A DNA stretch of 64,000 bases. Origin: a virus. This document shows, one piece after another, positions 1 to 64,000 of the stretch. The stretch lies in the IMG/VR virus record IMGVR_UViG_3300042196_000093; one strand, written 5' to 3'. The position numbers and the translations under genes are program-made. Within the stretch, counting starts at the first letter, position 1; each line of letters starts with the position of its first letter. The notes below the pieces were generated by a model that was given only the letters and a program-made list of their open reading frames with translations, was not told the DNA's origin and searched no databases.

Positions 1-643
1 ATTTTGCCCGGTAGTCATTTTCCGCTTCCTCGATTGGTGAGCCGAACAGATTCACACGAGTGTAATTGTCCTCCGTCATCTGGAGCCCAGACGGGTCATG
101 GTCGCCAAGGTGGAAAATGATTGGCGTCTGGTCTGACTGTCTGTAACCGATCATGCGACGACCGGCCTGCCACATCGCTGAGGCACTGGCGTAGCCACGA
201 CAGACGAGGTAAGGCACCTGCAACCGGCTACATGCCCGTCGAACAATATCGCTCAGGGCATCCTTCTCCACCCAGACTTCCGGCTTGAATGGCTGTGTGC
301 TCCACTTGTCGAGTCGGAATTTTTCCGCAAGTTCCGACATGGCGGCAGGCACGCTGTCGTACATCTGCCACTCGTTCAGTTCGCGCAGGCGGTCAGTCAG
401 GTGGTCCCAATCTATCAGACCACGCTCTCTGCCTGTGGAAATTGCCGTGCCAAGATTGTTGTAACTCTTGGACGTGTTCGGGATCATGTCTCGGCTGACC
501 ATCTGGTAGAATAACTGACGCAGCGTGAGGATGTAGCCCTTCTCGCTGTACTCCTCCAGAATTTCATTGGCACGCACGATCATCACCATCGTGCTGTTGC
601 GCAAGCCGCTCCGGCCTTGGCCAGTGTAGTCGATACGTGGCAT
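1..643 (-). CDS. Topoisomerase VI subunit A / Spo11-like TOPRIM protein (partial, runs off the left edge; absent from the ORF track)
   Basis: Manual translation from ATG 643 (SD GAGGT) is open to base 1: MPRIDYTG...TLRQLFYQMVSR...GLIDWDHLTDR...DKWSTQPFKPEVWVEKDAL...VCRGYAS...IFHLGDHDPSG. This gives a winged-helix Tyr motif, the TOPRIM Glu (EKD) and DxD (DHD). Confidence 0.75.
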   Translation of the reverse strand, partial: MPRIDYTGQGRSGLRNSTMVMIVRANEILEEYSEKGYILTLRQLFYQMVSRDMIPNTSKSYNNLGTAISTGRERGLIDWDHLTDRLRELNEWQMYDSVPAAMSELAEKFRLDKWSTQPFKPEVWVEKDALSDIVRRACSRLQVPYLVCRGYASASAMWQAGRRMIGYRQSDQTPIIFHLGDHDPSGLQMTEDNYTRVNLFGSPIEEAENDYRAK

Positions 644-647
644 TGGT

Positions 648-920
648 CTACCTCTTTTTTCTTGGACCCATCTTTGGAAAAGATGCAGCCGTGATCGGCG
701 CATCAACATTATCTTGCTTCCACTTCTTTTCCGCCTCGGCCATAGCCGCCTCGGCTTCTTCACGACTGGACTTGTATTTTCCTACTTGATGAATGCGCCC
801 ATCGCTTTTACGACAAAGAAGAATCCAAGCGCAATTAGTCGAGGGCCACTCAAGCCCAGCCGCCTTCATCGCATCTCGTGCTTTCTTACCGAACACAGGT
901 TTGACGAAGAACTTCGCCAT
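648..920 (-). CDS. hypothetical early protein
   Basis: Track ORF 648..1013; start moved to ATG 920 behind GAGGAGTAGGAAA. Confidence 0.7.
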   Translation of the reverse strand: MAKFFVKPVFGKKARDAMKAAGLEWPSTNCAWILLCRKSDGRIHQVGKYKSSREEAEAAMAEAEKKWKQDNVDAPITAASFPKMGPRKKR

Positions 921-924
921 TTTC

Positions 925-1344
925 CTACTCCTCCGATCCATTACCCTGTTCATACAAACCGCCAAGAATTTCCGTCGCTTCTTCATCCAACGGCGTGTAT
1001 TGGTTGGTCTCACGAGCCAGCAGATACCGACGAGCGAAGTCTTTGTTCAGGTCGGATTTATTCCCTGCTGCGAGCGCAGCGAGAGCTTTGTCCAACTGCG
1101 GCCATGTCGGGCCGGTCGTGACCGGATGGAAGACTTCAACACGGAATCCCTCATCGTGCAGGCCAGCACGTTCGCAAAGCATAAGGACGATCTGCCCACC
1201 GACGTTCCACTTTTCCAGCACGCCGCCCTGCGTCAGCTTGATCTGGTCAATGCACAGACCGGTGGCGTGCTTGCGGATAAGTTCGTCCGCCTTCTTGTAG
1301 TTCTCGTGATCGTAGAAATTCAGCTTAGGTTTAGACTTTGCCAT
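925..1344 (-). CDS. hypothetical early protein
   Basis: ORF track, SD GGAGAG, tight packing with neighbours. Confidence 0.75.
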   Translation of the reverse strand: MAKSKPKLNFYDHENYKKADELIRKHATGLCIDQIKLTQGGVLEKWNVGGQIVLMLCERAGLHDEGFRVEVFHPVTTGPTWPQLDKALAALAAGNKSDLNKDFARRYLLARETNQYTPLDEEATEILGGLYEQGNGSEE

Positions 1345-1346
1345 GA

Positions 1347-1739
1347 CTAGCTCTCCTTGAGTGCTCGCTCGGCCACGTCAGCGGCCCAATCATCAAACTG
1401 CTGGTCCTTGCCAAAAAGGCCCGGAGGATATTCACCATGCTCGGCGCAGTAGTCGCGTGCCCACTTGATGCGTTCCAACGCCGCAACCTTCTGATTCATC
1501 GGTGTCACCTTCTGTTCGAGCGCCGCGTCGATTCGCTTGTTGGCTCCTTTGACTTCCACAATTTTGAAAAGCCAAGCCAAAGCACCTTTGGACTTGTCAA
1601 AGGCTTCTTGAAGCTCTGTATGAAATTGTCGATGGAACGCTTCACGCAGAGTCAAACCGACGTACTCCGGCTTGTGTTCGACAACCTGTTCGTCATCGCT
1701 TGCTTCACGGTCGAACTGAACCAAGATACTGTAGCTCAT
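1347..1739 (-). CDS. hypothetical early protein
   Basis: ORF track, ATGA overlap with upstream gene. Confidence 0.7.
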   Translation of the reverse strand: MSYSILVQFDREASDDEQVVEHKPEYVGLTLREAFHRQFHTELQEAFDKSKGALAWLFKIVEVKGANKRIDAALEQKVTPMNQKVAALERIKWARDYCAEHGEYPPGLFGKDQQFDDWAADVAERALKES

Positions 1740-1984
1740 TTCCTTTTCCTCCTCGGCTTGCGCTTCATCACTGCATAGGCATCGGCCAGACGCTGGCCGA
1801 ACTTTGCAAGATTTTCAACAGTCTGCTCCTGCTCAAGCTCACGAACGATGAACTGACCATCTACCATAGTGCATGTGAACGCTAGGAGCGCCCACCCTTG
1901 CACAGTGCTGTCTACATCCAGCACTGGCATACGGACGATGATCTGCGATTTTCCTTTGATGGTTTGAATTTCGACCGTGATCAT
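1736..1984 (-). CDS. hypothetical early protein, basic C-terminus
   Basis: ORF track, ATGA overlaps at both ends. Confidence 0.7.
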   Translation of the reverse strand: MITVEIQTIKGKSQIIVRMPVLDVDSTVQGWALLAFTCTMVDGQFIVRELEQEQTVENLAKFGQRLADAYAVMKRKPRRKRK

Positions 1985-2190
1985 GCGCTGTCTTTCAGCA
2001 CAGACAGACGAGCACGAATTTCCAACAACTCCTCGACGTTGCCCAGCAGCACGCCCAGCGCCTGTTTCTCCAACGAGCGGTTGACATCGTTGTGGTGCTT
2101 GAACAACTGGACAGAGTTTGAAACGATCAGGCGCTCAAGCTCTGTCTTCCGAGCATGGAGCGCCTGCTTGTGGGATTCTTTTTCCGACAT
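1981..2190 (-). CDS. hypothetical coiled-coil early protein
   Basis: ORF track, SD CAGGAG. Confidence 0.7.
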   Translation of the reverse strand: MSEKESHKQALHARKTELERLIVSNSVQLFKHHNDVNRSLEKQALGVLLGNVEELLEIRARLSVLKDSA

Positions 2191-2202
2191 AGCTTTCTCC
2201 TG

Positions 2203-2619
2203 TTAGACCGGGCGCATGGCTTCTTCACGAGCCTCTGGCGTCCACGGCAGACCGTCTGGGTTAGCCTGAGCGTTGGCTCTGTGCTGGCTGGCTTGCTCTA
2301 CACGCATCGAGTACCACTTGCGCTGGAGACGCTTATAAATCTTGTAACGATAACCCCTCGATTGAAGCTCAAGTGCAAGCTCTTTGTACTCTGCCTTCGT
2401 CGCTGGCCGCGTTCGCGGATTAGTTCCACGAATCAATCCATCTGGGTCAGCACTTGAATGCTGCCCGATGTGAATGTAGCTCGTGCAGGTTATTCCCGTG
2501 TAGTCATCGCAGATCGTGGGGAACAGCGCGATGCAGTCGCGCTCCGGGTAGGCACCCGGTTCATTGAACATGCGGAAAATGACTGGTATCCGCTGTCCAC
2601 CCTTCCGTTTCTTTTTCAT
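2203..2619 (-). CDS. conserved-looking phage hypothetical (VIFR...IALFP...SYxHIGQH...PAT..EY..L..EL...GY)
   Basis: ORF track, SD AAGGAG; motif pattern recalled from uncharacterised phage/ICE proteins. Confidence 0.75.
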   Translation of the reverse strand: MKKKRKGGQRIPVIFRMFNEPGAYPERDCIALFPTICDDYTGITCTSYIHIGQHSSADPDGLIRGTNPRTRPATKAEYKELALELQSRGYRYKIYKRLQRKWYSMRVEQASQHRANAQANPDGLPWTPEAREEAMRPV

Positions 2620-2628
2620 GGCTTCTCC

Positions 2629-3048
2629 TTATGCCTCGGTTACAAACATATCTTCCAGAACCCACTTTTTCTTGCAGCCCTCGCAAGTGTAGGTTAGACG
2701 TTCGTTGAGATGGGCTGCAACCCAGCCACTCTTGCCAGAGGGTTTTCCGCATGTGCAAGTGAAGCCCTCATCAAGCACGTATTCCTTCGAGAACTTCACA
2801 CGCGGGCCACGCTTGTAGTAGAGCGAGTGCGGCGGCTGTTTGTCCTCCGGGCAATCCACCTGCACAAGAAAGCCCTTGCGGATCAAGGCAGCCACCGCAT
2901 GGGCACTCAGAGGGGTATTGTACTTGCCATCAGAGCCTGAGACATAGCAGCCGAGATCGTAGTGGCGTGATCTCAACACGATGCGACAGACTACGCCGTC
3001 GCCGATCTTGTTCAATTCCTCCTGCTGGAGCTTGCTCAATTTCTGCAT
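2629..3048 (-). CDS. hypothetical with C-terminal Zn-ribbon (CTCG...CEGC)
   Basis: Start refined to ATG 3048 after GGAGG; two Cys pairs. Confidence 0.7.
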   Translation of the reverse strand: MQKLSKLQQEELNKIGDGVVCRIVLRSRHYDLGCYVSGSDGKYNTPLSAHAVAALIRKGFLVQVDCPEDKQPPHSLYYKRGPRVKFSKEYVLDEGFTCTCGKPSGKSGWVAAHLNERLTYTCEGCKKKWVLEDMFVTEA

Positions 3049-3050
3049 GG

Positions 3051-4205
3051 CTAATCCTCCTTGTTCCAATCCCAGCCATCGGCCTTCGCGGCGTCATCGA
3101 AGGCTTCGAGACCAGCAATCATTTCCTTCTTGGTAATTTCCACAAAGCTCTGGTCGATGAATCCTTTGACCACAGTCCGACCAGCATTGCGCTTATCTTT
3201 GTCTGTCTTGGCTTCTTCCTCCTCATCAAGCAAGTCGCGGAATTTCCGCGCTACGTTGGACATGAACTGGTAGGCCACCTCATCCTCAGCGTACATCTCC
3301 ATCTGGTGGAGGGCAGACCGGACCACAGCCTTGTCGCCTTTGCACAGAGCATTGTCACGACGCTCGTCCAGTTCGCGCATTGTGGCCAAGTGCTCCTCGG
3401 ACAGTTCTTTCTCCAGTTCGTAGTAACCGTCGAGTGCCTGATTTTCCTCATCTGACAAAGGCTCCAGTTCCCAGATGTCACCTTCGCAGACATTTTCCAA
3501 GCAGAACCAACCACCCGACCGGCCACCAAAGCTGTACTCCAGTCCGGTGTCCTCGAACAGATGGCTCACTCCTTCACGGGCGTCTTCGACGGCGTGCTCA
3601 TAGGAACCTTCATGCTCGTCTCCTTCAAGCCAATCCGTGTAGCGTTCCCACTGCTCGTCGGTGAGCTTGCCGATCTGCTCCTCAACCCGGCTGCGATCAG
3701 CGAGCAATTTCCCCGGATTGTCGATCTTGACGTTGGCGCACGGCATGGCCCTGTTGCTGTTGTAATTGTGCCCGCCGTTCCACGCGGGCTTGAAGTCTTC
3801 GTGCTTGCCTCCGTCCCACGACACCCACGAGTTGAACTTGAACCGCGAGGTCTCAGGTGCGCCATCGTTCTGATGCCGGACAAGCAACCATCTCTCGTCC
3901 TTGAGTTCATCACCTTGCATCACACGAAAGTCCATCACGGTGCCCTCCGAGTTCAGCACGTCGATGCAAGCCTTCTCACGGTTCTCGAATGACGGAGCAT
4001 AAGACAAGATGACCGTGGCACCTTTTTCCGCAGCTTTCCTATTATCGAAGTACAGTGAATCCACGAGCATCAAGGTGAAGGCATCCTGCCTGTCAGAAAA
4101 TTCACGGCGCGTGATCTTTTTTACGATGCCGCTGGCACCAGTGTAGAAAATAACAACCAGCGACCCGACCACAGGCCGCCACAAAACCTTCTCAGTCTCT
4201 GTCAT
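3051..4205 (-). CDS. large acidic hypothetical (YSFGGRSGGW motif)
   Basis: 384-aa ORF, SD AGGAG. Confidence 0.8.
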   Translation of the reverse strand: MTETEKVLWRPVVGSLVVIFYTGASGIVKKITRREFSDRQDAFTLMLVDSLYFDNRKAAEKGATVILSYAPSFENREKACIDVLNSEGTVMDFRVMQGDELKDERWLLVRHQNDGAPETSRFKFNSWVSWDGGKHEDFKPAWNGGHNYNSNRAMPCANVKIDNPGKLLADRSRVEEQIGKLTDEQWERYTDWLEGDEHEGSYEHAVEDAREGVSHLFEDTGLEYSFGGRSGGWFCLENVCEGDIWELEPLSDEENQALDGYYELEKELSEEHLATMRELDERRDNALCKGDKAVVRSALHQMEMYAEDEVAYQFMSNVARKFRDLLDEEEEAKTDKDKRNAGRTVVKGFIDQSFVEITKKEMIAGLEAFDDAAKADGWDWNKED

Positions 4206-4214
4206 TGAGTTCTC

Positions 4215-4556
4215 CTAACGAGCGTGAATGAAGGCTTCCGCAGGGATTGGTTCACCCGTGCAGGAAATTGTGTACGGCAGAGGCTCTGCCTCCTTGGCCT
4301 CGCTGTGATGCAGACTGACGCGCTGCACCTCGCCAGTGATTGGCTCACAGAAGTCAATGACGAGGAATTCCTTGTGACTGGCGTGCTCCCAGACGCTCGG
4401 CGCTATCGAACGCACAATGCCGATCATGCTGGGCTCGAACTTGATGATGCGCCCACGGTAGAAATCTCCGTAGGTGCCATTGTAGTAGTACCGATGGTAG
4501 TAGATCGGCTTGCTGATCGTAGGCGTCACGAAGTCGCCCGGTTTGAATTTCTTCAT
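4215..4556 (-). CDS. hypothetical, possibly SH3-like beta barrel (KKFKPGDFVTP)
   Basis: Start refined to ATG 4556 after GAGGTG. Confidence 0.65.
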   Translation of the reverse strand: MKKFKPGDFVTPTISKPIYYHRYYYNGTYGDFYRGRIIKFEPSMIGIVRSIAPSVWEHASHKEFLVIDFCEPITGEVQRVSLHHSEAKEAEPLPYTISCTGEPIPAEAFIHAR

Positions 4557-4963
4557 CGGTTCACCTCGCACATGGTCATAAAATCATCAGCCAGTTTTTC
4601 CGCAGACGGCCATGCCGTGAGCAACTCAGAAGTCGGACAGGGCATTTTCTTCTTCTTCATTCGGCGGAACATGGTCTTACCCTTATTCCGCCACACGATG
4701 TCGTAAGCCGCATTGAACTGCTTGCGGAAATCATGGACCGCTTCCTGTATGCCGATGCCTTCCCCGGTCAACTGGACGTGAACGATGCCGAGTGCCATGC
4801 CCAGCATGTCCATGACGCCCTCAATGTAGTGATCGTCCGTAGGTAATTGATTGGCACAGTTCTCAGGAGCCCGGAGTGGCGTGACTCCGTACAGTCGATC
4901 CAGAGCAACATCGAACAACAAACGAACGACCGCCTCCATTTTCATCAATGGCTTCTTGCGCAT
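4553..4963 (-). CDS. hypothetical early protein
   Basis: ORF track, SD GAGGAG. Confidence 0.7.
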   Translation of the reverse strand: MRKKPLMKMEAVVRLLFDVALDRLYGVTPLRAPENCANQLPTDDHYIEGVMDMLGMALGIVHVQLTGEGIGIQEAVHDFRKQFNAAYDIVWRNKGKTMFRRMKKKKMPCPTSELLTAWPSAEKLADDFMTMCEVNR

Positions 4964-4965
4964 GA

Positions 4966-6153
4966 CTACTCCTCCTCAGAGAACATTTCCTGCGTCTGGT
5001 CTTCGACTTTGGTGTCCTTGCGCGGCTCGATGGGATCGAGCTTGTGTTCTTCCAGCATAGCCTTCCACTCGTCCGTGCCGGGCATCGGGCCTTCCCACTT
5101 GAAGTAACCGCCAGTGCTGTACTTGAATTCTTCTGGCTTCCAAGGAGTGGCGGAAATTCCCCACATTTTCCGCATCTCACCGATGATCTCGCCTTCCGGT
5201 GTCCACGTCCAGAAGTCACGCCCCTTGTAGCAGGCCACGTCGAAGCAGCGGTAGACATCGACGCCTGCACCGTTGTCGCCCTTTGGCGAGAACTGCGTGC
5301 GGCACATGCCATCCTTGAAGTCGTGGAAGAACAGGGTCTCCCTCGGACTGTAGTGCCCGTTCAGACCTTTCACTTCTTCACGGTACATGGAGTCCCATGC
5401 TTCCTCGTCCACCTGCTTGATCCATTGCTCCAGCGGGAACTCCACCGGAATTTCCACCGTGGTGCAGAGTTCACCAGAGTGGCTGGCCCCCAGCGTGTCG
5501 AACAGGTTGGTCATGTCGTCGATGCCTTCGGCCATGTAGAAGCGCCCCTCAGCCATGTTGCGGGCATCGCCACCGGGATGAATCTGGCAGAACACGATGT
5601 CGCATCCGTCGCAGCCGTAGATCGAATCGCCGCTGCCCGGATAGCAGAACTGGATGTCATGCTGTCCGCAGTAGCTGTCCGGGTCGTTGTAGGTGTAGTG
5701 CGGGCCGAACACTTCCTCGCCGAACTTGTCATCGAGTCTCTGGAGTGCCTTGAACACTTCGACGGCGTGATTGTAGCCGATCATGTCACCGTGCTCGTCG
5801 TTCTCGAACGAGAGGTCACACGCCTCATTGAGCATCGCGCAGATTTCCTCATCGTCCAATTCGAGGATGAAATCCTTGTGCGGCTCGAAGCACTCGTAGA
5901 ACTTGGCATCCTCCAGATGCAGGAAGAACGGCGCGATGGCCTTGGCGATTTTCCGCATCTTGTTCACGCGGCTTCTGGCCACTTTCTTTTTCTTGAAGTG
6001 CGGATGCTTGAAGGTCAGCAGATGTGGGAACACGAAGTAGATGGAAGCCATCGGCTGCCCATCCGAACCGTAGATCACGCTGTTCTTGGACAGGCACTCA
6101 TGCGCCTCTTTGCTGCCCGGCGCATGGATTTTGATTTCAGCCGTCTTTGTCAT
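4966..6153 (-). CDS. large acidic hypothetical (DIQF...VFCQIHPGGDARN motif)
   Basis: Start refined to ATG 6153 after GGAGG. Confidence 0.8.
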   Translation of the reverse strand: MTKTAEIKIHAPGSKEAHECLSKNSVIYGSDGQPMASIYFVFPHLLTFKHPHFKKKKVARSRVNKMRKIAKAIAPFFLHLEDAKFYECFEPHKDFILELDDEEICAMLNEACDLSFENDEHGDMIGYNHAVEVFKALQRLDDKFGEEVFGPHYTYNDPDSYCGQHDIQFCYPGSGDSIYGCDGCDIVFCQIHPGGDARNMAEGRFYMAEGIDDMTNLFDTLGASHSGELCTTVEIPVEFPLEQWIKQVDEEAWDSMYREEVKGLNGHYSPRETLFFHDFKDGMCRTQFSPKGDNGAGVDVYRCFDVACYKGRDFWTWTPEGEIIGEMRKMWGISATPWKPEEFKYSTGGYFKWEGPMPGTDEWKAMLEEHKLDPIEPRKDTKVEDQTQEMFSEEE

Positions 6154-6547
6154 GGACGAACCTCCGTAGGGATGAGATGTCAAAGAAGATGAATTTCCGC
6201 ACGTCGTCGAGAGACCACAGGCAGTCGGTTTCTTCACCATCAGCGTTGTGGTCGCCGATGAGCAAAGACTTGCCGATCAATTCCTCGCTGCCGTACTTCG
6301 TGCGCAGGATGAACTTCTGCTTGTCGGTGTAACCTCCGGTCTCATCGACATACATACGGATATACGGCGAACTGTTCTGTTTCAGAGTGTTGACTTCGCT
6401 CTCGTTCACTTGACGCAATACCTGCTCGATCATGGAGCAGCCCATCCAGAAGTAATACCTCTGGAAGTAGGGCTCCAGCATCATCTCCGTGATCGTCTTT
6501 TTCTCCGGGTCGATCAGGATGACGCGGACTTTCTTTTTCTTCACCAC
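6137..6547 (-). CDS. DUF3846-like protein
   Basis: VILIDP...MIEQV...MYVDETG...LIGKSLLIG...GEETDC matches my recollection of DUF3846; GTG start after GGAG. Confidence 0.6.
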   Translation of the reverse strand: MVKKKKVRVILIDPEKKTITEMMLEPYFQRYYFWMGCSMIEQVLRQVNESEVNTLKQNSSPYIRMYVDETGGYTDKQKFILRTKYGSEELIGKSLLIGDHNADGEETDCLWSLDDVRKFIFFDISSLRRFVHDKDG

Positions 6548-6550
6548 GGC

Positions 6551-6937
6551 CTACTCCTTCGGTTTGCGGAAAATAGCCTGAGTGTACTGACGCTGACTCG
6601 GAAGGTCGTTGAGCCACCCCGGCGCATCATCTGGTGTCTTGAACGTGCAGCCCGGCCCGTAGACCATTGCCTGCTTCCTGCCGAAGCTGCTGCTGTCCAT
6701 CTGGATGTTGACGTAGAGAATCAGGCCATCCACGTCAGCACGGGCAATCAGGCCATCCAGCATTTTCCTCGTGTCCGCTGGCACTTCCTTTGGGCCTGAG
6801 CCACGCACCATGATCGGCACGCCCCAACGGTCGAACATCGGAGCACCATCCTTCCTGCGCTTCCGCTGTTCGTAGGGCTCCTCCTCAAACTCGGCGAACA
6901 GTTCATCACGAGTAATTTCCTTCAACATCTTCTGCAT
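6551..6937 (-). CDS. hypothetical early protein
   Basis: ORF track, SD GGAG. Confidence 0.7.
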   Translation of the reverse strand: MQKMLKEITRDELFAEFEEEPYEQRKRRKDGAPMFDRWGVPIMVRGSGPKEVPADTRKMLDGLIARADVDGLILYVNIQMDSSSFGRKQAMVYGPGCTFKTPDDAPGWLNDLPSQRQYTQAIFRKPKE

Positions 6938-6939
6938 GG

Positions 6940-7617
6940 CTACTTCTCCTTTTTCTCGGCTTCCTTCACCAACGCATCCAAGATGCCATCGAGATATTCC
7001 TCAGAGCGCGTGGTCTGCAATTTCACACACTCAAGAGTTTTGCTGCACGCAGCGAGAATCATCAGGTTCCTATCGCTCGGCTGCCGCCCTGCGAACTCCG
7101 GCAACCGGCAGAAGTGCGCAGGCGGATAGCAGCCGCAGAGGATGAAGCCCCAGCAGATGTCCCACGACAGGTCCATGCCGCCGCCTGTCAAGACAATCGC
7201 GGGCTCGTCATTGACCAGCACCAGCGTTGTTGCCATACCCTCCAGTTCCATTTTCAACTGGAGTTTCTCGACCTCTAGGCCATGCAGCAGTTCGATGGGG
7301 TAATAGTAGTTCATCATCGGGATGCCGCTCTCGTGATCGGTCCAAGCCCCACGGGCCTGCTCAATGACTTCATCATCATCGTCTGCTGCGTTCACGTCTT
7401 GGCAGTGGTACTCAAGGAATTTCACCGCAGATTCCCTGTCCCATTCTGGCTCGATCACGCTCCAGCTTTCGTTGTCCAGACCAGCCTCAAGCTGCCAGTC
7501 CATGTTGATCGGCATGACATGGATGTTCGCGTAGCTAAGTTGAAGTCCTTCGCTGATTTTCCGCAAACGGCGCAGGATGTTAGCCCGCTGCTTTGACTTG
7601 GCTGTCTTGGTTTTCAT
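6940..7617 (-). CDS. conserved-looking phage hypothetical (PMMNYYYP...LTGGGMDLSWDI)
   Basis: Start refined to ATG 7617 after AAGGAG. Confidence 0.75.
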   Translation of the reverse strand: MKTKTAKSKQRANILRRLRKISEGLQLSYANIHVMPINMDWQLEAGLDNESWSVIEPEWDRESAVKFLEYHCQDVNAADDDDEVIEQARGAWTDHESGIPMMNYYYPIELLHGLEVEKLQLKMELEGMATTLVLVNDEPAIVLTGGGMDLSWDICWGFILCGCYPPAHFCRLPEFAGRQPSDRNLMILAACSKTLECVKLQTTRSEEYLDGILDALVKEAEKKEK

Positions 7618-8002
7618 GGCGGTCTCCTTCAAACATGCGGAAATAGCGGGTGGCCTCGGCCTCAGCCTCAGCAGCCTGCCGTGGAAATGCAGTGAGAATC
7701 CGCTGACACAATTCCCAGCCCTTGGTGGTCAGTGCGTAGCCATGACCTTGATAAGCGTCATGGTCAGACAATCCCTTGAGACGCAGGTCCATTGTCTTAC
7801 GTCTGTAGGAAATTCGATGGATTACTTCTTTGCGCACCATCGCTCGTGCGGATTGCCACCACGGCGGCTCACCGGGCACCGGACAATCGACTCGACCCTT
7901 GGAGTGGAACCACATCCAAAGCAAAGCAGCAATCTGCCAGCCGGAGTAGCCAAGCCACGGTCTGGTCGTCCGGCGTTCAAGCCGGTTGCGTAAGTCACCC
8001 AT
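7580..8002 (-). CDS. hypothetical, possible winged-helix (LT.KG near the C-terminus)
   Basis: Start refined to ATG 8002, just downstream of the preceding stop. Confidence 0.6.
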   Translation of the reverse strand: MGDLRNRLERRTTRPWLGYSGWQIAALLWMWFHSKGRVDCPVPGEPPWWQSARAMVRKEVIHRISYRRKTMDLRLKGLSDHDAYQGHGYALTTKGWELCQRILTAFPRQAAEAEAEATRYFRMFEGDRHENQDSQVKAAG

Positions 8003-8006
8003 GATC

Positions 8007-8192
8007 TCACTTTTTCCTTCCAATACGAATGTCATCCGGGTAGCCGTCGTGGTCGATGAGACTGCTTCGCACGTAATCAGCATCGCAGTCCGCGTCATAG
8101 AAAACGATGTCGCTGTGAAGCCTTACGATTTTCCCATTGCGGTCGTGACGCCACCCCTGCTTAGAGGTGACTAACCAAGCCTGACTGCGCAT
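8007..8192 (-). CDS. small hypothetical (61 aa)
   Basis: ATG 8192 behind GAGGAGTAGGAAA. Confidence 0.65.
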   Translation of the reverse strand: MRSQAWLVTSKQGWRHDRNGKIVRLHSDIVFYDADCDADYVRSSLIDHDGYPDDIRIGRKK

Positions 8193-8196
8193 TTTC

Positions 8197-8361
8197 CTAC
8201 TCCTCCTCTCCCTCAAGCTCTCGAACCAACTTCCTCAAAATAGGCACAGGCATTTTTTGCAACAGCGTTTCAATCAAGTTCGAGTAACCGTCGATGTCAG
8301 TCTCGACAAGTTCCCACACTCGATCACGCAAAGGTTTCCAGTCGTGGTGTCCCATTGCCAT
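8197..8361 (-). CDS. small hypothetical (54 aa, MAMGHHDWKP...ELEGEEE); not in the ORF track
   Basis: Manual translation; fills the gap exactly between two GAGGAGTAGGAAAATG junctions. Confidence 0.7.
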   Translation of the reverse strand: MAMGHHDWKPLRDRVWELVETDIDGYSNLIETLLQKMPVPILRKLVRELEGEEE

Positions 8362-8365
8362 TTTC

Positions 8366-8569
8366 CTACTCCTCGTAGTAGCAGTCCATCCACGGCCCCA
8401 TCTTCTCAGTGATGGCCGTGGCGCTGCCAGTGGTGGCTGTGCTCGAACTGGTCTCCGGGTCTGAGCAATGCTGCTGGGCTTGCCCCAGCGTCAGGTCCGT
8501 CTCGATGGTTTCATGTGGATGACCGTTGAAGAATTTCCGCAGAATCTTGTAGGTCTTTTCCTCTGGCAT
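8366..8569 (-). CDS. small hypothetical (YKILRKF...LTLGQAQQHCSDPETSS)
   Basis: ORF track, SD GGAGGA. Confidence 0.7.
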   Translation of the reverse strand: MPEEKTYKILRKFFNGHPHETIETDLTLGQAQQHCSDPETSSSTATTGSATAITEKMGPWMDCYYEE

Positions 8570-8572
8570 GGC

Positions 8573-8731
8573 TTAGTCCTCCCCAAGTTTTTGCAGCAGC
8601 ACATTCCACTGAGAGTCGTACAGCGCCACCTCTTTGTGCGTGCGGGCAATCGCCTTAGCTTCTCGCTTCGTGTAGCCCATCAGCACAGAGAAGTGAACCC
8701 ACAAGCCCTCAGTGACGCACAGGTGGTACAT
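8573..8731 (-). CDS. small hypothetical
   Basis: Start refined to ATG 8731 after GGAGG. Confidence 0.6.
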   Translation of the reverse strand: MYHLCVTEGLWVHFSVLMGYTKREAKAIARTHKEVALYDSQWNVLLQKLGED

Positions 8732-8733
8732 GG

Positions 8734-8979
8734 CTATTTCCTCCGTTTGCGTTTGGACAAAGGTGGTGGGCAATCCTGAGTAGCCAATGCGCCCATCGCC
8801 GCGAAGTGCATCAGTATTGGCAACGCACTGGATGTTCTGCGCGGCCTACGAGCCTGAGCTTCCCGGTACGCCTGCTCCTCGGCGTACTCGATCTCAGTCA
8901 GGCCACCGCGTGGTCCGCAGCACTTCTTGAATTTTTTTCCACTGCCGCACTGACACGGATCGTTCGCTCCGATTTTCAT
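8734..8979 (-). CDS. SEC-C motif (SecA C-terminal-like metal-binding) protein
   Basis: N-terminal [21 protein letters not shown] matches SEC-C (GRNDPCPCGSGKKYKKCC). Confidence 0.85.
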
Positions 8980-9644
8980 AGATCGTGCTCGCCTTCTGGG
9001 GCACCATTCAACTCGTCATACTTCTCAGCGAATTTCTGCGCCGAAGCATCATCGAGTTCAACAGGCGAACCATCGCGGTCGTCCTTCTCGTCGGCTGGCA
9101 CTTCTGGGTCTGCTACCAGATCGTAGCTGTCGAACTGTTCGCGCCAGAACTGATGGACACGGCGCTGGTGGTCGTGTGTCGGCTTTTCCCCGATCATCTC
9201 ATTGAGGTAGGCCACACCGTGCTCGGTCAACGAAGTACCGAGCAGAGCGCCAATCTTGCAGCCATCACCCAAGTCCTCAGCTTCTTCGCACTCCTCATGG
9301 GAACCACAGTGTGATGGCCCGTCCACCGATTCCTCTGGCAGCCCGGTGTTGGGCCAGTCGTCGGAGTCGCACTGGCAAGAGTCCATGTGCTTGATGAACG
9401 CCTCGCGGAACTCCTCGCGGAAATCATCGAGCCCGGCCTCAGCATCCTCAGCGGCGGACTTCTGACGGTCGTTCATACTCTCGAAGCTGGGGAAGTGCTT
9501 TGCGCCTGTGATGATCGAACGAGGAAATTCAGCGCAAACCACCCCCGACATGAGCTTGTCGAAGATTTCATCAGCGCGTTCCTCTTTGATCTTCTGCGCA
9601 CAGGATTCGCACCAGCAATCCGCACAGTAGATGGCATAGCTCAT
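8976..9644 (-). CDS. acidic Cys/His-rich hypothetical, probable metal binder
   Basis: [10 protein letters not shown] and HCGSHEEC clusters; SD AAGGAG. Confidence 0.75.
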
Positions 9645-9653
9645 GGCTTCTCC

Positions 9654-9905
9654 TTAGTCCGATCCTTGGACAAGATAAGTGTCGTGTTTTTCCGGTACAC
9701 CAGCGATGTCCTTCTCGAACTGCTCGAACGGTGGGTTCCAGAAGTCAGGCTCATCTTTGTTGTAGTAGCGATGTTCCTCCATCCACGCCTTGAACGCAGC
9801 CCGCACTTTCACACGGGCAGCATCAACGTCAGGAGCTTCGGCCATCGCCCAACCAGAGGAGTATCGCTTGAGAGCCTCAATACGAGGCCAGACATAGAAC
9901 GGCAT
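9654..9905 (-). CDS. hypothetical early protein
   Basis: ORF track; stop and start abut the neighbours. Confidence 0.65.
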   Translation of the reverse strand: MPFYVWPRIEALKRYSSGWAMAEAPDVDAARVKVRAAFKAWMEEHRYYNKDEPDFWNPPFEQFEKDIAGVPEKHDTYLVQGSD

Positions 9906-10169
9906 CTACCACCCCCTGAGCTTTTCACCAACAACAGAGATCAGTTCAAACAACTCGATGAAATCCGCCACCTGCTCTTTGCTCGTCAGATCAAACTTCA
10001 AGTCGTCACACCCACCAAGACGCTTCTTGCCAGCACGATCCATCACATGCAACTCAGCACTGTGCTCTACCTTTGGCTGCCCCGGTGTCTGGTCGGCGCT
10101 GAATTCTTGATAAACGATCATCAACATGCCGTTCTTAGAGCACGCCCGAATTTCCTTCGTGATCTGCAT
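9906..10169 (-). CDS. hypothetical early protein
   Basis: ATG behind GAGGAGTAGGAAA. Confidence 0.7.
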   Translation of the reverse strand: MQITKEIRACSKNGMLMIVYQEFSADQTPGQPKVEHSAELHVMDRAGKKRLGGCDDLKFDLTSKEQVADFIELFELISVVGEKLRGW

Positions 10170-10173
10170 TTTC

Positions 10174-10350
10174 CTACTCCTCTGCGTGAGCCAGTGTGGC
10201 GCGATTGTACCGAACAGGCAGCTTGGCCAGCCACGCCTCAGTTTCCTCCGTGGTCATGTGCTTGGGGCATTTATCCGGCAACCATTCTGTCGGCAGAGCG
10301 GCTTCGCAAAAACCAGAGCCGCACACGGAACACCGTTTGAAGTTGTTCAT
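10174..10350 (-). CDS. small Zn-finger-like protein (CSVC...CPKH)
   Basis: Start refined to ATG 10350 behind GAGGAGTAGGAAA. Confidence 0.7.
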   Translation of the reverse strand: MNNFKRCSVCGSGFCEAALPTEWLPDKCPKHMTTEETEAWLAKLPVRYNRATLAHAEE

Positions 10351-10354
10351 TTTC

Positions 10355-10582
10355 CTACTCCTCAGCGTGGCCGATAATTTCATTCAGCAGGTTGTTGATC
10401 TTCGCCTGCACAGCCCGAAGTTCTGCTTTCGTTTTGCAACGAACGACGACATTCCAGCCATCCGAGTTTGAAATATCCTCGAAGCGAATTTCGTACTCGA
10501 CAACTGGCGCAGTCACCTCATGTACCGTCATCTCGACGTTGCTCGCGCTCAGTTCGGCAGACGCTTTTCGTTCGATGCGCAT
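10355..10582 (-). CDS. hypothetical early protein
   Basis: ORF track, SD GGAGG. Confidence 0.7.
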   Translation of the reverse strand: MRIERKASAELSASNVEMTVHEVTAPVVEYEIRFEDISNSDGWNVVVRCKTKAELRAVQAKINNLLNEIIGHAEE

Positions 10583-10591
10583 GGCAGCCTC

Positions 10592-11317
10592 CTAGTGGTT
10601 GCTGATGAAATTCTCGTGCTGATCAAGCTCCGTGCGGATGCGGTCGTCTTCGTAGGCGTCGATCTCAGCCACGGCCTTCTTATCGTCCAGCGCCAGTGCA
10701 TGAAGGCGAAAAAGGCCGTCCTGCCAAGCCTCCTCCTCATCAAAGAATCCAGCGCACGATTCGATGTTTTCCTCGTCCTCATCTTCGATGATGTACTGCC
10801 ACACGTTGCCGCGCAGGTACTTGTCGTACTCCTCCACCTCACCTTCCAGATACTTCTTGGCCTTCTCCTTGGCATCTGGTGCATCGCCGTACTCCTCATC
10901 AATGCGCTTGGCCGTGACGTAGATGAAGCCAACTTGACCGGAGTCCCAGCGGCAACCGAAGGCTACTGTGCTCATGGTGATGCCGCTGTGGTCATACAAG
11001 AACAGCGGCAGCACAATTCCGCCACGTGCTTCGACTTCCTTGGCAAACCACTGTGCGTGATCAACCTCCTTGAATTTCCCGCAGGAATAGAAGTACACGC
11101 CGTAGTTGACTTCCTCACCAACAGGGTTGCCCTCAGAGTCGAAGCAGTACGACTCATCCTTGAGGTTGTAGTGCTGCTCGTGGTCGCCCAGATGGTAGCG
11201 CCTATGGAAGCAGACCATCGTGCCGATGTTGTCGTTTTCCCTTGGGTCGAACGGCTCAGGGTCACGCAGCAGGTGCAACGTGTACTGGCCATCAGTTTCT
11301 TTGCGGTCGGACTCCAT
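10592..11317 (-). CDS. conserved phage/ICE hypothetical (LFLYDHSGITMS...WDSGQVGFIY)
   Basis: Start refined to ATG 11317; motif recalled from a widespread uncharacterised mobile-element family. Confidence 0.8.
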   Translation of the reverse strand: MESDRKETDGQYTLHLLRDPEPFDPRENDNIGTMVCFHRRYHLGDHEQHYNLKDESYCFDSEGNPVGEEVNYGVYFYSCGKFKEVDHAQWFAKEVEARGGIVLPLFLYDHSGITMSTVAFGCRWDSGQVGFIYVTAKRIDEEYGDAPDAKEKAKKYLEGEVEEYDKYLRGNVWQYIIEDEDEENIESCAGFFDEEEAWQDGLFRLHALALDDKKAVAEIDAYEDDRIRTELDQHENFISNH

Positions 11318-11319
11318 GA

Positions 11320-11586
11320 CTACCTGCCTTTCAGCTTCTTGAGCTTGTCGGTGTGAAAATCCCAAGCCTGACGGTGTGGCGTGATCTTCTTCTCCGGCCA
11401 CTTCTCCTTGCGCATCTTGGTGATCTTGGCCTCGATCTCCGCGAGCTTTTCTTCCGTCTCAGCAATGGCAACCTGACGCTTGAGCTTATCAGCGTTGTGC
11501 CGGGCTGAGTCTTTGGCACGATGAACTTCACGAAGCTGGATGTGGCGTGGCGTCACATCCACAGCATTGCGGTCGGCAACCATCAT
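11320..11586 (-). CDS. basic coiled-coil hypothetical
   Basis: Start refined to ATG 11586 after GAGGAG. Confidence 0.65.
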   Translation of the reverse strand: MMVADRNAVDVTPRHIQLREVHRAKDSARHNADKLKRQVAIAETEEKLAEIEAKITKMRKEKWPEKKITPHRQAWDFHTDKLKKLKGR

Positions 11587-12059
11587 GGCTTCTCCTCGTA
11601 GCTTGGGGCCAAGTGAAAGAATTTCCTGCAATCGACGATCAACCGATCCTCGACTTTACGTGTGAACCAACTGTTGCTCTTGACGCTATCGACCGGCTGA
11701 CCGAGATCAGCGGCGAGGTCGTGAACCAATCGCGTCAAGCATTGAATCTCTGTCCGGGCTGCTTCCAACAGCACTTCATGCCCCGGCAGCCTGAGCAACC
11801 GCTGCACAGTCCTGATGCAATGCAGAGGCACAACCGGAGCCACACCAGACACACTGATGGTTTTACCATCAGGTGCGACAATCCAATTGGTTTGGCCGCG
11901 TGTCCTGACGTTCAGGATACGACCGAGCTTTGCCTCTGCGTGGTGATCGAGGGTCACAAACCAGATTCTGCCCGAGCCCGAAGGAAGCTGCGCAAGCATG
12001 ACGCGATCCCACGACACCTGCCGTGGTTTCCGGTAGGGCGCTGCTGGTGAAATTGCCAC
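11583..12059 (-). CDS. hypothetical early protein
   Basis: GTG start after AGGAG. Confidence 0.65.
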   Translation of the reverse strand: MAISPAAPYRKPRQVSWDRVMLAQLPSGSGRIWFVTLDHHAEAKLGRILNVRTRGQTNWIVAPDGKTISVSGVAPVVPLHCIRTVQRLLRLPGHEVLLEAARTEIQCLTRLVHDLAADLGQPVDSVKSNSWFTRKVEDRLIVDCRKFFHLAPSYEEKP

Positions 12060-12069
12060 GTAGCTACTC

Positions 12070-12354
12070 CTATTCGTAATGCGGAGTGACAGCCAGATAC
12101 GACTCCGGCTTCTCGTCCTCTACGGTCACGGAATACCTGCCTGTCGAGACAACCGAATCAATGGGACGGCGTCCTTCATTTCGCTTGGCCACCGTTTCTT
12201 CGGCCTGCTTCTGGTGAACTTCGACTTCACTCTCGGTGTGACAGGTGTAGACCTCCCGAGACTCGCCGGTATCAAACCACCAGCCGCCTTCCTCTGGCCC
12301 ACCGTACTCACGGGTGTTGAACCAGATAACGACGAATTTCAGGAACGTGCTCAT
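12070..12354 (-). CDS. conserved phage hypothetical (REYGGPEEGGWWF motif)
   Basis: Start refined to ATG 12354 after GGAGGAGG. Confidence 0.75.
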   Translation of the reverse strand: MSTFLKFVVIWFNTREYGGPEEGGWWFDTGESREVYTCHTESEVEVHQKQAEETVAKRNEGRRPIDSVVSTGRYSVTVEDEKPESYLAVTPHYE

Positions 12355-12884
12355 GCCGGTATTTCCTCCTCCGGGTGTTCCAGTTGCGCCGGTTCCTTCG
12401 GGTCGATCAACCACATATCGTAGTTGTCGTTTGAGTAACGGACGTGCATCAGGGTTTCCGACTTGTTCGCCCTGATGCCGTGGATGATTGCTGCGGGGGT
12501 GTAGTCACGATAGATCGTGTTGCCGAACAAGAATCGTTCAGTAGCCCCGATGATGCGTTTGAGCAGCTTCACGGTCTCCGGGTGAAGGGCAAGCTCACAC
12601 TGGCCGCCGTACCAGCCGTGGTCACGCGGAGGATCGTCAGGGCTGATGTTCGCCTGCCACTTGAATTCCACGCGGCGGGCATGGAACGCTTCTCGGCAGT
12701 ACACCGTGCCACCCGTCTCGTTGGCTGACTTCACCACGAGCAGACGGTTGCGGAAATATTCCTCGTCCTTGAGCCCAACAACATCGGCCAGTTCCTTCGC
12801 CGCGTCCGTAAGCTCCACGGGGAATATCTGCAAGGTGGCGTGGTAGTACCTGTCCTTGCTGACGGAAAATCGGAATCCAAGCAT
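12351..12884 (-). CDS. hypothetical early protein
   Basis: ORF track, SD AAGGAG. Confidence 0.7.
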   Translation of the reverse strand: MLGFRFSVSKDRYYHATLQIFPVELTDAAKELADVVGLKDEEYFRNRLLVVKSANETGGTVYCREAFHARRVEFKWQANISPDDPPRDHGWYGGQCELALHPETVKLLKRIIGATERFLFGNTIYRDYTPAAIIHGIRANKSETLMHVRYSNDNYDMWLIDPKEPAQLEHPEEEIPA

Positions 12885-12887
12885 AGC

Positions 12888-13247
12888 TCACTCCTTGAAC
12901 GCTGGACGTGGTTCGTTTTTGCCGAGGTTGTAATACCTCTGGAAGCATTCCTGAATGACAAAGCCGTTCTGTCGGGCCAGCCATAGCCAGTCCGAACCGA
13001 TGATACAGCCATCCTTGTAGCAAGTGATGGCCTCAATCCGGTGTCCGAGCCTCTTACCGAAGTATCGACGGCGAACCTGAATGAAACCTTCCAGTTCCAC
13101 ACCATCGAGTTTGATTCTGTCGTGCCGATACCACTGACCCCATCGGCTTTTGATCTCCTTGCCGCCGATGATCTTGACTTCTGCTTCCTTACGCTGATTT
13201 TCTTGTGTGGTCTGCATTGGCTTTCTTATCCTTCTCCTCCTGCTCAC
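12888..13247 (-). CDS. hypothetical early protein (start may be ATG 13217)
   Basis: ORF track; overlaps the upstream gene end. Confidence 0.55.
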   Translation of the reverse strand: MSRRRRIRKPMQTTQENQRKEAEVKIIGGKEIKSRWGQWYRHDRIKLDGVELEGFIQVRRRYFGKRLGHRIEAITCYKDGCIIGSDWLWLARQNGFVIQECFQRYYNLGKNEPRPAFKE

Positions 13248-13773
13248 GCAGGAAGTTGTACTGACGGGACTTTGACTTTTCCTCCAGACACTTGTCGATC
13301 TTCTTGCGGAACTCCGGCAGCGAAACCGAACCGATGTTTATTTCCAGTCCGATCAAAGCACGGATGTCGGCTTCGATTATGTACCTTGGGCTCCAGTGCA
13401 GCTTGTTCTCGTTCGGCGTCAGACTGAAAACCTGATCCAGTGGACCGACAAGTTCCTGCCAGATCAAAGTACGCCGGATCACTTCGTCGATGTTCTTTTC
13501 CGTGATGCCCCAGCCGGGGGCTGGCATGAGCACCATCAACGCCCAGAGCATCTGCTCGACGTAGGGCTTCTGGTGAACAACGAACCAACCCTTGGCAGAA
13601 AAATGGCTGTGCGGAACCGTACCGGAAAGTTCAACCTTGAACCAACCAGAATCCGGGTTGCCGCAGGACTTTTCAAAGTCAATGCCGGTAGCCTCAATTT
13701 CCTCCGGCGTCAGTCCGAGGTACAGGGTGTGGCCACGAGCAAAGATATTGGTGAAATCCCACTGGAGCGCCAT
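13189..13773 (-). CDS. hypothetical (MALQWD...GITEKNIDE motif)
   Basis: ORF track, SD GGAGG. Confidence 0.75.
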   Translation of the reverse strand: MALQWDFTNIFARGHTLYLGLTPEEIEATGIDFEKSCGNPDSGWFKVELSGTVPHSHFSAKGWFVVHQKPYVEQMLWALMVLMPAPGWGITEKNIDEVIRRTLIWQELVGPLDQVFSLTPNENKLHWSPRYIIEADIRALIGLEINIGSVSLPEFRKKIDKCLEEKSKSRQYNFLREQEEKDKKANADHTRKSA

Positions 13774-13805
13774 TGCGCACCTCCTTGAGTGAATGAAATT
13801 ACAGA

Positions 13806-14099
13806 CTAGCGAAGGTTCAATTCCACTCGCCGACTGAACTCCTTGTACGCCTTGCGCTGGAGATCAATGTACGAGCCCTGATGGAAGCCGCCGTCTTCGT
13901 GGTTGTAGTACCAGACCACGTAATCACTGAGGTTGTCTTCGATACGTTCCACCAGAACGACAGAGAGATGCTTCTCCACGCGGCACTCACACAGCAGGTG
14001 AGCCATGAACGGAATATCATGCGCAACCTGCGTCACATAGGCCGCCTTGGTGCCGGGGATTTTGTACCCGGTCCAGTCCTTCCTCACCGTGTCCGGCAT
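13806..14099 (-). CDS. hypothetical (YVVWYYNHEDGGFHQGSY motif)
   Basis: ORF track, SD GGAGG. Confidence 0.75.
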   Translation of the reverse strand: MPDTVRKDWTGYKIPGTKAAYVTQVAHDIPFMAHLLCECRVEKHLSVVLVERIEDNLSDYVVWYYNHEDGGFHQGSYIDLQRKAYKEFSRRVELNLR

Positions 14100-14113
14100 G
14101 TCTTTTCCTCCTG

Positions 14114-14308
14114 CTACTTGTTGCCGAACATTTCGGCAAGGTGCTTGCGCACGAACTTCGGGAACCCGGCGATCTTCGGATCATCGGGCTTGTCAACTTC
14201 GACCGGCTTTCCCTCCGGCCCGCAGACCTTCACGATCTGAAAGTAGTTGCTGTCGAGAGCCAGCCACACACGCCAGCCACCATGCAACGTCAGAACGGCA
14301 CCATCCAT
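14114..14308 (-). CDS. small hypothetical
   Basis: Start refined to ATG 14308 after ACCCGGAGGAAAATC. Confidence 0.7.
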   Translation of the reverse strand: MDGAVLTLHGGWRVWLALDSNYFQIVKVCGPEGKPVEVDKPDDPKIAGFPKFVRKHLAEMFGNK

Positions 14309-14344
14309 GATTTTCCTCCGGGTTACAGACAGAAGACGCAGAAC

Positions 14345-14374
14345 GTCCATGTAGGTCTATAGACCTACATGGAC
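14345..14374. repeat. perfect 30-bp palindrome GTCCATGTAGGTCTA|TAGACCTACATGGAC
   Basis: Read directly; the two arms are exact reverse complements with no loop; intergenic once the 14308 start is used. Confidence 0.95.
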
Positions 14375-14397
14375 ATTGCACATCCGCTGCGGCGATG

Positions 14398-14589
14398 CTA
14401 CGCGGCGACGGCGGGCTTGTAGATGTTCAGGCCAATCTTGAAGCCCTCGTGGGCACCGGGGATGCCCTGATTGCCTTCACTGCTGCTGATGATGATGCTC
14501 TTGCCGGTGCTGGACAGACCGAAGTCCTTACCCAGATCGACCTCGATCACCAGCTTGTTCTTGACAACCTTCATGTCCACGTTTTTCAC
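14398..14589 (-). CDS. small conserved hypothetical (LVIEVDL.K.FG.SSTGKSIII.SSEGN)
   Basis: GTG 14589 after AGGAG; pattern recalled from small uncharacterised proteins. Confidence 0.7.
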   Translation of the reverse strand: MKNVDMKVVKNKLVIEVDLGKDFGLSSTGKSIIISSSEGNQGIPGAHEGFKIGLNIYKPAVAA

Positions 14590-14613
14590 AGCTTGTCTCC
14601 TGAAAATGAAAAC

Positions 14614-14632
14614 ACCCCTCAACGTGAGGGTA
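14614..14632 (-). terminator. probable intrinsic terminator
   Basis: ACCCCTCA-acg-TGAGGGGT stem; GTTTTCATTTT follows on the minus strand. Confidence 0.55.
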
Positions 14633-14658
14633 ACGGGAAAATGACTTTGACTTGCGCC

Positions 14659-14892
14659 CTACAGCCGGGGCGCTGCGGACAGAGCGTACCAATCTACGGC
14701 AGCCTCCTCGATGTTGCCGTCATGCTTGCGGCGAGCACGAATTTCCAGCTTGTCCCAGCACTCGCCAAAGCTCAGACCATTGAGTGCTGCGAGCACACGG
14801 AATTCCGGTCGCATGAACATTTCCTCACGCGACGGCTGACGCACGGGAGCGAACAGAGATTCAAACCGCTTACGGGCAATGACGGTACTCAT
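14659..14892 (-). CDS. small hypothetical
   Basis: ORF track, SD CCCGGAGGGG. Confidence 0.65.
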   Translation of the reverse strand: MSTVIARKRFESLFAPVRQPSREEMFMRPEFRVLAALNGLSFGECWDKLEIRARRKHDGNIEEAAVDWYALSAAPRL

Positions 14893-14966
14893 GGGTTTCC
14901 CCTCCGGGTTGAAAAACGAATATCCTCCAGCACCGAACCGGACGGCGCGATGCTGGAGGGCAACCG

Positions 14967-15146
14967 TTAGGCTGCCCGGATAATTGATTCCTGAATCGAC
15001 TGAATCTGACGGGTAAGCCGCTGGAACTCTTTTTCCAGTTTGGCGTACCGTTGTGGCTGCCAGTCACGGCCAGCCTTGACCATTGCCTGTGCAACCTCAC
15101 GACGGGCAGACCTGAACATTTCCAACGCACCGGGCAGAGTTTCCAT
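14967..15146 (-). CDS. small helical hypothetical
   Basis: Start refined to ATG 15146 after AAAGGA. Confidence 0.6.
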   Translation of the reverse strand: METLPGALEMFRSARREVAQAMVKAGRDWQPQRYAKLEKEFQRLTRQIQSIQESIIRAA

Positions 15147-15176
15147 GACGGACAATCCTTTCAGTGTGTAACGAAC

Positions 15177-15217
15177 GAAAAAAGCACGGGCTTGGGGGAG
15201 GTGGCCCAAGCCCGTGC
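15177..15217 (-). terminator. intrinsic terminator
   Basis: 13-bp stem GCACGGGCTTGGG/CCCAAGCCCGTGC with 8-nt loop, followed by T7 on the minus strand. Confidence 0.85.
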
Positions 15218-15272
15218 GGCAACGACAAGCAGCACCGTCGCCGGTGCTTGCTTGTGAGGGTTTGCCTAGAGT

Positions 15273-15743
15273 CTATGGCATTGTGGCGGAAATTGTGAAT
15301 AGGTCACAATTCACCGCTTGCAGTTTCAGCAATTCCTGTAGCTTGTCTCCACGTGGGCAGAGTCTCCACAGTCCCGCCCGTAGTCTGTCCGGGTTAGTGG
15401 GGTTTGACAGTATGCCAGCGTCAAACCCCATGAGGGTTTGCACTGTTGCCAGAATATCCCTAATCCGCGCCTTACCCGGCCCACTAGCCTTGACTGTTTT
15501 CCAGTGGGGGAAGTGTAGGAATATGGCAGTGGTCACGGGGCAATACCGCTCCACAGTTCCATCAGCCACAGTGGGAATCACTTCCCCTGTAGTCACGGTG
15601 GGGGACAGCGTGCGGCCATCGGCACGTTTGCCCCAAGTGACAGTTTCCCCTGCCAAGTGGACAGTGGTCAATCCGCCCGTTTGCAGTACCCTGTGGGCAG
15701 ACCGTCGCACGCACTTGGCTTTCGCCTGTGCTCTACTTTGCAT
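15273..15743 (-). CDS. putative immediate-early hypothetical with atypical codon usage
   Basis: ATG 15743 after GGAGGG; terminator downstream. Confidence 0.55.
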   Translation of the reverse strand: MQSRAQAKAKCVRRSAHRVLQTGGLTTVHLAGETVTWGKRADGRTLSPTVTTGEVIPTVADGTVERYCPVTTAIFLHFPHWKTVKASGPGKARIRDILATVQTLMGFDAGILSNPTNPDRLRAGLWRLCPRGDKLQELLKLQAVNCDLFTISATMP

Positions 15744-15838
15744 ATTCCCTCCAGTCTCGCACGGCCTCCACGGAGACAGTGCGGCACGGGACAGAACGCA
15801 ATTACCAATCCGCAACGGGGCTTTGCCCACAGAGGGAC

Positions 15839-15871
15839 TACGGGGGCAAGGGGTTTAGCCTTGCCCCCGTA
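15839..15871. repeat. 13-bp inverted repeat TACGGGGGCAAGG / CCTTGCCCCCGTA
   Basis: Read directly; just downstream of the 15878 stop; no U-tract. Confidence 0.85.
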
Positions 15872-15877
15872 TCGGCG

Positions 15878-16138
15878 CTACTTGTCGGCAACAGGGGGAA
15901 GGGTCACGTCCTGTGTCAGTGACCGGATACCGTCATCGGTCACAACCTTGGTGGAGACCCGGACAGTCTCACCGGACAGGATTGCCAGTCCCTTGTCAGC
16001 GTCAGCCGCATTCATGGCGGACAGACCCTGCTTGGCATTCACCAGTTTGGTGTAAGACTTGCCGGTGAGAGTATCCTTCACCGTCAGCTTGCCGCCCTTG
16101 GCTTGTGACGCCAGTGCAGCCTTCATCAAGTAACTCAT
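15878..16138 (-). CDS. first gene of the early operon, basic hypothetical
   Basis: ATG 16138 after GGGAG. Confidence 0.65.
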   Translation of the reverse strand: MSYLMKAALASQAKGGKLTVKDTLTGKSYTKLVNAKQGLSAMNAADADKGLAILSGETVRVSTKVVTDDGIRSLTQDVTLPPVADK

Positions 16139-16149
16139 GTTCCAGACTC

Positions 16150-16470
16150 CCTGTATCAGTGCCCCTAGTGGGCGGCGGTTTTTGGGCAACCCCTACGGCG
16201 GCCCTTCTCGCGTAGAAGTTTAGCAATTCCCCAAAAAAAGGGTATAGAAATCTGGCAGCTTTTTTTTGATATGCCCGCAAAGCCACCCGTAGAGCGGTTT
16301 TGAGGGCTTTTTTTGGGGCGGTTTTCTATATCATAATGACGATATATGTTGACCCGTCAAGAGTTTTTGGGCCAAAAAAACGGACACCATTGACCCGTCA
16401 ATGGTGTCCTTTGTCCGCCCAATTTCCTCCACGGTTGGTACTTTTGGGCGTCCCAAAAAAGTGGTGTTAG
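16150..16470. promoter_or_regulatory. early control region: A/T tracts, two TTGACCCGTCAA palindromes and a candidate leftward sigma70-type promoter
   Basis: TTGACCCGTCAA at 16349-16360 and 16390-16401, the second inside GGACACCATTGAC-CC-GTCAATGGTGTCC. On the minus strand TTGACG is followed by CATTAT (16-nt spacer) or TATGAT (19-nt spacer). Confidence 0.6.
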
Positions 16471-16483
16471 GTTCGATCCTGTT

Positions 16484-17497
16484 TTAGCTATCCCAGAACC
16501 AGTCGGGTTCGCCAGCCTTGGCGATGACCTGTCTCCGGTCCTCTGGAGTAAGATCATTCCAGTCGATCTTCTTTCCAGAGGCTGCAACAGGCAATGTGCA
16601 TAGCAGAGCTTCCTTCCCGAAGGCACGCACACCGTGGTAGAGGTCCACGGCCTTGTCACGGGCGTCGGTGTCGAGCCCAATGTAGATACGCTCCGAAGGA
16701 TGCGTGACGATCTGAAATATCTGCACAGGCGTGACGCCCTTGCCAAACGTAGCCACACCGGACATCCCCACCTGATCGCAGGCCCACGAGTTGAAGCAGC
16801 CCTCAGTCACGCACAGGGCCTTGGCATCCTTGTGCTTCTCAAGGTTGTAGACCAGAGCCTTGCGGGAAATCTTCACCTCATCATTGCGCGGGTTGTTGTA
16901 CTTGATGGGCTGCGTCTTGGTGTAGTCCCATGCCTGCCACCAGACCAGTTCGTTGCGGAAATACACAGGCAACACAACTCGCTGATCCCACCTGCCACCA
17001 AAGCCCCAGCCTGCCCTATTTTCCACAATCTGTTGGTAATCGAATCCACGCTTCGCCAATGCTTGGATCATGGAAATTACCATTTCCTCCTCGACCTTAT
17101 AGACAGGTTTTCCCCAACCGAAGAACTGAGTATTTTCCGGCACGACCTGATTGCTTTCCTGCACGGCTGGGAGCGCGGAAAACTTCTGCGAGAGCCCGGC
17201 GAATATCTCCTTGAAGGCGTCGGCTGGTTGGATGAATTCACCCGCCTCCACTCCCAAAATAATGCGGGCTTGTTTGCGCTCTACACTCTTGACGTGCTCG
17301 ATGATGCCGTAGGCGCTGCCGCCCTCAAGACAGCGGTAGCACGTGAACTGAGCGGTTTCCTTGTTGACCCAGAGCGTGGCTTCATGGCCGCAGAAGCAGC
17401 AGTCACAGATCATCTCGTCGCCGGTCGTGTACTTGTAAGAGAGTTCGCCGTAGACGAACTCCATCAGCTTGCTCTGGTTGAACCATCTCTTAGCCAT
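16484..17497 (-). CDS. DNA primase (Zn finger plus TOPRIM)
   Basis: CCFCGH...CYRC Zn finger; TEGCFN and IGLDTDA TOPRIM motifs; next to the helicase. Confidence 0.9.
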   Translation of the reverse strand: MAKRWFNQSKLMEFVYGELSYKYTTGDEMICDCCFCGHEATLWVNKETAQFTCYRCLEGGSAYGIIEHVKSVERKQARIILGVEAGEFIQPADAFKEIFAGLSQKFSALPAVQESNQVVPENTQFFGWGKPVYKVEEEMVISMIQALAKRGFDYQQIVENRAGWGFGGRWDQRVVLPVYFRNELVWWQAWDYTKTQPIKYNNPRNDEVKISRKALVYNLEKHKDAKALCVTEGCFNSWACDQVGMSGVATFGKGVTPVQIFQIVTHPSERIYIGLDTDARDKAVDLYHGVRAFGKEALLCTLPVAASGKKIDWNDLTPEDRRQVIAKAGEPDWFWDS

Positions 17498-19946
17498 GAG
17501 CCGCACCCGGCACAAAGCGGGACATCATGTTCATCACGTTCTCCGCCTGCCTCTCGGCACCGGCAGCCCCCATGTGGCGTTCGTCTTCCTCAAGGCGCGA
17601 GAGTTCGTAGAACATATTGAAGCCGACCTCGACGTACTTCCTCTGGTTACGGTTCTTGGCGAAGAAGATTCTGCCACGGTTGTTCGCCTGCTCAAGCTCG
17701 GTCTGGCAGTTGCTGACAAGAACTCCACTAGCTAAATAAAAATTGTGATTGTCAGCCACCTCAATGTCCAACTGCTGCCGGTTCACACAGTCTGCCGGTT
17801 CGCTACTCGTGACCACCACTGACAAGGCCCCCATAGTCCCCCGTTTGATTGCGGGAAAATGAAACTGTTTTGTCCCACGTTTTACCGGCTTATGCGTCAG
17901 ATGTCTTTTCACCCACGAAAGCACACTACGACTGCTGGGCGCATCAAAGAAAGTCGCCCCATTATGGAACGTAGCATTCCACCCACGTGATCTGAACCAA
18001 GCCTTCAACAACTTACGCGACCTCACGGAAAACCCCTGTGTAGCGATGCGCACATAACCATGCCGGTTGATCGTTCCGTCATCCATCAACCAGACAGCCA
18101 TACCCAAAGCATCAAGCTGCCCCAACACACCCACTGGAATTTCCTTTTTTCCTTGTGGATAAAACTGCTCACGTAACTCATTCAACCACGAAGCGCGAAG
18201 CACACAAACACGCCCCTTTCGCTGACGAATCCGGTAGCCTTTGTACTCGGTTGCAGCGTGAGTAACCGTGTAGCATTTTCCTTCAAGCACATCAGCTTTC
18301 CAATCTGCATAGCCCTTCTGCGCCCAACCGTGCTCTACTTTCAGCCTCCCTGCGCGGTCGATATACCCATCCCCCAGCAAAGTCCCCAGCACTACTTGCT
18401 GCTGCTGTGCAGTAAACCTGTATCCATAACCCATGACCATTACACCCGGAGCTAGGTTCTTTGCTCTAACCTTCCTGCCTGATAGGAGAAAATACTCATG
18501 CTCTGGCGTGGTCAGTGTGGATTTTGAGGCACCGACCGCTGTAGTACGAACTCGCAGAAAACCGTTCTTAGGAGCAAGCCCATTGTGAAACCAACGAAGC
18601 AGCGGCTTCCACTCGTCTTTGCCTGTACTAAAATTATGACTCAGCACGCGCAGACCCGTACCAACGTGCTTCTTTAGGTCCAATATTTTGATCGGTCCTT
18701 TTTCCGTCAGCACTCGTTGATCACGATGCAAGCACAAGAACATGATGATGTCCGCAATGCCTGCCTTGCCGAAGTCCTCCGCCAGCTTGTCCAGATTGAT
18801 GCGCTCCTGCCCGACAGACTCCCGGTTGGTCTGCGTGGCCGTCACCACGGCAACATTCATGTCCACGGCCATTGCACGAAGGTCTGTGTAAATTTCCTGC
18901 AACTGGTGACGCCTCTCCTGCTGGTTGAATTGAGGACGCAGCAGATCGGCGTAGTCCACGACCACGCACTTGATCTTCTTCGGCGTCCGAGACTGAACCG
19001 CCATCACATAGTTCTCGATGTCATGGATCGTAGCCCGGCCAGCAGGAAATTGCTTGATGAACAACGGCGCTTGGTTCGCAGAAAAATACTTGATCCACTC
19101 CCAGATCACTGCCGGATTGTTCATCTCTGCCCACTTGCCCGGTATCGTGCGCACGATGTTCGAGATGATTTTCTGCATGATGAGCAAGGCACTTTGCTCG
19201 GCAGTGATGTAGATGACAGGCTCGCAGTGCTGTAGGAAGCCTGCGGCGAAGTCGCACATCACGGTCGTCTTGCCCGTGTTGGGTGGAGCGCCGACCACAG
19301 TCAACTCCTTCACGCCTACGCCGCCGCCCATCGTCCTGTCCAAGCCGGGCTTGCCCACAGGAATGAACTCACGAATTTCCGGCGTCCAGATGGTGTTCCA
19401 CGACTGCTCAAGGTTCAGGAACAGTTCGAGTCCAAGGTCTGAGCCTGCGTAGCCTATCTGGGCAATTTCCTGCGCCTTCCTGATGAGGTTGATCTGCTGT
19501 AGGTCTTTGCCTTGGTCGATGGCATTCTTCGCCTCAACCAGCAGGGACATCTCCGCACGCTTGCGCACCCACGCGAAGGTGTTGTCACGGACGTACTGCG
19601 CCTCATTCTGGATCAAGGGCTCGTCATACAATTTCCAGCAATAGTAATCGTAGCCCTGCTTGTAGTAGGACTGCCACTCCGACTTCACACCAGTCAGAGC
19701 GTTTGCAGCCCATGTCTGGAATATCATCTTCGTTGGCGGAGTTCTTGCCTGATCGAAGTATCCGTACACGACGCGGATTGCCGCCATCATGTACTCAGCC
19801 CCCTGCGCCTGCTGGTTGAAGAACTCCAGAGGCAAGTGAGGTTGAACGACCCGCATAAATTGCGGGTCGCGTACCATTAGCTTCACGACGGCTTCTTGGA
19901 AGCTGCCGGGGAAATTATTTTCCGGCGTCCAAGATTGCAGTGTCAC
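17490..19946 (-). CDS. dnaB: replicative DNA helicase, DnaB/T4 gp41-like, intein-containing
   Basis: GAPPNTGKT Walker A, VVVDYADLL Walker B, ATQTNR motif, FFAKNR arginine finger after the intein. Confidence 0.92.
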   Translation of the reverse strand: MTLQSWTPENNFPGSFQEAVVKLMVRDPQFMRVVQPHLPLEFFNQQAQGAEYMMAAIRVVYGYFDQARTPPTKMIFQTWAANALTGVKSEWQSYYKQGYDYYCWKLYDEPLIQNEAQYVRDNTFAWVRKRAEMSLLVEAKNAIDQGKDLQQINLIRKAQEIAQIGYAGSDLGLELFLNLEQSWNTIWTPEIREFIPVGKPGLDRTMGGGVGVKELTVVGAPPNTGKTTVMCDFAAGFLQHCEPVIYITAEQSALLIMQKIISNIVRTIPGKWAEMNNPAVIWEWIKYFSANQAPLFIKQFPAGRATIHDIENYVMAVQSRTPKKIKCVVVDYADLLRPQFNQQERRHQLQEIYTDLRAMAVDMNVAVVTATQTNRESVGQERINLDKLAEDFGKAGIADIIMFLCLHRDQRVLTEKGPIKILDLKKHVGTGLRVLSHNFSTGKDEWKPLLRWFHNGLAPKNGFLRVRTTAVGASKSTLTTPEHEYFLLSGRKVRAKNLAPGVMVMGYGYRFTAQQQQVVLGTLLGDGYIDRAGRLKVEHGWAQKGYADWKADVLEGKCYTVTHAATEYKGYRIRQRKGRVCVLRASWLNELREQFYPQGKKEIPVGVLGQLDALGMAVWLMDDGTINRHGYVRIATQGFSVRSRKLLKAWFRSRGWNATFHNGATFFDAPSSRSVLSWVKRHLTHKPVKRGTKQFHFPAIKRGTMGALSVVVTSSEPADCVNRQQLDIEVADNHNFYLASGVLVSNCQTELEQANNRGRIFFAKNRNQRKYVEVGFNMFYELSRLEEDERHMGAAGAERQAENVMNMMSRFVPGAAHG
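17709..18734 (-). mobile_element. intein with LAGLIDADG homing endonuclease (342 aa, residues 405-746)
   Basis: Begins CLHRDQRV, contains TPEHEYF (block B), VLGTLLGDG and VWLMDDG, ends DIEVADNHNFYLASGVLVSN followed by Cys+1; more AT-rich than the flanks. Confidence 0.92.
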
Positions 19947-20562
19947 GTGCTGACCTCACCTGTTGATAGAACCACTTGTTGCCGTTCAGTTCCACGAGCA
20001 CCGCATTCACTTCATCCACAGTCTTCTGGTTGACGACTCTCGCGTTCAACAGTTCGAGAAACACAACATCCGTGGCTAAGAAGTACGACGACAGGGCATG
20101 GTACTGGTTCAACAGGCGCTGTTTATAGTCTGGCTGGAATTTCACCCAACCAGCAAGAAACTCCACGTCAGTCACCATCCGAGAACGGATCAAGTCCAGC
20201 TTGCCCCTGATGGTTTGATCCTGTACCACAGCGTCAGCCATAGTGCGCTTCCGGTACTCGTGGTACTTCTCGTGCAGCCAGTCGGCAATCAGCGTGTTGG
20301 GGCGCTCGATCACGACGGCGTGTGTTGACACTGCCCATCGCAGGAATTCCTCGGCGTCGTATTTCCAGATGCGCAGCTTGCCTGCGAGTTTCTTGAACAC
20401 GGTCATCCAGCGGCTACCTCCCTGCTGACGCGGGTTGTGCAGCCATCGGGCAGTGCCCGTGAGACTATGTGTGACATCTCGAAAGGTGGCCATCAGACTG
20501 ATCGCTGCGGCGGTGTCATCGCAGGCCGCCACAGATGGCGGTTCAGCAAACGTGGGGTTCAT
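19915..20562 (-). CDS. hypothetical helical protein upstream of the helicase (helicase-loader candidate by position only)
   Basis: Start refined to ATG 20562 after GAGGAAGAAGGA. Confidence 0.65.
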   Translation of the reverse strand: MNPTFAEPPSVAACDDTAAAISLMATFRDVTHSLTGTARWLHNPRQQGGSRWMTVFKKLAGKLRIWKYDAEEFLRWAVSTHAVVIERPNTLIADWLHEKYHEYRKRTMADAVVQDQTIRGKLDLIRSRMVTDVEFLAGWVKFQPDYKQRLLNQYHALSSYFLATDVVFLELLNARVVNQKTVDEVNAVLVELNGNKWFYQQVRSARDTAILDAGK

Positions 20563-20759
20563 TGGGTTCCTTCTTCCTCGGCGAACTGATGGAACCTTTC
20601 TACTTCGGAACTTTCCAGTCAAAACTTTAGTTCTCTCTTGCACTGTTTACTCGGAACTCTCTACACTACCACACGTCGTGCCTTGTGGCGTCAAGACCAC
20701 AAGATGCGCGGCTCCTTCTCACCCGACTTCCTTTCTTCTTGGAAAGTCGGCCACGGCAA

Positions 20760-20794
20760 AGAAGCCCCGGCGAAAGTCGGGGCTTCTCTTTTGA
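20760..20794 (+). terminator. intrinsic terminator / insulator hairpin
   Basis: AGAAGCCCCGGC-GAAA-GTCGGGGCTTCT with GNRA loop, followed by CTTTT. Confidence 0.75.
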
Positions 20795-20819
20795 CGATAG
20801 TATACCACCGAAGTATAGT
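20791..20819 (+). promoter_or_regulatory. sigma70-type promoter for the replication/recombination operon
   Basis: TTGACG-N17-TATAGT. Confidence 0.85.
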
Positions 20820-20944
20820 CCCTCTCGCCAAGGCTGACCTTTCTTGAAGAAAGGAGCAAACAACCATGTGATCAACAATTTCCCGCAAAACTCGCCGATC
20901 ATTGGCGAGCATGTTCGCTTACCACCAGATCAAAGGTTCATCAG

Positions 20945-21346
20945 ATGAAAAAACAAACAGTCAGTGTGATCACTGGAAAAGTCGCAGCCAAGAACGGCAT
21001 AGTTCCTTTCGCACAACTCCCAAACTGGATCATGGGTCTACCAATTTCCGGCGATGCCAAAATCATCTACTGCTTCCTCCACAGCCTCGCGCTGAAATTC
21101 AACAACAATGTTTTTCCTTCATACGAAACTATCGCTGGCCTAACTGGCGTGAGCATCAGGTCCATCAGCAACCATCTCAAAACATTGGAAGCAATGGCGG
21201 CCATAACCCGACAGCAGAGGCGAAACAAGCAGAAGCGAACTTCAAACCTCTACTTGGTGAATTTCATTCCACCAGAAAACCTCGAATATCTGGTCTTGCT
21301 GGCGACATCTAAGGCATGGAAACCCGGAGAAATAGAGTCTCTCTAA
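20945..21346 (+). CDS. winged-HTH replication initiator-like protein (HTH_36-type)
   Basis: FAQLPNWI...ISGDAKIIYCFL...FPSYETIAGLTGVSIRSISNHLKTLE...TSNLY is typical of phage initiator N-termini; iterons follow. Confidence 0.8.
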   Translation: MKKQTVSVITGKVAAKNGIVPFAQLPNWIMGLPISGDAKIIYCFLHSLALKFNNNVFPSYETIAGLTGVSIRSISNHLKTLEAMAAITRQQRRNKQKRTSNLYLVNFIPPENLEYLVLLATSKAWKPGEIESL

Positions 21347-21479
21347 AGGAAAAAATTGCCTGTAGCCTAAAGGCAAAAATTGCCTGTAGGTGTCACCACT
21401 CTGCTAAAGGCAAAAATTGCCTTAGAAAGACTTTAGGTAAACAGAGGTACTACCTTAGTAGTTCTTACGAACTACTAAG
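21343..21479. repeat. putative replication origin: three iterons plus an inverted repeat
   Basis: CTAAAGG(A/C)AAAAATTGCCT at 21343, 21367 and 21404, with internal dyad AGGCAA-AAA-TTGCCT; CTTAGTAGTTC-ttac-GAACTACTAAG at 21454-21479; AT-rich. Confidence 0.8.
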
Positions 21480-21508
21480 AGCAGCGTGCGCTGCTCGCGG
21501 AGGATTTC

Positions 21509-22915
21509 ATGCCGGTTACTTTAGTTGAAGACACAAACTGGACAGAGGTGTACGTCACGGATTATCCGGTGTCGAACATCCATGCAATTCTGGAATCCAT
21601 CCTGTCGGTGCCGCCAGTACAGGATGAAGAATTTCCAGCGTTCTTCCAGCCGGGCTATCCTTTCTTCATGCGTGGCCTCACGCCCTACGTCGTGCAGGAA
21701 TTGTTCAGGTACGGAATTCACACAGAGTGGCACCAGCGCCCGCGAGCATTGAACAACTACTCACCTTGCCCGGTGGAGTTCGGCAGGCCGTTGCAGAATT
21801 GGGTCGTGGACGAGATGCTCAAGCATCGCTACGGCGTCATCGACATTGCCACACGCTTCGGAAAATCCTTTGTCTACTTGCAGTGGTACTTCCGAGCAGG
21901 CAGGCCACGCACCTTGATCTTCGCCCCGACCGCAGACATTGCTGGTCAGATGCGAGAAGACTTCCGAAAAGTGACTGGCGAGCCGATAGGGATGGTTGCA
22001 GCTACTGTCCAGAAGGAACCAGACTGGCAGAACCTCACCATCTGCATTGAGAACTCCTTGTTCGATGGAAAATCAGGCGGGCAGATCAAGCCAGAATTTC
22101 TGCCGTACCTCGCTGCCTGCGAAGGCCGCATCCGCGATGAGTGCCACAAAGCAGGCAACATGCAGGCCAACGCTTACATGGCCATGCCCAATTGCATCTA
22201 CTCGTGGGGGAGCAGCGCGACTCCTCTGGTGGGTCACGATTACAAAGACTACGGCTTGATCGGCTGGCATGGGCCAAAGCGTGTGGAAATTACAGCAGCC
22301 TGCGCGGCAGCCTATGGCCTCCTTGCTCCGGTGAACGCTGTATGGCTGCCATTCCGCCACGACGGTGAAATTCTTTCAGAAGACTACGACGAGAAATACA
22401 AGTCGTCAGTTGTGCAGAATTTCCGGCGCAACCAGATGATCGCATGGATGGCACGCGAACTTTCAGAGCAGGGAAAGACCGGCTTGATCTTCGTGAATTA
22501 CAGCGAGCAGGGTCAGCGAATTGCAAACGACATCCCCGGCTCAATGGTCGTAGCCTCCGTGCTCATCAGCCAGCCCGAGGCCGACCTCATCAAGCGCCAG
22601 TTCAATTCCGGCGAGATCAAGGTAGTGTGCTGCACAAAGAAGTGGCGCGAGGGTGTGACCTTCAATTGCGACTTCGCCATCAATGCTGAGGCCATGCAGG
22701 CAGACCATGTGACGGTGCAGAAACTCGGGCGCGGCCTGATGCCAAGAACTGATGGGCGTCCGTTTCTGTGGGTGGATATTGATGATTATGGTGTAAAGAT
22801 GTTGCGTCGTTGGGCCGATAAGAGAAGGGACTGTCTCGACAACGAAGGCTGGTCGCAGACGAACTTCATGGACCCGCGTGCTTTTCAACGTGCCTTGCGG
22901 AGCGGTGAACTATGA
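21509..22915 (+). CDS. superfamily 2 DExH helicase, UvsW-like
   Basis: ATRFGKS, RDECH, SATP and QKLGRG motifs. Confidence 0.88.
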   Translation: MPVTLVEDTNWTEVYVTDYPVSNIHAILESILSVPPVQDEEFPAFFQPGYPFFMRGLTPYVVQELFRYGIHTEWHQRPRALNNYSPCPVEFGRPLQNWVVDEMLKHRYGVIDIATRFGKSFVYLQWYFRAGRPRTLIFAPTADIAGQMREDFRKVTGEPIGMVAATVQKEPDWQNLTICIENSLFDGKSGGQIKPEFLPYLAACEGRIRDECHKAGNMQANAYMAMPNCIYSWGSSATPLVGHDYKDYGLIGWHGPKRVEITAACAAAYGLLAPVNAVWLPFRHDGEILSEDYDEKYKSSVVQNFRRNQMIAWMARELSEQGKTGLIFVNYSEQGQRIANDIPGSMVVASVLISQPEADLIKRQFNSGEIKVVCCTKKWREGVTFNCDFAINAEAMQADHVTVQKLGRGLMPRTDGRPFLWVDIDDYGVKMLRRWADKRRDCLDNEGWSQTNFMDPRAFQRALRSGEL

Positions 22916-24216
22916 CGCCAGAAGAACTGCGTAAGTCCATGCGGGCCGACGAACCTTCGTCTGCTTCGGCAATTCCCTTCAAGTCAGACATCCTGAACCT
23001 GCTCACTGGTGGAATTCAGTGCGGTTTCATCACGGAAATTTCTGGCAACCCCAGCATGTTCAAAAGCACGCTGGCCTGCGAATGTGTTGGCCATGCCTTG
23101 AACCTCGGCGGCCATGTGATCGTGTTTGACAAAGAGCGGAAAATGACCGAGAGCAGATTCACCACTCTCGGCATCAACAACGCCACCAAGAACAACGAGC
23201 ACTTCTGGTACTTCAAAGACATCGTGCCTGCAACCAAGGCTGACGACCTCATCAACATCGAGAGGTTGTTCGAGAACGCCACCACGATTCACCGGACGAT
23301 CCGCGAAGACGACTTGAACAAAGTGCGTGCCCGTTTCCTTGAGGGAAAAGCCAAGAAGGAGGAAATGGAGCACTACGCCGGAGTCCTCGGCGTCAGCGAT
23401 CAATGGCGTGGGCGCACCGACAAAGAAGGCCAGTGCGCAACCATCGCAGGAAAAGACGGAAAGAATTTCGTCACAGCCAGCCAGCTACGTCAGCAGGATA
23501 AATCCCTCATCCTGATCGTCGTAGACAGCACCACGGCTGTGCCCGCCCGCGAGGAGGCGTTCGATGCCAAGACGGGTTTGCCAAACCTCAGCCCGCAGCC
23601 CGCTTTACAGGCCCGCGTCTGGAGCCAGCTACTGCGCAACTGCTTGTTCATGGACGAGCGCGTAGCCATGCTCCAGCTTGCCCAGATCAGGACAGCCGGG
23701 ATCATGGGCAAAGGACACCCGTACAAGCGGGCTGCGGTAACTGCGGCACAAGAATTCTACAACACCGTGCGCCTGCAACTCTACGCCGGTGGAGCGGGCT
23801 CTGTGCTGTACCGTGATCCGCGTTCTGGCGGCATCCTCAAGGCAGACAAGCTCGTCGCCACCAGCGACCAGCTTTATCAGCTTGGCAATATCGTCTCCTG
23901 CGCGATCAAGAAGAACCTCGACTCGATGCAGATGGACGTACCGTTGTTCATGCTAGGCGCGACAGGCACTGACCCGGTGAACAGCCTGTGGGAATTCTTT
24001 CACGAGAGCGGATTCGTCAAGCACACATCGGGTGGCTGGTGGCAATTGCAGGGTGATTTCTTTGCCTGCTGGCCACAGAATTTCAAAATCGAAAGCTGGT
24101 TCCAGATTTACTCCGAAGTCGGGCAGGAAATCTGGAAGGCTCTGTTGAACTGGAAAAAAGAAATCATCCACGGAAAGCAAGGAAATGGAAAAGGCACCCA
24201 ACCAGCATTCCGTTAG
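22912..24216 (+). CDS. uvsX: RecA/UvsX-like recombinase
   Basis: GNPSMFKST Walker A with the FKS variant seen in T4 UvsX, FDKE, IVVDS Walker B, AQIR. Confidence 0.8.
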   Translation: MTPEELRKSMRADEPSSASAIPFKSDILNLLTGGIQCGFITEISGNPSMFKSTLACECVGHALNLGGHVIVFDKERKMTESRFTTLGINNATKNNEHFWYFKDIVPATKADDLINIERLFENATTIHRTIREDDLNKVRARFLEGKAKKEEMEHYAGVLGVSDQWRGRTDKEGQCATIAGKDGKNFVTASQLRQQDKSLILIVVDSTTAVPAREEAFDAKTGLPNLSPQPALQARVWSQLLRNCLFMDERVAMLQLAQIRTAGIMGKGHPYKRAAVTAAQEFYNTVRLQLYAGGAGSVLYRDPRSGGILKADKLVATSDQLYQLGNIVSCAIKKNLDSMQMDVPLFMLGATGTDPVNSLWEFFHESGFVKHTSGGWWQLQGDFFACWPQNFKIESWFQIYSEVGQEIWKALLNWKKEIIHGKQGNGKGTQPAFR

Positions 24217-24853
24217 ACCGACCGATCTGCACTACAAAGGCCGTCGCATTTTTATACCCGCCCACTCATTGGGCGACAGGCCAGACATCGTGCAGGCGCT
24301 AGGACCGGGCGAAGCCTATCTCGGGCACCTTGCCAGCAAGCGGGCGTTGAACTGCATCCCTGACGATGAAGTCATCAGTATGCTTTGCCGCGACCTCGCA
24401 GGCGAACTTGTCATTGACGACAACGCCGAGCTTTCCTTTGCAGACCCGCAGATCGAGTTCACCGAACTTGATTCAGACCAATGGCAGGACATGAATTACA
24501 AAGCCGACGATCCAACAACAATGGATTCCGGTTCGATCATCTTCAAGGCCAGCCAGCTTGGCTTCCTGCGCATGGCCTGCCACGTCAGCCATCCATTCTG
24601 GTTTCCAGAAGCCGGTGACATGGTGAACAACTCTTTACGTGTCAAGGCTGCACTGTACTGCAACCGAACACCCGGCGTGCAGAATTTCGTCCCCGTGATT
24701 CCCTACACCGCATTGTTCTCGATTCCCAAGTTGTGGGTCGCCAAGAAGGAGCGTGTGTTGGCGGAATTGAAAGAACGCCTGCTGACGCTGTACCGCGAGG
24801 GCTTTGAGATCAACCTCTCCAACGAGCGCCGGATCAAGGAGGCGAAGAAATGA
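24185..24853 (+). CDS. hypothetical in the recombination cluster
   Basis: ORF track; overlaps both neighbours. Confidence 0.7.
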   Translation: MEKAPNQHSVRPTDLHYKGRRIFIPAHSLGDRPDIVQALGPGEAYLGHLASKRALNCIPDDEVISMLCRDLAGELVIDDNAELSFADPQIEFTELDSDQWQDMNYKADDPTTMDSGSIIFKASQLGFLRMACHVSHPFWFPEAGDMVNNSLRVKAALYCNRTPGVQNFVPVIPYTALFSIPKLWVAKKERVLAELKERLLTLYREGFEINLSNERRIKEAKK

Positions 24854-25854
24854 TCCTCGTGATCGACCTGATGAACATGGCGCACCGTGCCGCCCACGCC
24901 CACGAAGAACTCTGGTCAAAGACCAGCGGCCAGTTCACAGGAATTTATTACGGCGTCGTGGCCATGCTGGTGAAATTGGTCAGCGAATTGAAGCCAGATC
25001 ACGTCTGGCTGGTCAGCGACCCAATCGACTACCGGGACAAGGGCTGCTGGCGCAACAAGTATTTTCCTGAGTACAAACAACGCCACAAGAAGCGCGATGA
25101 GAAGTCGGAAAAGCACTATCAAGCTATCCAAAGCCAGTTCCCAGAACTGCGGCAGGCCCTGCTGCACATGAATGTCTTCTGGTTCGAGCAGGCGTACATG
25201 GAGGCAGACGACATCATCGGCTACTTGCGGATGCGCTACATGAACACGCCGCTCATCGTGGTGTCCACCGACCGCGATCTGTTCCCGCTGATCTCGCCGA
25301 ATTTCACCGTGTACTATCCCGGCAAACCGCACCGCTGGTTGACGCACAGCAATTTCACCGATATGAGCATCCACTTCTTCAAGGAGAACAAGAAGCTACC
25401 AGCGGAAAAGCAGATCAAGCTCACGCTACCACAATGGGCGGAGTACCGCTGGTTGACCGGCGACAAGTCGGACATGATCCCCGGCGTGCCCGGATGCGGC
25501 GAGAAACGTGCGCTGGAAATTCTACTCACGCATGGAGGCTACAATTCATTCTGCGAGAAGATGGCTGTGCAGGAAAAGGTGTCCAAGACACACAAGAAGA
25601 TGTTCAGTGAGGCTGCCCAGAAGGTCTACGCGCTGAACGCCTTCCTGATGCGTCTGGAGCCGCCACAAGCCCCGCAGCCATTCGACATGAGCAACGCTCT
25701 GTGCAAGATGGGTTTCGCTGACCTCGGCTGGCTTTCCCAATGGATGGCCTATCACGACTTTTCCGACAGCCAAGGCAGCCTGCTCGCCAAGCTGCAAGGC
25801 TCGCCTTTGTGCAGACCTCTAGGATCACCTTATGACAAACTCCCAAGCTATTGA
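24850..25854 (+). CDS. 5'-3' exonuclease / flap endonuclease (T4 RNase H / T5 D15 family)
   Basis: VIDLMN, WRNKYFPEYKQR, EADDIIG, STDRDL and GDKSDMIPGVPGCGEKRA motifs. Confidence 0.92.
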   Translation: MILVIDLMNMAHRAAHAHEELWSKTSGQFTGIYYGVVAMLVKLVSELKPDHVWLVSDPIDYRDKGCWRNKYFPEYKQRHKKRDEKSEKHYQAIQSQFPELRQALLHMNVFWFEQAYMEADDIIGYLRMRYMNTPLIVVSTDRDLFPLISPNFTVYYPGKPHRWLTHSNFTDMSIHFFKENKKLPAEKQIKLTLPQWAEYRWLTGDKSDMIPGVPGCGEKRALEILLTHGGYNSFCEKMAVQEKVSKTHKKMFSEAAQKVYALNAFLMRLEPPQAPQPFDMSNALCKMGFADLGWLSQWMAYHDFSDSQGSLLAKLQGSPLCRPLGSPYDKLPSY

Positions 25855-26350
25855 ACGATGGAGGGAAATTCCAAACACAGGCGGAGCCTACGAGGCTTCA
25901 TCATTGGGGCGTCTTCGTAGCGTTGCTCGTTTGAACGCAAGAGGACGAAATATCAAAGGAAAAATCCTAAGCCCTGCTCCAGCAGGAAGGGGCTACCTAC
26001 AAGTAACACTTTACGTCAACGGAAAAAAGAAGCGGAAATACATCCATTGCGGTGTTCTTGAAGCCTTCGTAGGCCAATGTCCAGAAGGCATGGAAAGTAG
26101 ACATCTCGATGGATGCATGACGAACAATAAACCCACCAATCTGTGCTGGGGAACGCACATCCAGAACATGCGAGATCGTAGGGCACATGGGACTGATGTC
26201 GGTGCAAGAAAATTGACAACCACTCAAGTTCGGAAAATAAAAAACCGACAGTTCAAACAGGGTGACGTTGCTAAATTAGTAAAGGAACTCGTATGCGACC
26301 CAAAGACAATCTACAACATTCGATATGGCATTCATAGAAAGACTGGTTGA
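25832..26350 (+). mobile_element. NUMOD4-HNH homing endonuclease
   Basis: WREIPNTGGAYEASSLGRLRS (NUMOD4) plus HCGVLEAF...RHLDGCMTNNKPTNLCWGTHIQN; AT-rich. Confidence 0.9.
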
Positions 26351-26351
26351 A

Positions 26352-27452
26352 ATGCTCTATGTGATCGAAGACCCCAAGGCTGACAAGTCGAATTTCACCC
26401 CGTTCGCGGTGATCGGTGGGGACCACCACATCCATGCGTGGAAATACCCTGACCCGGAGACACGCATCTACGCCAGCGCCAGCGTGCTCCAGCAGGGTAT
26501 TGACGCGGCAAGAGCAATGGGTGTGCCGCTGATTGTCAACGGCGATCTTACCCACGACAAGAACTCTCTCGACCCGCTGGTGACGGCGATCCTCAGCAGG
26601 ATGTTCAGTGAAGCCCGTACCAAGGGCAGCAAGATCATCCTGAACATCGGCAACCACGAGCGCCCACTGAAATTCCACTCCATGCACACACTTGCGTGCT
26701 TTGAGCCCGTGGTAGACATTGTTGCATCAGACCCGCGTTTGATCCGTCTGACACCACCGGCTTCTATGAAGGCTTGGCCAGTCACAAACAAAGACATGGC
26801 GCTGAATATCCTGCTGGTGCCGTTCTACTACAACCACAAGCACGCGATGGCAGACATCGAATTGCACAAACTCTTGAACAAGGTGCCCGCAGGTGAGCCG
26901 CTGATCTTCGTAGGCCACTATCCGGTAGATGGGGCTGAGGTCAACGGCATCAAGCCACACTTCGGAATAAAGCTGGAGGATTTCCTGCCGACACAGTTCG
27001 AGGCTTTGCTGTTCAATGACATCCACAAAGCGCAGCCAATTTCCGACAAGGCGTACCACCTTGGCTGCACGCACCAGAACACATTCGGGGAGCAGGGCTA
27101 TAAGTACGGCTGGTGGGCGGTCGGACTGTGGGGGAACGACCCCCGCGCCATCACCATAGCCCGGCTCCCCACCACTGCTCCTGAATTCTTTACCGGCGAA
27201 GAAGCCGAGGTCGCTGGTCTCGAAACTCGCGGTGGCTATGTGAGGGAAAAACCAACTACAGTGATCTCACGCTCGCTGGCGGAGCAGGGAGCCCCGCGCA
27301 TCGAATTCACCCAGACAGACCTCGGCGGCGTCATGGAGAAGTACCTCAGCTATCAGGTCAGCCAAGGCATGATGCTGGAGCCAATGAAGGCCAAGATGAA
27401 ACAGGCAGTGGCGGAAATCATGCGCCCAGCCGCTGCACCGGGAGCACGCTAA
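26352..27452 (+). CDS. sbcD: Mre11/SbcD/gp47-like nuclease
   Basis: DHH, GDLTH, GNHE, GHY and NDIH metallophosphoesterase motifs; start refined to ATG 26352. Confidence 0.85.
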   Translation: MLYVIEDPKADKSNFTPFAVIGGDHHIHAWKYPDPETRIYASASVLQQGIDAARAMGVPLIVNGDLTHDKNSLDPLVTAILSRMFSEARTKGSKIILNIGNHERPLKFHSMHTLACFEPVVDIVASDPRLIRLTPPASMKAWPVTNKDMALNILLVPFYYNHKHAMADIELHKLLNKVPAGEPLIFVGHYPVDGAEVNGIKPHFGIKLEDFLPTQFEALLFNDIHKAQPISDKAYHLGCTHQNTFGEQGYKYGWWAVGLWGNDPRAITIARLPTTAPEFFTGEEAEVAGLETRGGYVREKPTTVISRSLAEQGAPRIEFTQTDLGGVMEKYLSYQVSQGMMLEPMKAKMKQAVAEIMRPAAAPGAR

Positions 27453-29461
27453 TGCTTGAGATGATCCACGGTACTAATTTCCGCAGCTACGAAGATGTGA
27501 AGCTGGAGTTCGGAGCCCAGCGCGTGTCCGTGGTGTTTGGAGATTCGTCCAGCGACTTCGCAGACTCCAATGGTGCAGGAAAATCATCACTGATGTACCT
27601 CGTCCTGTGGACGCTGTTCGGTAAATGGCCGGGCATGAGCAACGCCGACTCCTGTGTACGCCAGCCGGTGAACAAGGACTGCTGCGGAATCGTCTGGCTC
27701 AAGAAGCCAGAGGGCCGCTACGCCATCAGCCGCTATCGCAGGCACATCCTTCATGGCAACAACGTCTTCATCCAACCACCGAACCAGAATAGTGCAGCCA
27801 CGCTCGCCCCGGACATCATCAGCGGCGACCTCAAGATGATGAACGACAGGATCGAGGGCCTGCTGGGCATGAACTACGAGACATTCGTGCGCACGATGGT
27901 GTTCACCGGCTCCGAGCATGAGACTTTTGCCTTGATGACGGACAAAGAACAGAAGGCTTTGCTCGATACCATCGTCCCACTGGATTTTTCCGGTTTGCTT
28001 GATCGTGCCAAGGGGAAATTCAAGCAGGCAATGGAGACCGAGATCGAATGTGGCGGCGTCAGCAAGGCAATTGATGGTTGGCTCACACGCAACGAAGCTG
28101 CTCTGCTGGAAATTGAACAGCAGAAGAAAGACTTAGCCAAAGAACGCGACGAAGACGCCATCCTGCATGGGCTTGCAGATGCCGAACAGGCGGAAAGCTA
28201 CATGCAGGCAGAGATCGAAGCCGCTACACGCGCCCGCGAAGAACTCTGGCCAAAGATTTCTCAGGCAGAATCCGAAGTCACCGCCTACAAGCCGGTGGTG
28301 AAGGCTTTCGAGGACGCCAGAGAACGCTGGGAAATGTTTTCCAATTCTACTTCACGGCTGAAAGAACAAGAAGAAGAACGCACTCGCGCTCTTAGCCTGC
28401 TCGACGAGGACATCAAGCGTGAAAATCACCATCTCGATCAGCACAAAGCAGGAAAAACTTGCCACACGTGCGGGCAGCCTCTCGGGCCGGAAGCATTGGC
28501 GACGGCGGTGGCTTCGGCAAAGAAAACCTTAGATCGAGTGCAGACACAGAAGATCGACGCCATCAGGCGTTACGACAATCTCCAGCAAGACTACCTCAGC
28601 CGCCAAACAAAATCAGGCTTCGACGCTGATACAGCAGCCAAGTACACCGTAGACTACAAGGCCGCGCATACCCATCTGCATTCTCTCAGTGACGCCCTTG
28701 ATGTATTGACACGTCAAGACAGACAACACGACACAACAATTTCCACGTCCAGACGTGAACAGGCAGAAGCAAAGCGGCGAATCGAACATCTCACCTCACT
28801 GTTGAAGCCAGACGACACACGCGGGAATGAGTTGAAGGAAAAAGCCAAAAAGCTCTCCGAAGACAACGACCGGCTCAAGCGCGACCGAAAGCATTCTGGC
28901 GACAACCAGCAACGGTGGGCAGATGAGAAGGCCCTCTGGAGCAACGTCGTCGATATGTTCGGAGGCGGCAAAGGCAGCCTACAGCACTTCCTGTTCGAGT
29001 CCCTGCTGCCGGAGATGACGGCCACGGCCCAGATGTTCCTGAGCCTGTTCTCCAAGGACGAGCTACGTGTGGCCTTCAAGTCCCACAAAGCCAAAGGCAG
29101 CAAGACCGTCGAGGGCTTCTACATCGAGGCCACGAAGGGTGCCCAGACCAAAGGCTATGGCGACCTAAGCGGCGGCGAACGCAGGCGCGTGGACTTCTGC
29201 ATTTTCCTCACACTGCATCTGATGGCGGCCAAGCATGTCTTTTCAACCGGCGTTCTATTCCTTGACGAGATTGCAGACTTCATGGACGACACCGGCCAGC
29301 AGAGCATCGTGTCCTCCGTGCTGGATTTCCTCTGTCAGCAGTACGGCGTGTCATGCCTTCTGTTGACCAACAAGCGGGAACTGGTAGCGTCTGTGGCTCA
29401 CGGATACCGCTGCGAGATGGCCGATGGAGTATCGCGGTTGGTTTCCGTTCAGGAGACCTAA
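27452..29461 (+). CDS. sbcC: Rad50/SbcC/gp46-like ABC ATPase
   Basis: SNGAGKSS Walker A, coiled coils with CHTCG Zn hook, LSGGERRR signature, LFLDEI Walker B. Confidence 0.92.
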   Translation: MLEMIHGTNFRSYEDVKLEFGAQRVSVVFGDSSSDFADSNGAGKSSLMYLVLWTLFGKWPGMSNADSCVRQPVNKDCCGIVWLKKPEGRYAISRYRRHILHGNNVFIQPPNQNSAATLAPDIISGDLKMMNDRIEGLLGMNYETFVRTMVFTGSEHETFALMTDKEQKALLDTIVPLDFSGLLDRAKGKFKQAMETEIECGGVSKAIDGWLTRNEAALLEIEQQKKDLAKERDEDAILHGLADAEQAESYMQAEIEAATRAREELWPKISQAESEVTAYKPVVKAFEDARERWEMFSNSTSRLKEQEEERTRALSLLDEDIKRENHHLDQHKAGKTCHTCGQPLGPEALATAVASAKKTLDRVQTQKIDAIRRYDNLQQDYLSRQTKSGFDADTAAKYTVDYKAAHTHLHSLSDALDVLTRQDRQHDTTISTSRREQAEAKRRIEHLTSLLKPDDTRGNELKEKAKKLSEDNDRLKRDRKHSGDNQQRWADEKALWSNVVDMFGGGKGSLQHFLFESLLPEMTATAQMFLSLFSKDELRVAFKSHKAKGSKTVEGFYIEATKGAQTKGYGDLSGGERRRVDFCIFLTLHLMAAKHVFSTGVLFLDEIADFMDDTGQQSIVSSVLDFLCQQYGVSCLLLTNKRELVASVAHGYRCEMADGVSRLVSVQET

Positions 29462-29977
29462 GTGGCTATCCCTCCGCAGGCGCACAGGGAACCCCTGTTT
29501 GCGATCTACCATGAGTTCGTAGAGCCTCAGCAAGAGGGAAATGTTTTCCTGTCGCACAACGATGTCGTCGAAGCCGCCCGTCAGTCTCTGTTGCAGCCAT
29601 TGGCCAAGAACTACGACCCAGAGACTGACTTGTTTTTCTTTGACGGCATGGCGTGGAAAATGGAGGACTGCTTTTACATTGCTCGCAAAATCAACACAGA
29701 CCATCCCTATGCACTGCAATGGCTCACCGACAAGGGTTACGACGTGCAGGGCGCTCCGATGGGTTGGGTCTTTGAACTGATCTTCGACAATGGCAGATCA
29801 CTAACCACTGCACATCGCTACGACATCCGCCACACTCCGCGTCTGAAATTCGGCAAGACGAACTTCGTCCTGATGGACACCGCAATCGTGAACCTGCAAA
29901 GAGTCGTTCACCTGAACTACTTCTGGGCCAACTTGGACCTTCATGTCGCTCACCTTCAAAAGAAATCTGCCCGTTGA
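29462..29977 (+). CDS. hypothetical
   Basis: GTG start directly after the sbcC-like stop. Confidence 0.6.
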   Translation: MAIPPQAHREPLFAIYHEFVEPQQEGNVFLSHNDVVEAARQSLLQPLAKNYDPETDLFFFDGMAWKMEDCFYIARKINTDHPYALQWLTDKGYDVQGAPMGWVFELIFDNGRSLTTAHRYDIRHTPRLKFGKTNFVLMDTAIVNLQRVVHLNYFWANLDLHVAHLQKKSAR

Positions 29978-30728
29978 TTTCATCATCGGAATAGACCCCG
30001 GCTACGCCACGCAGGGGATCAACGTATTCGACTGCCGCCATCCGGTGCCGAAGCTCCTGATGTCCAAGGCCACGGTCACGGACAGCGAGAGCGACATCTG
30101 GTACAGAGTGGAGTGGCAATTCCAGCGCATCCGCGACGTGCTTGCTTGGCTCGGCCAGCATGGCAACGTCCCGCTGAACTGTCTGCTGGTACTGGAGGAG
30201 TACAGGGTCGCAGGCGGCCAGAAGACAAGCCCTGCCGTGATCTACAATCGGGCCTTCTACGATGCCCTGTTCCGCGAGCGCATGGCTCGTTTCTTCCGCT
30301 TTGCCATCACAGTCCACCCGATGATCGTCCGCCTGTTCTCCGGGCTCACGGAAAAGCAAGTCGTCACGGACCAGAAAACCAACAAGCCCAAGACGAAGAA
30401 TGTTCCGCACTCGATCTACGACGGCAGCATAGCAGGCGTGCTGAAATACATCCTGCACGTCTGGCCGGAGCTTCTGCACCCGAGCGTAGCAGTAGAAGCC
30501 TCTGAATTCCACCAAGTAGAGTGGCTGGGCAAGAAGCCAGCAAGACCGGGAACAAAGGGAAGTTGGGTTGCCCACGTAGGCGATGCTATGGTAATGTCCC
30601 TCATCGGGATGACGGCCTTCATCTATCCCGGCATGATGGAACGGTGGAATGAAAGCCAGCGCGGGAAAATCAAGTCGCTCGAAGAAACCTACGATTTCCA
30701 AGAGGAAATCAACCGCACCTTCCGCTAG
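29943..30728 (+). CDS. RuvC-like Holliday junction resolvase
   Basis: IIGIDPG, LVLEEY and late GDA acidic catalytic pattern. Confidence 0.7.
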   Translation: MSLTFKRNLPVDFIIGIDPGYATQGINVFDCRHPVPKLLMSKATVTDSESDIWYRVEWQFQRIRDVLAWLGQHGNVPLNCLLVLEEYRVAGGQKTSPAVIYNRAFYDALFRERMARFFRFAITVHPMIVRLFSGLTEKQVVTDQKTNKPKTKNVPHSIYDGSIAGVLKYILHVWPELLHPSVAVEASEFHQVEWLGKKPARPGTKGSWVAHVGDAMVMSLIGMTAFIYPGMMERWNESQRGKIKSLEETYDFQEEINRTFR

Positions 30729-31506
30729 GTATCCTTTCGACAACGACGCTGCGGAAGAACTGGCCGTCAAGTTCCAAAAGCATCCAAACAGCCTCGATGC
30801 TCAAGGCGACTTCTACACGATCATGCACCCGATGGTCGTAGCCGCTGTCAACACCTTTGCTGGCAGCACAGATTCCCACACACGCGAAGATTTGACGCAG
30901 GACGCCCTGCTGAAAATCGACGCCGCCATTGATTCATTCGACCGGCGCAATGGCAAGCTGCACTCGTGGGCCACCATGATCACGAAGAATCTCTGCATCG
31001 ACTATTTCCGCCGCCAGCGCACAGAGTTCATGGATAACAGGACTCTGGACATGATGCACGAGGGCACCGTAGACAAGTTGTTGGACACAGAGTTTTTCAC
31101 CGAGCTTCGAGCCTTCTTCCCGTTCTACTGCCCAAGCCGCCTGTTCGCCCTGCTGTACGAAGCCGTCGAACGCAGCCAGTTCACTATTAGCCCGGCTGTG
31201 ATCCGACGCATCGACGTGATCTTGACTAAAGAGGAAATTGACACGTCAAGTGCGGGCCGCCCGGTAGACATCGCGCAGTTCCTTGTGGCGATGATCCGTG
31301 GCTGGCTGTTCATGCACAATGAGGAGCATCAAGCAGAGATCGTCGCCCGGATCGAGCACTACCCGCGTCTGGGGGCCATTCGCGCCCTCAAGCATTACAT
31401 CGGTGCAAAGCGGGCCGCCTTGGCGATTTTCCTGTTGGGTGGCATGTCCGTGAAAGTCCCTACTGCGCAGGAAATCATGGAACACACCACCCAAGACTAT
31501 CGCTAG
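30649..31506 (+). CDS. phage sigma-like factor (ECF-type region 2, atypical C-terminus); probable late transcription factor
   Basis: EDLTQDALLKI...SFDRRNGKLHSWATMITKNLCIDYFRRQR matches sigma region 2; no clear region 4 HTH. Confidence 0.75.
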   Translation: MKASAGKSSRSKKPTISKRKSTAPSARYPFDNDAAEELAVKFQKHPNSLDAQGDFYTIMHPMVVAAVNTFAGSTDSHTREDLTQDALLKIDAAIDSFDRRNGKLHSWATMITKNLCIDYFRRQRTEFMDNRTLDMMHEGTVDKLLDTEFFTELRAFFPFYCPSRLFALLYEAVERSQFTISPAVIRRIDVILTKEEIDTSSAGRPVDIAQFLVAMIRGWLFMHNEEHQAEIVARIEHYPRLGAIRALKHYIGAKRAALAIFLLGGMSVKVPTAQEIMEHTTQDYR

Positions 31507-32195
31507 ACATTCATGTAGATGAAGCGGATTCCAAGCAGACGACAGTTGTTCGTCGGGACAATCTGGATGCCAAAGAAGTCCCCGGCATTTATCAACGTCA
31601 GCACTGCTGCCAAGCTCTGAGCGTAGATGAAATTCGTAGTCCGCACTGCCGCGCCAATGATAACCGTCTGACTGTGCGTGGTGGAAATTTCACCCAGCGT
31701 GCCGTAGTCACTGTTGAACGTGAAGCCGATGGCATCGGTGTTGTTCTTGATGTAGACAAGCTCGACACTGACAAGCGAAACAAAGTCAGTAGGAATAAAG
31801 CCTGTGATGTAGCGTGTTGCCCCAGCAGGGCCGCCGACCTGAAAATCACCATTGTTGTTATTGTGCCCGTCGTAGACCGCTGGGAACCACAGTTCAATGG
31901 CACCGAGGGAAATCGAGATGTCCACCTGCTCATCATCAAAGTCCACGGCAGAGACGTTCGGGCCAACGAAGTTCAGCTTGCTAAACGGAGACTGTGCGAC
32001 CACCACGCCTTCATCCTGCACCTCAATGTAAGAGGTCGCAGTTGGGCCTGTGCGGTTGTCAATCTTGGTGTTGAGGCCGATGATCTCGTCTTTGCACTTG
32101 GCAAAGTTGTCCTCAATGTCAGCTACATAGGTTGCCGGAGTAATCGGCAACGTGAGGTCATTTCCTACGCCAGAGAACGGTGGGTCGTTGGCCAT
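31503..32195 (-). CDS. tail fibre / receptor-binding-like protein
   Basis: VQDEGVVV...LNFVGPNVSA motif typical of tail appendage proteins; last gene of the tail operon. Confidence 0.55.
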   Translation of the reverse strand: MANDPPFSGVGNDLTLPITPATYVADIEDNFAKCKDEIIGLNTKIDNRTGPTATSYIEVQDEGVVVAQSPFSKLNFVGPNVSAVDFDDEQVDISISLGAIELWFPAVYDGHNNNNGDFQVGGPAGATRYITGFIPTDFVSLVSVELVYIKNNTDAIGFTFNSDYGTLGEISTTHSQTVIIGAAVRTTNFIYAQSLAAVLTLINAGDFFGIQIVPTNNCRLLGIRFIYMNV

Positions 32196-32198
32196 CTG

Positions 32199-32498
32199 CT
32201 ATCCCTCCAGCCTGTAGTAGCTGATGAGTACATTCAGCACGCCGTCTTTTGGCGGCAATACGCTGACGGAAAATATCAACGCCTTTGTTTCATGCAGCCG
32301 TGCCATCTGCTCGTTGACTTGCTCCAGAGGAACAATTTCCGCCTGTGGCTTCGCCATCCGAGAGAACTGAAAGGCGTAGGCCATGTTCATCATCATGGCA
32401 GCCTGCCCCAGAACACCGGGGTTTGCTGCCGCCTTAGCCATCGCCTCCTTGATCTGCTCAGGAGTAGGCACGTTCGGTTTTTTAGGTTCGTCGCTCAT
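32199..32498 (-). CDS. small hypothetical in the tail operon
   Basis: ORF track, SD AGGA. Confidence 0.6.
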   Translation of the reverse strand: MSDEPKKPNVPTPEQIKEAMAKAAANPGVLGQAAMMMNMAYAFQFSRMAKPQAEIVPLEQVNEQMARLHETKALIFSVSVLPPKDGVLNVLISYYRLEG

Positions 32499-32502
32499 TT
32501 TC

Positions 32503-33279
32503 CTACACGCAAACGGTTGTCACTTCGGTTATTCCCCAGCTTACAATGTCGATGCCCCAGCCGATAGGCGGACTCCCCCATTGCCAGCGCGGGTCGTTCC
32601 ACGGGATCAAAGCTGAACTCTGCTTGCACGTCAAGCTGCCAAAGCCACCAAACCGATGACTGTTGAGCGGGTCGATGTAGCCCGGCCAGTAGTTGTCGCC
32701 GTGAAAATAGATCACCGGGTCAATGATGATCTCGTCCAACGCGCCCAACGGCGGCAGAGGAATGGCCAACCCAGCACGGTAAGCATTGAGTCCTACCTGA
32801 ATCACCGGGGGCAGATCGCCGAACTGGACAGTCTCCAGACCCATCAAGTAGCTAAGGTCGAGGCTGTCTACGTCGTTGATCTCGTGGTAGCTGCGAGTGA
32901 ACACATCGCTGGTATTGATGAGGGCACGGCCTACGACCGTCAGATTGCCTGTCTTGTCAATCTGGATCATCACCGGCGTGTTGGTCTCGTCAGCCGCGTC
33001 AGAGACCAACTGGCGAGCTTGGTTCGCTACCAGCACGTCGATGGCAAGAGGCTGGCCGGGAAATTCTATCAAACGGACGTTGACCACGAAGCCTATCTGC
33101 GTAGGGTCGCCGGGGCCAGCGTCTATGGGGAATACCTTCCTGCGTATCGAGCCGACCGTGACGCCCGTGGTAAATTGCCGTCCTGCCTTGATTTCCTCTT
33201 TGGCCAATTTACGGATAACGCCCCAGAGCTTCTGGGCTTCTTTTTCCGTCAAAGGACCGCCAACGAATCTTGTAGGCAT
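32503..33279 (-). CDS. putative tail tip protein
   Basis: Position; TAATG coupling with the upstream gene. Confidence 0.55.
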   Translation of the reverse strand: MPTRFVGGPLTEKEAQKLWGVIRKLAKEEIKAGRQFTTGVTVGSIRRKVFPIDAGPGDPTQIGFVVNVRLIEFPGQPLAIDVLVANQARQLVSDAADETNTPVMIQIDKTGNLTVVGRALINTSDVFTRSYHEINDVDSLDLSYLMGLETVQFGDLPPVIQVGLNAYRAGLAIPLPPLGALDEIIIDPVIYFHGDNYWPGYIDPLNSHRFGGFGSLTCKQSSALIPWNDPRWQWGSPPIGWGIDIVSWGITEVTTVCV

Positions 33280-35054
33280 TATGGAACTCGGAACGCTGTG
33301 ATCTGCTGTGTGCTTGGCGAATCTCCACGGACCAATTCGCGTGTGATCGCTTTGACGAAGTACCGGAAGCCAGAGTCCTGATCCTGAATGATGTCAGCAG
33401 GCTCAAGAAGAATATCCCGCACCATCTGCATTTCCCGCGAACCCTGCTGTGCAAGCAGGATTGAAAGCTCACGGATCGCAAAGGTTTGCAGACCGGGGTT
33501 CGTTACTGCCGGTTCTGTACCCGACGCTGGAACCGGCGAATCTGCGAGCGTACTGAAAATGTAATTTTTGATTTCAACGTCTTTGCGCTCCCATTCGCGG
33601 AAAGGCTGACCACCGGAAATCTGCGAGAACTGTGCGAGGATTGCATCGTGGCGAAGTTCCTCATAGACGGTTTCAAAGGGAACGCCCCAGATTTCAAAGT
33701 CAAAGTTGGCGATCTGCTGGAGCACGAACAGACCCCCAAGGAGAAGCAGGCTGGCGGCTGTCTGGGCAATTACCTGCAACGGGTCCACGGTTGTCCGGGC
33801 TCCGGGCGTGCCGGTCTCAAACGGCGTGAGTAGCGCGGCCACAACCGTCAAGCCAATGTACCCGGCGAAGACAGCAGCGAGCAAGCCGATGATGAGCAAC
33901 GTGTCGTTCTCAATTTCCACTTTGTAGTGGAACTCGCTTACATCCGTCAGGTCTGGAGGCGAGACCGAAGTGATGAAGCCGTCTGTGTGGAATTTCCTGA
34001 TGCGCGGTGTTTCGACGGATTTTCCGTTGCCATCAATCACCGCCCCACCGACCTTCACCCTGTAGCTCTGCTGCTCATCATTTCCCCAATTCGACTCGAA
34101 CTGCATGTGAGGATCGAAGAAGCCAAAGGTGCCGTCGATGAACACCAGCTTCTGGTCGCCCTTTATCACGTCGGTCAAGTCTTTGGCCAAGCCCTTTGCG
34201 ATGACTGCGTTCAGGTTCGTGTAGCTGGCATCGGGCTGCGAGATCGAAACGATGTGTGTGCTGCGGTACTGGCGCACGGGGGCCTTGGTGATGTTCCTGT
34301 CGCGGACCACGACACGACCTTCCCCGTTGACGCCGGGCACGCGGTGCAGCACCTGTAGAAGCTGTGTCAGGGCCTCCCAGACGGCAATCTGAACGAACTG
34401 TAGCTGCTTCTCGATCCTGTAGGGCAGCGGGCCGATCTGCACCTCATCTGGCTGGAGGCCCATGCCCCAATCCGGGTCTACGCAGATTTCCTTGGCGATC
34501 AGGCCCACGTCGTCATAGTCATTGCGTACAGAGCCCGGTGCAGGGTTCGACTTGTTGTTCGGTATCCACACGCCGTCACTGGTAATCTCAAAGTCTGCGA
34601 ACTGCCGCTCGCGGGAAACAAACGTCACTGTCACATTACGAATTTCCCCACGTGCGCCCTGACCTTCTGCCGGGCTGGCTGCGAATGGCTTGAGTGTCTC
34701 GGAGGAGCCGGGCTGTCCTACGCGCCAGCCGGTGAAGGTAGTTGGCCACAGAGCGATGTCCACGAACTCGTCGCCTTCACGAATCTGGATGATGCAGTTG
34801 TAGAAAATGCCAAGAGGCAGCTTGTTGATGGCAAAGGTGATCGACACCGAGGAAGCATCTGTCTCCATGTCGAGGCTGATCGAGGCGCTCTGGACTTGCT
34901 CCGTCACATCCATCGGCGTCTGTGTGTACGTCCCGCGCACGATGTCGCTGTCTGTGTCGAGCCAGCGGGAAAACAAGAAAATCTGGTACGCTGGCTTCTG
35001 CTGCAAGCTCTGCGTGCGCTGGTCTAACTTCGTGCCTATGAGTGAAGTAAGCAT
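33279..35054 (-). CDS. putative tail hub / central tail-tip protein
   Basis: 591 aa, beta-rich, with a hydrophobic stretch; position downstream of the tape measure gene. Confidence 0.55.
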   Translation of the reverse strand: MLTSLIGTKLDQRTQSLQQKPAYQIFLFSRWLDTDSDIVRGTYTQTPMDVTEQVQSASISLDMETDASSVSITFAINKLPLGIFYNCIIQIREGDEFVDIALWPTTFTGWRVGQPGSSETLKPFAASPAEGQGARGEIRNVTVTFVSRERQFADFEITSDGVWIPNNKSNPAPGSVRNDYDDVGLIAKEICVDPDWGMGLQPDEVQIGPLPYRIEKQLQFVQIAVWEALTQLLQVLHRVPGVNGEGRVVVRDRNITKAPVRQYRSTHIVSISQPDASYTNLNAVIAKGLAKDLTDVIKGDQKLVFIDGTFGFFDPHMQFESNWGNDEQQSYRVKVGGAVIDGNGKSVETPRIRKFHTDGFITSVSPPDLTDVSEFHYKVEIENDTLLIIGLLAAVFAGYIGLTVVAALLTPFETGTPGARTTVDPLQVIAQTAASLLLLGGLFVLQQIANFDFEIWGVPFETVYEELRHDAILAQFSQISGGQPFREWERKDVEIKNYIFSTLADSPVPASGTEPAVTNPGLQTFAIRELSILLAQQGSREMQMVRDILLEPADIIQDQDSGFRYFVKAITRELVRGDSPSTQQITAFRVP

Positions 35055-37564
35055 TAGATGAAAGCGTCGATCTCGACCCTCAATGCGGACACGAAGTTGT
35101 TGGTGATCTTATACGACGCCACCCGCTGGAATCCATTCTTGTGCTTGAAAACCACAAAGGCGTGCTCGTTGAGCGATACCGTGGGAAGGATGTCAGAGAT
35201 CATGTAAGGCGTAGCAACCACGACCGTACCAGTGAATTTCTTCCGGCGCATGGTCTTGCCCATGATGACTTGCCAGCTTTGGAAATTCCACAGGAAGCCT
35301 GAACCATCATCCTCGAACTCTATCTCTCCGGTGCCAAGGTTTACCTTCGCACGCGGTACAGAGAAGTCGAAGGCGCTGGATGCCAAGCCACCAGAGGTCG
35401 GCCCGTGTGCCCGCGAGGCCACCGCGAACGTCTCCCTGTCGCCCTGCCTGATGTCGTAGAAGGTGTTCGGGATGCGTACACGAGTGGGGTTGCCGATAGA
35501 GTCTATGAAGTCCACGTCCACGAATGGATGCAATGGGTTGGAGAAAATCCGCTCGCCACCGTCACCAAGCTGGCCTGTAAAGTACGGAACATTTTCCTGC
35601 GGGTCCAGAATTTCGATCTGACCCACGTCGCCGATGAACGCCACTGGAAAAGCTGCGTCGATCACCGCCAGAGAGTTAGTCGGGAAGACGATGACGTTGC
35701 CAGCGAAGAACACGTCGATGTCCTGCACACCGATCAACTGCTGATGCTGTACGATGGTCGGTACACGGAAAACGTAGGGAATGTTGCCGGTCACACCATC
35801 ATCAGCGGAGAACGACACGTTGAAGTACGCTGCCTCGCGGGAAATTACCTGATTGCGCAGATCGTACTGCACGACTTGCGGGAACGGCCCACCCGGAGCC
35901 GCGAAATTCAAAGAACCAACATCGCCGGTGAACGTCACGCCTATGGGGTCGAATGTAATGATGGTCGCTGGCCACGTGACGTTGAGCAGACCCCAATCAT
36001 CAAACGAGAAGGTGGGGAAAATCGTTGACAGCACCACGTCGTCACGTGTCCACAGCACGGGCTCACCGTTCACATTCAACGGGAAGTGAGCCATGTACTT
36101 GTAAGCTGTGCCGGGTGCGCTAAGAGCCGTCCTGACATCTGCCTCGATGCGGAAGAAGGGGCTGGTCGGCGTAAGCAAGGCTCGCACGTCGAGCACAGGG
36201 ATTGTCAAACCTTGGTTCGGCAACTGTAACTCGACCAAGTTATTCCACAGATCGACCTCATCCACGTAGGTAGCCACGGGTACGGGATTGAGGCCGTCGT
36301 ATAGATTGATGTTCAGCAAGTCAGGATAGATCGTGCCCGCTGGGTCTGCGCCCACTAAGCCGGGTGGAATGGTGAGGAAATTCCCCATGTTCGGAAATTC
36401 AATCCACGGCCACGTAACCAGACGTGCCCGCAGGATGTCCGTAGGGATCGGTGTCGTCGTGCCCGGCACTAGCTTGTCGTTGTCGATGGTGACGAGATCA
36501 GTCGCCGCAGGCCATAGAGGAATCTGGCGGTAGACAATCTTTTCCTCCGTGGTGCCGATGATCGTCACGTACTGGTCAGTCAAGTTGAACCGATGGAACA
36601 AGTTCTGGAGTGTGTAATCCACGATGCTGCTGATGTCGATTGTTCCACCAGCCAACACGAACTTCGGGTCTACGTTGAGGAAACCCTTCTGGCCGACAAT
36701 GAGGAAACTCTCGAACCGCTGGCCGTAGGTGTAGCCGTTGTAGTTGAACGTCAACTCCGCGATTCCACCAAGGAGGTCAATGTTAGCCTCAGCAATCCCG
36801 AGATCACTGCCGGAATAAAGATCAAAGGCAGGAAAATCCCTGAACCTGATCTTGGTGAACACCCAGATCAAGTTCAACGCATCCCAGAAGAAGTGGTACA
36901 ACTGCCTGCGCGTGGCCTGTGAAATTCCTGCGCCGTTGTAGAAGTCCACCATCAAGATGCCGTCGCGCAAGTCCTGCAACTGGCGCAGCATGAACTGCTT
37001 GGCTGGCGCAGGCCATGCTGTAGCCGCTGCTGTCGGAAGCTGGAGGCCGCCAGTTCCATCACGCAGACGAATTTCAACCAGAGGCGCATCAATGTCCCAG
37101 AAGAAGTCCACGCCACTGTACGTCGGCGTCGGAATATCCACATCGACATGCGTCGTGTAGTCGATTGGAACTTCCAGCGGGGTAATCAACCGGAAGACAC
37201 AGATAAAGTCGCGGAAATTCGGATCGTTAGCCGCCGAACGAATGCGAACCACAATCCGGTAGAGCTTCTGTGCATCAGGGTTCGTAACGAGGAACGTGCC
37301 CTGCGCTGCAATAGACTGGTCTGTGATCGCCGGAATATCCGCAGTGCTCACGCCTTCTACGCCTGCTGCGTCAAAGATTGAAATTACCTGAGCGCCGCCG
37401 TAGCTGCGGAAGCCGCCATCGTTGCGCCAGAACGGGAGCACAGACAAAGGGATCGCCACATCGCCTGCGGACTGGTCTACCGCGATGGTCAACGGCAGAT
37501 CAGGCGTCACGATATTGACGAAGCCTTCCGGCGAATTTATTCCGAGTCCCGGTGTTCCGCTCAT
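35054..37564 (-). CDS. large beta-rich tail structural protein (836 aa)
   Basis: Position; D/F/I/P/V-rich, Lys-poor virion-like composition. Confidence 0.6.
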   Translation of the reverse strand: MSGTPGLGINSPEGFVNIVTPDLPLTIAVDQSAGDVAIPLSVLPFWRNDGGFRSYGGAQVISIFDAAGVEGVSTADIPAITDQSIAAQGTFLVTNPDAQKLYRIVVRIRSAANDPNFRDFICVFRLITPLEVPIDYTTHVDVDIPTPTYSGVDFFWDIDAPLVEIRLRDGTGGLQLPTAAATAWPAPAKQFMLRQLQDLRDGILMVDFYNGAGISQATRRQLYHFFWDALNLIWVFTKIRFRDFPAFDLYSGSDLGIAEANIDLLGGIAELTFNYNGYTYGQRFESFLIVGQKGFLNVDPKFVLAGGTIDISSIVDYTLQNLFHRFNLTDQYVTIIGTTEEKIVYRQIPLWPAATDLVTIDNDKLVPGTTTPIPTDILRARLVTWPWIEFPNMGNFLTIPPGLVGADPAGTIYPDLLNINLYDGLNPVPVATYVDEVDLWNNLVELQLPNQGLTIPVLDVRALLTPTSPFFRIEADVRTALSAPGTAYKYMAHFPLNVNGEPVLWTRDDVVLSTIFPTFSFDDWGLLNVTWPATIITFDPIGVTFTGDVGSLNFAAPGGPFPQVVQYDLRNQVISREAAYFNVSFSADDGVTGNIPYVFRVPTIVQHQQLIGVQDIDVFFAGNVIVFPTNSLAVIDAAFPVAFIGDVGQIEILDPQENVPYFTGQLGDGGERIFSNPLHPFVDVDFIDSIGNPTRVRIPNTFYDIRQGDRETFAVASRAHGPTSGGLASSAFDFSVPRAKVNLGTGEIEFEDDGSGFLWNFQSWQVIMGKTMRRKKFTGTVVVATPYMISDILPTVSLNEHAFVVFKHKNGFQRVASYKITNNFVSALRVEIDAFI

Positions 37565-38094
37565 GCTACGTCCTTATAACCGTCGCCGTGAAGAATGCGG
37601 TGGATGGTTGATTTTGAACAATTTCCGTACTTTGTTGCAATTACATAATCACCCGCACCACCGTACTTATGCAATTGTCGTATGGTACGAATCTGGGCAG
37701 CCGAGAATCTTGCCTGCCAGTTTGTGACGCCGCGATGTGTAGCTGTTCCATGCGCTACCTTATCTTGCATGTTCTGTTGTTGAGTGCCCCACGCTAAATT
37801 TCCTACAACATTGTGTGCAGGTTTACCATCAAGATGCCTGCCCTGAGTTCCGGGTGGGCGTGGGCCGATGAAGGCTTTCAACATGATGCTATGAACAAAC
37901 ACCATTTTCTGACCGTTTTTATTGAGTGGCACGCGCACGTGGCCGTCTTCATCTACATGGCCTTTGATGATTTTCCCACGATACCAACGGCCATCACGCA
38001 AACGCCGGTCTACACCGCGTACAACACCGTGGTCAGAAACCTCGTACAGCCCTTTGTAACCAACCACAGATTTCCAAACGGGAGTACCTGACAT
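37561..38094 (-). mobile_element. NUMOD4-HNH homing endonuclease
   Basis: WKSVVGYKGLYEVSDHG, VHSIMLKAF, RHLDGKPAHNVVGNLAWGTQQQN; AT-rich. Confidence 0.9.
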
Positions 38095-38103
38095 TTTCCT
38101 CTC

Positions 38104-40116
38104 CTATACCACCGTCACCAAGCGCAAGGCGTTTGAGCGTAGTGTACTAATTGGGAACAACTGAACGAAGTACCCAGCGCCACCGGGGACAAGAGCCGCT
38201 GCCGATTTCACGATCACTTGAACAGCGAAGGTCACTCCATTGACAAAAATGACACCGCTACCAATCCGGCTGAGTGAAATTCGTGTAGTGTTCGACGTGG
38301 CTACAATCGGGGCGCCAATTACACCAGCAGCAGGCCATGCACCTGCGGGAGTGGCATTGTAGTAGGCAGCCGCCTGATTGATCGAGCACATGAGATGGGC
38401 TGGCTGCACGTTTTGAAGCTGCACGAACCCGCCCTGTACGGGCACCCAATTCGCCGCCGCCCCGAATAGAATGTGGTAGGTCATACCCGGAGCCCAAGAG
38501 TCGAGCACCAGATCGAACACAAACAAGTCGCTACCAGTCGGACCCCACAATTCGCCACTGACAAGTTCGATGCGCACACCGTCAACGCCGCGTGGGTAGC
38601 CGATGTTCGGTCCAGCAGGAATTCCACCGATGTCATTTCCTACCTGCGGGTTGGCGATCAACGTATTGACAATGCCAGTGCCGAGCGTCGGATGTACCGC
38701 AGCCGGAGCGCCGCGAGGAGCCTTCTGGATTGTGCCGTGCTGCCAAAGCTCGTCTGCGCTCGGGCGCGGATATTTCCACTGATCGCCGAAGCCAGCACGA
38801 AGCCGGTCCATGTCCAATTCCATCTGGAGGATCGGGCCTGCATCAGCGAAGAAGCGAATGCCAGAAATTACTACACCAGCCGCGTCTACGGGTACACCGC
38901 CATCAAAACCTGAGCACCAGCGAAGTCGAACCGGCTGGTCATCGAATTGGCTGAGGTCTACCGTGATACGCGTGAGGGTTTGCGCCTGCACTACTACTTT
39001 GTCATTCGAGCCGCCGAACACGCCCATCGGAGGACCGCCGAACACCAATGGCACCGAGTAATCACCCGAGGGAATATCCGTCCACGTGTTGCCCTCATCC
39101 TGTGTGTACTGCACACGCACGCCGCCATCGAATTCAATGTCTTCCCAGACATAGAACTCCATGCTCGCATTTTGGAAGTTGCGGAAATCCAGCAACGGGC
39201 TAACTACCCACGTAAACGTCGGCCCTATGTACGGCTCTCTTGGCGTGAGCACCCATGCCTTGTCATTGAACAGCGAGATCGGATGAGTGAGCAGGGCACT
39301 GACTGTAGGAAAATCAAACCCAAACACAGAACCAGCAGGTATAAGGCCGGGGTCGAACCCATTGACGGTGAACTCAGGCGAGCCCGTAGCGTAGGGATAG
39401 AACAAGCCGGTCGGAGAGTCTTCTTCTGTGCGTGCCCACGGGTTGTCCGTTGCGATAATGCTGAACAATGGATCAGGCAGGCCAACCACGTAGACCCCAT
39501 CTCCGGGGTCAGGAAGCAGCCCTTCACCTTCGTCCTCAATGCACTCCATCGCCGCGTCAAAGGATCGAGCGAAAAATTCCGCGAACTCGTCCACCCATCC
39601 GAACGTCGGGTCGCGGAAGCTCAGGTCATCGAAGCAGCAAACCAAAGGCTTCGCGCCGATCAATTCCCTGTCGATGCACTCCACGATGGTGCCGACTGGA
39701 CCTTCGGCCACCCAGAAGTTGTAGACGCGGGAAATTGACCTTCCACGATTTCTGGCCGTCAAAGTCAGTTCAAAGCACTGCGGGATGTGGTAGTCCGGCG
39801 CAGGCTGAGGAAATCCAAGAAGCACGCCACCAACTGCACCCTCTGCTCTCCATTCAGAATCGGACACTTGCGTGACCGTTATGGTTCGTGGTGTTTCAGA
39901 GTCGCCATCGGTGACGCGCTTCAAGGTCATGCGAACAGTATTGACGTGGTTGTTGGTATTGACACGTAAAGTGACGCCAAGCCCAAGCTGGAGTGGGTTG
40001 TAAGGCGACATGCCCGCCGTACCTTCGCCTAGTGTGAGGAAAAACCGATTGTTGATCGTTTTTCTCTCACGCAGCATTTCCCCACGCATGGTCGTCGGAG
40101 AGGCCATTATGGGCAC
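38104..40116 (-). CDS. tail protein with a jelly-roll (MAM/carbohydrate-binding-like) domain
   Basis: SPLLDFRNFQNASMEFYVWEDIEFDGGVRVQYTQDEGNTWTDI...VDLSQFDDQPVRLRW...GVVISGIRF. Confidence 0.6.
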   Translation of the reverse strand: MPIMASPTTMRGEMLRERKTINNRFFLTLGEGTAGMSPYNPLQLGLGVTLRVNTNNHVNTVRMTLKRVTDGDSETPRTITVTQVSDSEWRAEGAVGGVLLGFPQPAPDYHIPQCFELTLTARNRGRSISRVYNFWVAEGPVGTIVECIDRELIGAKPLVCCFDDLSFRDPTFGWVDEFAEFFARSFDAAMECIEDEGEGLLPDPGDGVYVVGLPDPLFSIIATDNPWARTEEDSPTGLFYPYATGSPEFTVNGFDPGLIPAGSVFGFDFPTVSALLTHPISLFNDKAWVLTPREPYIGPTFTWVVSPLLDFRNFQNASMEFYVWEDIEFDGGVRVQYTQDEGNTWTDIPSGDYSVPLVFGGPPMGVFGGSNDKVVVQAQTLTRITVDLSQFDDQPVRLRWCSGFDGGVPVDAAGVVISGIRFFADAGPILQMELDMDRLRAGFGDQWKYPRPSADELWQHGTIQKAPRGAPAAVHPTLGTGIVNTLIANPQVGNDIGGIPAGPNIGYPRGVDGVRIELVSGELWGPTGSDLFVFDLVLDSWAPGMTYHILFGAAANWVPVQGGFVQLQNVQPAHLMCSINQAAAYYNATPAGAWPAAGVIGAPIVATSNTTRISLSRIGSGVIFVNGVTFAVQVIVKSAAALVPGGAGYFVQLFPISTLRSNALRLVTVV

Positions 40117-40925
40117 CCCGTCAGCAAGTAGCCGGGCGGCAATGTGCAGCCGTCAGGAATCTGGGTAATTTCATCCCAAGGATTGCAGCCTGCGGCATTC
40201 GGGAATACTGCTGCATCTGCTGCATCACCGTCGCCCACGATGAAGAACTTGAAACCTGTGGTGACGAGTTGGAACCAGTTGAAGCACTCGCACATGCAAG
40301 GGACCATCTTTGCAAGCTGGTCCGCCTGATCAAAGAACAAGTACAAAAACTGCGCCGAGGAATCCCACGGCTGGCGCGAAGGAACGATGTGGTCTTTCCA
40401 TAGCTGAATAAAATTCTCGCGCAGACACTGTAGCATGGACAGATCATCCAGCCTTGGCTCCGGGCAAGAGCGCACGTCAGGCTCGTAGCCGACGTACATC
40501 ACGTACTCGATCTTGCTGGAAATTGTCACGTTGGTACTTGTCACGATGAGCTTGAACGTCTTGGTTAGCAGATATTCACCGGGCAACCGGGCAGCGGGGT
40601 TCAGTGCTCCGAAGCCTGCCCGCCCGCGAAGCTCGTAGACACGTGTGAGGCCAATGCGCTCAAACTGGCTGGTGATGTCTGTGGTGATGTCGGCGGCTAT
40701 GTCCAGAATTTCCACCTTGAAGGTCTGCGCGAATTGGTTCAAGGCCAAGCGCACAGTCAGACCCAATCCAGCAAAGATCGGGTTCTTGGTGATCGCCTGA
40801 TCGCCGTGGCCGCCGTCGTAGAGGTTTAGCTCGGCAATATCCGTGCGCGACTGGTTACGCGGCGGACGATCCGCCCAGAACTGCGGAGCCACGGTTTGAT
40901 TGTTGTAGCCAAAGACCATCGTCAA
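40107..40925 (-). CDS. tail protein, paralog of the N-terminus of 38104..40116
   Basis: Shared NP..GLG.T.R, F.L..T..N and DDLS motifs and terminal Cys. Confidence 0.6.
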   Translation of the reverse strand: MTMVFGYNNQTVAPQFWADRPPRNQSRTDIAELNLYDGGHGDQAITKNPIFAGLGLTVRLALNQFAQTFKVEILDIAADITTDITSQFERIGLTRVYELRGRAGFGALNPAARLPGEYLLTKTFKLIVTSTNVTISSKIEYVMYVGYEPDVRSCPEPRLDDLSMLQCLRENFIQLWKDHIVPSRQPWDSSAQFLYLFFDQADQLAKMVPCMCECFNWFQLVTTGFKFFIVGDGDAADAAVFPNAAGCNPWDEITQIPDGCTLPPGYLLTGCP

Positions 40926-41566
40926 GATGGTTCTCCGTTGTTCGAGAACAAGGAGAACTCAGGAGTTTCCGAACCCCCGGTCATAAACAGCGCAGCCTGT
41001 GGCGCTTCCTCTGGCCGGATTTTCAGCCATATCTGCATCTCGTTGATGGCTTGGTGATCTTGGTTGCCTGTCCAGCCAGCGTGCTCTGGCCCCCACTCCT
41101 CACCGTTTAGCAGCAGGTTCACGATCTCAACGGAGTAGACCTTCCATGTCCGGTCGAAGGGACGCCAGATCAGGAACTCACCTTCGTCCCAATCAGGGTC
41201 GCGCAGGTACATGCGTTCGATGCAGTGGAAGAACGCCCATGAGACAGCGAGACCACCGACCGGGCGGAAAATCTCCTTGATGATGGCGTCTTCCAACACG
41301 CGAGGCCACTTGCTGGTCACATGGCCGGTCAGCGTCTTGGCAAAGGCTACGTCGCGGTGCCCGACCACATCGAAGGTGAAGAACGTCGTCTCCTCTGGCG
41401 TGTAGGGATAGATGCAGGCTCGGTGCTGAGGATCGAGAGCAGAATGAAACAGCAACCGAGTCCAGATGTTCGATGGTGAGTACACAGACCAGTAGGAGCC
41501 GAGATGAGCCCCGAACTTTGCGCCACCGTAACCGTGGCCAATTCGACCAAAGGTGCGTCCAGCCAT
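40922..41566 (-). CDS. putative distal tail protein
   Basis: Position after the tape measure module. Confidence 0.45.
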   Translation of the reverse strand: MAGRTFGRIGHGYGGAKFGAHLGSYWSVYSPSNIWTRLLFHSALDPQHRACIYPYTPEETTFFTFDVVGHRDVAFAKTLTGHVTSKWPRVLEDAIIKEIFRPVGGLAVSWAFFHCIERMYLRDPDWDEGEFLIWRPFDRTWKVYSVEIVNLLLNGEEWGPEHAGWTGNQDHQAINEMQIWLKIRPEEAPQAALFMTGGSETPEFSLFSNNGEPS

Positions 41567-42231
41567 TACAGCGTCCTCACGGTGGTTGAGGTCTTGACAT
41601 CACCCATGTTGTCAACGATGTGGGTTGCTTCGATCACCTTCTCCAGACCCACGTCGCTGTCGATGTCAGCTTCATCGAGAGACAAGTTGACGCCGCTGTT
41701 GAAAATCGCTACCTCGAAAGAGGAAAGCTGGCCAGCGAGATATTCCGACTTGCGCTGCTTCACGTTGTCGCCTGCTAGTCCCAGCGCCACCTCCAGAGTA
41801 TCCGTGTCCACAGTAGCCGTCGTGGCGTCGAAGATGTCGAGGTTCTGCTTTTCAAGAAACAGAAACTTGATGTCCACTGCCCTCCCTGTGGCAATTTCCA
41901 CCACACCGATCACGTAGAACTCGTCTTCTACAGGCAACGTCACCGGGTTGATGTAGAGCAGATCGTTGTTCACGTCGAAATTGATGAGGTCCGGGTTGCC
42001 GTCGATCTGCAAGGCCAAGTCCCACGCAGGCACAGTCCACTCCCCAGCAGGGCCTTCGGTCATCACCAGATAGCCGGGGTTGACTGCGTGCGCTGGGTTC
42101 ACGCGCTTGATACGAACCTCGTGCGTAGCCGTGGGGTTCACGAAGTCGTAGCCCGAGGCAATCGGCAGCGCGATCACGTCATTGTAGTGGACGTTCTGAG
42201 GGTCCAGCTTCGGAGAATCGAGCAAAGCCAT
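41566..42231 (-). CDS. virion structural protein
   Basis: Position; C-terminal LEVALGLAGDN motif shared with 42734..43312. Confidence 0.55.
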   Translation of the reverse strand: MALLDSPKLDPQNVHYNDVIALPIASGYDFVNPTATHEVRIKRVNPAHAVNPGYLVMTEGPAGEWTVPAWDLALQIDGNPDLINFDVNNDLLYINPVTLPVEDEFYVIGVVEIATGRAVDIKFLFLEKQNLDIFDATTATVDTDTLEVALGLAGDNVKQRKSEYLAGQLSSFEVAIFNSGVNLSLDEADIDSDVGLEKVIEATHIVDNMGDVKTSTTVRTL

Positions 42232-42737
42232 TAGACATGCCTCCAGATTTTCCTACGCCGAATCAAGCCGATAGTATCCGGGCACACGTTGAGCCTACGA
42301 GCTAGGACAACGCCTTGAAGTTTGCTTTTTCTAATGAATTTCACCAGCCGTGTCGTCAGCTTTGCACGTCCATGCTTATCGCCAATACTGGCAGTTCCAT
42401 GTCGTTTTTTGTCAGCGGCATTTTCCTGCGGAGTACCCCATTTCAGATTTCCGTGTTTGTTGTTCTTTTTATTCCTATGTAAATGCCGAGCTTCCATACC
42501 CGATGGGCATGGTCCTTCAAAGGCTTCTAACACAAGTTGATGAACCATTGGCTGGCTAACCAGACCAGCCACACACATAGAAACCTTCATGTAACCATTG
42601 CCTGTGGGGTGCTGCGTGAGTAATTTTCCACGGTAAACACGACCAAGACCGCCCGTTCTATCCAACGAACGAACTCGGCCACGATCTGAGACCTCGTAAC
42701 CCGGATACTTCTCGATTTTTCGCCACACTTCTTTCAT
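42231..42737 (-). mobile_element. NUMOD4-HNH homing endonuclease
   Basis: EVWRKIEKYPGYEVSDRGRVRS, VHQLVLEAF, RHLHRNKKNNKHGNLKWGTPQEN; AT-rich. Confidence 0.9.
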
Positions 42738-43312
42738 AAGATTCGCTTGCTGATCTCGCCGTCCACTCTAAAGGTCGGATCGACGAATTTCCGCTGTTCA
42801 TACTGGTAGATCACGGCTGAACCCGGATCATCGGGGTCGCCGTCGTACAGGTCGATGCTGGTCTTCGATGGTACGCCCTTGTCGTGCTCGTCATGGGTGA
42901 TGACTTGGTTCAAGCCCAACAAGCCAGCAATGCGAGCGATGTTCCCATTGATGAGTGCAAGGTTGATCGGCGCGGTGCCAGAAAAGTCGCTGGAGTAGGT
43001 GATGAAATACCATTCGTCCACCAACGCCAACGTGTTGTCGAAAATCCGCACCCTGTAGATTTTCCCCAGCACATAGGTCACGTCGTCAATGGTGACTTCA
43101 CGGTAGTTGTTGAAAATCACCGGCCCAAAGCTCTCCGCACCAGAGGACACGATGGCAGCAGCAGCCACGTCGTAAATTTCCCACGACCACGCCGTTCCAC
43201 CACCTGCACCGAACGCAGGGTCCGGGTAGATGATGAGCGTTGGCTTGTTCAGTTGTACCTTCGTGAAGGTGTGCAACTGGAAAGTTTGTGCGTAGCTTTC
43301 AGTCCTTGGCAT
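42734..43312 (-). CDS. virion structural protein
   Basis: Immediately after the tape measure gene; IARIAGLLGLN motif. Confidence 0.55.
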   Translation of the reverse strand: MPRTESYAQTFQLHTFTKVQLNKPTLIIYPDPAFGAGGGTAWSWEIYDVAAAAIVSSGAESFGPVIFNNYREVTIDDVTYVLGKIYRVRIFDNTLALVDEWYFITYSSDFSGTAPINLALINGNIARIAGLLGLNQVITHDEHDKGVPSKTSIDLYDGDPDDPGSAVIYQYEQRKFVDPTFRVDGEISKRIL

Positions 43313-43323
43313 TTTCGCCCTCG

Positions 43324-46300
43324 TTACGGTCCAATAGCTGTGCTGCCTGCACCAGACAGTGGGATCGACGGGATGTTACCACCTCCGATTGCCGCACGCA
43401 TCAGATTGATGATGGTATCCAGACGCACGACAATGGGCCTCTGGGCATCGCGGAAAGCATCCTCTGCCTCTTTGATCGCCACGGTCGTTGTACCGGAAAT
43501 AACCCCTCGGATTGCCTCGCTGGATTCGACGATGCTTTCCACAGCTTCTTCTGTGGCGCTGATCTCACCTTGCAGCCGGGACAAGATCAAGCCCGCAAGA
43601 GCGATGGCCGCTTGGATGGCTGCGGCGATGGCCGCGCCTGCTGCATCACCAAGACCAGTGGCAGAACCCTCGGCGTCCTTGAAGGCATCCTGAATCGAAG
43701 CCGACAAGCCTTCGGTCAGGTTGTTGAACGTGCTTTCCAGCAGAGAGTCAAACGCCGTCTCGAACAATTTCTTGCCAAAGTCCGCGATGACAAACAAAGC
43801 CCGGCTGAACTTCTGACCAGTAATTTCCGCGACTTTTTCCGCCTCACGAGCGGCTTCGATCAGTGTGCCGTCCACCAGACCTTTGATGGTGGCCTTGAAC
43901 GCACCGAGCACCGGCTCGATGAGATTGGTGCGCAGGATATTGACGATGGGCTTGGATGCAGCAACCCGCATCCCGTCCTCGAATCCCTTGGACACGCCAT
44001 CCGTTAGGTCGCCCTGAATAGTGGTGATGCTTTCATGCGCAAGAGCCTCCGCAGCCGCCAAGCGAGCCCGTGCCGCTGTAACCCTCGCTTCAACACCTGC
44101 GCGTGTCTCCGGCGAAGCCGAGGACAGCATGGCCATCGCGTCCTGCAACTCCAGCGTAGCCAGCGTCAGTTCATTGAGGCTACCAGCCGCCTGCTCGGTG
44201 GTGATCCCGAGCCCCTTGGCCATTTCCATCGTGGACACAAGCTGCTGGTCAAGGTTCAGCGTGAGAGAGAAGTCTTTGAATACCTCCTGCAACTCCAGAA
44301 CTTTTTCCTTCATCTGGAGGCTGAGTTCGTCCATCTCGCGCTGGGCAGCAGTGAAAGGCCCAACAAAGCTGTCCGTCAGACCTTGCAATTCCTTGCGTAG
44401 ATCAAAGCCACGCCGGAAGGCATCCAAGGCCCGACGCTGTTCGATCAATTCGAGCGAGATGTCCTTCTGTGTTGCGAGGTTTTCCTTCGTCTTGACGTTG
44501 AGCTTTTCCTGCTCCTTACGCAGAGTCACCAGACGCACAGCCGTGGCATCAAGCTCACGCTGGCCTTCAACGCCGATCTGCTTGAGCAATTCAATGACTT
44601 CTGGGAATTCCTCCGCCACCTTGTCAAAGCCAAGCTCAAACGCCTTCTTGAGCGCACGCCCGGTTTCGTCAGCAACATTTTCCAACGCAACAATGGCTTC
44701 ACGGCGCAGGCGCTCGGTGCCCTCAGACACAGCACCCGGAGGGATCAGTCCACCAGACGCTGCTTTGGTGAGCGCCTTACGAAGTTCAGCGACAGTCTCC
44801 TCGCCGGTCAGTTCCGTCGTGAGAATACCGTCCTTGTTGAGCTTCTCGATAGTCGCCCGCAGACGCTCGGCTTCATTATCCGCACCTTTTAGGCCGTCGA
44901 TGAAAGCGTCTACCTCGCCAGTAGCGATCTTGATGTCCAACGCATCCTTGAGTGACTTGCTGGCTTTGTCGATGTCCTTCTGTGTCTCCTCAAACTTGTC
45001 TTTGACCACATCGAAGAAGTTCGGAATATCCTCCTTCTGTAGTTTGGCCATTTCCTTGTGAACGCCTTTGATTTCCTCATCGAATGACCCACCCAGATCA
45101 ATGCGCTCTAGTATGGCCTCACCACCAAAGGCTTCGGAAATTTCGTTGATGAGGTCGATTACCGGATTGATGCTGTTGTCGATGAACGCTTGGAATACGC
45201 TGGTCAGAGCGTTGATCGTCTCCAAGAAGCCTAGCTTGAGACCAGCCCATATTCTCTCAAGAAGCATCTTGATGAAATCCCACGCTGCCTCGAATGGAGA
45301 CAGCATGAGGTTCGCAACCATTGCGGCGAAAGCCACAACATCAATGAGCACCTTGCCGAGAGCACTCTTAGTCTGCCCTGCTACTGAGGCCCAGACAGCT
45401 TCCAAAGCCGCCATTGCCAGCTTGCTACCATGCTCAAGGACAACATCGAGAATCGGCCCAAGTGAGGAAAATGCAATCTTGGCTGCTACCACGATGTCCG
45501 TAAACAGCTTCTGTACGCCGTCATTAGCGTCGATGTACCGATCACGAATGAAATTCACAACCAACGTGATCGTGTTGATGACGATACGCACCGCAGTGCG
45601 GATATTCTCCAGAATGAAGTCAATCTGCGCAGCACTATTGTCCCCGAAGCTCGACAGTGCATCATTGAGCACCGGAGCCAGTTCCTCGAACACGATGATC
45701 TTGATGCGCTCGATGGTTTGCTGAATCTGGGCCATGATGCCAGCGAACTTCCGGGCAAGCTCCAGAGTCTTCGGGTCAATCGGTGGGTTCTTGTTCGCCT
45801 TCTCGAAGGCAGAGGCAATCTTCTCGGAACCCTGCAACACCACGCCACGCAGGTTGCTGAAATCCGCGCCGATCAACCGCAGGAGGTCGCTCTGCCTGCG
45901 AATATCACCACTCGCCTCATTAGCAGCGTTGGCAATCCGCAGGAAAACCTCGTCGGACTTCATTGTCCGCAACTGCGCCAGCGAGAGCCCGGCGTCGGCG
46001 AACGCAGCTTCAAGCTCCGGTGCGGAACCTCGCGCCACTTGCTCGATGCTTTGAATGAGTTGTTGAAGCCCAGCCTCCGCATCTGACGCGGAGCCACCGA
46101 GCATCCCCATCGCTTCACCGAAACGCTGGAGATCATTCGGGTCAAGACGCAGCCGGGTAGCGTCCAGACTGAGCTTCAACAATTTCGTGCTCGTCTCTTT
46201 GACGAGGTTCGTAACACTACCGGCAATTTCCGCGCCCATGCGGGCGATGCCAGCAGCGACGACGCCGAGCGCCTTGGTGACAGCGCCAGCTACGGCAAAC

Positions 46301-49300
46301 GGAATCTGAGCGAGCATACCGACTATCGGGATTTTCCTGATCGCCGAGCCGATCTTGCTCAAGCCTGTACCAATGCCACCGATGAACTTCTCGGACAGTG
46401 TGGCAGCCGCCTTTAGAGCGGCAGGAATCATGCCTTCAAAGCCCTGTCGCATGAACTGGCTGGTTATTTCCCGTAGTGCGTTCACACCCAGCAGCATCTG
46501 GTGGCCCATGAGCGCACCCAATGCGGGCAGACGCATCAGGGCATCACGGAGAGGGCCACGCTCAGGCAATGAAGCAGGCAAGGTCTTGGCAATTTCCTTG
46601 ACCAGTGTATCTGCACCCTTAGCAACCTGATCTTTTCCGGCAACAAGCCCCTGCGCGATACTGGCGGCAATTTTCACACCAGCTTCGCCACGAGCCGACA
46701 GCTTCCCAGACACTTGCTGCATGGCCCCGCGAATGGCGAGTTCCATCTCTGAGGCAATGGCCTGCTTGCCCTTGTCGCCGAACTCGATTCCTTTGACGTT
46801 CTTGAATTCCTCACGCAGCGCCTTGAGAAGACGATCTGCAATGGAGGAAAAGTCTATGGAACCTTCGATACCCTGTTGGATCAACTGACCGAGTGAGCGT
46901 AGTGCAAAAGCCTCGAACCCCTTCAATTCGCCACGAGCACCGGCTCCGCCCGGCACTTTGATCTTGTTGACCATCGAGCGCATCTTGTCCATCAACCCGA
47001 CCATGCGGGATACGCTGGCGATGACCTTCGGTGAAAATTGATTAGTGAATGCCGCCATCCGCTCTGGGTTGGCCTGCAACCTCTTGAGCAGCGTTACCAG
47101 ATTGGCAAAACCATCGCCCAATTTCTTGATGCGCTCTACGGGCTTCTGTGAAATTTCATTCAGGATGGCGAGTACAGCTTGTAGCTCATCCTCAGACTCA
47201 CCAAGCGCGTTGATCGCGGCCAACTCCGGCGCGTTCTTCATGCGCTCGCGCACGGGGGTCAGCGGAGCTTTTTCAATTTCCGCTGCGGATGTCTTGGTCA
47301 ACAGCAACGCGATCAAGTCGCGTAGCTGGCCAGTGCTGCCTTGATCCATGCGTGCGCCCTGTCGCGCAGGCTTTGTTGTGGCCTTCGTCTGGTCAGCCGC
47401 CGTAGCCAGTTCCTTCATGGACTGGCCGCCCTCGTCAATGGCGAGCTTGGCTTTTTCCAGCGCATCAGCTACACGCCGGGTCTGCATGGACAATTCACGC
47501 TGGGCTTTGGTGCCATCCTGCACTACACCTTCATGCACCTTCGCGGCGTCAGCTACACCTTCCTCAGCAACCTTTACCTCTGCCAACACTGTACTAGCTG
47601 AACCAGTCAGTCTGGCAATTTCCTCCTCGCGGATGGCACTCTGTTGAAGTGCTTTGTTCAGTTGTTTTTGAACAGCCTTCGAGGACGCCTTTTCACTCAC
47701 CAATGCCTTAGCAGCTTTTTCTTCTTCATCGAGTGTCCGCTGCTGGAGTTCAAAATCTGCGGCCTGAGCCTTGAGCGCAAGAGTCGCTTTATCCGTAAAC
47801 ACCACAAGTTCTTGACCGGCAGCAGACTGTGCGGCCAGAGTGCTCAGGAACTGCGTACCTTCTGTCTTCGTGATCGTGTTGAATTTTGCAGTAAATTCCT
47901 TCACTACATTCGGCAAGCGTGTCAAAGCCGTTCGTGTAGCAAGCAGAGTGTCGCTAACCTCTACCAATCGGCGGGTCATACCTTTTTCCGCTACTGCCGA
48001 TTCCTGAGTCTTCTCCTGTAGGTCTTTGAATGTCTTGCTGATATTTTCCAGCACGGCTTTATCCGCGCCGGTCGAACGCTCTATGACAGCCGCACGGTTA
48101 GCTTCTGCTTTCTGGAGGCGCTCCGAGGCATCAGCTAACCGCTGCTGGGCTGCTGCTGCTTTCTTCTGTGCTTCTACTTTTTCCAGAGGGCTGATGGCCG
48201 CCTTGGTCGCGTCTTCAAGGCGCTTGAATTCAGATTCATTATGACGCACCTGACCGGCCAGCACCGAAATCTGTTTCGAGAACTTGATGAACGCAGCAGC
48301 ACCCTGCGTTGTAGTAGTGGATTTCTCCAATGCAGCCGCAGCCTGCTCTTGTTCTTGCTCCAACAGCTTTGTTGCTGCCTGCTGCTGCTCCAGACTTGCC
48401 CGAAGGTCTACTAGCTCTGTGAGCAGTTGTGTCTCAGCGGCTTGCACACGTTTGGCGATCTGCACACGCAGTGCAGTGACAGCTTCCTGATCTTGGACTG
48501 TGCCTTGATCGGAAGCCGCCTTCTTTTCCAGAGCAGCCATCTCCGCCTTCATTATCGAGATGGAGGCTTCGGAAGTACCTGTCAATTTCAACGCTGCATC
48601 AATGCGTGCTTGCAAGGCTGCACGAAGTTTTTCCTCCGCACTGTCTAATTGCAGCCGGTTAGCTTCACGTGTTTTTACATCCATTCCCGTAGCATCAGCC
48701 AACCGCTCAAACTGGCTACGCATCTCTTTGAAATTCGGGAGGGCTTGTTCAATTTCACGAGCTAGTGCAATCGACGCCTGAAAATCCGCAGGATCGAGGG
48801 TTTCTGAAAGACTGCTCATGTGGGCAGCAGTCTGACGTGTGGCGTCCTCTAGCTTTCTGGCCAAGCCCGTCAGGCCCTCAAACGAGACGGCCATCTCGCG
48901 CATAACATTTTCTGTCTTCTCCAATTCACCAGACATGAGCTTCTGGTTGCTGATCTGGAGTTCAGAAACGGCCTGCTCCAACTTCTTCCGCTTGAGCCCT
49001 GCCTCAGCAACAATCTTTTCCGCACGCAGGACTTCCGTTAGTTCATTCTGGAGTTTGGCAGCACGCTCATCCGCAGCCGCCTTCCGCTTCGTAGATTCCT
49101 GCTCTGGTGTACCGGCTGTAAGGCCAGCCCCAGCGCCACCTGCACGCCGATTGAGGAAGCCTGCGATCTTGTCCAGACCAAGGACGCTTGCGATGCCGCC
49201 CGCGACACGGAAGGCTGCGGAAAAGGCCGACCGGAATGACTTGGCGAGATTGGTGCCTGCCAAAGAAAGCTGTCTGCGCGTGGCCGCAGCAGAAAACGGA

Positions 49301-51933
49301 GCAAGCAACACAGCCTTGACCACGGAGGTGCCAGCTTTGATTCCAGAAGCGAAGGCTGTGGCTGTGTCAATGCCGATACGTGCGATGGTTGAACGGATCG
49401 GACGACTATTACGTTGAATTTCCTGCGTCAGCTTTTGGATGGCTTCCTGCGAAAGCTCCTTGCTCAACGTGTTCGTCAAGCTACGAAGCTGTGTGTCTGT
49501 TTCAATGATACTCTGCTGCACAGCATTGAACGGCATTTTCAGAAGGTGTGCAGCAGCTACTAGCTTCTCAATTTCCTTCCGCTGTGCCTCAAGCTGTTGC
49601 CGTCCCTTAGCTGGGTCAAGGACAGACGTTCCTGTAGCGAGTCTCTTTGCCAAACTTTCTGAACGCATCCGTACATCGGCTAATTTTTCCTCAACAGCCT
49701 TGAGCTTCGCACGGCGAGCAATTTCATCATCCCCAAACGCAGCATTTTCACGCAGAAGCACAAGTTGTTGTTCAAGTTGTGTACGCTGATCCTTGATCCC
49801 CTGTGTGCGCTTCTGGAGAACCTCAACAGCCTTTTTCCCTGCCTGATCCTCAGTGAGTTCAGTAAGCCCGAAAAACTGCTTGATGCGCTCACCGATGGCC
49901 ACGGTGCCCTTGAACACGCGAGCAGTCAGCCTGCTCACCATGTCCGGTATTGTCTGCGTGGCGAAGGCTTTCACCTGTCGCGGCAAGAACAGCAGGAAAT
50001 CTTTTACAGGCTCCACCAACTGTCGGCGGACTACAGGCCAGATCGTAGAGGCAGCATCCTTGAGCACACCGAAGCTGGCTGACGCCAAGTTCTTCACGGT
50101 GCGCAAAATCAGTGGCGTGAACACAGCACCGAAACCAATGGCCAACAGAGGTGCGAGTCCAGCAATCGTCTGTCCGGCAAAAGCAAAGGCTGTCGTGATT
50201 GTTCTAGGGTCTACGAAGACGCCCCAGAATCTCTTGCTCAGTTCCAACCCAATATCAAGCAGGCCGGAGAACGTGTTGACGAGTCCTTCGATGAAACCCG
50301 AGGCGGCCTTGACCGCAGCGCCAGAGCTAAACGCATCCGTGACTACCGTGCCTGTTGCTTTGGCTTTATCCGCAACCTGCGTGAAGCCGCCCAACAGCCT
50401 GTCGCGGAATAGATTGAGAGGTGAAAGGAATGGGACTATGGAGCCCGTGGCACCGAACAGCATCAAGCTAAGAAGTGAACCAGTGCCGAGTGTGCCTGCA
50501 CGACCGACAATCGAGAGCGCCCTGCGGCCCATCTCAAAGAGACGCGCCCCCAGCCCTTTGACAGATGTTCCTGCCTTCTGGGCTGCGGGCGCGATGTTGG
50601 AAATACCTTGCTGTACTTCCTTCGTTGCCTTTGTGGCTGACGAACGAACTACCTCGACGGCTGCGAGCGCATCACGGGCTCCTTGACGCCCGATCTTGTT
50701 GAACAGTGCATCGGCCTTGTCGATGAACTGATCCATCTGCTTTATCATTGTCTTCGAGGTCGTCTCCAGCAGAGCAGCAAGACGTTTGATCGCATCCTCT
50801 ATGCGGGAAATTCCTGAGAGTGCTTCCTTGAATTGTCCAACCACCTTCTTGATGCGCTTGTCCAAGCCACCCTTGGCGAACTCCGTAATCATCCGGGCAA
50901 TTGGGCGTGCATTGCGGGCCAGCGCATCAAGTATGGGGAACAGACTACGCAGCGCACGCAAGAACAAGGTGGTCTGCGCCCGGCCATCACCGGCTGAGGC
51001 TCGAATCCTGAGCAGCCAATCGCTGACCTTGGCGGCGGCAAGCCTGATGCCGGAAATTCCGACAAAGGCCATTGCAAGGAACGGGCTCACCACAGCAGTC
51101 AAGCCGCCAACGCCGGTCGTGATGATCGTGAGTATGCCAGCAGTGGCTGTGAGGCCAGAGGTGATGAAGAACATGCGCTCAATGAAGATGCGCGTCGTAG
51201 CCAACATTTCCGTCAAGCCTGCGTTGAGCGTCTCAAGCAGGACAACGAATTTCTGCACCTGCGTTTCAGGCCGCCGTCCAAGGAACCGCAACGTCAGCCC
51301 TGTGAGCGCACGCAAGCCCGTGGTAATCAACGCCACGACCGTCGTCACCGACAGCAGGGATTGGGTCACGTCTACAAAGAAGCCGAGCAGGAATGGAAAA
51401 TCCAGACTCTTGACTGCCATAAGGACTTTGCCGAGGATTCCGGCAAAGCCTGCGCCCTGCGTAATGAACTTAGGGAAAATGGCTTCGAGCTTGAAGCTGC
51501 CCTGCACCAGACGCTCGATCAGAAGTGTGGCACCGAACAACTGGCCAAGGACCATCGGGCTCAGGCGCGAGACACCACGGGAAATCTTGTTGACGAACGA
51601 GGTGATGAAATCGTCGGTCTGGCCTTCGATCTTATTTACAGCACCACCGAATGACCGCTCGATCTGTTCGCTGGTGTTGCCTACCCTGCCGTCCAGCGAG
51701 TCAAAGACACCTTCGGCCACGGTGCGGAAGCGTTCAGTAAGTGAGGAAATCTTCTCAACACCATCAGCGATCTTTTCGATCTGGGTTACAATACGATCAT
51801 CGAAGGAGACCTTGATCTCCTGCTTGCCACTAAGAGCCTCGTCCAGCTTTTCCCCGAGCTTCTCCAAGCTCTTGAAAATGCCGTCGAGGTTAGCGACAAA
51901 ATTTACGCCGACTTCGCCAATCGTGACTGCCAT
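43324..51933 (-). CDS. tail tape measure protein (2869 aa)
   Basis: MAVTIGEVGVNFVANLDG start; long helical Ala/Leu/Glu-rich sequence with hydrophobic segments; follows the chaperone pair. Confidence 0.95.
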   Translation of the reverse strand: MAVTIGEVGVNFVANLDGIFKSLEKLGEKLDEALSGKQEIKVSFDDRIVTQIEKIADGVEKISSLTERFRTVAEGVFDSLDGRVGNTSEQIERSFGGAVNKIEGQTDDFITSFVNKISRGVSRLSPMVLGQLFGATLLIERLVQGSFKLEAIFPKFITQGAGFAGILGKVLMAVKSLDFPFLLGFFVDVTQSLLSVTTVVALITTGLRALTGLTLRFLGRRPETQVQKFVVLLETLNAGLTEMLATTRIFIERMFFITSGLTATAGILTIITTGVGGLTAVVSPFLAMAFVGISGIRLAAAKVSDWLLRIRASAGDGRAQTTLFLRALRSLFPILDALARNARPIARMITEFAKGGLDKRIKKVVGQFKEALSGISRIEDAIKRLAALLETTSKTMIKQMDQFIDKADALFNKIGRQGARDALAAVEVVRSSATKATKEVQQGISNIAPAAQKAGTSVKGLGARLFEMGRRALSIVGRAGTLGTGSLLSLMLFGATGSIVPFLSPLNLFRDRLLGGFTQVADKAKATGTVVTDAFSSGAAVKAASGFIEGLVNTFSGLLDIGLELSKRFWGVFVDPRTITTAFAFAGQTIAGLAPLLAIGFGAVFTPLILRTVKNLASASFGVLKDAASTIWPVVRRQLVEPVKDFLLFLPRQVKAFATQTIPDMVSRLTARVFKGTVAIGERIKQFFGLTELTEDQAGKKAVEVLQKRTQGIKDQRTQLEQQLVLLRENAAFGDDEIARRAKLKAVEEKLADVRMRSESLAKRLATGTSVLDPAKGRQQLEAQRKEIEKLVAAAHLLKMPFNAVQQSIIETDTQLRSLTNTLSKELSQEAIQKLTQEIQRNSRPIRSTIARIGIDTATAFASGIKAGTSVVKAVLLAPFSAAATRRQLSLAGTNLAKSFRSAFSAAFRVAGGIASVLGLDKIAGFLNRRAGGAGAGLTAGTPEQESTKRKAAADERAAKLQNELTEVLRAEKIVAEAGLKRKKLEQAVSELQISNQKLMSGELEKTENVMREMAVSFEGLTGLARKLEDATRQTAAHMSSLSETLDPADFQASIALAREIEQALPNFKEMRSQFERLADATGMDVKTREANRLQLDSAEEKLRAALQARIDAALKLTGTSEASISIMKAEMAALEKKAASDQGTVQDQEAVTALRVQIAKRVQAAETQLLTELVDLRASLEQQQAATKLLEQEQEQAAAALEKSTTTTQGAAAFIKFSKQISVLAGQVRHNESEFKRLEDATKAAISPLEKVEAQKKAAAAQQRLADASERLQKAEANRAAVIERSTGADKAVLENISKTFKDLQEKTQESAVAEKGMTRRLVEVSDTLLATRTALTRLPNVVKEFTAKFNTITKTEGTQFLSTLAAQSAAGQELVVFTDKATLALKAQAADFELQQRTLDEEEKAAKALVSEKASSKAVQKQLNKALQQSAIREEEIARLTGSASTVLAEVKVAEEGVADAAKVHEGVVQDGTKAQRELSMQTRRVADALEKAKLAIDEGGQSMKELATAADQTKATTKPARQGARMDQGSTGQLRDLIALLLTKTSAAEIEKAPLTPVRERMKNAPELAAINALGESEDELQAVLAILNEISQKPVERIKKLGDGFANLVTLLKRLQANPERMAAFTNQFSPKVIASVSRMVGLMDKMRSMVNKIKVPGGAGARGELKGFEAFALRSLGQLIQQGIEGSIDFSSIADRLLKALREEFKNVKGIEFGDKGKQAIASEMELAIRGAMQQVSGKLSARGEAGVKIAASIAQGLVAGKDQVAKGADTLVKEIAKTLPASLPERGPLRDALMRLPALGALMGHQMLLGVNALREITSQFMRQGFEGMIPAALKAAATLSEKFIGGIGTGLSKIGSAIRKIPIVGMLAQIPFAVAGAVTKALGVVAAGIARMGAEIAGSVTNLVKETSTKLLKLSLDATRLRLDPNDLQRFGEAMGMLGGSASDAEAGLQQLIQSIEQVARGSAPELEAAFADAGLSLAQLRTMKSDEVFLRIANAANEASGDIRRQSDLLRLIGADFSNLRGVVLQGSEKIASAFEKANKNPPIDPKTLELARKFAGIMAQIQQTIERIKIIVFEELAPVLNDALSSFGDNSAAQIDFILENIRTAVRIVINTITLVVNFIRDRYIDANDGVQKLFTDIVVAAKIAFSSLGPILDVVLEHGSKLAMAALEAVWASVAGQTKSALGKVLIDVVAFAAMVANLMLSPFEAAWDFIKMLLERIWAGLKLGFLETINALTSVFQAFIDNSINPVIDLINEISEAFGGEAILERIDLGGSFDEEIKGVHKEMAKLQKEDIPNFFDVVKDKFEETQKDIDKASKSLKDALDIKIATGEVDAFIDGLKGADNEAERLRATIEKLNKDGILTTELTGEETVAELRKALTKAASGGLIPPGAVSEGTERLRREAIVALENVADETGRALKKAFELGFDKVAEEFPEVIELLKQIGVEGQRELDATAVRLVTLRKEQEKLNVKTKENLATQKDISLELIEQRRALDAFRRGFDLRKELQGLTDSFVGPFTAAQREMDELSLQMKEKVLELQEVFKDFSLTLNLDQQLVSTMEMAKGLGITTEQAAGSLNELTLATLELQDAMAMLSSASPETRAGVEARVTAARARLAAAEALAHESITTIQGDLTDGVSKGFEDGMRVAASKPIVNILRTNLIEPVLGAFKATIKGLVDGTLIEAAREAEKVAEITGQKFSRALFVIADFGKKLFETAFDSLLESTFNNLTEGLSASIQDAFKDAEGSATGLGDAAGAAIAAAIQAAIALAGLILSRLQGEISATEEAVESIVESSEAIRGVISGTTTVAIKEAEDAFRDAQRPIVVRLDTIINLMRAAIGGGNIPSIPLSGAGSTAIGP

Positions 51934-52667
51934 CTATTTCTTCCGTCCCTGTCTTGGTCCTGCCCTTACACTCCCGCGCATTCTCTGGTGGAAGCTCTGC
52001 ATCTTACTTACGATCTGGGCTCCTGTCTGCGCTTCGACCGCACTGTTGAGGGCGTTCCCATCCATCTGGAGAGTCCCGTCTGTGACACCAGACCAGAGCG
52101 CCCCGGTTGGCCTGCCAGTCATTTTAGCCATCAACAGGTCGATCTTGCCAGCATCTCTCCAGACCTTTACTTCCTTGTTCGTGAGCCCGGACTCATCCTT
52201 CTTATTTTCCTGTGCCTTGTGCTGCTCCCTTGTGACCGGGCGTGCTGCCCGTGCTGGAGTCGAGCCTGTCTTCGCAAACTCCTGTAGCCCGTACAGCCCC
52301 TCTTGCTGATTGATCAGAGCGTCGATGGCCTTCTGGATTGCCGTCGAGGCGTCCTTGCCAACCTTGGGGTCGAACAAGGACGCCACCGCCATCGACACTG
52401 CCATGCCGAACTCACGCTGCTTTTCCATCCGGTCCTGAATGGAGGAAAGCAGATATGCCTTGAAATCCTTGAGCGTGCAGCCCCAGCGGATGAACTCTGG
52501 GGAAAATCCTGCGCCGATCAGTTGAGACTCGGCCCGCCTTTGATCTAGCTCGCTACGGGCGTCTTCAAGGGCTCGCTCGGCGTCACCGGCAAGCTCGTCA
52601 AGGGACTCGGCGAGGGATTGTCGTTTGTCTCTTTGACCCACCCCGCCTTGGTCAGAGCTTTTTTTAG
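51934..52667 (-). CDS. tail assembly chaperone, frameshifted C-terminal extension (gpT-like)
   Basis: In the -1 frame relative to the upstream chaperone and open from the slippery site at 52659-52665. Confidence 0.8.
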
Positions 52668-53078
52668 TTTTGTGAAGTTCAACTCGTAGATGGCCTTGAG
52701 GATCGGCACGATGTCTTCGACCATCAGGTCATGGGCATCATCGGTGCCGAATGTCTTCTTGCCGTCGTCACGGATGCTGAGTTCCACGATCTTGAATAGA
52801 GGCTCCGGGTCATCACCCATCGCGCCCATGAGCATTTCCAGCAAGCCGATCAACTGGTTGACGTTGACCTTCTTCTTGCCGCCTTCATCCTCCGCAGCGT
52901 CCCAGAGCCCACGAAACATGGATTCCAAGTCCCCTGCTCCACGGATTCTGGTGACGATTTTCCTGATTGACCCAATGGCCTGTACGAAGCCAAAGGACGA
53001 GAATTCCTGCACAGTGAGCCTTTTCCCACCGCGCAGTTCAATTTCTCGTGTTTCCGCTGTGTCGATCTTTCGAGCCAT
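52545..53078 (-). CDS. tail assembly chaperone (gpG-like)
   Basis: Lies between the major tail and tape measure genes; ATG 53078 after AAGGGGG. Confidence 0.8.
   Translation of the reverse strand: MARKIDTAETREIELRGGKRLTVQEFSSFGFVQAIGSIRKIVTRIRGAGDLESMFRGLWDAAEDEGGKKKVNVNQLIGLLEMLMGAMGDDPEPLFKIVELSIRDDGKKTFGTDDAHDLMVEDIVPILKAIYELNFTKLKKALTKAGWVKETNDNPSPSPLTSLPVTPSEPLKTPVAS
52659..52665 (-). other. programmed -1 frameshift site A AAA AAA
   Basis: CTA AAA AAA GCT in frame 0; a -1 shift reads KSSDQGGVGQRDKRQ into the downstream ORF. Confidence 0.8.
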
Positions 53079-53101
53079 GAATTTCCCCCTTGCTGAAAAG
53101 A

Positions 53102-53135
53102 ACTCGCCCCCGGCTAGGAGCATCCGGGGGCGAGT
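53102..53135 (-). terminator. probable terminator after the major tail gene
   Basis: ACTCGCCCCCGG / CCGGGGGCGAGT stem, then TCTTTT on the minus strand. Confidence 0.7.
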
Positions 53136-53170
53136 CTATCCAACTGGTATTTCCACTGCAAGACTGCTGC

Positions 53171-54406
53171 TTACGCAACAGCCGAGCAGGACGTGGCATT
53201 GCTCTGCACGAAGAAGTCAGAGAAGTTGCACGCCTGCACGAAGCGGCCACGACGACCGTCGCCGCCCGTCAGGATGGTGGCCTTGAGAGGGGCCATCATA
53301 AATTCCTGCGGGTTGACGGTGATGTTGCCGCCGATTTCGAGGTTCACACGATAGAACTCGTAGAACCCCTGCGGGCCGGACGTGGACAGAATCTGGAGCT
53401 TCATTGCGCCCTCCAGAACCTGACCGGACTGCAACTGGTACTCGACTGCTTCACGCTCGAAGGTGAACGTCACCTTCACTTCTGCGCCGTTGGGGATAGC
53501 CCCGTCCGCGATGCGCTCGATGGTTGCCGCAGCCGTAGCCACGAAACCACCGAAAGCAAACGGACCAGCGCCTACGTCGGCGATCAAAGCCGCACCAGTA
53601 ACAGTCACCGAGGCCGGGGCCGCGAAACTGAGGCTGTTGTGGTTGATCGTCAACACAGCGGCTGCCGATGTGGCGTGGTAGCTGCTGCTGTAGGCGTTGA
53701 TGGCTTCCGCATAGGCTGCCGCCAGTGCGGTTGTTGAACCGGCTGCCGCGCCGGTCTCCACTTCGGTGCCGCTGGTGATGACGGTCAACGTACCGTCATC
53801 CTCTGTCAACGTCAGGGTGTTGCCCGCCGCCGCCGTAAAGGTGGCGAAGGTCAACGTGGCAAAGTCGAACACACCCTGCACTGCCTGCGTGAAGGTGTAG
53901 TCTACCGTGTCGATGTAGGTGACGTTGCCAGCGACATTGGTGACGCTGATGAGAGTCAGATCGACCTCATTCAACGCACCCCCGTCAACGCGCTCCTGCG
54001 CGATGCCGGGTGCCACTTCGGACGGGGTTGTCCCGATCAGGCGAGGACGAGTGCTCTCGTGCCACACGCTGAGAGCGTTTGCTACGCCGTCACGAAGTAG
54101 GACTTGGGCTGGGCGGAACAGAAGTTCCAGATTGCGACCGACCACTTCCGAGAGGTTCATCGTCACTTCGCCAACGAGGTCGTTGATGAGGCGCTTGATG
54201 GTCTGGAAGGTGCCCTGTCGCGCTGACTTCTTTTCCGCGAAGGTTTCAGCGATGTTGATTTCAATGTCCGAGACATCGCCAAGCTCGAAGTATTCGGACT
54301 GGCGGCCCTGCGCATCAAACGGCGCGAACCACACAGAAATTCGTGACGGCAGCACGAGGTTCTGTGGGTTGAAAGGGCTCACCACCGAACGTCCGATGGA
54401 AGGCAT
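53171..54406 (-). CDS. major tail tube protein with inserted Ala/Thr-rich accessory domains
   Basis: YFELGDVSDIEINI N-terminal tube-like segment; upstream of the chaperones; followed by a terminator. Confidence 0.8.
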   Translation of the reverse strand: MPSIGRSVVSPFNPQNLVLPSRISVWFAPFDAQGRQSEYFELGDVSDIEINIAETFAEKKSARQGTFQTIKRLINDLVGEVTMNLSEVVGRNLELLFRPAQVLLRDGVANALSVWHESTRPRLIGTTPSEVAPGIAQERVDGGALNEVDLTLISVTNVAGNVTYIDTVDYTFTQAVQGVFDFATLTFATFTAAAGNTLTLTEDDGTLTVITSGTEVETGAAAGSTTALAAAYAEAINAYSSSYHATSAAAVLTINHNSLSFAAPASVTVTGAALIADVGAGPFAFGGFVATAAATIERIADGAIPNGAEVKVTFTFEREAVEYQLQSGQVLEGAMKLQILSTSGPQGFYEFYRVNLEIGGNITVNPQEFMMAPLKATILTGGDGRRGRFVQACNFSDFFVQSNATSCSAVA

Positions 54407-54416
54407 CAGTTACTCC

Positions 54417-55115
54417 TTAGATGAACCGTGTGTACTTTGCCATGAGCGTAAATCCTGCCTTTGCACGTCCTGATCCCACACGTTCGAGAATTCGGGGTTC
54501 ATTCACCGGCACACATCGCTGCACCGCGAGGTCTGGCTGTCGGACTTTCAGCCGTTGACCAGTTTGTGTGTCCAGTAATTCCGACTCGACTGTGAAACCT
54601 ATCGGTGTAAAGAACAATGACCACACGCGCATAGCAGTATCGAGGGCTGTTCGGGCAGGCGAGGAGTCTACTACCACCTCGACTGTCGTAACCTGCTGGT
54701 TCGCATCTTGCCGAGCCCTCAGATCAAACGATCCTGCATCCGACAGGAACCCAACCAAACTTCCCTCGTAAGCATGGTCTTGAAAAAGGTCATCCGAAGT
54801 CAAGCCCCAAAAGACGTTTTTGTAAATTTCCGCAGGGATGAAATCGTGGATTTCCACCTGTGGTATTGGAGCCTGCCCAGCAGGCAGGTTGGCGAGTACA
54901 CCCGGTGCAATAGGAACGTCTACAGGAAAACGAATTGCCACCAGATAAGCCGCCAATGCCTGTGAGATGGTAGACCGAATGCGGAATTGCCGTGGGTAAA
55001 TACGATGGCGGCGAATGGCGTCAATATCCATGCCCTCAGCCGGGGCACGCTGACGCACTTCGAGGGTGTCTGCCCCTTCCTCGATCACCACGAACAGGTC
55101 GTCAAAGTTTGGCAT
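54417..55115 (-). CDS. putative tail terminator/completion protein
   Basis: Position directly upstream of the major tail gene. Confidence 0.5.
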   Translation of the reverse strand: MPNFDDLFVVIEEGADTLEVRQRAPAEGMDIDAIRRHRIYPRQFRIRSTISQALAAYLVAIRFPVDVPIAPGVLANLPAGQAPIPQVEIHDFIPAEIYKNVFWGLTSDDLFQDHAYEGSLVGFLSDAGSFDLRARQDANQQVTTVEVVVDSSPARTALDTAMRVWSLFFTPIGFTVESELLDTQTGQRLKVRQPDLAVQRCVPVNEPRILERVGSGRAKAGFTLMAKYTRFI

Positions 55116-55511
55116 TTAGAACTCATCCAAGTATTTCCGCAGATCGCCTGTAGGGGGCACCTGCACACCATGCTTGCTGATGAGGAAATCCAGCGTGAGG
55201 GCGTTTATGAAAACACCCGCGTTGTGCTCAACCTCCTCAATGATCCAGATGACGCCCGGCAAGTGCCGCAAGATCAGGCCTGTACCGATGACGAAGTATC
55301 TGTTCGTGGTCTTGGTTGCCGGGCAAGACAAAGAGGCGTTGATCTCAACTCGTTTTTCCTTCGGGCCAATCCACGTGCGGCGCTTATCGTCCCACGAGCA
55401 AGGAATTCTGCACTTGACGAAATCGTCGAGGCACAGGCCCTCGTAGAGAGCCTTGGGTTTGGACACGCGGGGGATAATGGCCACAACCATGTGTGGGTTG
55501 TAAAAAACCAT
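55116..55511 (-). CDS. putative head-closure protein
   Basis: Size, position and beta-rich sequence. Confidence 0.45.
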   Translation of the reverse strand: MVFYNPHMVVAIIPRVSKPKALYEGLCLDDFVKCRIPCSWDDKRRTWIGPKEKRVEINASLSCPATKTTNRYFVIGTGLILRHLPGVIWIIEEVEHNAGVFINALTLDFLISKHGVQVPPTGDLRKYLDEF

Positions 55512-56314
55512 TAGTCATCTCCCACGGCTTGCTTTAGCAATTTCACTATGCGGGAGAGCGCGAAGGCTACGAGTGCAGGCAGAGCAAGGATTCCAGCGGC
55601 ACCCATCGACCCGACCAGCGCAGCAATAGCCGCAGACACGCCGAAGCCGCCAGCGGCAGCCGTCAAGATGTCCTCCAGATCAGACCGCTTGGTCACGCTG
55701 TCGATTATCCTCTGGGCTTCGCTTGCTGTCTGCATGAGCTTTGCCGCCTCATCCTGCATACTGACCAGTTCAGACTCGGCTGCGGATATTCTGGAAGACC
55801 GGCTCTCGAAGTCTGCAATCTGGCCTTCGACCTCCGTGACCTTCTTGTTCTCCGGTGCCTTACGCAGATCGCGCCTGAGTTCTTCTGCTACAGATTTTGC
55901 CTCCTTCGCAAACTCCGTCAGCATCGAGCGTTCACGGCGTACAACACCAAGAGCCGCCTTGGCGTAAGTCTCAATTTCCCCCAGCGTCTCCCTGAGCTTG
56001 CGAAGTTTTTCTTCCTCGAAGCCGGAGAGTTCCCTGTCGTTCAGAACACTCTTGGGGTCGATGTCCGAGACTTTGAACTTCTGCCCGGCTTGCGTGAGGA
56101 TGAATTCCGTGTTGCTCGTAGAGGCTTTGTTGAGGCGCTCTCGCAGGGCGTTCTCGAATTGCTTGTCTGAGGTGAACATCGTCCGAATCATCTCGGAAAT
56201 GTCGCTGGTCAAACTACTGTTGAGGTCGGCTAATTTCACGCCGACTTCTTCACGCAGTTTCTCTCCGCGCTCTGCGTCAGTTTCAAAGCCCAGAAGTCGG
56301 CTCTCTAAAGACAC
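55511..56314 (-). CDS. coiled-coil protein with a hydrophobic Gly/Ala-rich C-terminus
   Basis: ORF track; C-terminal AAAGGFGVSAAIAALVGSMGAAGILALPALVAFAL. Confidence 0.65.
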   Translation of the reverse strand: MSLESRLLGFETDAERGEKLREEVGVKLADLNSSLTSDISEMIRTMFTSDKQFENALRERLNKASTSNTEFILTQAGQKFKVSDIDPKSVLNDRELSGFEEEKLRKLRETLGEIETYAKAALGVVRRERSMLTEFAKEAKSVAEELRRDLRKAPENKKVTEVEGQIADFESRSSRISAAESELVSMQDEAAKLMQTASEAQRIIDSVTKRSDLEDILTAAAGGFGVSAAIAALVGSMGAAGILALPALVAFALSRIVKLLKQAVGDD

Positions 56315-56323
56315 TGCTGCTCC

Positions 56324-57142
56324 TTAGTACGCGGGCATGTTGTCGATGGCTTGCGCCAAGAATGGGTGGAGCATCTCGTAGGCTTCTTCGCAGATCGACC
56401 GGCGCGTGGCGTGCTCCAGTGCCCATGTCTCGCTGTTGTCTCCGCGCTGGATGCCCGTCAGGCCCTTCAACTGCATGTCTCGACGGGCTTCCCAATCATG
56501 CCCTTGTTCAACCTGCTTGAGCAAGTACAGCGCCTGCACAGCCGTCGCCCAGCGCACGCGGGTAGGAATCCTGTCGATGCCCATGAAGAAACTGGCTGTC
56601 GCTTCCTCGAAAGGCAAAGTACGAGGCCACTGGCGTGTGGTGTCCGTCTCGAAGAAACGGATTTTCATGCCCTTGAATCGCTCACCGTCAATGCCGTCGC
56701 TGGCAGAGACCAGAGCACGTAACTGTGTGATCGCATCGAAGCGGTCCCAATCCACGTAGTCGAGGCGCGTCTGGAAAAACTCCTCTGCCTCCACGGTGTC
56801 GATGTACGGTGTACGGTTGTCTGGAATCGTGGGCGAGGCCGCGCCTGTGATCAAGATGACCTGATCCCACGGGCGCACAACACCGGCTGCTGTCGTAGCG
56901 AAGTACCGGGCCACGATGAACGTGCCGGGGAAATCCTCCTGATCACTGATGTCGAATGCCGTGACTTTGTAAGAGTAATCTGGCCCCGCCCCGATGATCT
57001 CGGAAATTCCCGCAGGAAAAACCAGCGTGGCCTTCAAGTCCTTGTTGCGGTTCCTGATCTCGATGGACAACGACACCACAGGCACGCCGAGCAGCGTGGT
57101 CGGGTCTATTACCCTGTCCGTGAATGTGACTGTCTCCGGCAT
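56324..57142 (-). CDS. head-tail adaptor-like protein with an extra N-terminal domain
   Basis: YIDTVEAEEFF...W...RALVSASDGID...FKG.K...QWPR pattern of phage adaptor proteins. Confidence 0.65.
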   Translation of the reverse strand: MPETVTFTDRVIDPTTLLGVPVVSLSIEIRNRNKDLKATLVFPAGISEIIGAGPDYSYKVTAFDISDQEDFPGTFIVARYFATTAAGVVRPWDQVILITGAASPTIPDNRTPYIDTVEAEEFFQTRLDYVDWDRFDAITQLRALVSASDGIDGERFKGMKIRFFETDTTRQWPRTLPFEEATASFFMGIDRIPTRVRWATAVQALYLLKQVEQGHDWEARRDMQLKGLTGIQRGDNSETWALEHATRRSICEEAYEMLHPFLAQAIDNMPAY

Positions 57143-57145
57143 TGG

Positions 57146-57832
57146 TTAGCCCTTTAGATCGGTGCCCACTCCCTGCGAAGAAGACAACTCGGGCTTGAGA
57201 CCCGCGCTGCTCTTGAGGAAATTCTGGAGTCCTTTGTCGGCAGCCATATTGCCGTCCACAGAGGACTCTGCTCCGGGGCTGACACCTTCTTCGTCTTCCT
57301 CTGTGCCCTTGCTCTGGCCGGAAGCATCCTCGGCAGAGCCGTCCAGTTCCTCGCCTACTTCGATGCTGGCGCTGGAGCCGAAGGACATGAGACCGGCTTC
57401 CTGCACGGCTTCACTGTTCGGGGCGACGTAGGCAAACTCCTGTGCCTGAAATTCCTCATACTCCTTGGAGTCGTAGGCAGGCATGGCGGTGTAATCCCGC
57501 TTGCCCATGTCGTCCAGCATCACCCAATGCTTGGACTTTTCCTGCACGTCCTTGATGCGGGCAGCAGCGACAGTGTTGTTCAGGTAAAAGTAGAGAGACT
57601 TGAAAGCAACATCCAACGCAGCGCGTGGCGATTCCTTGGAAACACGCAGCGTGGCTGATGGAATTTCCAGCGGGTTCGCAGGCAGGTAAAAGCCATCAGG
57701 CCCCATGACGGTAACGCTGGGCACGTACTTGCGCCCTTCGCGGCTGCCGCTCACGCTGATGCGGTGCTGGTCGTAAGGGCCGCCAATGATGGTGCCCTCG
57801 TAGCAGATGTGTTCAAGAACCTTAGTGGGCAT
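57146..57832 (-). CDS. hypothetical with an acidic disordered tail
   Basis: ORF track, SD AAGGAG. Confidence 0.7.
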   Translation of the reverse strand: MPTKVLEHICYEGTIIGGPYDQHRISVSGSREGRKYVPSVTVMGPDGFYLPANPLEIPSATLRVSKESPRAALDVAFKSLYFYLNNTVAAARIKDVQEKSKHWVMLDDMGKRDYTAMPAYDSKEYEEFQAQEFAYVAPNSEAVQEAGLMSFGSSASIEVGEELDGSAEDASGQSKGTEEDEEGVSPGAESSVDGNMAADKGLQNFLKSSAGLKPELSSSQGVGTDLKG

Positions 57833-57854
57833 GACGATCTCCTTGTTCTCTTAT

Positions 57855-58253
57855 CTACGTGAGCCCGTTCTTTTCAACGAACTCATCGAACTCAAAGGCA
57901 AACAACTCGTAGTAGAAAGCCCTGAACAGGTCCAGTGGCCGCTGTAGATATAAGGCCGCACCCTTGAATCCAAGTGACGGGTGCCGGTACTCATCCTCGT
58001 GCTGCGTTTCCGCGTAGATCAGAGGATAGATCACCCTTACCATCGAAAAAGCAAGGTCGATGTCCGGCATTACCTCCACGTAGCCACTGTCCTTCAATGC
58101 ACCCGTCAGCACAGGGACAAACTGCCGGGAATCCGAAAGCAGACGATCAGCAACTCTCTTGAGAGCATAATCCGTGGCAGCAGCGAAACCAATCTTCAAT
58201 GCCCTCAGCGGGAATTTCTTGTTTATCTCAACTGAAAAGCTGCCTTCAACCAT
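57855..58253 (-). CDS. HK97 gp10-like neck / tail-completion protein
   Basis: SRQFVPVLTGALKDSG...YAETQHE motif. Confidence 0.7.
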   Translation of the reverse strand: MVEGSFSVEINKKFPLRALKIGFAAATDYALKRVADRLLSDSRQFVPVLTGALKDSGYVEVMPDIDLAFSMVRVIYPLIYAETQHEDEYRHPSLGFKGAALYLQRPLDLFRAFYYELFAFEFDEFVEKNGLT

Positions 58254-58272
58254 GCGTGCATCCTACAAAGAA

Positions 58273-58299
58273 AACCGACCAGCGCGAAGCTGGTCGGTT
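58273..58299 (-). terminator. intrinsic terminator
   Basis: AACCGACCAGC-TTCGC-GCTGGTCGGTT followed by TTCTTT on the minus strand. Confidence 0.8.
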
Positions 58300-58303
58300 G
58301 CAC

Positions 58304-59587
58304 CTAGCGTGTGCCGGGCGGCGGTGGAGGCGGAGCCATCGGTTGTGTCGGCCTCTGGGCCTGCGTCGTCGGCGGCATCGGTACACCGGGATTATTGACC
58401 CGCTGCGATGTGGCAAGCTGCTCCTCGGTCGGCGTGTTCTTTGCATCAGGATTCACGTGACCTGTGGACACAACTTCCTGCTTGTCATCCGGCGTCGGCT
58501 GCTGCCCCTGCTGCGTGCGTCGAACTGTCTCAGGAATTTCATGCTGCATGTTCAGCGGGTCATGCAGATCAGACTTCATGCTGGTGCTTTGGCGGGCCTG
58601 CTGCACAGGAGCCTGCGGGTCCACCTGCATCTGTGGTTGCATCTGCGGATGTCCCTGCATCTGCTGCTGGCCCTGCGGCGTCTGCGCGTATTGCTGAGAA
58701 GACGCCGGGGGCGGAGGCGCTGGATTCCTCTGTTGCGCCTGCGGATATTCCGGTGTGGGCTGTGGCTGCTGACGTGCGCCTTGCGGATTCTGGTACGTCT
58801 GCACGTCAGGATTACCCGGTGCTTCTGCTGTCTGGTTGGCATCCATCATCTGCTTGTCGCGCTCGGGGTTCAGGGCAACCAGCAATGCTCCCTGTCCGCC
58901 CGGCCTGCGGCTTGCCAGACCATCGGAACGACTCAAGCGGTGCGCCATCGCATTCATGGCATTTTCCTCCTGCTTGGTCGGGCCGCGCCAACGGACAGGC
59001 GCAATCTGCACGCACTCGGCAATGGCCAGTGGGCGTGCCTGCCACATCTGCATGTTGCCGTTCTGCACAAGCTCAGGGTAGATCGTGTAGCTGTAATTCT
59101 CGATCTGCTGGAGCATGGCACGAGCTACGTGGAACGGGAACGTCCGGGCCTCGTAGGGAACGGCCTCATAAGGCAGTCGCCGCCACACTGTCCGCACCGT
59201 CTGGCTGGTTGCCAATTTCACCGGCATGTCACGGAACGCCCGGTTAGCGTCCGTGCGTAGCGGCTCCATTGTCATGTGCAGCAATTCGATGAGGATGAAA
59301 AGCGCAGGAATTTCCTCGTGCTCTTGGAACGGAGCAAGGTTCTGCGCTCGAAGGTACTCGTTGAGCCGCTTCCGGGCCTGTGTCTTCACCAGCATGGCCG
59401 GTCGAGAATTCAACGGGTTCATGTCCGGGCGATTTTGCGCCAGCGTTCGCCCATAAACGTATGGCCCTGCTTGCTGTTGCGGCAACAGCCCTGTTGAAGC
59501 AGGCGGCGCGGGATACCCGGCAGGTAATCCAGCATTCGGTCCTGACATTTTCCGTCTCCTGTAGGTTGAAATTACACCAAGCCCCAT
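58304..59587 (-). CDS. hypothetical with a Gln/Pro-rich low-complexity C-terminal third
   Basis: 427-aa ORF flanked by terminators. Confidence 0.7.
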   Translation of the reverse strand: MGLGVISTYRRRKMSGPNAGLPAGYPAPPASTGLLPQQQAGPYVYGRTLAQNRPDMNPLNSRPAMLVKTQARKRLNEYLRAQNLAPFQEHEEIPALFILIELLHMTMEPLRTDANRAFRDMPVKLATSQTVRTVWRRLPYEAVPYEARTFPFHVARAMLQQIENYSYTIYPELVQNGNMQMWQARPLAIAECVQIAPVRWRGPTKQEENAMNAMAHRLSRSDGLASRRPGGQGALLVALNPERDKQMMDANQTAEAPGNPDVQTYQNPQGARQQPQPTPEYPQAQQRNPAPPPPASSQQYAQTPQGQQQMQGHPQMQPQMQVDPQAPVQQARQSTSMKSDLHDPLNMQHEIPETVRRTQQGQQPTPDDKQEVVSTGHVNPDAKNTPTEEQLATSQRVNNPGVPMPPTTQAQRPTQPMAPPPPPPGTR

Positions 59588-59613
59588 TGTGGTTTCAGAG
59601 TGAATAAAAGCAA

Positions 59614-59635
59614 GGGCCGTCCCGAAGGACGGCCC
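59614..59635 (-). terminator. terminator after the major capsid gene
   Basis: GGGCCGTCC-TTCG-GGACGGCCC followed by TTGCTTTT on the minus strand. Confidence 0.85.
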
Positions 59636-59675
59636 TGCATTTTCTACGGCCTATCGACCTAGTAGTTACTGGCTA

Positions 59676-60677
59676 CTAGACGATCAGATCGCGGAGAGAA
59701 CCCAGCACGAACGGGTTCTTCACCTGCATCTGGCTGTAGGTCTTGGCGTGCATGACGTTGGCGTCACGAATGCCCGCATCGCGGGGGCTGATCGTGAAGT
59801 CCAGCAGAATCTTGTACTTGATGAGGTCCATGTCGAGGAAATCCATGCGGCCTTCCTCGAACAACGGAACACTCACCAGCGCAACGTCGTCAAACTTCAA
59901 CGCCTCGAAGCCGCCGACATAGCGGTTCGCGCCTCCGCCCGTGAGGGGGAAGCGACGGTCGCCTTGCAACAGGAGACCGTACTGCGTGAAGACGTTGGGC
60001 GAGCACAGGATGTGCGTGACGCGACCCTGACGAACTTGCCGAAGCTCGTTCATAATCTGGTGCATCAGGGCTTCTGTAAGCGGGCGCGGTGTACCGGGGG
60101 CCAGTGGGTTGCGGAGCACAAAGCTCTGCCACCACACGTCCACGGTACGGTCGATGCCCGCGTACACGGGAACATCGCCGCCGTCGTCGATGCCAGCCTG
60201 CAAGCCGGTGATGTCAAGTCCGGGGTTCAAAGCCGGGTTGACGCCGTTCAGGTTGCCATCGCCGTCGCTCAGGAGTTGCAGGTTCATGTTCGCCTGCAAC
60301 TGCTTGAGCGCCTGCTCGGTGTTTTCACCCACGGCGTCGATGATCGCCTTGGGGCTCTGCGTGATGGCCTGTGCGAGACCACTCACCTTGATCGGCACAC
60401 CGTTCAGCTTCCAGTCAAGCTGGGCCGTGGCGAAACGCTCGCCAAGGTCGGTGCGGTTGATGCCGATGTCGCCGTCCTCGCTGTACGAGCCCGCCGCAGG
60501 GTTGCCGCTGTAATACAGCTTCCAGCGGATGTCCTTCTCGACGTACTCCTCACGAGTGGGATTGAGCAGTTCCATGAACACGTTGTTGCGCACGAATGTG
60601 CGATAGAACGTGGACTCAAACTCCTCTTTCACCATGATGGCGGCGTCAGCGAAATTGAAGCCTGCAACGCCGGGCAT
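59676..60677 (-). CDS. major capsid protein (HK97 fold)
   Basis: 333 aa after a scaffold gene, strong SD GAGGAG, followed by a terminator; capsid-like GLQAGID...YAGIDR...WW and final GSLRDL. Confidence 0.85.
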   Translation of the reverse strand: MPGVAGFNFADAAIMVKEEFESTFYRTFVRNNVFMELLNPTREEYVEKDIRWKLYYSGNPAAGSYSEDGDIGINRTDLGERFATAQLDWKLNGVPIKVSGLAQAITQSPKAIIDAVGENTEQALKQLQANMNLQLLSDGDGNLNGVNPALNPGLDITGLQAGIDDGGDVPVYAGIDRTVDVWWQSFVLRNPLAPGTPRPLTEALMHQIMNELRQVRQGRVTHILCSPNVFTQYGLLLQGDRRFPLTGGGANRYVGGFEALKFDDVALVSVPLFEEGRMDFLDMDLIKYKILLDFTISPRDAGIRDANVMHAKTYSQMQVKNPFVLGSLRDLIV

Positions 60678-60742
60678 GTGCTACTCCTCAGTCCGATGAC
60701 AATTTCCTGCTAATCGCAGGGTAATGCGGTGCCCACTGATCA

Positions 60743-60794
60743 TGGAAAAAAAACCAGACGGATTTCAAGCCTATTTTCGGCCTAAAATCCGTCT
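60743..60794 (-). terminator. long stem-loop with T8 tract between the scaffold and capsid genes
   Basis: AGACGGATTT (60756-60765) / AAATCCGTCT (60785-60794), then GGTTTTTTTT on the minus strand. Confidence 0.6.
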
Positions 60795-60821
60795 AATTTT
60801 CTATGGGTGTGTCAGGTGAAA

Positions 60822-61982
60822 TTACGCGCTACCGGCTCCCATCGTCTCAGCCCGCTTGGATAAAGCCTTCCGAGCGTCTGCGAAGGATTCATGCTCCTTC
60901 TTTTCGGTGGTAGCTGGAGGATTCTTTCCGGCCACTTTTCCACCCGCATCTGTGCCTGTACCGGCCTTTACAGTGACTTTCCTCGGTTGCGTGCCACCCT
61001 CTCCAGCAGCGGGCTCCGTACCTGTGCCAGCCGGTTTTCCATCGCCTCCCTTGGCAGGAGTACGAAATAGCGAAGGTCTGTGCTCCTTCATGGCAGCAAA
61101 GATTTCCTCCCACGTCATCTGCCGCTGGTTGGCGTTGACGATCTCTGATGCCGTGCCAAAGGCCACGTCAAGCAGGTCTTCGGGCACACCGAGTTTCTTG
61201 GCGTTGGTGTTGAATTGGTTGCGGGTCTCTGTGTTGGCGCGTGTCTTTTCCGCATTTTCCATGTCGCGCATTTTCTTTTCAGCTTCCTGACGCCGAATGC
61301 GCTCCTGTGCCAACTCATCATCCTGCTTCTTGAACTTGTCCGTGAATTCCTGCTTGATCTTGCCCAGCTTATCATCCAGCAGAGCATTCATATCCATCTG
61401 CTGCTGCGGCTGGGCTGGTTGCTGAGGCTGCTGGATCGCTGCGTTCGGTACGCCCTCCGCTGGCTTCTGCACGGCAGCAGGCTGCTGGGCAGGGCCTCCC
61501 TGTGGCTGTTGTGCTGGAGCCTGTGGCTTGGCACCGGCTGCCAACGCGGTGTCGATCTCTTTATTGAGGTCAGGGTCGTTCAAGATCGCCTCGATTCGTT
61601 TGTTGCGACGAGCCGTGACGTTGGCCTTGAGTTGCTCCAGCTTCGTCTTGTTCTCCGGTGATAGCACGCGGAAGCTACGCAGCTTTTCCGCCATCTGAAA
61701 ATCCTGATCGACCTCTTGTGCGATTTTCTTGAGGTCGAGGCCCTTGACAATGGCATCAGCTTGGCCATCAATCTTTGCCAGCTTCTGACCATCGGCGATT
61801 TTCTTCTGATCGGCTGCGGCATCGGCTGCCTGCTTGTCGCGCAGCTTTGCGTTCATGCCCTCGCGGGCTTTCTGAAAATCGTCGTGACCCTCGCCTTTCG
61901 CATCGCCTTTGTAAATCTGACCATCAGCGGCTTTCTTCGGGTCGGTCGCCACTGGATGCTGCTGTTGTGCGCCTCCTGCCAT
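60822..61982 (-). CDS. capsid scaffolding protein
   Basis: Gln/Lys/Ala-rich coiled coil; C-terminal KLGVPEDLLDVA...AMKEHRPSLF segment; upstream of the capsid gene. Confidence 0.75.
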   Translation of the reverse strand: MAGGAQQQHPVATDPKKAADGQIYKGDAKGEGHDDFQKAREGMNAKLRDKQAADAAADQKKIADGQKLAKIDGQADAIVKGLDLKKIAQEVDQDFQMAEKLRSFRVLSPENKTKLEQLKANVTARRNKRIEAILNDPDLNKEIDTALAAGAKPQAPAQQPQGGPAQQPAAVQKPAEGVPNAAIQQPQQPAQPQQQMDMNALLDDKLGKIKQEFTDKFKKQDDELAQERIRRQEAEKKMRDMENAEKTRANTETRNQFNTNAKKLGVPEDLLDVAFGTASEIVNANQRQMTWEEIFAAMKEHRPSLFRTPAKGGDGKPAGTGTEPAAGEGGTQPRKVTVKAGTGTDAGGKVAGKNPPATTEKKEHESFADARKALSKRAETMGAGSA

Positions 61983-61995
61983 GATCCAATCTCCT

Positions 61996-62898
61996 TTAGA
62001 CGTTGATACTCACCGGGGCAGATCGCTTCGCTCGGTTCGTCCTGCCCTGAGAAATCCACCTGCCGATCTCTTTCAGATCAACTACCGGCCCGAACTTCCC
62101 GTCGTAGGTCTGCGTCGTTTGTTGAAATGTTTTCACGACGTAGTGGACGCAGTTCGGATGAAAAAGATTCGGCGACAACTCCTGTGCAGCATAGCGAAGG
62201 GACTCTCGCGTGAAAACCCTCCCTGCACATAATCTACAAGTCTTTGATGAAACCTGCGAGAGATGGCTGTTGATGAGGTATAGCTGCTCCCCCTCCTTCT
62301 GGGAAACGCCAAACCTTGTAACCATCATCTCGAAGTCTCTACGGAAATTCATCCCATTGGTCTTGTAGAGCATCTGGATGTGGGCTGTGAGGTTGATCGA
62401 GAACTTCACACGCTGGTCGCCAATCTTGCGCGTGCGGATCACACCCTTTAGCTGACTGTTGGCCGAAGCCTTGATGTCCTCTACTTCTTCCTCGCGCTTG
62501 CCCTCAAAGAGAGCCCGGACGATGCGCCGGAAGATGCTTGGCTGGCCGAACTGTGTCTTGCCCTCAATGCTGTTCTGGGCGACGGCAAAAGCCTTCTGGA
62601 TTGCCTGTGTCCATAGACCCTTGTGCCGGTCCAGCATCGCGGCGAGCATCCGCAGTTGGTTGTCCTTGGGCTCGCCACCGAAGTCTCGGGCAACCATCGC
62701 GGAGAACATCCGGTCGAACTCATTGCGCCCGTAGATGTCAAACTGCGTGGCAAAGCCAAGGATGACACCACGGTTGTACCGTTCGATGTCCTCCTCAACC
62801 TCTGCCTGAAATTTTTGTAGTTGCTCCAGCAGGCTTCTGTTGTCGAAGAACGTGCCTGCGTTCTGGATGGTGAATTCAATTGGCGTCGTTCGAGCCAT
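61996..62898 (-). CDS. head morphogenesis / minor capsid protein (SPP1 gp7 / Mu F-like); start uncertain (62898 or 62934)
   Basis: SKTCRLCAGRVF...LFHPNCVH motif. Confidence 0.8.
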   Translation of the reverse strand: MARTTPIEFTIQNAGTFFDNRSLLEQLQKFQAEVEEDIERYNRGVILGFATQFDIYGRNEFDRMFSAMVARDFGGEPKDNQLRMLAAMLDRHKGLWTQAIQKAFAVAQNSIEGKTQFGQPSIFRRIVRALFEGKREEEVEDIKASANSQLKGVIRTRKIGDQRVKFSINLTAHIQMLYKTNGMNFRRDFEMMVTRFGVSQKEGEQLYLINSHLSQVSSKTCRLCAGRVFTRESLRYAAQELSPNLFHPNCVHYVVKTFQQTTQTYDGKFGPVVDLKEIGRWISQGRTNRAKRSAPVSINV

Positions 62899-62912
62899 GC
62901 GGAAAAGATAGC

Positions 62913-63446
62913 CTACTTTCCATCCGCCCGCCACTCCTGCTTTTCGTTTGAGCCTTCAACCCACCACTGGAGCACGCCGTCCTTGAAGCTCAGGTAGTAG
63001 ATCGTTTCATGCTCAGGCAGGCGGTAGACCACGCGCCCTTGGATGGCGTGGTTCTTCTGGTAGATCGCATTGAAGTTCGGTGGCCACTCCGAAGGCAGCA
63101 TGGCGAAGCCTCCGAACGTGTCATCTACACCTTCTACCTCGCCGGGCGCGATGGTGATTTTCCTGTGCTGCTCAAGGGTGTCCTCAGTGGAGTGCGTGTC
63201 CGTCCAGCTTTTGTAATCCGGCATTACGCGGAAGGATTCCACGCCGTGCCATTGGCCAAGGTCGATCCACTGAATCAGGTGTGGGTCGTTCGTCGGACTC
63301 TGGAATTTCAGCTTGATCTTGTACCCGTTCTCCTTCACCTCGGGCTCCGAGGCCAAGTAGATCGAGACCTGATCGTGTGACTGATAGAGAGGAGTAGTTG
63401 TGCAGCCTGCGACGAACAGCAGGCATAGAACAAGCAACTTGCGCAT
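62913..63446 (-). CDS. lipoprotein
   Basis: MRKLLVLCLLFVAG-C lipobox signal. Confidence 0.75.
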   Translation of the reverse strand: MRKLLVLCLLFVAGCTTTPLYQSHDQVSIYLASEPEVKENGYKIKLKFQSPTNDPHLIQWIDLGQWHGVESFRVMPDYKSWTDTHSTEDTLEQHRKITIAPGEVEGVDDTFGGFAMLPSEWPPNFNAIYQKNHAIQGRVVYRLPEHETIYYLSFKDGVLQWWVEGSNEKQEWRADGK

Positions 63447-63527
63447 GGTTTTCCTCCGCCTACAGAAGACCCCGCTGGGACCGATTCCAGCGGGGCCATC
63501 AGGAGATTGGAATGGGCAGTGCCGTGG

Positions 63528-63803
63528 CTACCCTTCCGGTTTATCTACGGCTGGCTTGATCGCCTCGGCGACGACCTCAACAGCGGCATTGATCCCGCCT
63601 TTGCGCCATGCCGTCACGATGTCCTGTATGCCCTGAATCAGCATCCAGAGACTGCCTACGCCCGTGATGAGGTATGCCTGCAACTCCGGGCTGATCTCGA
63701 TGCCGAATGTCTTCAATTGCGTGAGGATGTAGACGAGCACAGCGGAGAAACCCAGCTTACGCGAGCGCAGGCGCTCAGGAATCAATTCCACAATCTTTTC
63801 CAT
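63528..63803 (-). CDS. holin-like membrane protein
   Basis: RSRKLG followed by two hydrophobic helices; ATG 63803 after GGGAGG. Confidence 0.65.
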   Translation of the reverse strand: MEKIVELIPERLRSRKLGFSAVLVYILTQLKTFGIEISPELQAYLITGVGSLWMLIQGIQDIVTAWRKGGINAAVEVVAEAIKPAVDKPEG

Positions 63804-63835
63804 TAGGATCACCTCCCTTTCTGTATCTACGCAGA

Positions 63836-63859
63836 ACGACCGCCTGTAAGGGCGGTCGT
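63836..63859. terminator. hairpin upstream of the holin
   Basis: ACGACCGCC-tgtaag-GGCGGTCGT; weak U-tract. Confidence 0.45.
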
Positions 63860-63918
63860 CTGTTTGAAGCCAAGGAAACAGGGCGAGAACCCATCACGTT
63901 CCTGTCCCGAAGGAAAGG

Positions 63919-64000
63919 TTAGCTTATGAACTCATCCACGGATTTCAAGCCGATGTCGGTGAGCTTGTCCACCAGTGGCTTTCCGAATGCCCCGAGGAAC
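63919..64000 (-). CDS. 3' end of a gene entering from the right edge (...FLGAFGKPLVDKLTDIGLKSVDEFIS*)
   Basis: Manual translation, TAA at 63919-63921. Confidence 0.55.
   Translation of the reverse strand, partial: FLGAFGKPLVDKLTDIGLKSVDEFIS

Follow-up and report, generated by a model that had tools for sequence, protein, structure and literature searches.

Genome-wide identity words such as Chi, uptake sequences, KOPS and HIP1 are rare cases of selection acting on the text of DNA, and the study of each has brought some molecular machinery to light. DUS in Neisseria, USS in Pasteurellaceae and HIP1 saturate cellular genomes in both orientations and in all reading frames. They bias the choice of codons and amino acids, become scarcer in genes under constraint, and are linked to competence or to methyltransferases. 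In cluster A mycobacteriophages the stoperators, asymmetric protein-binding words of 13 bp, recur about 25–35 times through the phage genome, mostly between genes and in one orientation relative to transcription. Chi hotspots have accumulated in the lambdoid phages LLS and MD8 (Zheng et al. 2025, PMC12315714; Bobay et al. 2013, PMC3784561): LLS has 23 Chi sites, one per 1.86 kb, and the Chi-rich phages show orientation ratios of 20:3 and 32:0, a clustering of the sites at one end and no recombination genes of their own (Zheng et al. 2025, PMC12315714). The removal of words is also described, as restriction-site (palindrome) avoidance in phage genomes (Rusinov et al. 2018, PMC6286503).

The window, that is the whole stretch of 64,000 nucleotides analysed here, belongs to a phage lineage of sludge and sediment that has not been cultivated, and iterates the word GGAAAWT (GGAAATT or GGAAAAT). 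This word resembles DUS, USS and HIP1 in saturating the genome in both orientations and all frames, in its effect on codon and amino-acid usage and in its rarity in constrained genes, but its carrier is a virulent-type phage lineage and not a cell; besides, HIP1 is a palindrome whereas GGAAAWT is asymmetric and A/T-rich. A HIP1-like iterated palindrome is ruled out by this asymmetry and by the lack of a methyltransferase among the proteins scanned. The likeness with stoperators lies in the many copies of one asymmetric word spread through a phage genome, but there are 144 GGAAAWT sites in 64 kb, mostly intragenic and in both orientations. Like Chi in phages, the word is short, far above chance, intragenic and thought to serve DNA, not proteins; by contrast Chi is oriented, clustered to one end, 4 times sparser and associated with missing phage recombination genes, while GGAAAWT is orientation-neutral, uniform, and found in a phage that has its own recombination module. 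Palindrome avoidance is seen in this genome too, shows a gradation among relatives that parallels that of the word, and is, like the word, written in synonymous codons; it removes words, whereas GGAAAWT is a gain that forbidding the removed words does not reproduce. Our literature search found no paper on the GGAAAWT word in phages.

A lineage-specific word under selection at the DNA level

Between positions 1 and 64,000 an exact count gives 144 GGAAAWT, 53 on the + strand and 91 on the − strand, with a mean spacing of 442 bp: 81 are GGAAATT (31 on + and 50 on −) and 63 are GGAAAAT (22 and 41). The sequence-only reading, which had tallied 75–80 and about 50 by hand, was close for the former and low for the latter; its base-composition expectation of about 5 GGAAATT becomes ~5.5 when recomputed, and its eight example coordinates (437, 967, 5152, 25864, 35281, 51052, 57002, 60701) are all true sites. 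The frequency of GGAAAWT is about 10 times that of chance, dinucleotide-preserving shuffles (n = 100) yielding 15.0 ± 3.8 copies with a maximum of 25. For GGAAATT, Markov models of order 1 and order 3 predict 7 and 18 copies, which rules out low-order composition as the cause; a maximal-order model matches the count because the constituent 6-mers are themselves enriched. The extension into a quasi-palindrome, also proposed from the letters, is borne out by 13 copies of GGAAATTCC and 5 of GGAATTCC; the symmetric 10-mer GGAAATTTCC has no copy in the window, the word being asymmetric.

The excess is a genuine selection acting on the DNA itself. When synonymous codons are shuffled within genes, GGAAATT is observed 48 times against 7.6 ± 2.7 on the sense strand and 28 times against 3.7 ± 1.7 on the antisense strand, and GGAAAAT 40 times against 7.6 and 17 against 4.3, i.e. 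a 6–7 fold excess on sense and on antisense. As claimed before, the sites lie on both strands and in different frames: the enrichment over the codon-usage expectation is 3- to 21-fold in all three frames and both orientations, and 44% (sense) and 30% (antisense) of the codable positions carry the word, against 5% expected. Codon choice follows the word closely: GAA-ATT occurs 50 times, GAA-ATC 16, GAG-ATT 4 and GAG-ATC 23; ATT-TCC is found 24 times and ATC-TCC never; and GAA is chosen in 61/69 cases in the context G_AT versus 6/28 in C_AT. These counts indicate that synonymous sites three bases apart are coupled. The idea that this genome otherwise avoids AT-ending codons fails for GAA, which makes 46% of Glu; the use of ATT is 30% of Ile overall, 76% after GAA and 15% after GAG. 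The E-I dipeptide itself exceeds its expected frequency by a factor of only 1.3, and codable positions are ~25% more frequent in trait-bearing genomes, which is an effect on the protein sequence. Since the enrichment holds on either strand and in every frame, and adjacent synonymous sites are coupled, a codon or dipeptide bias is ruled out; relatives with the same proteins but without the excess further support DNA-level selection. The sequence-only reading had argued for such a selection and named as its refutation the loss of the excess under a shuffle and outside the Glu-Ile frame; the excess survives the codon-preserving and the constrained shuffles, in all frames and antisense. The force on the word acts regardless of the reading frame and of the direction of transcription or replication. 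It suffices to displace the preferred Ile codon and to alter some amino acids, yet is so weak on each site that sites turn over and are rarer where codon bias is strongest.

The sites cover the genome uniformly and close to saturation (~1 per 445 bp), the largest gap between raw sites being 1923 bp. Their spacing is slightly over-dispersed: occupied sites are more even than random subsets of the codable slots (CV P = 0.04 and 0.03), and gaps below 50 bp number 3 versus 8.6 expected from such subsets in the window and 11 versus 17.2 in its 106-kb relative G001, this evidence standing at P ~0.02–0.05 per genome for two related genomes. Close pairs are few; an example, with sites separated by 17 bp, lies at 36376–36399 on the + strand. 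The evenness counts against a context-blind mutational or conversion drive. The lack of strand polarity noticed at first sight holds after normalisation for codability and relative to the putative origin (21343–21426, and its counterpart in G001): occupancy is 33–46% in all strand-by-side-of-origin classes, and the strand difference is small and non-significant (34/41% on the left, 40/35% on the right). A polar signal is thus ruled out, whether set by transcription or by the putative origin, as is a KOPS/AIMS-type word, there being no switch of strand skew at the putative origin in either genome.

GGAAAWT is a lineage-specific DNA word. G001, with about 70–75% amino-acid identity to the window phage, has one site per 449 bp, 236 copies of the word versus 3 of the same word backwards, and an occupancy of codable positions of 38%/38% (sense/antisense) against 5% expected. 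In further relatives the occupancy drops with phylogenetic distance (27/24, 15/7, 9/9, 2/5 and 0/3%, sense/antisense); the density fades stepwise and the outgroups are without excess. The graded relatives show the trait being built up, and the word is a practical marker for this phage lineage. When positions are compared between the window and G001, 31 carry a site in both, 13 and 21 in one only and 54 in none, a sharing above independence (odds ratio 6.1, P 9e-6). Between two close relatives of 93.5% identity, 18 of 25 motif sites are intact for 18.3 expected: sites are lost as fast as the surrounding sequence, which indicates a weak per-site constraint.

The purge of restriction-type words

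The near-total purge of restriction-type words is the most important context of the word excess, and one that the sequence-only reading had overlooked. In the window 42 of the 56 testable 6-bp palindromes are missing, as are TTAA and CCWGG, and CAAAT has one copy. The lineage thus fills 30–44% of the protein-permitted positions with one word while deleting nearly every restriction-type palindrome, and across relatives the depth of the purge and the word excess rise together.

Such a purge could leave a surplus of the words that remain allowed, once hundreds of restriction-type words are forbidden, or the surplus could come from a codon-pair or dipeptide effect. The list of losses speaks for it, and with CAAAT virtually banned, an A-run followed by T and preceded by a G/C base must begin GAAAT. 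Yet synonymous shuffles constrained by forbidding 210 or 333 absent words give 7.2 ± 2.4 and 6.3 ± 1.5 copies versus 48 and 47 observed, the excess is also antisense and in all frames, the dipeptide effect is small as seen above, and the relative L022 has the excess and still keeps CCWGG and CAAAT. The two constrained shuffles and L022 rule out a by-product of the forbidden words, and this origin as a whole appears hardly tenable.

How the word may be read

The full profile of the word is K-G-A-A-A-W-T-S, position 1 taking G (6.8x) or T (4.0x). Variants exchanging A/T for A/T are still 2.2–3 fold enriched, whereas G/C variants at positions 4–6 reach 0.5–1.0 of the expectation, i.e. they are excluded. 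A/T runs of exactly 5 are in excess (406 versus ~265) and runs of 4 and 6 are depleted. The 10–11 bp periodicity of A-tracts is absent from the window and G001 (spectral power 0.9–1.0 of the background), which rules out phased A-tract curvature or bending. The substitution profile, drawn from k-mer ratios, fits a minor-groove read-out. We tentatively regard the sites as dispersed docking sites for a candidate double-strand DNA-binding factor, with selection on their density, the likeliest of the readings considered here though short of probable. A sequence-specific protein would read the word on double-stranded DNA, with major-groove contacts to the first two bases at the 5' end (G or T, then G), and would sense the 5-bp A/T tract, which has no TpA step, by the narrowness of its minor groove. 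Selection would act on how well many redundant sites cover the genome and not on any individual site; the benefit could be genome organisation, or a marking of the DNA in a phage protected at the sequence level and not chemically.

The protein reading the word, if found, would reveal a new system by which phage and host, or the phage itself, are recognised. The 17 ORFs common only to the window and G001 have no Pfam/PHROG DNA-binding match except an O-like initiator, and the proteins scanned include no recognisable modification enzyme, nickase or coating protein. This initiator, at 20945–21346, had been pointed out as an orphan DNA-binding protein: it does have a lambda-O-like initiator domain, but its own iterons adjoin it and have a different sequence, short inverted arms (GGCA/TGCC in the window, GGCC/GGCC in G001) around AAAAT that are confined to that locus. 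An identity of the word with the origin iterons is therefore ruled out.

The word could instead be a passive imprint with no function for the phage, if the host genome itself were saturated with it, as with DUS/USS or HIP1, or if a repair or gene-conversion bias, of host or phage, pushed DNA toward it. Orientation neutrality, presence in all frames, changes of amino acids, rarity in the most constrained genes and site turnover at constant density are hallmarks of uptake sequences, and all are found for GGAAAWT; moreover the nearly identical densities of two diverged genomes (442 and 449 bp) look like an equilibrium, and the grading across relatives is as expected after host shifts. A context-blind drive predicts neither the scarcity of close pairs nor the over-dispersion relative to codable slots, and neighbours of the word that differ by a transition are as depleted as those that differ by a transversion, which rules out a transition-biased mutation signature and leaves no simple mutational one; besides, no methyltransferase or Vsr-like gene is seen in the annotated parts. 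We consider such an imprint unlikely. A Chi-like role, where the word would attenuate a translocating helicase-nuclease (host RecBCD/AddAB or a phage-private enzyme) so that cut or linear phage DNA is repaired and not degraded, could be useful in a restriction-rich host population. Chi enrichment is documented in phages (Zheng et al. 2025, PMC12315714), the joint rise of word excess and purge depth goes in this direction, and a logic of coverage is consistent with the mild over-dispersion. Against it, the features of Chi-rich phages are not found: occupancy is equal in both orientations everywhere with a uniform density, not predominant in one, and the phage does have recombination functions, with RecA-like, SbcCD-like, FEN and helicase proteins encoded at 21509–29461. 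Tolerance to A/T swaps is also unexpected for a base-specific recognition of single strands, and altogether this role appears quite unlikely to us.

A broader possibility is that of a sequence-encoded identity mark, a private label every ~450 bp telling phage from host DNA. The lineage would not modify its DNA chemically, as its need to purge restriction sites suggests, and a phage-encoded nuclease, helicase, replication or packaging protein would use the word, so that host DNA is destroyed or phage DNA preferentially processed; we hold this decidedly improbable. The word might also be a priming site, if the DnaG-like primase (gene at 16484–17515) needed or strongly preferred it to start Okazaki fragments, the genome then keeping one word per about 0.7–1.2 kb per strand. 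The observed per-strand spacing of 703–1220 bp is within the Okazaki fragment range, the 3' end W-T-S matches the N-T-N grammar, with its cryptic 3' base, of primase sites (GTC in T7), and a need for coverage fits the even spacing. This is nevertheless very unlikely: known primases require just 3–5 bases, we know of no genome enriched for its own primase site, strand preference differs between the two sides of the putative origin in the predicted direction but by a small, non-significant amount, and relatives that lack the excess also have the primase, at an identity of only 31–33%.

The host was searched by several ways. The phage has no megablast match in INPHARED, with protein matches of 22% only; it has no tRNA genes, and a profile search with the major capsid protein found nothing in 185,579 GTDB species genomes. 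Homologues of a tail protein are all metagenomic, and the runs point only to sediment and activated sludge. A three-site pattern search of IMG/VR for unrelated phages with the trait gave, among the matches listed, mostly tandem repeats.

Sites within genes and at start junctions

Sites are found in contexts as diverse as the sequence-only reading had described, including the intein, three HNH genes and start codons. GGAAATT at 437–443 (+) is antisense to a leftward gene, while that at 967–973 (−) is on the sense strand of a leftward early gene; another, at 25864–25870 (+), lies in the NUMOD4-HNH homing endonuclease gene (25832–26350), and three sites (17854, 18138 and 18275, spanning 17854–18281) are in the LAGLIDADG intein of the DnaB-like helicase gene. 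At 8191–8197 (−), GGAAAAT extends over the ribosome-site spacer into the opening AT of the start codon, at the junction TAGGAAAATG. This sub-class counts ~8 sites (919, 8191, 8360, 10168, 10349, 19917, 32497 and 38093), and a promoter or ribosome-site element is ruled out since the rest are intragenic in both orientations.

Sites are rarer in the structural genes with the strongest codon bias, and the motif yields to this bias in the major capsid and major tail genes. The former (59676–60677, −), with a GC3 of 0.81, has none of its 5 codable positions occupied, and the latter (53171–54406) none of 3; the leader upstream of the major capsid ATG has one site, at 60701–60707 (−), 23 nt from that ATG.

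Excess and anatomy of the word

The window contains 81 copies of GGAAATT and 63 of GGAAAAT on both strands, i.e. 144 sites of the word GGAAAWT, against 15.0 ± 3.8 in dinucleotide-preserving shuffles, so that the sequence-only reading rightly placed these words far above chance. When codons are permuted inside each gene, leaving every protein and the per-gene codon usage unchanged, GGAAATT is expected 7.6 ± 2.7 times in sense and 3.7 ± 1.7 times in antisense orientation; we observe 48 and 28 respectively, and GGAAAAT behaves in the same way. The source of the excess is a coupled choice between adjacent synonymous sites. The Glu-Ile pair is written GAA-ATT 50 times, GAA-ATC 16, GAG-ATT 4 and GAG-ATC 23; Ile-Ser is ATT-TCC 24 times and never ATC-TCC; and the GAA share of Glu codons, when the two following bases are AT, is 61/69 after G versus 6/28 after C. 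The enrichment over the codon-usage expectation is 3- to 21-fold in all frames and both orientations, which excludes a translational or dipeptide origin. Selection at the DNA level, proposed in the same reading, is thus supported. The absence of strand polarity, noted there too, also holds: we found none by transcription direction and none by the putative origin (21343-21426).

Ratios to the synonymous shuffles give the profile K-G-A-A-A-W-T-S. Position 1 accepts G (6.8x) or T (4.0x) but not A or C, and position 2 G alone; in the A/T tract, swaps between A and T keep a 2.2-3x enrichment, while G or C at positions 4-6 brings it down to 0.5-1.0x. The base 3' of the word is C or G at about 82% of sites. 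A/T runs of exactly 5 number 406 versus about 265 expected, lengths 4 and 6 being depleted, and AAA-ATT is almost avoided (2, versus 23 AAA-ATC). On principles of DNA recognition, the indifference between A and T, the exclusion of G/C and the dislike of TpA would fit a minor-groove reading of a narrow A-tract, and G-or-T at position 1 has the keto-group pattern typical of major-groove contact. A curvature test found no helical phasing of the A-tracts.

The phage, its relatives and the turnover of sites

The window covers 64,000 of the 66,976 bases of a metagenomic contig from sediment, with 55.3% G+C and a coding share of ~93%; genes at 1-20.6 kb and 31.5-64 kb point leftward, those at 20.9-31.5 kb rightward. 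No close cultured relative of this tailed phage was found, the capsid protein search recovered the family solely in metagenomes, and related DNA occurs in activated-sludge, bioreactor, sediment or soil runs. Most proteins lack family matches. Those recognised include an HK97-type major capsid protein (59676-60677), a major tail protein, a tape measure of 2869 residues, a DnaB-like helicase with a LAGLIDADG intein, a DnaG-like primase, a lambda-O-like initiator domain, a DEAD-box helicase, a RecA-like protein, a FEN-type exonuclease, an SbcCD-like pair and a sigma factor with region 2 only. Among the proteins scanned (window and first 20 kb of G001, a 106-kb IMG/VR relative), we recognised no gene for a methyltransferase, a Vsr-like protein or base modification. 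The truncated first gene (2-763) matches PHROG 6247, annotated 'DNA topoisomerase' (E 9e-60), without Pfam match; its homologues in G001 (73%, L005:1214-2164) and in the relative G002 (48%) indicate that it does not follow the GGAAAWT trait. G001 also encodes a family A DNA polymerase (1005 residues, L005:8292-11309), whose N-terminus weakly matches the uracil-DNA glycosylase superfamily.

G001 is syntenic with the window (proteins about 70-75% identical, DNA about 75%) and carries 236 GGAAAWT versus 3 copies of the word in reversed letter order, with a mean site spacing of 449 bp (442 bp in the window). Occupancy, the share of the positions permitted by the protein sequence that carry the word, has a baseline of about 5% from codon usage. 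It reaches 44% in sense and 30% in antisense in the window, 38% and 38% in G001 (capsid identity 94%), 27% and 24% in L020 (80%), 15% and 7% in L022 (76%), 9% and 9% in G003 (72%), 2% and 5% in G002 (74%), and 0% and 3% in L023 (56%). These values show a graded trait specific to the lineage. Codable positions are ~25% commoner in the genomes bearing it, and several sites involve amino-acid changes relative to a relative, e.g. Glu-Asp-Ile versus Glu-Glu-Ile.

Among 119 positions codable in both the window and G001, 31 are occupied in both, 34 in one and 54 in neither (odds ratio 6.1, P 9e-6), the chance of identical codons at three conserved residues being 26%. In a pair of close relatives sharing 93.5% identity, 18/25 sites are intact versus 18.3 expected from the flanks, with 7 losses and 7 gains, so that loss is not slower than in flanking sequence. 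Of all gene classes, the structural genes under the strongest codon bias are the least occupied (capsid 0/5, major tail 0/3); the head-tail module has 25% versus 41-47% in other regions. Together, loss at the flank rate and low occupancy in codon-biased genes mean that the pressure per site is weak, like codon selection; it is the density that is kept up.

Occupancy is also low at 14400-16480 (1/7), where two large gaps without called gene occur (15210-15877 and 16190-16483), the latter with a promoter-like stretch TTGACG...TATGAT. Three paralogous NUMOD4-HNH homing endonuclease genes (25832-26350, 37561-38094, 42231-42737) have a GC3 of 0.42-0.45, much below ~0.68 for comparison, and despite this they carry GGAAAWT and respect the word bans; G001 has one copy, and L021, another relative, one at another location.

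Purge of restriction-type words

The window lacks 42 of the 56 hexamer palindromes with usable expectation (166 occurrences in total versus 987 expected), as well as TTAA (0 versus 95), CCWGG (0 versus about 150-180), RGATCY, GAAGAG, CTGAAG, GAGCTG and ACTGGG. This purge is an extreme form of restriction-site avoidance, described in phage genomes (Rusinov et al. 2018, PMC6286503). For palindromes it is deeper still in G001 (225 versus 1691 expected), and across relatives GGAAAWT occupancy climbs in parallel with purge depth. The asymmetric pentamer CAAAT/ATTTG, one base different from GAAAT, the core of the enriched word, occurs once in the window versus about 130 expected and never in G001 (158 expected); in G002 and G003 it is at expectation or just moderately under. 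We know of no restriction specificity that fits CAAAT.

Which palindromes are exempt varies even among close relatives: G001 has normal numbers of GACGTC and ACGCGT, which occur 0 and 1 times in the window; TGATCA and CAATTG are normal in the window and missing from G001; in G001, CACGTG is cut to 4 versus 46 expected; and GAATTC, TGCGCA and TGGCCA escape the purge in both genomes. Farther relatives each ban their own, different subset.

Possible functions of the word

That GGAAAWT is a mere by-product of word avoidance appears highly improbable. A Markov-chain synonymous shuffle rejecting swaps that create forbidden words gave 7.2 ± 2.4 sense GGAAATT versus 48 observed when the 210 words absent from the window were forbidden, and 6.3 ± 1.5 versus 47 with a more stringent set of 333 words missing from both the window and G001, so that the surplus is no leftover of the banned words; besides, L022 already has the excess yet retains CCWGG and CAAAT. 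We tentatively favor an array of redundant docking sites: the word, in many redundant copies, would be read on duplex DNA by a putative sequence-specific factor. Spacing is more even than in random subsets of codable slots in both the window and G001 (CV 0.85 versus 0.96, P 0.04; 0.90 versus 1.01, P 0.03), and gaps <50 bp are few (3 versus 8.6, P 0.017; 11 versus 17.2, P 0.046). This points modestly to a coverage function, away from a context-blind mutational or conversion drive. A word passively shared with the host, or spread by conversion drive, seems unlikely to us.

A Chi-like nuclease attenuator is a somewhat weaker candidate. In Chi-rich lambdoid phages, Chi occurs once per 1.86 kb, with an orientation of 20:3 or 32:0, and gathers at one end, and recombination genes are missing (Zheng et al. 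2025, PMC12315714); the window phage departs from them in the orientation and distribution of its sites and in its gene content. Primase start sites, with which the grammar of the word is compatible, are improbable; no significant strand switch is seen at the putative origin, the small difference running in the predicted direction. The excess as such belongs to a known kind, the 'genome-wide identity word', in a form not described before: asymmetric, A-tract based, phage-borne, orientation-neutral and tied to a near-complete palindrome purge.

The region 20945-21426 is probably the replication origin. Its protein of 133 residues matches the DNA-binding N-domain of lambda-O/DnaD-like initiators (PHROG 270, Pfam HTH_36), and three 23-bp iterons directly follow the gene (21343-21365, 21367-21389, 21404-21426), with arms GGCA/TGCC flanking an A/T core. 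The corresponding site in G001 also has three iterons; their arms read GGCC/GGCC, which is a compensatory change. G002 and G003 lack the initiator gene. The dispersed GGAAAWT are not origin iterons, the sequences being different.

In an IMG/VR scan for triple GGAAAWT clusters, tandem repeats predominate among the matches listed. The unrelated A/T-rich viral contig L063 (IMGVR_UViG_3300011008_000049, 38% G+C) carries 32 GGAAAWT in 7.8 kb, 29/32 of them on one strand, a strand-specific pattern unlike that of the window phage.
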